The notes under the pieces are model-generated. The model made no database searches and was not told where the DNA came from. It saw nothing but the letters and a program-made list of their open reading frames with translations. A stretch of DNA of 23,090 bases from Patescibacteria group bacterium (GTDB lineage: Bacteria; Patescibacteriota; Gracilibacteria; Absconditabacterales; Absconditicoccaceae): NCBI GenBank assembly GCA_017992195.1, contig JAGOPC010000014.1, positions 1 to 23,090 of the forward strand, written 5' to 3'. Below, one piece after another: positions 1 to 23,090 of this stretch (position 1 is the first letter of the stretch; every line of letters begins with the position of its first letter). Position numbers and translations under genes: made by a program.

Positions 1-1600
1 TTACATAAATTCTAATGCTACGAGTTTCACCTGCGTTAAGATTTCCGATATTCCATGTCAGAGTCTGACCTACCACTGTTGTAGGAGTCGGCACTGCCGA
101 TACGTATGTAAGATCTGCAGGTAATGTATCAGTCACAACAACACCTGTTGCTGTTCCACTTCCTGAGTTACCGTATGTAAGTGTGTAGATTGCATTACCG
201 TTCGGAGTATATCCGCCGGTACTCGCAACGACGTCTTTATTCATATAGAGATTTGGCTTGCTTACACACTGTACCTGCCATGAGGCGCTGCTGTAATTGT
301 TAAGCATAGTGAGCTCATTGCTTATCGCTTCGGCGATACTTACGTTATTCCGGAGCGTTGAACAATCTGGCACAAGTCTTTGAATTCTCGCCGTGATAGT
401 GATCGATCCCCCTGAAAATGCAGTAAGATTTCCGATGTTGAATTTCACTGTTACTGTTCCATTTGGATTTGGGATAATAGCAGACGCAGGTATGGAAGCT
501 CAAACATAGTCGAGACCTGTACCAAGCGTATCAGTGATGACAACGCCTGTCGCCATACCTGAGCCGATATTGTTGAAAGTAAGCTTGTAATATACGAGAC
601 CGCTCTGTACATTGCTTCAAGTCACCGACTTCACAATTGCGAGATCAGGCTTGAGAGGTGCAAGAGGTAACTTACATGCTGCTGTACATGCGCTTCCTGG
701 CGTACCATTAGCAGAACCAAGGTCACACTGTTCTGACGCGATACCGATATTGAATGATCCGTTATCGACGATACCGTCACCACACCAATGTACTGTTCCG
801 TTAAGACACTCATAGGCAACGCGTCTTTCTGTCCCCCGGTCTATCTGTGCAGCACTTACTGGCGCAGAACTTATAGCATAGTCCGAACTCCATACCGGCT
901 TTGCGCTTGACCACGATGATTTGATGTACCATTTCGTAGAAACGGGACCTCCGTCACCGGCAGATACTGGATAAAGCCAGTAGTTATTAGTCTTTGTTCC
1001 TGCAGCTCTTGCAGAAAAAGGTCTATAAGCGATCTCATAGGCTAATTGAAATGTTCTTGATGCTGTACTGTTATTTTCAGGTGCAGAAAGGAGGAAAGCC
1101 GCGCTCTCGATCGCTCTTACCCACACATCTTTGGGTGCGATTTTTGACTGCGCATAGAAAACATTCTGGCTATGGATAGGCGTGCCTACCGAACCAACAA
1201 GCTTTGTCAAAATATTCTGACCTCCTGCCGGAAGATAGTATCTTACCTTTGTACCCGCATATCCGGCTTGTCTTCCTCCTATCAGATAGGCTGGAATAGT
1301 TCCTCCGTTCATTACAAAATTATCTCTTCCATAGTAATTTATACCAAGGTCCTTGATTCCGTCATTATTCTGGTCCATCGCAAGATAGTAGTCCTTATAG
1401 ACATTTGCCTGGGCGCATGAACCTGGAGTAAGCGCAGAAGTCGCAGTTTCCTGGTCGAAAAAGAGCATATTTGTCGAGCTTACGTACCCATTGAGGTAGT
1501 TGTAAGTAGGCCCGGGAATAAGAGCATATGCGGAGCTGCTCAAGACTGCTCCTCAGAGGATCAGTCATGCAGCGAGCACTATTTTCGGAAGGTATTTCAT
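1..1600 (-). CDS. Secreted cell-surface protein, partial (C-terminus lies beyond the window start): signal peptide, ~290-aa unassigned domain, Cys-rich CGDG repeat, two DUF11-type repeats
   Basis: Track ORF 617..1543 extends in both directions when TGA=Gly. Upstream it reaches ATG at 1598-1600 and gives MKYLPKIVLAAGLILGGAVLSSSAYA, a hydrophobic signal peptide with TGA at 1565-1567 and 1553-1555. Downstream it reads through TGA at 617-619 and 500-502 to the window edge with no in-frame TAA/TAG (codon frame ends at 2-4). Motifs: CLNGTVHWCGDGIVDNG...EQCDLG (Myxococcus-type Cys-rich repeat), then two repeats of the DUF11 'conserved repeat domain' type (...LTFNNIGSGMATGVVITDTL..., ...LTYGNSGSGTATGVVVTDTLPADLTYV...GQTLTWNIGNLNAGETRSIRIYV). 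Confidence 0.85.
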
Positions 1601-1631
1601 AGGCGGATATCGGGAAAAGTAAACTGCAAAA

Positions 1632-1659
1632 ATGATACTATTTTATTCATATTTGTCAA
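1632..1659 (-). promoter_or_regulatory. Candidate sigma70-type promoter for the surface-protein gene
   Basis: The minus strand reads TTGACA (1659-1654), a 16-nt spacer, then TATCAT (1637-1632). This sits about 30 nt upstream of the ATG at 1600, in the 65-nt gap after the TAA of the upstream gene. Motif match only. Confidence 0.35.
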
Positions 1660-1665
1660 TAGGTC

Positions 1666-4600
1666 TTATGGCTCTCGATCGCCATCATCACTCGGATCGT
1701 CACTTGGGTCGTCATTGATAACATTGATGTCTCCGTTATGACTCTCGGTATTAATACCATCTCCTGGATCTACAGGGTTAGAGTCAGGCTCCCCTTCTAC
1801 TTCCGGTTCCGGCTCTGGCTCTGGTGGTGGAGGCGGCGGCGGAGTATCCGGCTTTTTCTGCTTAGGAGCTTCTCCATACGCTGCTCCGAGACCGATCTTG
1901 AATGAGTTTGCAGAGTTTTCGCTTCCTGTACTTCCCATAGCAACATAGATGTTTCCAGGAGCTGGCTTTACTGTTTTCTTGCTATAGGTGATCTCAAGCT
2001 GACCAAACCCTTGTTTGTATCCTTCATTAGCACATGGCGCATTGAGGAATCTTTCGAAAGTATTCCCCGTCATAGTGATATCCATGCCATTGAGAGTAAT
2101 CTTCCCTGTCTTGATAAGATCGATCAGTTGTGCGTCGCTCATCTCTGCTTTTGCATCAAATTTCTTGATAGATTTTTGAATCATTTCTTTTTGTGCAGCG
2201 AAGTCAGGACTGTTCTTATAGATCTCCAGGAACTTATTGTGAACATCTTTTTCTTTACTTGCATCTTCTCTGAATTTGTCTCCTGCAACTGACTCTACGC
2301 CACCAAACCCAACAAAACCTGTCGTAGGTTTGAGTCCTTGTCTGTAGTATCCGACGATAGCTACAGCGTTGAGTTCTGGATGTGATGAGTACTTTTCTTT
2401 GCTTGTACCGAGCGTTTTTGCGTTATTGTAGATCTTATCGAAAGCATGCGGATCGATAACGATTCCACTATTCTTAAATGCCTCGACATGTCCTTTTCTG
2501 TTTTTCAAAAGTTCTCCAAGATTTTTTGATCATTTCATTCCTTCATGTGCGATGATCGCCTCAAGTTTTGCAGAGACAGAACCCGCCTGGATGAATGAGT
2601 TAACGATAGATCTCTTATGTTCAGTACTCTTTGCCCACATTGCATCAAAATCTTTCTGTGCAGCTGCGTCAAAAATGTGCAGATAGTTCTTATTGAGAGC
2701 ATCCATACTCTTTTTCATCTGATCAAAATTTGCTCCTCTCGTAGAAGTAGCGAACTCTCCAAATGCCTTATTGTATGCTATCTTTTGTTTGTTTGTCGGA
2801 TTTGTCATAGAGACAAATTTTTCATGAGCAGCCTTACTATGGATAAGTGTTTGTATCTTAGCTTCATCCTCATTTGGTAATTCAGGATGGAATTTAAACG
2901 AGAGCTTTTCAGTTTTCACCGTCGTTCTTTCGAGATTTCTTCTGTTTTTATATTCCTCCGGAGTTCCCTCAAGACGGTAGTTAACAGGCATCTTTGACAT
3001 TCTCTTATCATTGAGTTCATATCCGATATATACCTTTTGTTTATCCTTATATGCGCCGACCAATTTACCCGCCATGATATTCATACCCTTATTGAAGGTG
3101 ATTTCATGGTCAGTAATAGAAACGAGCGTTGGGTCTTTTATGAAAACATCAAGCTGGTCGTAGATAGGAGTATCAGTTTCAGTGTTTTGTGAGATAGTGA
3201 TAAGTTCGCCCTTTTCTTCCACAAGATATTTATTACCAATCCGGTATTCGATCTTCTCTGCGTATGAAAGCCCCTTTGTATCGGCATTGTCAAATCTTGC
3301 ATATCATTTGAAGGCTGACAACTGCTTCTCTTTTGCTTCCTTGTCGAATTTGTCCTCACGCTTTGTCGATCTTGTATAGATCTTGAGGCCAACAAACGCT
3401 TTGAGCACAGGAACGCTGAAAAGTATACCAACACCAAGCTCGAGAGAGAAGTCTACTTTACCTCTTGTATGGATGATAGCATCATTTTTCCATGCTGCTA
3501 CGAATGTAGAAGCGATATCCTGTAGCGAGTAACCCTGTTCAAGACCATAGAGTACGTGCTCTGCAACCTGATCGAGCGTCTTTTCATCTGCTTTCGTAAA
3601 TAGATCTCTGAGTTCTGCTTTCACTTCAGAAAGAGTCATATCAGCAGTGATGTTACCGAGTTCTTTCGCGAGGATTCCCTGGATAGACTCTGCTTGTCTG
3701 TTGATACCTGCTTCAAGATTGCTACCAACGTTGATACCTGCTCCGGCGTAACCAGGAGCTGCTTCAGCATAAACACCTGCATGCCATAATCTCTTAGGGG
3801 TGAGCGTCTTTTCAAGCGACTTCGCATTGAGGACCTGCTGAAGATCGACACGTGCAAATGGCACGATGAAATTTGCAACACCAACGTGCGCTGATCATTT
3901 TGTATTTTTCCCAAATTCTACATCACCGTTAAATCCTACGACGAAACCTGGCATACCATTACTACCAACTCCAACTCCGACGAAGAGATGATCTATATTG
4001 ATACCCGCTCCGATACCAGCTCCGGTAGCGCGAGGCGTATTCATATATCCTGCTGCGATTCCTGCAACGATCTGAGAACGAAGCTTTCTTTGGACATCCT
4101 GCGTTGCTGCCGGATCAAGTGAAAGCTCGCTTGGAAGCTCATCGATCACATGTTTTACTTTTTCATCAATCTGTCTTCCATATCTTGCATCGATCTCGTT
4201 CTTATAATCTTCGAGACTCTCTCCTGCTTTATTATTAGTTAACCACTCCTGAAAACTGCTCACCGTCATATATGGAAGAGCTTTCACCAACATGCTTCTG
4301 ATAAGTCCAGCTTTTTCCTCGTCAGCGAGTACCGCATTGAGCTCTTTCACATTATGCCGCTCAGGGAAACTATCTCCCATCTCTCTTGCAGACGGCAGAT
4401 CAGACAGCTTATCGTAAAGTGCTTCTGCAAATACATCTCTTCCCATCATTTTCGATGTAATATCGATCATTTTCTTCAACTGATGCTCAGTGAAGACAAC
4501 TTCTTTTTGATTCTCAACCGTTTTTCTCTGCGCTCTCTTTTCAACTCTATCATCTTTCTTCTCCTTCCTGTTTACATATTTCGCTTCATCCCAAAGCCCA

Positions 4601-5130
4601 GCTTCGACCAATGTCTGCTTCACATTATTACCCCACTCTCTTGCTTCTGATCTACTTGCACCCGTACGCTCCATATACATCTCTTCAAGACCCTTCTTGA
4701 ATTTACTTCCTTTGAGGATTCCTTTGTTGATGAAATTAATAACCATATCCTGGTCGGCACGAGAAAGGTCTGTCTCATAGATCTGCGCGAAAATATCTTT
4801 CTGATCCTGATCGATAGTCTCCTGCTTGTCACGAAGACGATCATATCTTGACTGTTTTCTTTCTCTTACCTCCGTACCACCATACCCGTTATTATCGAGG
4901 TCGGCCAAAATACCGGACTGGAGGCGTTGCACCTCGTTTTGTGTCTCGTCAACAACGTCCTTCTCCTCTTTCTGTTTACGCGTCTCGGCGTCAGAAAGTT
5001 CTTTCTTGAGTTTAGCTTCCTCTTCCTTGCTTGGAGCTCTTGTATCAAGGTCGTGGAGATCTTTACTCTCCTGTTTTGTAGCGGCGTCAGAAACATCTTT
5101 TCTGCGTCCTTCTATACCTTTTGGTGCCAT
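1666..5130 (-). CDS. Giant orphan protein, 1154 aa, no recognisable family: charged coiled-coil-like N-terminus, Gly-zipper-like segments, poly-Pro/acidic C-terminal tail
   Basis: Track ORFs 3895..5130, 3304..3864, 2530..3222 and 1666..2508 are all in one frame. They are separated only by single in-frame TGA codons at 3895-3897, 3304-3306 and 2530-2532. The 'starts' of the downstream pieces are internal GTG/TTG codons. ATG at 5128-5130 is the first start after an upstream in-frame TAG. The true stop is TAA at 1666-1668. There is no N-terminal signal peptide (MAPKGIEGRRKDVSD...). Gly-rich hydrophobic stretches include ATGAGIGAGINIDHLFVGVGVGSNGMPGFVVGFNG and APGYAGAGINVGSNLEAGI. The tail reads PDTPPPPPPPEPEPEPEVEGEPDSNPVDPGD...DDPSDDPSDDGDREP. 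Confidence 0.85.
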
Positions 5131-5333
5131 AGTAATGGAATTAATAGCATAAAAACTATACCCCTATTATAGAAGAAGAAGATTTTTTTAGATAGTTTGA
5201 GTGCCCCTTTCGTATAAATGTCGTAAAAATAAAAACAAAAAAACAAATAACATCATTTTATATAATGACATTATTCATCTAGTATTTATAATATACAATG
5301 TTTATCTACGCTCTATAAACTATATTCTGGCAA

Positions 5334-6740
5334 TTATTTTCCTCCCAACACCACTCTTGCCGTCGAGATAAGTACCTGTAGATCCATCGCAAGAGACCAG
5401 TGTTGTATATAATAGAGTTCGAGCTGAGCTTCCTGCTCAAAAGGCAGTTTATCACGACCAAAGACCTGTGCGTAGCCGGTCAGTCCAGGCTTTGCCACCA
5501 GAAGTCTTTTCATCCATGGTTCGTATTTCGCAACCTCCGGCGGCAGATGTGGTCTTGGTCATACAAGAGACATTGTGCCGATAAACACATTGAAGAGTTG
5601 CGGTAGTTCATCGAGCGATGTTTTACGAAGAATCTTTCCGATCTTCGTCACGCGCGGATCGTCTCCAATTTTTGGAAGGATATGGTCTCTTGTATTTTGT
5701 GTCGCAATAAGTTCGTCGTAGACCTTCTGCGCTTTCTTTCAGCCGTAATTTTTACCGGTACTTAAATGCGTGTACATACTGCGAAATTTAATGAACCGAA
5801 ACGGAACGCCCTTCCTCCCCACTCTTTGCTGAATATAGAATACTGGACCTTTGCTATCGATTTTAATGAGCAATGCGATCAGCAGAAAAACTGGCGACAG
5901 CACGATGATCGCCAGCAGCGAACAGACGAAATCGCAGAATCTCTTCAGCACTCTCAGCCAACCGTCCAGCGGCGAGCTGCTGTATGCCCGTCCCACCACA
6001 GGCCCAATGCGCTGTGGCTGTGCGATCAGATCCTCCAGAAAATAACTTTCCGGGATATGATAAAAAGTTTTTCCATGGTTACGAGCATGGTCAGCGATCG
6101 TCTGCAACAGATTCGTACTATATGATCCTACGGCGATGACAATATCGACTGCTCCCCGGCGACGATTTCCATCGTACTCTTTCTCCTGCACAGGGATCAG
6201 CTCATAGATCTTATATCCGGAAATATCCTGACTGAACTGTTCGTACTGAGCTTGGGTCTTATAGATCACCACTATCTTATAAGGATGTTCTTTCTCCAAG
6301 TAGCTATTGATATTATTCCAGAAAATATCAAAGATACTCAGCGCGATAAATCCGCACAGCGCTGACCAAAGGATCAAAAATCTCGAAATCCCATCAGTGA
6401 AGATAAATCCATTACCGAACAATGCAAGGAATGTCATACAAACCAGCCATCGAACCCGGGCCAATAAGAACTTCCTATAGTAGCCATGCAGCGGTTTAAA
6501 CAGATCGTAGACCCCCAAGAGAAAACATGCACCTACAAAAATAGCAATCGCCGAAACCGCAAATCGGATCGTCTCTGTCAGATTGAACGCAGGTATCGTG
6601 AGCTGTAACCACGGAATCAGATCGGTCGACTGGCGCACCGTGTATCCTATCCGAAATATAACCAGCAGCAACACTATATGAAATAACGGCCTCGCAAGAC
6701 GCAAAATCATCTTATACGACGAGGCAACATTCTTTTTCAT
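5334..6740 (-). CDS. Polyprenyl glycosylphosphotransferase (bacterial sugar transferase, WbaP/EpsB-like), 468 aa
   Basis: Track ORF 5739..6812 stops at TGA 5739-5741. Reading on in frame gives the catalytic C-terminal domain ...[34 protein letters not shown][G]PRPHLPPE...[10 protein letters not shown]..., with the conserved LVGPRP glycine encoded by TGA at 5559-5561. The real stop is TAA at 5334-5336. Several N-terminal TM helices are present. The likely start is ATG 6738-6740 ([10 protein letters not shown]...) rather than the track start at 6812. Confidence 0.9.
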
Positions 6741-6843
6741 TTTTATTGGATGAATTAAATATACTTTTATATTATAGAAAAATAGGTATAAAATGAAACA
6801 ACTAAATTCCAACCAAGATTTTTAATCATTTTCATGTCAATTC

Positions 6844-7245
6844 ATGTACCTACTTCTTACCACCTACCCGAATAAACCAAGAGAGCTCAAGAAATTTATT
6901 CTCTGACTGGTAAAAAGCTGAATGGCCGCGTGCGTCCAGAAAATAAACTACGTCAAATCATTTTACATGCGAGAAGGCGCCCTCAAACAGGAAGAAGAAA
7001 AAATCCTGCTAATCAAATGTTCGAAAGACAGCAAAGAAAAAATTGAGGCCTACTTCGTTAAGAGTCATCCATATGAGATACCTGAAATGTTATGGATGCA
7101 TCCTGAAGACGTAAACGACGCTTATAAGCAGTGGGTGAAAGGCTCTCATACAGCCAATAAGAAGACCGACAAAGCATCCGACAAGAAGCACGAGAAATCA
7201 GCTAACAAGAAAGTTGAAAAAAAGATCGACAAAAAATCAGAATAA
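6844..7245 (+). CDS. cutA: CutA1 divalent-cation tolerance protein with a Lys-rich C-terminal tail, 133 aa
   Basis: Track ORF 6922..7245 extends upstream through TGA at 6919-6921 and 6904-6906 to ATG 6844. The product MYLLLTTYPNKPRELKKFILGLVKSGMAACVQKINYVKSFYMREG...LLIKC...HPYEIPEM matches the CutA pattern (LAACV, S.Y.W.G, E..L.IKT, HPYE.PE). The roughly 35-aa tail reads TANKKTDKASDKKHEKSANKKVEKKIDKKSE. Confidence 0.8.
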
Positions 7246-7271
7246 ATAATTTTCAATTTGTTACCAGCAAT

Positions 7272-8357
7272 ATGAAAAAACCACTCCTCACTCTTTTCTA
7301 TCTCATCGCATTTATTGCAGTAAGTTATTTTCTGCGGGAGTATTTGAATGCGCCAAAAAGTTTCATCATCAGTCTCATTATTTCGCTGGGAGTCATTCTA
7401 TTTCTTGTTTCACAGAAAAGTAAGTATACGAAATTTGTCGGCGTCACTCTGATCGTCGCACATTTCATATGGATCATAGGATATTTTATTCCCGTCTATG
7501 AGAAGACGCCTGATATTCGTCAGCGATATCGTAAAGCGACGAATACTATCGCCGCGATCGCAGGAAGCTCCACAGGAACGATCGTAGCATTGGAAGCCAA
7601 TGGGCAGCTCATAAGAGGGCCACTCTCTGACTTCACAAATCCGAGGCCCGTCTACCAAGGCAATCGCGTCAGCACAGCTGCGGCCAGCGTAGCGTCTGAT
7701 GGCCGCTTGCTAGTCAGACTTTGGGACGGCAGCAGCGTACAGCTTTTCCCACAGACGACGATTGCTCTTGAAACGCTGGCGACAGATTTTTCAGCGCTCA
7801 GCTGATCGGCTACGCAAATTAGATTACAATGAGGAATCATCTCCATCCAGACGCGCAGGCGCGTCTACAGTCCCGATCAGCGATCCGTCCGCGCGTGAAG
7901 CATTTCATTCTCATGTAAGGAGTGCATCATAGCATACTCAGGCACGCGCGGCACCATCGCCAGCACTCTCCCCTTCTCGCGACGCATCACCTCCGGAGAG
8001 AACATAACCCTTAGCGGCGGTGTCTACACTTTCAACAACGCTTCTGCATTAACCACGAGCACCAACAAATCTCTTCTCACCCTTCTACAAGGAACAACAA
8101 ATACGACCAATAACCGACGCACCACATACGAAAAAAATCGTCTCCAATATATCACCACTCAACGATGACGAGCTCTCGACACGAGCGTCATTCTCACCAC
8201 CGTCAGCAAAATAAAAATGGCCCTCGTCGGCCTCTTCGACCGAACCTATCGGGAAAGATACGACAACCTCATGCTCTACGAATACATCCTCGGAAATTCA
8301 GACACGATCCCTCCGAGATTTGAGGACAAGAAATTTCTGTATGAGTTTATACAATAA
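7272..8357 (+). CDS. Hypothetical membrane protein, 361 aa (about three N-terminal TM helices plus a soluble C-terminal region)
   Basis: Track ORF 7272..7805 ends at TGA 7803-7805. The same frame stays open for a further 184 codons, interrupted only by TGA at 7830, 7896 and 8166, and ends at TAA 8355-8357. An open run of that length without TAA/TAG is very unlikely in non-coding sequence. Confidence 0.75.
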
Positions 8358-8452
8358 GCTCGGATAGCCGTTCATATGCTAGGTAGCTACCTATTGACTT
8401 TACAGCCAATATGATTTAAATATCGTGTACTCTTTATTTATCATATATAATC

Positions 8453-9868
8453 ATGGCCTCATCTACTCTCGAATACTTTGATAAAGTATTAGAAATTCCT
8501 AGACCATCCGGAGAAGAAACACTTATGAGGAATAACTTAATTACTCGATGAAAGGAACGTGGTTATGAACATAGAATAGATGATTGTGGAAATCTCGTCG
8601 TCTACGTACCCGGAACGGATGACCAGAAAGATAACGAGACGGTAGTTCTCCAGGCTCACATGGATATGGTGTGCGTAAAAGCTGAGTGATCAAACCATGA
8701 TTTTACAAAAGACGCCATTCGTAAGGTAATAGATGGCGATTGGATGTACGCCGACAATACCACATTATGAGCAGACAATGGTATAGGTATCGCCATGATA
8801 CAAGCTGCAACTCATCTTTCTTCTCATCCCCCACTCGAATTACTTTTTACGGTAGATGAAGAAGTGTGACTTACAGGAGCAATTAATTTGGATGCATCGC
8901 TCTTAACAGGGAAAACAGTTATTAATCTTGATACGGAAGTGTTAGGAGAAATATGTATTAGTTCAGCAGGAGGAGCAAGAGCGAATGTTTCTCAAAAGCT
9001 TGAGGCGGATACCGCGACATACGAACAAAACACCATAGCTATTAAAGAAATGAGATGAGGACACTCAGGTACTGAAATTCATGAAAATAGAGGTAATGCA
9101 ATCAGATTGCTTCTTACTGTCATCCAGAAGGCAAAAGAAGAGCTCTGAATTGAAGATGTGCAAGTAGCAAATATACAATGAGGACAAGCGTTTAATGCTA
9201 TCCCAGGCTCATGTTCCATCACACTTGGAACAGCCAATAATGAGTTGTTCTTGGAAGCTATCAAAAAACATTATGACGTACTCATTCAAAACTATGATGC
9301 CCCAAAAGCGGAACTAGTTATTGATAAACCAGCTGCTCCAAGCAATACTCACCTATTATGATTTGACGCCCTCTCTGATAAGATCTTGTCACAAGCCAAT
9401 GGGGTTATTAACATGAGTGAAAAAATCGACTGACTAGTGGAGACTTCTATCAATCTTGGAATGATTTCTGTCAAAGACAATAATGTGGCTCTTACATTTT
9501 TGCCAAGGTCATCCATTCCCACTAAGTTAGACGTAGAAATAGCCGCACTACAGAATAGATTCTGACCAGAAAACATAGAAATAAAGAGTAAATACTATGG
9601 GCGGGAACAAGACCCAAATAGCGAATTAGTACAAGCGATGAAGACAGTGTATACTAAAGTCTATGGGAAAGAGCCAAAAATCATCTCTATACACGCTTGA
9701 TTAGAATGCTGAGCCATAGCAGGGAAATTATGAGAGTGATCTCAAGCAGTTTCTATATGACCTACTATAACCGACCCTCACTCTCCAAAAGAACGTGTTA
9801 ATATTCCTTCTGTACAAGTGATCGAAAAAGTTCTTTTTGAACTACTACGTCAAACGCATAATAAATAA
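8453..9868 (+). CDS. pepD: Aminoacyl-histidine dipeptidase / Xaa-His dipeptidase (M20 family PepD), 471 aa
   Basis: The track shows no + strand ORF of 60 aa or more here. The frame from ATG 8453 to TAA 9866-9868 contains only TGA as 'stops', 15 by hand count. Translation with TGA=Gly gives PepD motifs with the Gly supplied by TGA: TTL[G]ADNGIG (8768), TVDEEV[G]LTGA, R[G]GHSGTEIH (9056), IQ[G]GQAFNAIP, ID[G]LVETSINLG, IHA[G]LEC[G] (9698, 9710), SI[G]PTITDPHSPKERV. Confidence 0.92.
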
Positions 9869-9870
9869 GA

Positions 9871-9900
9871 AAAAAGACTCTCACAGGAGAGTCTTTTTTT
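9871..9900. terminator. Bidirectional intrinsic terminator between convergent pepD and the 9938..10483 gene
   Basis: The sequence AAAAAGACTCTC-ACAG-GAGAGTCTTTTTTT forms a perfect GC-containing stem (GACTCTC/GAGAGTC plus flanking A:T pairs). An A-tract lies on one side and a T-tract on the other, so it can terminate transcription from both strands. Confidence 0.8.
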
Positions 9901-9937
9901 ATAATGAATATTTTTAGATGAACCTTGTTATAATTTT

Positions 9938-10483
9938 CTAGCGAAATGTAAACGTGCTGAATGCTCTTTGGATGTCTTCGCGGTGGCCTGAGAACTCAGC
10001 CGTTGGTGCGAGATATGTCATGACGTAGATGGTTTGGTCTTTGATCGTGTAGACTTGATTTCGTGAGAAACTTTCGCTCAGGTAGTAACCACTAAACGAG
10101 ACCTCTTTTGCGGGTTGTCCGTCTACATTAATATTGCTCGCCTCTCCTCCGTGAAAATCTGCAATCACTCATCTCAGTTGCTTCATCGTTTGTGAAACAT
10201 AGAGATCGAGAGACATGTCGCTTGGCACTCCTTCTCTGGTGACATTGAAGCTTGGTGTGTACTCCCCGATATCAGGAGAAGTCACGGTTGCTACGAGATA
10301 TGGACTCGTCGCGCCGGTCATAACAATCCGGTTATTTGGATACGCAAAAGAAACATGTTTTTCAGCATCCACAAAAACATTCTTATACAAGAGCGTGTTC
10401 CCGTAGCGGACCCACATGATACCACCCACAACAAGCAATGCTGCGATAGCGATCAGGAGCCACGAAAGCCATTTTTTCTCCAT
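9938..10483 (-). CDS. Hypothetical membrane-anchored protein, 181 aa (single N-terminal TM helix, extracytoplasmic alpha/beta-looking domain)
   Basis: Track ORFs 10169..10588 and 9938..10168 are contiguous in one frame and joined by TGA at 10169-10171. The likely start is ATG 10481-10483 (MEKKWLSWLLIAIAALLVVGGIMW...). The stop is TAG 9938-9940. No family was recognised with confidence. Confidence 0.7.
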
Positions 10484-10591
10484 ATTTTGTTTCGCGACAA
10501 GAAGGTAAATTACCACACATATAATCAATTTTACAGTAATAGCAAGTAGATTACACGGAGAATTGCGGCTCCCCACCACTACTGACAAGTT

Positions 10592-11302
10592 TTATTTTTC
10601 TGATCCTATAGTTGCCTTATCGTTAATTGATAATCCTACACTTCGTAAGTGGAGGTGCTCATCCGCTACTCATTTATAGAGTCTGTCTCCTACAAGCGGA
10701 TAGCCGATACCCGCAGCATGCGCGCGGATCTGATGGCGGATTCATTTCGTGATGATAGCATACGCGCAGGTCATATTGCGCGCTTCATCATAATACAAAG
10801 GCACAAAAAACGTTTTTACTAGATGGTGCTTACTGCGTCATTTTTCACTATCACGTTCATGACGAACAACGACCATCTTCTGGTCATCATACGCGTGATG
10901 CATCAGCGGATAGGAAACACACAGCGCTTTCTCCTGCACGCCCGTCTCATACGGACTGTCAGTCCGCATCACCTGCGTATCAGTATGAATAAACTGCAGC
11001 ATATTTCATTGAACCTCACACAGATATCGTTTGACGACATTTCACTCCTCCTGCAAAGAGTGATATCGCTGGGCGATCTCTTTTGATTTTGCAAAGTAGA
11101 GCAATCATGCAGTATCATTGTCCAATCTATTGAGCAATCCTCGCTCCTCCTCTGCACTCCGCGCCTTTGCAAGCTCGACCAAAAAAGCAGGACGCTCATT
11201 CTCCAGTTGCTCCATACACGAAAACTGGGATCCGAACGTTGTCGGCATCCCCTGTGGTTTTCGTAGATAGTAAAATTTTTCATCCTCGTATCGCTGCAAC
11301 AT
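10592..11302 (-). CDS. RluA-family pseudouridine synthase, short form, 236 aa
   Basis: Track ORF 11105..11302 (…RGLLNRLDNDTA) continues in frame through TGA at 11105, 11042, 11006, 10838, 10742 and 10670 to TAA 10592-10594. The catalytic motif is LNRLDNDTA[G]LLYFAKS and the C-terminal motif is IRHQIRAH, both characteristic of RluA/RsuA-type pseudouridine synthases. No N-terminal S4 domain is evident. Confidence 0.85.
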
Positions 11303-11323
11303 TACAACCGATAGTAGTTATTG

Positions 11324-13531
11324 TTACTGCGCTTTCAATGGTTGATCTACCGGCATTGGCGGAGGTGTTGCTTCCGGAAGAGAAGGCTGCGGAAATTGTA
11401 CGGTTACTCATTTGAGATTACTCTTTGAGAAGAGATGCGCAAATTGCGTATTGATGAAATAGTACGTAGTTCCCATATATCCGACTCTTGGCATAAGAGA
11501 GCTCAAGATCCATGGATCTATAACATTACTCACTGGCGTTCCATAATTATATGGATATTTTAGCGACTCCTTATAGTCGATTGATATCGTCTCGCGAAGA
11601 CCTTCCGGACTAAGTGTTCGTCCCTTCATACCGGCGAACTCCGTGATCGATATATCCTGCGGATAACAATCTTTTCTGATCTCGACACCATTGCGATCAT
11701 AGACGACAGTACATTGCTGTGATTTCTCTGTTCTTGCGATCGCAAGAGGCAGAAGAAGCTCCTTCGTCGCAGAGTTAAACATAAACATCCTTGGATTGTA
11801 CATAGCTTCAGTCTGACTACCCTGACCACCCAGAGTTTTTGTCCATGCCTGTACTACTGAAACATTTCCTGCAGTATCTTTCTTTGCAAAATCAATCTTG
11901 TACAGATCTAATTTTATCCCGTCCTGCCTTTCGTTACCATAAATATCCAGCGAAGTATTGAATCCTAATCCGATAAGATACTGGATATTTCCTTGTCTTG
12001 GCCCATACGGATGAAGATAGGCGCTGTATCCAGGCATCTTCAATTGTCCTATGATGGTAGGTTTTGTCACATCACTCATATTGATAACGAATAATGGATC
12101 GATCTGACGATAGGTGACCAGATAGAGATAATTATCGATAAATCTCACTCCATGAAACTGTTCACCCGGCGCAATACGCTCGAGCTTTCCTACAGCCTTT
12201 CCCTTTCCGTCTATCGTATAGACATTCGTAGCGACTCTATTCATAGAGTCTGACGAGTCACTGGTCACTATTCTGAAAATCCCATTACTCTCGTCCATAC
12301 TATACTGACTGTATGTTGTTCCCTTCACTGCGGTTGAATAGTTATACCCAAGTGTCGGTAGTGAGAATTGATGAACGGTTGTATAGGTTCCCTGAGTCCG
12401 CATAGGCATGATACATCTTGCGTTGATAGGACAACGCATTGGTATATTCACATATGAAGGAGAAGTAAGATACAATGAATTTTTCGTCACATGGACTTGA
12501 GAACTATTTCCCATCACCACTTTTATCGTTGGAGCAACACGTGGGGTGTCGAGAGAAAATGTAATAATACTCGTGAGCGACTGTCACCATCAATAATGTG
12601 TATTTCCCTTGGGATCAGGTTTTTTATAGAGCACATTTGTACAGTCAACTTGCGTCGTACTTTTCGCTGTAGTAAATCTCTGTGTTCCGTTCCTATAGGT
12701 AATTGTTGTCGGCTGCATAGAGGTCCAACTTGGCAACAACTGACGACTCGTAAAAGCAAAATCTGTTGGCTTGATCGTCTGACTCGTAGTGGTTTGCATC
12801 GCCTTGTCGCGCATCATGTAGACCGGACCTCGTGTAAAGCTCTGTGAAGTTATGAGCACCAACTTACCATCGACAACTCTGCTCTCTTGGATGTAGCCAT
12901 CGTACTCGTACGCACTTTGTAGTTTCGGCGCTTTCGGATTGGTTATATCATAAATCATCACCGTCGCTTTCTGATCACGCGCTATCATACTGGTTTCGTA
13001 TGCATTATACGCATAAGGCGCAGCTTTACCGCCAACCACGATAAGCATTCCCTTGTGTAAAAAAATCTGCGTACCCCACACATCCTGAGGCAAAGAGATA
13101 CTCGCTTCCACTCTACCAGCGGTCGCGGCAGCAACGATATGTATCTTACGAGCACTATTTGCGTCAACATAGTAGATATACTTACCGTCATTTTTGATCA
13201 CATCCGGCTCGTCGACCCCGGTTTTCTGATTGTTTGTTTGAGAAAAGTCTCCTGCACCACCACCAGCACCCTTACCATCAGCACTGAGAGCCTCCCTCGT
13301 CGCAGCATCATTCATGATCACTCCTCCGCGCACCGGTCCGAAAGATCCCCCATTCCGATTACTCATAAAATATTCTTTAAATACTCCTTCTACTTCCGCG
13401 CACGACTTTGCCTGGATCAACGTAGGATCCCACGATGGTGTTGTTGTCTCAGCCGCTGAAGCGACCCCTGTTACTAAAAATAATGAACCCATAACCACGG
13501 CCATACCGGCCCCCAAATACGACTTATTCAT
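11324..13531 (-). CDS. Secreted beta-propeller domain protein (COG4880 / PF09826-like), 735 aa
   Basis: Track ORFs 12590..13531 and 11408..12520 share one frame and are joined through TGA at 12590-12592 and 12584-12586. The apparent stop at 11408-11410 is also TGA, and reading on adds GVTVQFPQPSLPEATPPPMPVDQPLKAQ before TAA 11324-11326. The N-terminal signal peptide is MNKSYLGAGMAVVMGSLFLVTGVASA. The stretch SQTNNQKTGVDEPDVIKNDGKYIYYV resembles the start of the Beta_propel family. Confidence 0.8.
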
Positions 13532-13639
13532 AAATACGTAAAATAAGGAGATAAAGTTTACCTATCTATTGAACGTCTACAATAGCAGATATGTGACACT
13601 ATTTTATCTATTAAGTCTTGATGAATATTACCCTTGGCA

Positions 13640-14224
13640 TTAATGAGAGTGCGCTTTTTGCACGTCATCGCGAAGCGCATTCAGGATATCCTGGAAGACC
13701 TCTTCGACAGACTTTGTCCCGTCAATCTTGACGAGTGTGCCAAAGTGTTCTATATATTCAATGATCGGCGTCGTCTGCTCATAGTAGGTACTAATACGAT
13801 TTTCCACGCTCTCTCTCGTATCGTCCGGACGGCCTCTTTGCATAGCGCGTTCCACGGCGATCTCCTTCGGTACGTCTATCCGGATACCGATCAGCTCACG
13901 CTTGTTTCTGTACATTCTGTCAAGAAATGAGTGCATTTGCGGGATATCGCGAGGAAAGCCATCAACGATCATCTTCTGATCGTCACGCAGTGTCACATAG
14001 AATGCATCGAAAAGCGAGACAACAAGCGCATCATGGATCAGCTTCCCCTGCTCCATCAAGATCCTGATATATGAGCCGATAGCGTTATCATTTGACTCTA
14101 AAGCACGAAGAACAGCCCCGGACTCAAAGTAGCGATACTGCCCCATAAAGTGTTCAACTAGCTTTTTTGCCTGAGTCCCTTTTCCCGATCCCTGGGCTCC
14201 AAATAAGACGATATCCTTTAGCAT
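13640..14224 (-). CDS. adk: Adenylate kinase (short LID form)
   Basis: The 194-aa ORF has P-loop GAQGSGKGTQ, then ...GKLIHDALV...DGFPRDIPQ... It runs from ATG to TAA with no TGA codons. Confidence 0.95.
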   Translation of the reverse strand: MLKDIVLFGAQGSGKGTQAKKLVEHFMGQYRYFESGAVLRALESNDNAIGSYIRILMEQGKLIHDALVVSLFDAFYVTLRDDQKMIVDGFPRDIPQMHSFLDRMYRNKRELIGIRIDVPKEIAVERAMQRGRPDDTRESVENRISTYYEQTTPIIEYIEHFGTLVKIDGTKSVEEVFQDILNALRDDVQKAHSH

Positions 14225-14293
14225 TCTGACGAATAAGAGGGTAAAATGGCTTAAATTACCCTTAATCTATAGGGAAAGAGCCTCTTGAATCAA

Positions 14294-14321
14294 TTGAAAG
14301 TATCCCCTTGTATTTTAGAAT
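14294..14321 (+). promoter_or_regulatory. Candidate sigma70-type promoter for the cold-shock gene
   Basis: TTGAAA (14294-14299), a 16-nt spacer, then TAGAAT (14316-14321). This would leave a 5' leader of roughly 50 nt before ATG 14380. Motif match only. Confidence 0.35.
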
Positions 14322-14379
14322 ATCATCCATATACTATCGACGGACATAGTTCCGATTTATCTAATATCAACACATCATA

Positions 14380-14574
14380 ATGAGAGGTACAGTAAAATTC
14401 TTCAACACTACTAAAGGTTTCGGTTTCATCAAAGAAGATGGTAGCGAGGCTGAACATTTCGTTCACGTTTCTAACGTAACTAACGGAACTGGAACACTTG
14501 CTGAAGGGCAAACAGTTGAGTTCGAAATCCGCGAAGGAAGAAACGGAAAAATGGAAGCATACGACGTTAGATAG
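14380..14574 (+). CDS. cspA: Cold-shock protein (CspA family)
   Basis: The 64-aa ORF has RNP1/RNP2 motifs KGFGFI and HFVHVS and ends at TAG. Confidence 0.95.
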   Translation: MRGTVKFFNTTKGFGFIKEDGSEAEHFVHVSNVTNGTGTLAEGQTVEFEIREGRNGKMEAYDVR

Positions 14575-14625
14575 TATTCGAACGCGAAACAACTTCTTAT
14601 TATAGAATATATAATACCGAGGTTT

Positions 14626-14651
14626 AAATCACCCCCAGGGGTGATTTTTTT
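14626..14651 (+). terminator. Intrinsic terminator downstream of csp
   Basis: The sequence AAATCACCCC-CA-GGGGTGATTTTTTTT is a G/C-rich hairpin followed by a T-run, about 50 nt after the csp stop. Confidence 0.75.
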
Positions 14652-14708
14652 GTAATATCTTTTTAAAATTATTCATTTAAAGTTTCTTTTTTTACGCTCC
14701 CCGCTAGG

Positions 14709-14742
14709 GGTTACTTTTTGGTCATCGCCTCAAAAAGTAACC
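14709..14742. repeat. Perfect 12-bp inverted repeat (hairpin) in non-coding DNA
   Basis: GGTTACTTTTTG (14709-14720), a 10-nt loop GTCATCGCCT, then CAAAAAGTAACC (14731-14742), which is the exact reverse complement. No U-tract follows on either strand, so it is not a canonical terminator. Confidence 0.6.
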
Positions 14743-14918
14743 AAAAACGGCTAGGCAAATTCAGCATTACGACATATTATTATTCACGATTCACTACGAC
14801 GCATCTCCACCCCCATTGCATGGGACCCGTGTCGACGCTAACACCAGCGTGTATATTACGCAACACTAGAAGAGTCATAAATGAATTTGCCCCCATACAC
14901 CGAGAAAATTCTGCATTT

Positions 14919-14949
14919 AAAAAAATCCCTTCCGATGCGTCGGGAGAGA
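14919..14949 (-). terminator. Intrinsic terminator of the rplM-rpsI / ribosomal operon
   Basis: The minus strand reads TCTCTCCCGA-CGCA-TCGGAAGGGA followed by TTTTTTT. This is a 10-bp stem with one mismatch and one G:U pair, about 80 nt downstream of the rpsI stop. Confidence 0.6.
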
Positions 14950-15030
14950 TCTTTCATAAGGGCATAAGAAATTGTGTATTCGTATTAACCCTACTATATG
15001 ATAATGAATAATGTTTGCAAGGATTAACGA

Positions 15031-15465
15031 TTAACGCTTTGACCACTTTGGTCTCTTTCTCGCTTTCTTGAGACCTGGTTTCATACGCTCCTTTGATCTC
15101 GGATCTCTTTTCAGAAGTCCAAAAGGTTTAAGCATAGCTCTGAGTTCAGGATCCCATTCGATAAGAGCTCTTGCAAATGCAAGTTTGATAGCGTCAGACT
15201 GACCCGCGATACCACCTGATGTGATCTTGATCTCAGCGTCGAACTTATTGACGTTATCTTTACCTGTCGCTACGATAGGGAACATAGCCTGCTCATACAT
15301 ATGATGATTCCCACCAAAGTACTCTTTGAGAGTGATAGTTCCCTCCCCCTTCACAAGAGTATAATTACCTTTACCCTGTGGGAAAAGTTTCACTACTGCA
15401 GTAGCTTCTTTTCTTCTTCCTACAGCATACTTATAGTTGCTTGTTTTCTTCGCTGCTGCTGTCAT
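15031..15465 (-). CDS. rpsI: 30S ribosomal protein S9
   Basis: The 144-aa ORF contains GRRKEATA...GGGIAGQSDAIKLAFARAL and the C-terminus ...ARKRPKWSKR. Confidence 0.97.
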   Translation of the reverse strand: MTAAAKKTSNYKYAVGRRKEATAVVKLFPQGKGNYTLVKGEGTITLKEYFGGNHHMYEQAMFPIVATGKDNVNKFDAEIKITSGGIAGQSDAIKLAFARALIEWDPELRAMLKPFGLLKRDPRSKERMKPGLKKARKRPKWSKR

Positions 15466-15466
15466 A

Positions 15467-15922
15467 TTAGTCTATAAGAGTAGGATGTAAATTATCATAT
15501 TTATCAGTGCTTGTCGTGAAGAGTTTCAGTCTCTTCATGCGGCTATCTCTGAGCTTGTTCTTTGGAAGCATACCTCTTACCGCAAATCGAAGCGGATCAG
15601 TAGGTTTCTTTTGCAACATCGTCTGGAGGTTCTTTGATTTAAGATTACCTTTCCATCCGCTGTATGAGTAATACATCTTCTGCATAAGCTTCTTTCCTGT
15701 TACATTGATCTTGTCCGCGTTTTCAACAACGATAAACGCTCCTGCATCCCGGAAGTCAGTATAATTAGGAGTATTTTTACCCATAAGAAGGTCTGCACAG
15801 ATCACTGCGAGTTTTCCAAGAGTCTTACCTTGGGCATTGATCTTATACCACTTTCTATGCTTTTCGAGCTCTTCTGGCTTCGTATAAAGCGTTGTATTGA
15901 GGTCCTTTTTCGTAAATGTCAT
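15467..15922 (-). CDS. rplM: 50S ribosomal protein L13
   Basis: The 151-aa ORF contains WYKINAQGKTLGKLA...VVENADKINVTGKK...YSGWKGNLK. Its stop is 1 nt from the rpsI start. Confidence 0.97.
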   Translation of the reverse strand: MTFTKKDLNTTLYTKPEELEKHRKWYKINAQGKTLGKLAVICADLLMGKNTPNYTDFRDAGAFIVVENADKINVTGKKLMQKMYYSYSGWKGNLKSKNLQTMLQKKPTDPLRFAVRGMLPKNKLRDSRMKRLKLFTTSTDKYDNLHPTLID

Positions 15923-15967
15923 TTTACAATAAATTTATAAATTATAAATTTTCAATTGCTGCTTCTA

Positions 15968-16360
15968 CTAGATAAGTCTGAGAAGTATCTTCTCTGCACC
16001 GTCACCTTTTCTGTAACCGACCTTATAGTCAGCAACGTAACCGAACTTCTTTCCTTCGGCCTTATATTTAGGCATGAGTTCGTCGACAACCTTCTTACCC
16101 TCCGCTTCAGAGAAGATAGTTGACTTCACAATCCTGATAGCCTCTCTTCTGACATCTTTCTCATCAGCATACATATCGAATAGCCCTACGAGTCTTCAGA
16201 AAAACTTGTCAGCATATGACTTCATCACCTTTGCACGCTTGCTGGTTGTTGTCATCTCACCTGTTCTGATGAGATTCGTCAGCATCGTTCTGAGGAGATT
16301 CGATCTTGTCTGGTGCTCACCTGTAGTAAGTTCGATGAGCTTATTGTGCTTATGTCTCAT
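15968..16360 (-). CDS. rplQ: 50S ribosomal protein L17, 130 aa
   Basis: Track ORF 15968..16174 is only the C-terminal half. In-frame extension through TGA at 16196-16198 reaches ATG 16358-16360 and gives MRHKHNKLIELTTGEHQTRSNLLRTMLTNLIRTGEMTTTSKRAKVMKSYADKFF[G]RLV..., an L17-type N-terminus (MRH...TT..KAK). It sits in the expected position after rpoA. Confidence 0.9.
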
Positions 16361-16445
16361 TTTCTAAGTTGATGTATAAAGTTAAATAGTATATTAGTCA
16401 TAAGGTTCAACCCCTGCTCATTGCATTCGCTGGGTTTCTCCTTAA

Positions 16446-17441
16446 TTAACCCGCCAGTCCCTTACCGATATTTTGGAGAGACACAACGATCTCATCAATT
16501 GCTTTCTTACCGAGACCCTTCATAGAAAGAAGCTCTACTTTCCTCTTCTTCTCAAGATCTTCTACGTAAAGAATTGAGTTCTTGATCAATGCGTTTCTTG
16601 TTCTTTCACTGAGTGGAAGAGCGTCGATAGGCATAGTCTTGATGTTCATCTCTTCAGGAAGAATTGCTTTTTCCTCATGGAGATCTTCATACTCAACAAG
16701 CATATTGCTGTCGATGTAGACCTCGTCGAAGACGAAGAGTTTTGCATATGATGCCAACACCTCTCCCGCGAAAGACATAAACTCCTTTGGTGAGATAGTT
16801 GGGTATTTTGATTGTACTTCTATGATAAGATTATCTTTGAGACCTCCCTGGAAGTCGTCGATAACTTCTTCCACTTCATATTTAACATATTCAACAGCCT
16901 TGAAATCATTGTCAACGAGCAGCAAATGGATATCACTTTCACCCATCTTCTCCTCCCTTCTTCTGAGCCGGTCAACACTGTAGTAGCCGTATCCTTTTTC
17001 GACACGGATATCGAAGATAAGTTCTGTTCCCGGGTCTGATATTTCACACAGGTACGCATCCTCATCGAGAAGCTCGATACCTGAAGGCAACTTAAGATCT
17101 TTTGATGTATAGACACGAGCTCCCTTAAATTTCTGAGACACCCACTGCAATTGTTCTACCTTATCAGAGATAGAGAAACGAAGATTTTTAAAGTTCTGCA
17201 TCACGTCGATCACTGACTCTTTCACACCATCGATAACATGATACTCGTGTGGTACACCTTTAATTTTCATAGCGGTGATACCTCCTCCAACATTGTAACC
17301 AAGGATGACTCTTCTCATCGCATTTCCGATCGAGTGTCCAAATCCTCTTGGAAGGTAATTCACTTCAAATCTCATAGTTGTCTCATTGACTGTGTGTGCT
17401 TTGATCTTAGGCGCACCAATATATTTTTGTATATCCAACAT
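16446..17441 (-). CDS. rpoA: DNA-directed RNA polymerase subunit alpha
   Basis: The 331-aa ORF has an N-terminal domain (...PRGFGHSIGNAMRRVIL...) and a C-terminal domain (...PLSERTRNALIKNSILYVEDL). It lies between rpsD and rplQ and has no TGA codons. Confidence 0.97.
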   Translation of the reverse strand: MLDIQKYIGAPKIKAHTVNETTMRFEVNYLPRGFGHSIGNAMRRVILGYNVGGGITAMKIKGVPHEYHVIDGVKESVIDVMQNFKNLRFSISDKVEQLQWVSQKFKGARVYTSKDLKLPSGIELLDEDAYLCEISDPGTELIFDIRVEKGYGYYSVDRLRRREEKMGESDIHLLLVDNDFKAVEYVKYEVEEVIDDFQGGLKDNLIIEVQSKYPTISPKEFMSFAGEVLASYAKLFVFDEVYIDSNMLVEYEDLHEEKAILPEEMNIKTMPIDALPLSERTRNALIKNSILYVEDLEKKRKVELLSMKGLGKKAIDEIVVSLQNIGKGLAG

Positions 17442-17496
17442 CCGGCAGACGGGACAAAATATAAAAGATTATAGTAAGTGGTTAATTACGTAATAA

Positions 17497-18114
17497 CTAT
17501 GCTCTCGCGTAGAATTCAATCACCTTAAGGACGTCAGCTGGAAGATGAAGTTCTGATACGTCAGGAAGGTCAAGCACTTCAACAGATTTGTCTCCTTTAT
17601 TTACCTTAAGCCATGCAAGTTTGCTATCTGCGCTGTCAAATGCTGACTGATAGAGCGCACCACCTGCAACTTTGTCCCTTACTTTAATAATGTCGCCCGC
17701 TTCTACATAGTACGAAGGCACATTATGTTTCTGTCCATTGAGAGAAAAGTGACCATGAGATACCATCTGTCTTGCTTGCATGATAGTCTTTGCAAGTCCA
17801 GATCTAAGGATCACGCTGTCCATTCTTCTTTCAAGAAACTGCATCACTGCCTTATCATGGTCTGTACCCTTATTCTTCGCATACTTAAGAGCGACACTAG
17901 AAACAAGCTTTCTGAACTGCTTCTCAGACATGAAGTACATTCTCTTGAGTACCTGCTTATTTCTAAGCATTTTACCGTACTCAGAAAGTCTTGGCATGTT
18001 TGCTCCATGCTGTCCAGGGACTCCTCTTCTCTTTTTTACGTCGTATTTAGGTACGCCGAAAAGATTGATTCCCTCTCTTCTTGCTAACTTAAACTTAGGT
18101 CCTGTATATTTCAT
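17497..18114 (-). CDS. rpsD: 30S ribosomal protein S4
   Basis: The track ORF starts at ATG 18132 (MESLLHMKYTGPK...). The internal ATG at 18112-18114 gives the canonical S4 N-terminus MKYTGPKFKLARREG, so it is preferred. The S4 domain is near the C-terminus. Confidence 0.93.
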   Translation of the reverse strand: MKYTGPKFKLARREGINLFGVPKYDVKKRRGVPGQHGANMPRLSEYGKMLRNKQVLKRMYFMSEKQFRKLVSSVALKYAKNKGTDHDKAVMQFLERRMDSVILRSGLAKTIMQARQMVSHGHFSLNGQKHNVPSYYVEAGDIIKVRDKVAGGALYQSAFDSADSKLAWLKVNKGDKSVEVLDLPDVSELHLPADVLKVIEFYARA

Positions 18115-18162
18115 GTGTAATAACGATTCCATTATAAAGAGTAAAATAGGTGCGTTTATTCC

Positions 18163-18576
18163 TTACATTCTCTTTGGTCTATATCCTTTTGTTCCTCCGT
18201 GTTGCAAAGCAGTTTCTTCTTTGATCCACAAGATATCGATAAGACCGAGATCGTTGATAGCCTTGAAGACACCATCTCTTCCCATACCTGCTCCTCTGAA
18301 GACAATACCGACCTGTTTAAGTCCTCTCTCGTCTCTTGCCTCTTTCATCACATTCTTCGTGAGCATCTCAGCTGCGTAAGGAGTATTTTCCTTTGCTCCT
18401 TTAAATCCCGCGCTTCCCGTACCGCTTCCTGAAATTTTATTTCCCTTTTCATCGGTAAGAGTGACGATCGTATTGTTCTCTGTTGTTTTCACATAGAGAA
18501 TACCCGAAGCGATCTTCGTATTTTTCTTTTTCTTCGCCTTTTCTTTGGCCGGCGCTGCTGCTGGTGTTGTTGCCAT
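18163..18576 (-). CDS. rpsK: 30S ribosomal protein S11
   Basis: The 137-aa ORF contains ...NNTIVTLTDEKGN...GSAGFKGAKENTPYAA...VFRGAGMGRD...TKGYRPKR. Confidence 0.97.
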   Translation of the reverse strand: MATTPAAAPAKEKAKKKKNTKIASGILYVKTTENNTIVTLTDEKGNKISGSGTGSAGFKGAKENTPYAAEMLTKNVMKEARDERGLKQVGIVFRGAGMGRDGVFKAINDLGLIDILWIKEETALQHGGTKGYRPKRM

Positions 18577-18639
18577 GCAAGTGTAATATATAAACGTAAT
18601 AAATAGATCTAGTATAGATTACTCATAAGTGATGAGCAA

Positions 18640-19014
18640 TTACTTCTTAAGAACTGGTCTCACCTTTGCCCTTCCGAGAAGTTTCTTCGCAGTACGACCA
18701 TTTTTTCTTGTCGCCTGTCCTCTTACAGGAAGACCCATATTGTGTCTCATGCCTCTGTAGCACTTGATTTCCTTGAGTCTCTTGATGAAAGCATTCACTT
18801 CACGTCTGAGATCGTTCTCTACGAGATACTCTTTCAGTTCATCGGTGATTCTCTTTTCATCCTCTTCGGTGATCTCTTTCACTTTTTTGAAAGGATCGAT
18901 ACCAAGTTTCTCCAAAATAGTCTTTGATCTTGCTCTTCCTACACCGTAAACGGCAGTAAGACCAATCCAAATATTTTTCTGTTCTGGAATGACGTGTCCT
19001 TGAATTCTAAGCAT
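18640..19014 (-). CDS. rpsM: 30S ribosomal protein S13
   Basis: The 124-aa ORF contains LTAVYGVGRARSK...YRGMRHNMGLPVRGQATRKNGRT. Confidence 0.97.
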   Translation of the reverse strand: MLRIQGHVIPEQKNIWIGLTAVYGVGRARSKTILEKLGIDPFKKVKEITEEDEKRITDELKEYLVENDLRREVNAFIKRLKEIKCYRGMRHNMGLPVRGQATRKNGRTAKKLLGRAKVRPVLKK

Positions 19015-19050
19015 TTGCTGATGATCTATGAATAATAAATAATAGTGAAA

Positions 19051-19164
19051 CTACCCTTGTCTCTGCTTATGTTTCACATTTTCACAAATAATGAGAATTT
19101 TTCCTTTTCTCTTAATAGTCTTACACTTATTACAGATTTCTTTTACTGACGATCTTACTTTCAT
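19051..19164 (-). CDS. rpmJ: 50S ribosomal protein L36
   Basis: Not in the track because it is under 60 aa. The minus-strand ORF from ATG 19162-19164 to TAG 19051-19053 gives [37 protein letters not shown], the canonical L36 sequence pattern. It sits in the expected position between infA and rpsM. Confidence 0.9.
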
Positions 19165-19191
19165 CGAGATGGGGATATAATGTAGGTAAAT

Positions 19192-19524
19192 TTATGCGGC
19201 CTTCTTGATAGTGTTGTCCGGAGTTAACGGGATAGTAGTAGTTTTTGGCGCCTCTTCCGGGAGCGGAGTTCATGGTAGTGGCATGCCTGGTCTTGGTTTA
19301 TCTTTACTGTGTCTGTAGATAATGCGTCACTGCGTCGTGTCATACATGCTGATTTCGACGTCCACTTTGTCGCCCGGCAGTATACCGATACGATGGAGCT
19401 TCATCTTTCATCCCAATCCCGCTTTGATATCCATGTTGAGTTCAGGGATTTTGACGAGATAGCCTCCAGGTCAAAGATTTTGGACTACTTCACCGAGCAT
19501 TACAAGACCCGTTTCCTTAGCCAT
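19192..19524 (-). CDS. infA: Translation initiation factor IF-1 with a ~35-aa Pro-rich C-terminal extension, 110 aa
   Basis: Not in the track. The minus-strand frame from ATG 19522-19524 gives MAKETGLVMLGEVVQNL[G]PGGYLVKIPELNMDIKAGLG[G]KMKLHRIGILPGDKVDVEISMYDTTQ[G]RIIYRHSKDKPRPGMPLP[G]TPLPEEAPKTTTIPLTPDNTIKKAA and ends at TAA 19192-19194. TGA codons lie at 19471-73, 19408-10, 19327-29 and 19270-72. Two of them fall on the conserved IF-1 glycines (GKM and GRI.YR). The start overlaps the rplU stop by 8 nt (ATGGCTAA). Confidence 0.9.
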
Positions 19525-19834
19525 GCAGCGCAACATCTTTAATAATTAAAGTGGTTTGCAGAGGTCTGAAACCCTTGTTTCTTTCATATCTGTTCTTTCT
19601 CTTAAATTTCAGCACATTGATCTTTTCACCTTTTCCTGATCCAAGGATATCTGCCGTGATTTTCGCTTTGATAGATGGAGCACCAACCTGAACCTCCTTT
19701 CCCTCCTCATCAAAAACGGCGAGTACGGTAAAGTCAGAGAAAGTTTTTTCTTCACTATCAATAAAATCTACGACAAGCTTTGTTCCGGCTTGTACGATAT
19801 ACTGATGACCTTGTAGTTCGATAACTGCTAACAT
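19517..19834 (-). CDS. rplU: 50S ribosomal protein L21
   Basis: The 105-aa ORF contains MLAVIELQGHQYIV..G.....D.........VLAV........VG.P.....V.A........GEKINVLKFKRKNRYERNKGFRPLQT. Confidence 0.95.
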   Translation of the reverse strand: MLAVIELQGHQYIVQAGTKLVVDFIDSEEKTFSDFTVLAVFDEEGKEVQVGAPSIKAKITADILGSGKGEKINVLKFKRKNRYERNKGFRPLQTTLIIKDVALHG

Positions 19835-19874
19835 AGTGTGTAGCTTACATTAATATGATAAATTAGACTTGTTT

Positions 19875-20138
19875 TTAGACGATTTTTCCGAGTTGAGCGA
19901 GAGTGTTGTATCTTGCCTTGTTCCTCTTATATGCATGAGAGACCAAAGCTCTTAATCTCTGATATCTTCTCGCACTTGGGAACTTGTACTCGATAAACTT
20001 TCTGTATCGCTTTGTTCCATAATGCTTTTGCTTTTTTGCCTTATCAAGAATATGAGAAGCCCAAAGCTCTTTCTTATAGAAAGCGATCATCCTTTCATTC
20101 GTATTCAGATCTCCTGTTCTGTAGATAGTGAAACCCAT
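19875..20138 (-). CDS. rpsU: Probable 30S ribosomal protein S21 (divergent, 87 aa)
   Basis: This is a basic small protein. The stretch ...NERMIAFYKKELWASHILDKAKKQKHYGTKRYRK... resembles the S21 pattern (..AL.RFKR..EK.GIL.E.R.R..YEKPS..R.R). It lies in a ribosomal gene context. The assignment is by eye only. Confidence 0.5.
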   Translation of the reverse strand: MGFTIYRTGDLNTNERMIAFYKKELWASHILDKAKKQKHYGTKRYRKFIEYKFPSARRYQRLRALVSHAYKRNKARYNTLAQLGKIV

Positions 20139-20173
20139 GATAATGTATGATATGTAGAAGATTAAAAAACAAT

Positions 20174-20260
20174 TGGTGCCTGGAACCGGAATCGAACCGG
20201 TACGGGGTTAAATCCGGCGGATTTTAAGTCCGCTGCGTCTACCAATTCCGCCATCCAGGC
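20174..20260 (-). tRNA. tRNA-Leu (anticodon UAA), class II with long variable arm, CCA encoded
   Basis: The reverse complement is GCCTGGATGGCGGAATTGGTAGACGCAGCGGACTTAAAATCCGCCGGATTTAACCCCGTACCGGTTCGATTCCGGTTCCAGGCACCA. The anticodon stem is GCGGA/TCCGC with loop CT-TAA-AA. The T-arm is ACCGG-TTCGATT-CCGGT. The 7-bp acceptor stem pairs fully. Confidence 0.9.
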
Positions 20261-20279
20261 ATGGACATTGGTAATCTCA

Positions 20280-20627
20280 TTAGCTGGTAACCTGTTCGTA
20301 GATTTTCGTAAACACTTCCGGATATGCAACCGCGATATTTGAAAGCACCTTTCTATTTAAGATAATACCCTTTGCACTCATATGACCCATAAACTTGCTA
20401 TATGTCATACCTTTTGAGGTCAAAGCAGCATTGATTCTTTCGATCCAGAGTTGTCTCATGTCACGCTTCAGGAGTTTTCTCGAAGTGTACGCATGTTGTC
20501 CCTGCTTCACGAGCGCAAGTCTTACCTGCTTATAGAGAGTTCCTCTTCCGAGCTTAAACCCCTTTGCACGATCGATATATTTTTTATGTCTTGCATGTCT
20601 TTGCAAACCGTTTGATACTCTTACCAT
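20280..20627 (-). CDS. rplT: 50S ribosomal protein L20
   Basis: The 115-aa ORF contains MVRVSNGLQRHARHKKYIDRAKGFKLGR...RDMRQLWIERINAA... Confidence 0.97.
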   Translation of the reverse strand: MVRVSNGLQRHARHKKYIDRAKGFKLGRGTLYKQVRLALVKQGQHAYTSRKLLKRDMRQLWIERINAALTSKGMTYSKFMGHMSAKGIILNRKVLSNIAVAYPEVFTKIYEQVTS

Positions 20628-20629
20628 TG

Positions 20630-20833
20630 TTACCTTACGCTATGAGGAAGTAAAGTTTTGATTCTGCTCTTCTGCGTCGAAGAAAGCGTTCTACCTGTCT
20701 TACCTTGTTTTGTTGCTCTCTTTTTGTTAGTGAGCAAATGTCTTTTTTCTGCCTTATCGTGAACGTACTTATTTGTCTTCGTCACTCTGATTCTCTTGGC
20801 AGTTCCTTTGTGTGTCTTTAGCTTGCCAGCCAT
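20630..20833 (-). CDS. rpmI: 50S ribosomal protein L35
   Basis: The 67-aa ORF contains MAGKLKTHKGTAKRIRVTKTNKY...H.L..K. It occupies the infC-rpmI-rplT operon position. Confidence 0.95.
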   Translation of the reverse strand: MAGKLKTHKGTAKRIRVTKTNKYVHDKAEKRHLLTNKKRATKQGKTGRTLSSTQKSRIKTLLPHSVR

Positions 20834-20892
20834 AGTGGTTATCTACCCTTAGGGAATAAAATCATACTGAATCCGTTATTTTCATCTTTCAC

Positions 20893-21567
20893 TCATTGAG
20901 ATCTACCGAACTCTTTAAGTGCTTCCTCGATATAATGAAGTCTTTCAGCAACCTTATCTGCATATATCCTCTCTCTACCCTTCAATCTCACCGCAAATCT
21001 TACACTATATCCATCTTCCAAGAACTCTATCGATTTTTTCATTTTCAATTGTAAATCATTATCTCCGATCGTGTATCCAAACTTCACCTCTTTCATCCCC
21101 TTCGACTTCTGCGTCTTTTTCTTCTCTTTATCGTCTTTCTGCTTATTGTACATATATTTTCCATAATCTACCATCTTTGCAGTACATACCATATCCACCG
21201 GATTGTATGCGATCTGTACGAGGTCTAATCCCTGTTCACCAGCCATACGAAGCGCTTCATCTCTTGCATATGTCCCGAGAATCTGACCTTCAGCGTCCAC
21301 TATAATGATACGCGGAGCTTTAATCATCTCATTGGTAAACACTTGCCTTTGATCTCTGTTCGGCGCTCAGACCGGACGCGGTCCTTGCGGACGAGCACCC
21401 ATTGGTGCACCAGCAGGACGAGCTCCTGTAGCTCACTGAGGACGGTTTGGAAACGATCCTGGCGGCCTTGGTCATCCCGGTCTCGGTCACGATCCTTGCG
21501 GACGCGCCCCCTGCGGTCTATTTTGTCCAAACGATGGACGCGGAGATGTTGATCTTCCTTCTGACAT
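20893..21567 (-). CDS. infC: Translation initiation factor IF-3 with a ~75-aa Pro/Arg/Gly/Gln-rich N-terminal extension, 224 aa
   Basis: Track ORF 20893..21342 starts at an internal GTG. The same frame stays open upstream through TGA at 21367-69, 21433-35, 21472-74 and 21487-89 to ATG 21565-21567. This gives MSEGRSTSPRPSFGQNRPQGARPQGSGPRPGGPRPPGSFPNRPQGATGARPAGAPMGARPQGPRPVGAPNRDQRQVFTNEMIKAPRIIIVD... The segment APNR....EMIKAPRIIIVD resembles the usual IF-3 N-terminus (..RPNRIN.EIRA.EVRL.). That places the conserved protein upstream of the GTG. The exact start is uncertain; ATG 21400-21402 is an alternative. Confidence 0.8.
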
Positions 21568-21604
21568 GCAGTGATAAGGAACATAAAAGTAATATTTCTT
21601 TTTC

Positions 21605-21681
21605 TGGTACTCCCGGCGGGATTTGAACCCGCGATCTCCACCGTGAGAGGGTGGCATCCTAGACCACTAGACGACGAGAGC
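21605..21681 (-). tRNA. tRNA-Glu (anticodon CUC), CCA encoded
   Basis: The reverse complement is GCTCTCGTCGTCTAGTGGTCTAGGATGCCACCCTCTCACGGTGGAGATCGCGGGTTCAAATCCCGCCGGGAGTACCA. The anticodon stem is CCACC/GGTGG with loop CT-CTC-AC. The D-arm (TCGTCTAG.GG.C.AGGA) is Glu-type. Confidence 0.9.
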
Positions 21682-21735
21682 ATAACGTAATAATGTTTGG
21701 ATTTTTAATTTTACGAATTTTCAATTAGGTTGATC

Positions 21736-21808
21736 CGCCCCAGCATGGATTCGAACCATGAACCTACAGCTTAGAAGGCTGTTGCTCTATCCGTTGAGCT
21801 ACTGGAGC
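21736..21808 (-). tRNA. tRNA-Arg (anticodon UCU), CCA not encoded
   Basis: The reverse complement is GCTCCAGTAGCTCAACGGATAGAGCAACAGCCTTCTAAGCTGTAGGTTCATGGTTCGAATCCATGCTGGGGCG. The anticodon stem is ACAGC/GCTGT with loop CT-TCT-AA. The T-arm is CATGG-TTCGAAT-CCATG. The acceptor stem pairs, with one G:U. Confidence 0.85.
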
Positions 21809-21850
21809 CTGATTTAGATTGATGTGTTTTTAATTAATGAGTTTTATTGA

Positions 21851-22201
21851 ATGAATGATTTTTTAGAAATAATAAACAAAAATCCACGACAAGTGGTTTG
21901 CGCTAGATTGTTGCTTTATATCTTTAATGATCATTGCTCCAGTCATCAGCAAGTAACTGATGTGCCGCCTATACACATGGATAGTACAAACATGGCCACT
22001 GAAGTTATCGTGGGGGAGAATCCAGAATTATCTTCTGGCCCAGTAGGGAAAATATATGAAAGTTGGGTGCGATTGCAAGGGGTTTTTAGAGTACAGTCTT
22101 ATTTTCTTATAGCAATTGAATTCGACTCCCCTTTCTATAAAGTGTCATCCAACTGCCCGAAGGCAGCAAGATCTTTAACAAAATTATTCATAAAAACATA
22201 A
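21851..22201 (+). CDS. Doubtful hypothetical ORF (116 aa)
   Basis: The only support is that the ORF is open from ATG to TAA. I recognised no family, the composition is unremarkable, and the region could equally be the regulatory or leader region of the downstream desaturase. Confidence 0.2.
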   Translation: MNDFLEIINKNPRQVVCARLLLYIFNDHCSSHQQVTDVPPIHMDSTNMATEVIVGENPELSSGPVGKIYESWVRLQGVFRVQSYFLIAIEFDSPFYKVSSNCPKAARSLTKLFIKT

Positions 22202-22211
22202 ATAACACGTC

Positions 22212-23090
22212 ATGGAAAAAGAAAAAATAAAATTTGCCCCTACCGCGGGTAGCGGACTGAGAGAAGCTCTTATGAAGCGGGTCAATCAGTACTTTACGGA
22301 GCAAGAAATAAGCAAAAAAGGCGATTGGAGGCTGTATAGCAAGACAATCATACTCTTTACCCTGCTCCTTATAAGTTTTGCCACGGCACCTTTAGCTACA
22401 GAGCCATGGGTAGTATATATTCATTATGCGATCCGAGGACTGATCGTTGCCGGCATTGGTTTCTGTGTGATGCACGACGCATCTCACGGCTGCTATAGCG
22501 AGAACAAAACGCTGGAAAAATGGGCACTTTTTCTTGGCGGAGATGTGATGGGCCTCAGTACCTTTATCTGGGACATCAAACACGTCCAATTACATCACAC
22601 CTTCACAAACATCGAAGGGTATGACGACGACATAGCACAGTCGGCGCTGTTGCGGATGAATACTCAGCAACCCAAGAGACCTTGGCACAAATATCAGCAT
22701 ATCTATGCTATATTTCTCTACATGCTGTTGTCTATCTTTTGGATCGTCAATGATTTCAAAAGGGTATACCGAGACAAGAGAGTGATGAACAAAGAGTTCG
22801 CCATGAAACCAAAGGAGATAAGAATGTTTCTCTTAGGCAAGGCGTTATCTTTTCTGCTGTTCTTGGTTATACCGCTTTTTGTCATGCCCGTATGGTGGCA
22901 CGCTTTAGTAGGTTTTCTGATCATGCACGTAGTACTGGGATTAACGCTCTCATTAGTCTTCCAGGGGGCTCATGTGGTTGAAGAAACCGCATTTCCCGAA
23001 CCTCCGACCATGGAAGAATGGATGCTCCATCAAATCACCACAACAGCCGACTTTGACCCAAAAAACAAATGGCTATCGTGGTTCGTGGGA
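22212..23090 (+). CDS. Membrane fatty-acid desaturase (His-box, acyl-lipid/acyl-CoA 'front-end' type), partial (C-terminus beyond the window end)
   Basis: Not in the track, presumably because no stop codon falls inside the window. The frame from ATG 22212 is open to the window end (about 293 codons). The product is MEKEKIKFAPTAGSGLREALMKRVNQYFTEQEISKKGDWRLYSKT... with TM helices and His boxes 1 and 2, VMHDASHG and IKHVQLHHTFTN. The third His box would lie beyond the window. No TGA codons are present. Confidence 0.85.
   Translation, partial: MEKEKIKFAPTAGSGLREALMKRVNQYFTEQEISKKGDWRLYSKTIILFTLLLISFATAPLATEPWVVYIHYAIRGLIVAGIGFCVMHDASHGCYSENKTLEKWALFLGGDVMGLSTFIWDIKHVQLHHTFTNIEGYDDDIAQSALLRMNTQQPKRPWHKYQHIYAIFLYMLLSIFWIVNDFKRVYRDKRVMNKEFAMKPKEIRMFLLGKALSFLLFLVIPLFVMPVWWHALVGFLIMHVVLGLTLSLVFQGAHVVEETAFPEPPTMEEWMLHQITTTADFDPKNKWLSWFVG

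What the first reader, a model, noticed from the sequence alone, without database searches (positions are those of the whole stretch)
1..21567. UGA is decoded as glycine across the window (translation table 25, Gracilibacteria/Absconditabacteria-type genome)
Seen directly: every break between adjacent same-frame track ORFs is a single TGA, never TAA, TAG or a frameshift. By hand count, about 49 in-frame TGAs occur in 12 genes.

Where the family is recognisable, TGA falls on conserved glycines:
- PepD: GADNG, GGHSG and HAGLECG (8768, 9056, 9698, 9710)
- IF-1: GKM and GRI (19408, 19327)
- sugar transferase: LVGPRP (5559)

Trp is still encoded by TGG throughout, which argues against table 4 (UGA=Trp). 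All re-joined genes terminate in TAA or TAG.

Established knowledge: UGA=Gly is the described code of Gracilibacteria (BD1-5) and Absconditabacteria (SR1). The recoding is therefore not new in itself. It does decide every other annotation here, and standard-code pipelines would shred this contig.
Basis: partly seen in the sequence, partly recalled or inferred. Interest (0 to 1): 0.8.

Follow-up and report, generated by a model that had tools for sequence, protein, structure and literature searches.

The report
UGA=Gly plus CGA/CGG=Trp recoded genome
[quoted passage not shown] It also reads the arginine codons CGA and CGG as tryptophan, so neither the public annotation (standard code) nor table 25 translates it correctly.

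Summary
If only TAA and TAG count as stops, the window resolves into about 27 full-length genes.

TGA is glycine, not tryptophan:
- In PepD, 9 of 15 TGA columns are Gly-dominant in 75 standard-code homologs. None shows Trp. The log-odds are +25 bits for Gly and -81 for Trp.
- Across 80 relatives, 2,327 in-frame TGA codons align with window GGN 1,851 times and with TGG never.
- A 74-nt tRNA(UCA) with glycine identity elements is conserved in relatives. It also occurs on a contig from the same sequencing runs as the window.

CGA and CGG (43 codons in native genes, against 45 TGG) behave as Trp codons. They sit on invariant Trp in PepD, exchange with TGG in relatives, and almost never exchange with AGA. 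This matches the Absconditabacterales code predicted by Codetta in 2021, so table 25 is insufficient.

The public record annotates this contig under the standard code, which splits rplQ into two "hypothetical proteins".

One gene is unexplained. The desaturase at the right end follows standard-code usage.

The recoding is a known kind. This genome is a new, heavily CGA/CGG-using member of it.

The parts
8453..9868 (+). pepD (Xaa-His dipeptidase, M20 family), 471 aa. It has 15 in-frame TGA, at 8549, 8687, 8768, 8867, 9056, 9146, 9179, 9359, 9431, 9563, 9698, 9710, 9731, 9737 and 9758. It also has CGA at 8546-8548 and CGG at 9602-9604.
   Evidence: PDB 2qyv and 3mru match at E=1e-79 and 1e-77 over residues 7-465. 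Nine TGA columns are Gly-dominant in 75 standard-code homologs, and four of them are 75/75 Gly. Trp never appears. Log-odds are G +24.9 and W -81.2 bits. The CGA and CGG columns are Trp in 57/75 and 75/75 homologs.
10592..11302 (-). RluA-family pseudouridine synthase, 236 aa, with 6 TGA and 8 CGA/CGG.
   Evidence: Pfam PF00849. TGA at aa 66 (HRLDxxTSG motif), aa 99 and aa 187 (TGxxHQIR motif) is Gly in 15/15 distant homologs. CGA/CGG columns 14, 54 and 220 are Tyr in distant homologs and Trp (or standard-table Arg) in lineage proteins; column 48 is Phe in lineage proteins.
5334..6740 (-). Bacterial sugar (phosphoglycosyl) transferase, WbaP-like. It has TGA at 5739-5741 and 5559-5561, and 7 CGA/CGG.
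   Evidence: PF02397, E=9e-61. The motif MSLV[TGA]PRP aligns to MSLVGPRP of WbaP structures. Six of the seven CGA/CGG columns carry only TGG, CGA, CGG or TAT in L006 and L007; column 83 is AGA in L006 and TGG in L007.
19192..19524 (-). infA (IF-1) with a C-terminal tail. TGA at 19471-19473, 19408-19410, 19327-19329 and 19270-19272.
   Evidence: PDB IF-1 hits. The G[TGA]KM column is Gly in all three printed PDB alignments. In 45 relatives the two core columns carry only GGN or TGA (33+12 and 18+27). The tail sequence downstream of the last TGA is conserved with L006.
15968..16360 (-). rplQ (L17), with one TGA at 16196-16198. The public record splits it into two "hypothetical proteins".
   Evidence: PF01196. 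The exact fragments are MBP6911028.1 (54 aa) and MBP6911027.1 (68 aa). The TGA column is not conserved: Ser/Ala in relatives and Thr in PDB.
20839..21567 (-). infC (IF-3) with a Gly/Pro/Arg-rich N-terminal extension, 5 TGA.
   Evidence: IF3_N and IF3_C domains; PDB hit 8jsg. Four TGA lie in RPQG-type repeats, where NRPQ[TGA] parallels NRPQG (read directly from the sequence).
7272..8357 (+). 361-aa membrane protein with no clear family, 4 TGA and 9 CGA/CGG.
   Evidence: Eight of the nine CGA/CGG columns are TGG, CGA or CGG in both L006 and L007. TGA columns are TGA or GGA there.
11324..13531 (-). Secreted beta-propeller protein, 735 aa, 3 TGA and 4 CGA/CGG.
   Evidence: PF09826, E=3e-95. Relatives carry GGN at the TGA columns and mostly TGG, CGA or Tyr/Phe codons at the CGA/CGG columns, with a few others.
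2..5130 (-). Two large surface or secreted proteins. The first is a DUF11-repeat protein (2-1642) that runs off the left end, with 4 TGA. The second is a 1154-aa protein with no family (1666-5130), with 3 TGA.
   Evidence: ORF calling; PF01345 DUF11; no Pfam match for the 1154-aa protein.
6844..7245 (+). cutA1-like gene, with 2 TGA (6904, 6919) and 1 CGA.
   Evidence: PF03091, E=5e-22. Relatives carry TGA or GGN at the TGA columns and TGG, CGA or CGG at the CGA column.
13640..19164 (-). A run of genes (plus an unannotated gap at 14225-15030) with almost no TGA: adk, rpsI, rplM, rplQ, rpoA, rpsD, rpsK, rpsM and rpmJ (19051-19164). Only rplQ has one. CGG occurs in adk (aa 115), rplM (aa 58) and rpoA (aa 158), and CGA in rplM (aa 112).
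   Evidence: Pfam; rpmJ read from the sequence. rplM aa 58 CGG corresponds in relatives to TGG 48, CGA 18 and CGG 7. rpoA aa 158 corresponds to Tyr/Phe codons.
20174..21808 (-). tRNA-Leu(UAA) 20174-20260, rplT, rpmI, infC, tRNA-Glu(CUC) 21605-21681 and tRNA-Arg(UCU) 21736-21808. In relatives this tRNA cluster continues with tRNA-Ala, tRNA-Tyr and tRNA(UCA). Here it does not.
   Evidence: ARAGORN and Rfam. Synteny in relatives. L086 extends the contig 9.1 kb past the right end and holds no tRNA.
22212..23090 (+). Membrane fatty-acid desaturase, running off the right end. It is code-discordant: no TGA, 11 TGG, and CGG at 22653-22655 on a near-invariant Arg.
   Evidence: PF00487. Against 150 homologs, CGG aa 150 is Arg in 143/150 and CGG aa 25 is Arg in 89/150. 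Orthologs in ten genomes have 0 TGA among 221 Gly codons, and 38 TGG with 0 CGA/CGG at Trp-conserved columns. The invariant-Arg column uses CGG, AGG, CGA, CGC and CGT.

Best explanation
The window is chromosomal DNA of an uncultured Absconditabacterales (SR1)-type bacterium of the Candidate Phyla Radiation. Its genetic code differs from the standard bacterial code at three codons.

- UGA is a glycine codon. It is inferred to be read by a dedicated 74-nt tRNA(UCA) carrying glycine identity elements, and termination uses only UAA and UAG.
- CGA and CGG are tryptophan codons alongside UGG. Published work predicts that tRNA(UCG) and tRNA(CCG) with tryptophan identity read them.

Shown here:
- the sense reading of UGA
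- its glycine meaning
- the tryptophan-like meaning of CGA and CGG in native genes
- the lineage
- the glycine-type tRNA(UCA) in relatives and on a contig from the same sequencing runs

Inferred, not shown: loss of release factor 2, the Trp-type tRNAs for CGA/CGG, and that the co-occurring tRNA(UCA) contig belongs to this same genome.

Because NCBI files the MAG under "Patescibacteria group bacterium", it was annotated with table 11. Its genes are therefore truncated or split at TGA, and Trp is mistranslated as Arg at CGA and CGG.
For: **UGA is sense.** With TGA read through, ORFs are continuous and cover their families from end to end. All genes end in TAA or TAG.

**UGA is Gly.**
- In PepD, 9 of 15 TGA columns are Gly-dominant in 75 standard-code homologs, with no Trp. 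Log-odds are G +24.9 and W -81.2 bits, p=8e-8.
- PDB alignments put Gly at GADNG, GGHSG and HAGLECG, IF-1 GKM, RluA HRLDxxTSG and TGxxHQ, and WbaP MSLVGPRP.
- At the DNA level, independent of any database translation, the 2,327 in-frame TGA codons of 80 relatives align to window GGN 1,851 times, window TGA 74 times and window TGG 0 times. None of 818 window-TGG cells is TGA. The numbers are identical whether tblastn uses table 4, 11 or 25.

**tRNA.**
- A tRNA(UCA) occurs in 46 loci. In the 41 from the 80 rpoA loci there are 17 distinct sequences. All are 74 nt with U73, G1:C72 and C2:G71, and 16 of 17 have G3:C70. The acceptor stem shows compensatory changes. These are the criteria used for Gly identity in PMC8629427.
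- The identical tRNA lies on L092/L093, from the same two sequencing runs that hold window-identical contigs.
- It scores 53.7 bits against Rfam tRNA and is not tRNA-Sec.

**CGA/CGG is Trp.**
- PepD columns are Trp in 57/75 and 75/75 homologs.
- Relatives carry TGG, CGA/CGG or aromatic codons at window CGA/CGG columns, and CGA/CGG at window TGG columns (87+38). Window AGA columns show CGA once and CGG never in 6,963 cells.
- Literature: PMC8629427, PMC13092985.

**Lineage.** rpoA relatives are titled SR1, Absconditabacterales, Gracilibacteria or Peribacteria. The best named PepD, RluA and T2SSF hits agree.
Against: - No tRNA(UCA), tRNA(UCG/CCG) or prfB locus lies in the window.
- The 9.1 kb beyond the right end, where relatives keep the tRNA(UCA), holds no tRNA at all.
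- L092 is assigned to this organism only by co-occurrence, GC content and codon usage.
- Several TGA columns are not conserved Gly (L17 aa 55, IF-3 aa 255, PepD aa 33, 303 and 371), so each of them alone says nothing.
- The desaturase gene carries CGG and CGA at Arg-conserved columns, contrary to CGA/CGG being Trp.
- GC content (0.43) and CGA/CGG usage (41 and 34 per 10,000 codons) exceed the ranges published for the reassigned clade.
- There is no protein-level evidence.
Confidence: 0.9

Rival explanations
1. Plain translation table 25, the reader's reading: UGA is Gly and every other codon is standard, so CGA and CGG are Arg.
For: The UGA=Gly evidence is the same as above. In the desaturase gene CGG and CGA sit on Arg/Lys-type columns. 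One sugar-transferase CGG aligns to Lys in WbaP.
Against: - PepD CGG sits on a 75/75 invariant Trp and PepD CGA on a 57/75 Trp column.
- In native genes CGA/CGG exchange with TGG, with each other, and with Tyr/Phe/His codons.
- They almost never exchange with AGA or CGY. Relatives show AGA/AGG in only 8 cells at window CGA/CGG columns, mostly in the desaturase, and window AGA columns show CGA once and CGG never in 6,963 cells.
Confidence: 0.05
2. Translation table 4 (Mycoplasma/Spiroplasma type): UGA is Trp.
For: Thirty-nine of the 120 PepD database homologs show Trp at the TGA columns. Two are named "uncultured bacterium (gcode 4)".
Against: Those 39 proteins are Trp-rich and Gly-poor (W 6-38, G 3-35, against W 5.4 and G 39.5 in the outgroup). 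They are relatives that gene callers translated with table 4. Standard-code homologs never have Trp at any TGA column. In relatives TGA never aligns with window TGG (0 of 818 cells). The tRNA(UCA) has U73 and G1-C2-G3, not the G73 of tRNA-Trp.
Confidence: 0.01
3. TGA is still a stop. The in-frame TGA codons would then be pseudogene lesions, sequencing or assembly errors, programmed readthrough or selenocysteine.
For: The public annotation treats them as stops. ARAGORN labels the tRNA(UCA) "tRNA-SeC" purely from its anticodon.
Against: - Fifty TGA codons lie in 12 genes, essential ones included (infA, infC, rplQ).
- They are concentrated on conserved Gly columns (p=8e-8).
- The same sequence appears in independent assemblies at 99.1-100% identity.
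- Protein sequence is conserved downstream of the TGA codons.
- The tRNA is 74 nt with a normal variable loop and matches the general Rfam tRNA model.
Confidence: 0.01
4. Decoding is ambiguous or gene-dependent. CGA/CGG would be read as both Trp and Arg, or some resident genes would evolve under standard-code rules. In that case no single table describes this genome.
For: Ten desaturase genes of the family, seven from confirmed lineage members, have 0 TGA among 221 Gly codons. They have 38 TGG and 0 CGA/CGG at Trp-conserved columns. Their invariant Arg column uses CGG, AGG, CGA, CGC and CGT like standard Arg synonyms. dS is saturated and dN is 0.18 between the window and L006.
Against: It rests on one gene family. 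Native genes put CGA/CGG on invariant Trp, which ambiguous decoding would damage. Repeated import from standard-code donors next to a tRNA cluster could give the same picture. Three of the ten contigs are too short to assign to the lineage.
Confidence: 0.12

Closest known systems
Absconditabacteria/Absconditabacterales code as predicted by Codetta (Shulgina & Eddy 2021, PMC8629427; restated in PMC13092985): UGA=Gly plus CGA and CGG=Trp
   Same: All three reassignments are seen here. UGA sits at Gly columns. CGA and CGG sit at Trp columns and exchange with TGG. The tRNA(UCA) meets the paper's Gly criteria (G1:C72, C2:G71, G3:C70, U73). The relatives are Absconditabacterales/SR1 MAGs.
   Different: GC content is 0.43, against 0.26-0.38 reported for the CGA/CGG-reassigned clades. 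CGA and CGG occur at 41 and 34 per 10,000 codons and supply about 49% of Trp codons in native genes. [quoted passage not shown] This genome is therefore at or beyond the most advanced stage they describe. The Trp-type tRNA(UCG/CCG) could not be examined. One resident gene, the desaturase, does not follow the code.
NCBI translation table 25 (Candidate Division SR1 and Gracilibacteria code; Campbell 2013 and Rinke 2013 as cited in PMC8629427; proteomic support in a BD1-5 bacterium, PMC4032931)
   Same: UGA is Gly, UGG is Trp, and stops are UAA and UAG only.
   Different: Table 25 keeps CGA and CGG as Arg, and that feature fails here. To my knowledge NCBI has no table combining UGA=Gly with CGA/CGG=Trp. 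I did not check this with a tool.
Translation table 4 (Mycoplasmatales/Entomoplasmatales and several insect endosymbionts): UGA=Trp
   Same: UGA is a sense codon, and ORFs shatter under table 11.
   Different: The amino acid is Gly, not Trp. The tRNA(UCA) is Gly-type (U73). Many public metagenome proteins of this lineage were nevertheless called with table 4 and carry false Trp residues.

Membership tests
NCBI table 25 (SR1/Gracilibacteria code) | UGA is a sense codon: ORFs are continuous through TGA and end at TAA or TAG | tested here: met
   Fifty TGA codons lie in 12 recognisable genes. There are full-length Pfam and PDB matches, and all stops are TAA or TAG.
NCBI table 25 (SR1/Gracilibacteria code) | UGA columns carry Gly in homologs from standard-code organisms | tested here: met
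   PepD: 9 of 15 columns Gly-dominant, G +24.9 bits, W -81.2. PDB motifs in IF-1, RluA and WbaP agree. RluA distant homologs are 15/15 Gly at three columns.
NCBI table 25 (SR1/Gracilibacteria code) | UGA exchanges with GGN and not with UGG among relatives | tested here: met
   Relatives' TGA codons align to window GGN 1,851 times, window TGA 74 times and window TGG 0 times.
NCBI table 25 (SR1/Gracilibacteria code) | The genome encodes tRNA(UCA) with Gly identity (G1:C72, C2:G71, G3:C70, U73) | tested here: inconclusive
   It is absent from the window and from 9.1 kb beyond its right end. It is present with all elements in 46 related loci and on L092/L093 from the same sequencing runs. The link to this genome is not proven.
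NCBI table 25 (SR1/Gracilibacteria code) | Release factor 2 (prfB) is absent | not testable with these tools
   Only 23 kb plus about 13 kb of the same population is in hand, and no whole-genome scan was possible.
NCBI table 25 (SR1/Gracilibacteria code) | All other codons keep their standard meaning | tested here: not met
   CGA and CGG behave as Trp codons.
Absconditabacterales code (UGA=Gly, CGA/CGG=Trp) | CGA and CGG fall on Trp-conserved columns of standard-code homologs | tested here: met
   PepD aa 32 is Trp in 57/75 and aa 384 in 75/75. RluA CGA/CGG columns are aromatic. Few columns could be tested against outgroups.
Absconditabacterales code (UGA=Gly, CGA/CGG=Trp) | CGA/CGG exchange with UGG and not with AGR/CGY within the lineage | tested here: met
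   The exception is the desaturase gene.
Absconditabacterales code (UGA=Gly, CGA/CGG=Trp) | tRNA(UCG)/tRNA(CCG) with Trp identity (G73, no A20) | not testable with these tools
   No such tRNA occurs in the 1.28 Mb of loci held.
Absconditabacterales code (UGA=Gly, CGA/CGG=Trp) | Placement among Absconditabacterales/SR1 | tested here: met
   The closest rpoA relatives (57-94%) are titled SR1, Absconditabacterales, Absconditicoccaceae, Gracilibacteria or Peribacteria, and synteny is shared. This rests on similarity, not on a tree.
Absconditabacterales code (UGA=Gly, CGA/CGG=Trp) | Low GC (0.26-0.38) with rare CGA/CGG, as described in PMC8629427 | tested here: not met
   GC is 0.40-0.46. CGA and CGG occur at 41 and 34 per 10,000 codons. 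This is a descriptive feature, not a defining one.
Table 4 (UGA=Trp) | UGA columns carry Trp, and tRNA(UCA) is of Trp type | tested here: not met
   No Trp appears in standard-code homologs. The tRNA has U73 and G1-C2-G3.
Selenocysteine recoding | tRNA-Sec (about 90 nt, long variable arm), with rare UGA at Cys/Sec columns | tested here: not met
   The tRNA(UCA) is 74 nt and matches Rfam tRNA RF00005. There are 50 UGA codons, and they sit at Gly columns.

The most novel reading that the evidence does not exclude
Inside a genome that reads UGA as Gly and CGA/CGG as Trp, one long-resident gene family keeps evolving under standard-code rules. It is the membrane desaturase beside the tRNA cluster. 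It never uses TGA for Gly, never uses CGA/CGG for Trp, and uses CGA/CGG as Arg synonyms at an invariant Arg. If real, either CGA/CGG decoding is ambiguous or condition-dependent, or there is a steady flow of this gene from standard-code bacteria, perhaps the hosts of these epibionts, into a fixed chromosomal site.
Probability: 0.2. Interest if true: 0.75.

Novelty: new member of a known kind. Interest (0 to 1): 0.4.

Why it matters
**Practical.** The public record of this MAG is annotated with the wrong code, and so probably are many other records filed as "Patescibacteria group bacterium" or "uncultured bacterium". Its proteins are fragments. Re-annotating with table 25 would still place Arg where about half of all Trp residues belong.

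**Databases.** Large metagenomic protein collections hold many table-4 translations of this lineage. These put false Trp at Gly positions, and a naive tally of homolog residues would seem to support UGA=Trp.

**Scientific.**
- The codon-level comparison with 80 relatives confirms the computationally predicted CGA/CGG-to-Trp reassignment without relying on any database translation.
- It shows a genome in which the reassigned codons have rebounded to about half of Trp usage at 43% GC.
- The code-discordant desaturase gives a concrete place to test for ambiguous decoding or gene flow across codes.

Tried and rejected
- **Table 4, selenocysteine, pseudogenes.** Rejected.
- **tRNA(UCA) in the window.** None found.
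- **tRNA(UCA) beyond the right end.** Synteny in relatives predicted it about 1.6 kb past the end. I extended the contig with L086, which is 100% identical over 1,328 bp and adds 9.1 kb. It holds no tRNA, so the synteny is broken in this organism.
- **Finding the tRNA another way.** I located it through the T2SSF neighbour seen in L006/L007 and reached L092/L093 from the same runs. L092 shares no sequence with L086, so the link to the window's genome is still unproven.
- **The search of protein representatives.** I used the unmasked desaturase instead.
- **RluA homolog search.** It returned mostly lineage proteins. Only 15 distant sequences served as an outgroup.
- **Hanke et al. 2014.** The text has nothing on tRNA identity or RF2.
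- **Uninformative columns.** The L17 and IF-3 C-domain TGA columns are not conserved.
- **Names for desaturase homologs.** Cluster look-ups of the closest homologs gave no names.
- **dN/dS for the desaturase.** dS is saturated, so the ratio is undefined.
- **Composition.** GC and GC3 do not mark the desaturase as foreign.
- **tRNA(UCG/CCG), tRNA-Trp, tRNA-Gly(NCC).** None found in any locus held.
- **Rfam.** Nothing in the window apart from the three tRNAs.

Full report
**1. The observation**

With table 11 the window breaks into 78 ORFs of 60 aa or more. When only TAA and TAG count as stops, it resolves into a compact, non-overlapping gene set in which neighbouring same-frame fragments are joined by single TGA codons.

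- I count 54 in-frame TGA codons in all such ORFs. Fifty of them lie in 12 genes with a recognisable product or conserved relatives.
- Every rejoined gene ends in TAA or TAG.
- The rejoined proteins match their families from end to end:
  - PepD residues 7-465 against PDB 2qyv (E=1e-79)
  - Bac_transf (E=9e-61), Beta_propel (E=3e-95), PseudoU_synth_2 and CutA1
  - L17, IF-1, IF3_N and IF3_C

**2. UGA means glycine**

I replaced the TGA positions of PepD with X and collected 120 homologs.

- Thirty-nine of them carry Trp at some TGA column. These proteins are abnormal in composition (W 6-38 and G 3-35, against means of 5.4 W and 39.5 G in the rest). Two are named "uncultured bacterium (gcode 4)". 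They are relatives whose genes were called with table 4.
- Five further proteins are NCBI table-25 translations from Gracilibacteria, SR1 or Absconditabacteria. One more (P0070) was set aside by the same indel filter.
- In the remaining 75 standard-code homologs, nine of the 15 TGA columns are Gly-dominant. Columns 106, 202, 416 and 436 are 75/75 Gly, column 243 is 74/75, column 139 is 71/75, column 420 is 70/75, and columns 327 and 429 are 54/75. No column has a single Trp.
- A Codetta-style log-odds sum gives G +24.9 bits, the runner-up D -37.2, and W -81.2. Only 31 of 471 columns are Gly-dominant, so nine of 15 has p=8e-8.

Alignments to solved structures agree:
- GADNG, GGHSG and HAGLECG in PepD
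- GKM in IF-1
- HRLDxxTSG and TGxxHQ in the pseudouridine synthase (15/15 Gly in distant homologs)
- MSLVGPRP in WbaP

Some TGA columns are simply not conserved (L17 aa 55, IF-3 aa 255) and say nothing either way.

**3. A test that does not depend on anyone's translation**

A scan of one genome per GTDB species with RpoA returned 80 related loci. I aligned the window's proteins to them with tblastn and read the subject codons.

- The relatives' 2,327 in-frame TGA codons fall on window GGN 1,851 times, on window TGA 74 times, and on window TGG never.
- Of 818 cells at window TGG columns, 500 are TGG and none is TGA.
- The counts are identical when tblastn uses table 4, 11 or 25.
- At the two conserved IF-1 columns, all 45 relatives have GGN or TGA.
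- The IF-1 tail downstream of the window's last TGA (…TIPLTPDNTIKKAA) is conserved with L006 (…TIPLAPDPxLRKAA), so translation continues through it.

**4. The decoding tRNA**

The window has only tRNA-Leu(UAA), tRNA-Glu(CUC) and tRNA-Arg(UCU). In relatives the Arg-Glu cluster is preceded by tRNA-Ala, tRNA-Tyr and a 74-nt tRNA with anticodon UCA (46 copies).

- In the 41 copies in the rpoA loci there are 17 distinct sequences. All have U73, G1:C72 and C2:G71, and 16 of 17 have G3:C70. The acceptor stem shows compensatory changes.
- These are exactly the criteria Shulgina & Eddy used to call tRNA(UCA) a glycine acceptor (PMC8629427).
- It matches the general Rfam tRNA model at 53.7 bits and is too short for tRNA-Sec.

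By synteny it should lie about 1.6 kb beyond the window's right end. A contig that overlaps the window at 100% identity (L086) extends 9.1 kb further and has no tRNA. The arrangement is therefore broken in this organism.

I then searched with the T2SSF gene that neighbours the tRNA in L006 and L007. This led to L092 and L093, from SRR11088379 and SRR11088391. The same two runs hold window-identical contigs L089 and L001.

- L092 and L093 carry T2SSE, T2SSF and a 255-aa gene; on L092 these are followed by tRNA(UCA) and tRNA-Tyr (L093 ends inside the tRNA).
- The tRNA is identical to that of L006 and L007.
- GC is 0.43 and codon usage is rich in CGA/CGG, like the window.
- It is probably the same population, but this is not proven.
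- RF2 could not be examined.

**5.

Shulgina & Eddy predicted that Absconditabacteria also read CGA and CGG as tryptophan. A 2026 survey takes this as given for Absconditabacterales.

The window has 29 CGA and 24 CGG against 58 TGG. In confident native genes the figures are 43 against 45.

- Both such codons in PepD lie on Trp columns of the 75 standard-code homologs: aa 32 in 57/75 and aa 384 in 75/75.
- At window CGA/CGG columns the relatives have TGG 162 times, CGA or CGG 97 times, many Tyr, Phe or His codons, and AGA 6 times.
- At window TGG columns they have CGA 87 times and CGG 38 times.
- At 6,963 window AGA cells they have CGA once and CGG never.
- Gene by gene against L006 and L007, the sugar transferase, the 361-aa protein, CutA, the DcrB-like protein, RluA and the beta-propeller mostly show TGG, CGA and CGG interchanging freely.

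So table 25 repairs the stops but leaves about half of all Trp residues translated as Arg.

Compared with the published description, this genome is GC-richer (0.43) and uses CGA/CGG more (41 and 34 per 10,000 codons). Those figures are for all ORFs in a 23-kb window, so they are only roughly comparable with the paper's Pfam-aligned counts.

**6. Identity and public annotation**

The window's proteins are exact matches to NCBI proteins MBP6911023-037 of a "Patescibacteria group bacterium". The locus tags are KBC03_05580-05620 and the contig is 23,092 bp.

- rplQ is deposited as two "hypothetical proteins" that end and begin at the TGA, so the record was annotated with table 11.
- Other assemblies split infC and rplQ too.
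- The closest genomes are OZ246420.1 (RpoA 94%) and JAUIDC010000001.1 (92%).
- Named relatives are SR1, Absconditabacterales or Absconditicoccaceae. Several pipeline-labelled "Peribacteria" also appear.

**7. An unexplained exception**

The desaturase at 22212-23090 is complete in L086. It has no TGA and 11 TGG. Its CGG at aa 150 lies on an Arg present in 143 of 150 homologs, and its CGG at aa 25 on an Arg-dominant column. L006 has AGG, AGA, AGA and AAA where the window has CGG, CGG, CGA and CGA.

I collected ten genes of this family with DNA. Seven come from sure lineage members.

- 0 TGA among 221 Gly codons, although the native TGA share is 10-24% in the same genomes.
- 38 TGG and 0 CGA/CGG at Trp-conserved columns.
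- The invariant-Arg column reads CGG, AGG, CGA, AGG, CGA, CGC, CGC, CGT, CGC, CGA.

This is the pattern of synonymous drift under the standard code. The gene is under purifying selection (dN 0.18, with dS saturated, between the window and L006). It is syntenic in L006 and L094. Its junction with the tRNA cluster is supported by four independent assemblies, and its GC content is unremarkable.

I cannot explain it. Possible causes are repeated import from standard-code donors into a site next to tRNA genes, tolerance of Trp at that position, or non-uniform decoding. Code-11-compatible phages of this lineage are on record (PMC10746230), but they would not explain CGA/CGG at Arg sites.

**8. Verdict**

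The right model is the Absconditabacterales code, with CGA and CGG as Trp.

This is a new, mis-annotated member of a known kind. Its use of the reassigned Arg codons is unusually heavy, and one code-discordant gene deserves follow-up.

Noticed in passing
window 22212-23090 (+); L086 450-1514; orthologs in L006, L007, L009, L094, L096, L097: The desaturase gene family follows standard-code usage inside recoded genomes. It has 0 TGA among 221 Gly codons and no CGA/CGG at Trp-conserved columns (38 TGG). CGA/CGG serve as Arg synonyms at a near-invariant Arg, which in the window is CGG at 22653-22655. The gene is under purifying selection and is syntenic. No explanation was found.
   Followed up: partly
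window 15968-16360 (-), and the contig as a whole: The public NCBI record (Patescibacteria group bacterium, KBC03_ locus tags) was annotated with table 11. rplQ is split into MBP6911028 (54 aa) and MBP6911027 (68 aa), both "hypothetical", and rpoA is also named "hypothetical protein". Logan and NCBI metagenome assemblies of the same population split infC and rplQ too; ATP synthase genes are fragmented on the extension contig L086.
   Followed up: yes
PepD homologs P0001-P0103; RluA homologs: About a third of the closest database homologs are table-4 translations of relatives. They carry false Trp at Gly positions (up to 38 W with as few as 3 G in a protein), and lineage proteins carry false Arg at Trp positions. 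A naive tally of homolog residues at TGA columns would show 12-25% Trp.
   Followed up: yes
relatives L006-L085, about 0.3-3 kb upstream of tRNA-Arg(UCU)/tRNA-Glu(CUC); expected beyond window 23090: In relatives the tRNA-Gly(UCA) gene sits in a conserved cluster: tRNA(UCA), then Tyr and Ala (in either order), then Arg, then Glu (Glu before Arg in L082), next to infC-rpmI-rplT. In the window's organism the cluster is split. L086 shows no tRNA for 9.1 kb past the desaturase. The tRNA(UCA)-Tyr part appears on L092 beside T2SSE/T2SSF genes.
   Followed up: yes
window 13640-21567 against 5334-13531: TGA use is very uneven. The share of Gly codons is 0% in adk, rpoA and every ribosomal-protein gene except rplQ (one TGA), and 39-50% in pepD, rluA and cutA. 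Relatives use TGA at 16% of window-Gly columns, most of them in ribosomal-protein and rpoA genes, so this organism avoids it in highly expressed genes more than they do.
   Followed up: partly
window 19192-19290 and 21280-21567 (-): IF-1 has a C-terminal tail of about 40 aa, rich in Pro and Thr. Tails are common in the lineage, with a median of 11 aa and a maximum of 50 aa. IF-3 has an N-terminal extension of about 75 aa rich in Gly, Pro and Arg, built of RPQG-like repeats and containing four TGA. The upstream part of the IF-3 ORF overlaps tRNA-Glu, so the real start is at or after 21567.
   Followed up: partly
window 14225-15030: An 800-bp stretch between adk and rpsI has no recognised gene. 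The ORF at 14251-14676 (141 aa, 3 TGA) has no Pfam match and an unprotein-like sequence. Rfam finds nothing at the gathering threshold.
   Followed up: no
window 19875-20138 (-): A conserved 87-aa basic protein with no Pfam family lies between rplU and tRNA-Leu. It is present in 67 of 80 relatives. Its CGA at aa 44 corresponds in relatives to TGG 41 times and CGA 21 times.
   Followed up: no
window 1666-5130 (-); L086 1565-6499 (-): Two very large proteins have no family match. The first is 1154 aa, with a Gly-rich central region and a tail of PPPPPPP followed by acidic residues. The second is 1644 aa, with 23 TGA and 18 CGA/CGG. They may be surface or host-interaction proteins of an epibiont.
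   Followed up: no
L020-L085 record titles: Many MAGs in this clade are titled "uncultured Candidatus Peribacteria bacterium", although they carry tRNA(UCA) and in-frame TGA like SR1/Absconditabacterales. This is probably a taxonomy-mapping artefact of the depositing pipeline.
   Followed up: no

Follow-up and report, generated by a model that had tools for sequence, protein, structure and literature searches.

Many orphan proteins are encoded by the genomes of CPR bacteria. In Mycoplasma, a reduced bacterium attached to surfaces, the HMW1, HMW3 and P65 proteins are lineage-specific, contain helical regions, are devoid of a signal peptide and carry an acidic proline-rich (APR) segment of low complexity. 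RTX/S-layer proteins secreted by the type I route, e.g. RsaA of Caulobacter, have no N-terminal signal, little cysteine and an acidic C-terminus rich in Gly, Asp and Asn. In Vampirococcus lugosii, giant proteins with DUF11, PKD, WD40 and integrin-like domains are predicted to be membrane-bound or secreted (PMC8080830). The gene described here lies in a window of 23,090 nucleotides (the whole stretch of DNA that was analysed) from a Patescibacteria genome, and the original prediction had presented its product as a possible host-interaction or pore-forming factor carrying glycine-zipper-like segments.

A single gene free of TAA and TAG occupies positions 1666-5130 of the minus strand and comprises 1154 codons under genetic code 25, from an ATG at 5130 to a TAA stop at 1666-1668. 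Under table 11, the same interval is read as four minus-strand ORFs of 411 (3895-5130), 186 (3304-3864), 230 (2530-3222) and 280 residues (1666-2508), which lie in one frame, a single TGA (codons 412, 609 and 867) being the only stop between each pair of consecutive ORFs. The original prediction gave no strand for the gene; the plus-strand reading of 1666-5130 is riddled with stops and was rejected. The TAA/TAG-free run around the gene reaches 1165 codons, whereas in the shuffled window (n = 200) the longest such run had a mean of 197 codons and a maximum of 349. Together with the common frame and the unbroken orthologues, this result bears out the earlier proposal that the four ORFs are joined through three TGAs.

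The meaning of TGA was deduced from the PepD gene (8453-9868, plus strand), which contains 15 in-frame TGAs. In an alignment of PepD with PDB entry 2qyv, at least 6 of the 15 fall on conserved glycines (TTLxADN/TTLGADN, RxGHSG/RGGHSG, IHAxLECx/IHAGLECG and SIxPT/SIGPT), so that TGA is read as Gly in this genome. Signs of code 25 were seen at all 7 of the related loci inspected, and the only tRNA genes of the window are tRNA-Leu(TAA), tRNA-Glu(CTC) and tRNA-Arg(TCT). Of the three minus-strand TGAs of the target, codon 609 (3304-3306) corresponds to a Gly that is invariant in the three full-length orthologues (alignment A1) and codon 867 (2530-2532) to a Gly also present in the closest orthologue, P0001; the position of codon 412 (3895-3897) is not conserved (A/M/M in the orthologues). 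The three TGA-encoded glycines stand in the contexts NTK-G-SAHVGVANFIVPFAR, QLSAFK-G-YAR and AHEGMK-G-SK. The gene start is matched by that of P0001 (MTIKGIEG versus MAPKGIEG). The genome is of the Patescibacteria/CPR type with TGA read as Gly, in agreement with the lineage first proposed, and 1666-5130 is one code-25 gene with a single predicted product of 1154 residues.

In GenBank, this product has been deposited as four hypothetical proteins, KBC03_05475 to KBC03_05490 (MBP6911006.1 to MBP6911009.1), and no entry for the full-length 1154-residue protein was found in a collection of 15 billion proteins. The wrong genetic code was used for a public MAG, and nr therefore contains four fake hypothetical proteins in place of one protein. 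Other genes of the window, namely Beta_propel, Bac_transf and PepD, are also split, truncated or lost in the deposited annotation. Through artefacts of this kind, entire protein families escape homology searches.

Three orthologues of 1149, 1199 and 1164 residues, uninterrupted under table 11 and 36-67% identical, were recovered. A profile search of 1.84 billion representatives enlarged the family to 55 clusters; the matches inspected were fragments or full-length members of the family, and its core is recognisable down to about 30% identity. Two scans of the GTDB species representatives with different conserved peptides revealed no member, nor did a scan of viral contigs, and the gene was found at one JGI locus. 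None of the related loci recovered in the narrow code-25 clade lacks the gene. The predicted protein thus belongs to a small family restricted to one clade.

Searches of Pfam, NCBIfam, PHROGs and PADLOC with the full protein, the four fragments and 52 family members gave noise only, and against Pfam the target had no match at E ≤ 1, Gly-zipper models included. Sequence-profile searches of the PDB with the whole family, the core module and the C-terminal domain also remained at noise level (E ≥ 0.5), including gasdermin-B at E 0.77. The AlphaFold model used here was built on a 52-sequence alignment (mean pLDDT 73.8, pTM 0.44) and replaced an earlier one based on a 7-row alignment (pLDDT 46). 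Compared by Foldseek with the PDB and BFVD, it had no match at E ≤ 1e-3; LLTP, OMP and MlaD candidates were rejected as chance (E of 1-6), and no similarity to the LLTP fold (vitellogenin/MTP) beyond chance was detected. The remote homology searches and structure prediction that had been proposed as a check thus revealed no known family either by sequence or by predicted fold (PDB, BFVD), as expected from the first reading of the sequence, in which no enzymatic or structural family had been recognised. The orthologue alignment did not display any catalytic signature, with no conserved His to pair with the single Cys, and PHROGs, PADLOC and the scan of viral contigs gave no phage or defence identity. 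Once repaired, the gene stands for a protein family not described before, "new" applying to the family and its fold and not to a mechanism. Over about 450 residues, its structure is predicted with confidence but has no match in the PDB or BFVD, and such proteins are natural candidates for the envelope and host-contact machinery of uncultured CPR bacteria.

The N-terminal region (residues 1-360; 4051-5130, minus strand) is rich in K, E, D and R, with a charged fraction of 0.46, 0.41 and 0.30 per 100-residue block. The first 400 residues or so had been described as coiled-coil or disordered. Their charge and partial disorder were confirmed: most of the first 100 residues are of low confidence in the AlphaFold model, and pLDDT is below 50 at residues 1-17, 66-93 and 200-213. 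On the other hand, residues ~100-360 form a helical domain with pLDDT values up to 94, which does not fit that description.

The most conserved module of the protein (residues 365-600; 3331-4038, minus strand; conservation 0.73-0.77) is predicted to contain strands. In the AlphaFold model, Gly-rich amphipathic beta-hairpins at 383-428, 448-471 and 559-592 surround a four-helix segment at 472-553, and the motifs ANFIxPFARV, GINVGS, AAWKN and GKVDFS are found in this module. Its beta moment rises to 2.69 (90th percentile 1.34), and nowhere else in the protein is the two-residue amphipathicity as strong. One face of the strands is hydrophobic (mean KD +1.7 to +3.4) and the other is polar or Gly-rich (-0.9 to -1.6), the polar face being made of Gly, Asn and Ser and not of charged residues. 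At least seven of the amphipathic strands measure 10-20 residues, a length sufficient to span a bilayer, and have aromatic residues close to their ends. The hairpin region has the lowest confidence among the folded parts (pLDDT 30-67). Within a soluble alpha/beta domain, the hydrophobic face of the hairpins might simply pack on the helices lying between them. An internal duplication of the hairpins was also considered and rejected (hhalign among four hairpin segments, probability ≤ 4%).

Downstream of this module, one or more C-terminal alpha/beta domains (residues 601-1085; 1876-3330, minus strand) are predicted mostly with pLDDT above 90 between residues 600 and 1060, and they have no fold match. 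The single Cys of the protein is located there, in a conserved N-x-P-C-x-N-E motif. The last residues (1086-1154; 1669-1875, minus strand) form a disordered tail with pLDDT below 50, first Pro-rich and then acidic and rich in G, D and N. The linker and acidic tail that had been announced are indeed present, with PPPPPPPEPEPEPE and the acidic stretch together from residue 1097 on. Length and sequence of the tail vary among the orthologues, and it is absent from P0003. Only the window protein and P0001 display the Pro run; a GxPxSNP(V/G)D motif is recurrent. A slippage-prone microsatellite in the Pro/Glu run was discarded, the codons being mixed and the DNA showing no significant tandem repeat.

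The Gly-rich segments of the original prediction are found at residues 369-399 and 458-475, where glycine-zipper membrane insertion had been suspected. Two (G/A/S)xxxGxxxG motifs were counted, against 2.2 ± 1.6 in shuffled sequences, and one of them is partly conserved. Over residues 369-479 and 550-593, the beta moment is 1.4-2.7 versus an alpha moment of 0.4-1.2. With motifs at chance level, no Pfam Gly-zipper match, a beta periodicity and hairpins in the AlphaFold model, the glycine-zipper claim is not supported. Known glycine-zipper proteins (the VacA N-terminus, Gly-zipper_Omp, Gly-zipper_YMGG and Rick_17kDa_Anti) share with the target their hydrophobic stretches rich in Gly, Ala and Val, but the spacing in the target is GxGxG instead of GxxxG and its periodicity is that of beta and not of alpha structure. 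An alpha-helical transmembrane segment at 368-400 was rejected in view of the charged residues found there in the orthologues. A second candidate was also rejected on account of an invariant Pro, of a Lys found in the majority of orthologues and of a strong two-residue periodicity; the best 19-residue stretch (KD 1.75) contains the invariant P574 and Lys 577, the latter conserved in most orthologues. In the explanation retained below, the target does not belong to the alpha-helical membrane proteins of the glycine-zipper type.

The N-terminus, MAPKGIEGRRKD..., is hydrophilic and has no segment resembling a signal peptide. By reading and hydropathy, no signal peptide was found in the window protein or in P0001-P0004, P0008, P0012, P0014 and P0021; its absence, already reported for the window protein, thus extends to the orthologues whose N-terminus is available. 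Moreover, neither secretion nor ABC exporter or membrane-fusion genes were detected in the window or in seven related loci (up to 10 kb on each side). In the related Absconditabacteria, only Sec and type IV pilus machinery is reported (PMC8080830).

Upstream of the target, after an AT-rich intergenic region of 203 bp (5131-5333, minus strand) with weak sigma-70-like matches (9/12), lies the gene of a 468-residue polyprenyl-phosphate sugar-phosphate transferase (Bac_transf, WbaP-like; 5334-6740, minus strand; PF02397, E 2.4e-62) with 2 TGA codons, and the transferase gene also precedes the target in L001-L007. Downstream, 65 bp away, a surface protein with DUF11/CLIPPER repeats and an N-terminal signal peptide (PF01345, E 8.2e-26) is encoded on the minus strand from its start at 1600 to position 1, where the gene runs off the window; it follows the target in L001, L002, L004, L005/L006, L007 and L008. 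Both neighbours are therefore those expected from the first reading, with short gaps, and the synteny check revealed that the Bac_transf-target-DUF11 order is kept wherever the contig reaches far enough. Since the entire region is collinear throughout this narrow clade, a shared gene arrangement argues only weakly for a functional link. Promoter-like and terminator counts were at the level of shuffled sequences; the DUF11 gene is immediately preceded by a sigma-70-like site, which points to its separate transcription.

Identity to the L001 counterparts was 92% for RpoA, 78-87% for ribosomal proteins, 74% for Bac_transf, 57% for the RluA-like synthase, 51% for the DcrB-like protein, 49% for DUF11, 39% for the target and 35% for a FecR-like TM protein. 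With 39%, against 35-51% for the envelope proteins, the divergence of the target is thus comparable to theirs and not to that of cytoplasmic housekeeping proteins; within its block, it is the gene with the fastest divergence. TGA represents 3% of the Gly codons of the target and none of those of the three full-length orthologues, as compared to 0% in ribosomal-protein genes and about 40% in PepD and the RluA-like gene. If TGA avoidance can serve as a proxy of expression level, the target is likely to be well expressed.

The explanation that we tentatively retain is that of a non-enzymatic, probably abundant structural protein, kept in the producing cell and associated with its membrane or envelope. 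The protein would be made without a Sec signal and would stay with the cell that produces it. The hydrophobic face of the central beta-sheet module would dock on the cytoplasmic membrane or partly insert into it, and the protein could there provide the surrounding surface apparatus, i.e. the glycan-initiating transferase and the DUF11 adhesin, with a cortical or envelope scaffold. Here, membrane association is deduced from sequence periodicity alone.

A soluble cytoplasmic scaffold or cytoskeleton-like protein, with the hydrophobic face of the hairpins buried on the 472-553 helices and with only incidental envelope neighbours, is a possible but rather doubtful alternative. It agrees with the lack of a signal peptide and of a convincing alpha-helical transmembrane segment, with the charged helical N-terminus, with the four amphipathic helices inserted between the hairpins and with a collinearity that makes gene order uninformative. 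However, a divergence as fast as that of envelope proteins is unlike that of cytoplasmic ones, and the polar strand faces are rich in Gly, Asn and Ser rather than charged. The P/T/D-rich tail, which resembles wall-spanning linkers, also argues against a soluble protein.

The host-directed factor originally imagined, exported by a non-classical route and using its hairpins to build a beta-barrel pore across the membrane of the prey or host, appears unlikely. The long amphipathic strands with aromatic ends, the location of the hairpins in the most conserved part of an otherwise very fast-diverging protein and a giant adhesin next to the gene in all loci reaching beyond its 3' end would suit such a function, and predatory epibionts occur among code-25 relatives (PMC8080830). 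Nevertheless, neither in the window nor in seven related loci were secretion or ABC genes detected, and no pore-forming family was matched in Pfam, the PDB or BFVD. Because no orthologue N-terminus seen has a signal peptide, the idea of an exported pore-former stays speculative. We regard as quite unlikely the broader proposal that the protein founds a new class of host-directed effectors of code-25 Patescibacteria, leaving the cell independently of Sec and, in concert with the DUF11 adhesin, forming with its hairpins either a beta-barrel pore in the prey envelope or a lipid-extracting beta-sheet cavity; if true, it would open a molecular approach to the way in which epibionts auxotrophic for lipids breach or drain their hosts.

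A lipid-binding or scavenging protein, in which the amphipathic beta-sheets would line a lipid cavity in a lineage unable to make lipids, is very improbable. CPR bacteria do not synthesise lipids and recycle those of their hosts (PMC8080830), the sheets are amphipathic, and vitellogenin, MTP and lipovitellin appear with long alignments among the noise-level Foldseek matches (ranks 2, 15 and 38), but these matches correspond to chance (E 1.1-5.1, probability ≤ 0.06, TM-score ~0.07) and there is no export signal. Finally, the reading of the locus as four small independent proteins, as a pseudogene in decay or as filler ORFs, for which only the deposited code-11 GenBank annotation speaks, is refuted by the use of TGA as Gly in PepD of the same window, the intact orthologues of 1149-1199 residues, the invariant Gly at codon 609, the length of the open frame relative to shuffles and a core still conserved at about 30% identity.

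Compared with known systems, the target shares with beta-pore-forming proteins (aerolysin/haemolysin-type and gasdermins) alternating strands of 10-20 residues, rich in Gly, Ser and Asn and with aromatic ends, and, as in gasdermins, no signal peptide is present. It differs from them by the absence of any sequence or fold similarity, by its size of ~1150 residues with large flanking domains and by a conserved housekeeping neighbourhood instead of a toxin or defence island, PADLOC being empty. With the RsaA type, it has in common the missing N-terminal signal, the near absence of Cys and the acidic C-terminus rich in Gly, Asp and Asn; in contrast to RTX proteins, it has no HemolysinCabind repeat (Pfam), its tail is variable and missing in P0003, and no ABC/MFP genes were found in the window or L001-L008. 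The resemblance to the APR proteins of the Mycoplasma terminal organelle is an analogy only: no search gave any sequence similarity, and the Pro run varies within the target family. In contrast to the proteins of Vampirococcus lugosii, the target is devoid of known domains and of a signal peptide; like the giant membrane proteins of that organism, it is large, lineage-specific and fast-evolving, and it adjoins a DUF11 adhesin among envelope genes.

The target gene lies at 1666-5130, as in the original prediction, and is on the minus strand; a plus-strand reading of this interval was rejected, the frame being full of stops. By table 11 the gene is divided into ORFs of 411 aa (3895-5130 (-)), 186 aa (3304-3864 (-)), 230 aa (2530-3222 (-)) and 280 aa (1666-2508 (-)), and these four "hypothetical proteins" stand for the target in GenBank as KBC03_05490, KBC03_05485, KBC03_05480 and KBC03_05475, respectively. 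All four ORFs share one frame in which single TGAs, at codons 412, 609 and 867, are the only separators, and the 1154-codon frame closes with TAA. The TAA/TAG-free run extends over 1165 codons, against a mean longest run of 197 and a maximum of 349 in 200 shuffles of the window, so that it cannot be ascribed to chance. Homology search revealed three full-length relatives, P0001 (1149 aa, 67% identity), P0002 (1199 aa, 39%) and P0003 (1164 aa, 36%), which are unbroken ORFs even by table 11. Codon 609 aligns with an invariant Gly, codon 867 with a Gly common to P0001, and the start codons of the target and P0001 agree (MAPKGIEG and MTIKGIEG). Despite the four deposited entries, the unbroken orthologues, the glycines at two of the TGA positions and the matching start thus refute four separate proteins, and leave separate ORFs or a pseudogene a negligible probability; the four ORFs are one gene with three TGAs, as first proposed.

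The PepD dipeptidase gene (8453-9868 (+)) contains 15 in-frame TGAs and its product aligns with PDB 2qyv (E 1e-79). Conserved glycines stand opposite at least six of the 15 (x for TGA, 2qyv second: TTLxADN/TTLGADN, RxGHSG/RGGHSG, IHAxLECx/IHAGLECG, SIxPT/SIGPT). As judged from sequence, the genetic code in the window is code 25, a hallmark of Gracilibacteria and Absconditabacteria (PMC11452946). Exact sequence matches place the window on a 23,092-bp contig of the GenBank MAG "Patescibacteria group bacterium" (locus tags KBC03_*). This was annotated by code 11, and an exact-sequence look-up in a collection of ~15 billion proteins did not return the 1154-aa product. Further genes of the window are damaged by this annotation: Beta_propel (11324-13531 (-)) is broken into ORFs of 370 and 313 aa, Bac_transf (5334-6740 (-)) is shortened to 357 aa, PepD retains no table-11 ORF of at least 80 aa, and RpoA (KBC03_05590) is labelled "hypothetical protein".

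TGA usage differs between genes. Its share of Gly codons is 0% in ribosomal proteins, RpoA and ADK, 3-7% in the target, DUF11, Beta_propel and Bac_transf, and 29-40% in PepD, the RluA-like synthase and IF3, with PepD and RluA-like at about 40%; the target itself has 3% and its three orthologues none. TGA may be shunned in highly expressed genes across the window, and the low share in the target is a hint of abundant expression, such as one would expect from a structural protein. The IF3 frame (20839-21400 (-)) holds seven TGAs and shows, upstream of the last one, an apparent N-terminal extension of ~95 aa in which Pro, Gly, Arg and Gln abound (RPQG-like repeats); the frame so extended reaches up towards tRNA-Glu (21605-21681).

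From 1.84 billion cluster representatives, a profile search picked out only 55 proteins at E <= 1e-3. The inspected members were full-length or fragmentary proteins of the target family, the fragments presumably being products of code-11 gene callers cutting at TGA. The family was not found in GTDB species representatives (two scans) or in viral contigs (one scan); one JGI metagenome locus carries it. The three-gene block is conserved: in the window and in the seven loci related to it that were compared, the order sugar-phosphate transferase (Bac_transf), target, DUF11/CLIPPER adhesin is kept wherever the contig is long enough. The wider neighbourhood (ribosomal proteins, RpoA, ADK, Beta_propel, RluA, DcrB, CutA1) is likewise collinear, which makes the clade a narrow one and the shared order poor evidence of a functional link. 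Between the window and the related locus L001, identity is 92% for RpoA, 78-87% for ribosomal proteins, 74% for Bac_transf, 57% for RluA-like, 51% for DcrB-like, 49% for DUF11, 39% for the target and 35% for a FecR-like TM protein. The target (36% identity in L004, 40% in L006) is the fastest-diverging protein of the block save the FecR-like protein in the L001 comparison, yet conservation is good in its core (residues 440-720). We infer a divergence rate equal to that of the surrounding envelope proteins.

The FecR-like protein (7272-8357 (+); 361 aa, N-terminal TM segments, weak FecR-like match, E 0.004) is encoded divergently upstream of the block and, with 35-54% identity to its counterparts, diverges at a pace like the target's. 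The target's stop codon is directly followed by a near-consensus sigma-70-like element (1632-1659 (-); TTGACA, 16-bp spacer, TATCAT; 11/12 matches), 32 bp ahead of the DUF11 start, which suggests a promoter of the adhesin's own. Downstream of the DUF11 adhesins, at a distance of a few genes, L007 (20315-21814) and L008 (10349-11845) encode proteins with PF18962 (Por_Secre_tail), the C-terminal sorting domain of type IX secretion. Its presence in these related code-25 genomes is unexpected, Patescibacteria being thought to be without an outer membrane.

An AlphaFold run on a 7-row alignment (pLDDT 46) was replaced by a 52-row run, giving a mean pLDDT of 73.8 and a pTM of 0.44; most of residues 600-1060 have a pLDDT above 90. 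Residues 1-100 are charged and mostly of low model confidence, and residues ~100-360 form a helical domain. According to the model and conservation, the most conserved module is 365-600, where long hairpins (383-428, 448-471, 559-592) surround four helices. Residues 601-1085 form a confident alpha/beta region with long strands at its end and contain the sole Cys, in a conserved NxPCxNE motif. The model and tail comparison indicate that residues 1086-1154 are disordered, a Pro-rich part preceding an acidic tail. This tail differs in every orthologue and is lacking in P0003; its Pro run is shared by the window protein and P0001 alone. Several of the otherwise variable tails (window 1669-1800 (-), P0001, P0004, P0005, P0018, P0035, P0046) contain a short GxPxSNP(V/G)D motif, a possible linear signal for binding or processing.

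The glycine-zipper-like segments of the original prediction were not borne out, only 2 zipper motifs being observed against 2.2 expected. In residues 369-479 and 550-593, the family-averaged beta moment reaches 2.69 (90th percentile of the protein, 1.34) and the alpha moment 0.4-1.2. One face of the modelled strands is hydrophobic (mean KD +1.7 to +3.4), the other made of Gly/Asn/Ser (-0.9 to -1.6). Only residues 557-587 reach TM-helix hydropathy (KD 1.75); a TM helix was rejected there on account of an invariant Pro, a Lys kept in most orthologues and the strongest two-residue periodicity, and in the other candidate segment on account of charged residues in orthologues. Taken together, these data argue that the Gly-rich stretches are amphipathic beta-hairpins, as modelled, and not alpha-helical zippers. 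No repeat relationship among the hairpins could be detected.

The target is thus one code-25 gene of modular architecture, in a conserved, fast-evolving, clade-specific family without catalytic signature. The predicted lack of a signal peptide extends to all orthologue N-termini seen, and Sec and type IV pili are described as the sole export routes of related lineages (PMC8080830); the simplest reading is thus a protein kept in the cell that makes it. The conserved amphipathic sheet is a plausible contact surface for a membrane or other subunits. On the missing signal peptide, this sheet, the scarce TGA and the envelope-like divergence rate, we tentatively favour a structural protein without enzymatic activity that associates with the membrane or cell cortex and is linked to the envelope and adhesin machinery. 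Nearly as probable is a scaffold that is purely soluble and cytoplasmic. An exported beta-barrel pore-former, the idea originally proposed, is unlikely, and a lipid-binding beta-sheet protein is very unlikely.

In the membership tests applied, the target fell outside the glycine-zipper and pore-forming families, RTX/type I secretion proteins, large lipid-transfer proteins, and phage or defence proteins. That it belongs to no recognised family was upheld: Pfam, NCBIfam, PHROGs and PADLOC gave no match for the target, its fragments or 52 family members, and PDB sequence and profile searches found nothing. With Foldseek, the AlphaFold model had no match at E <= 1e-3, the best E being 0.97 in PDB and 0.016 in BFVD, and no TM-score exceeded 0.07. 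CPR genomes commonly encode orphan proteins. The four-way split is a commonplace artefact of a known recoding, and the protein behind it was rated as new at the family and fold level, relative to the libraries searched (for the fold, PDB and BFVD).
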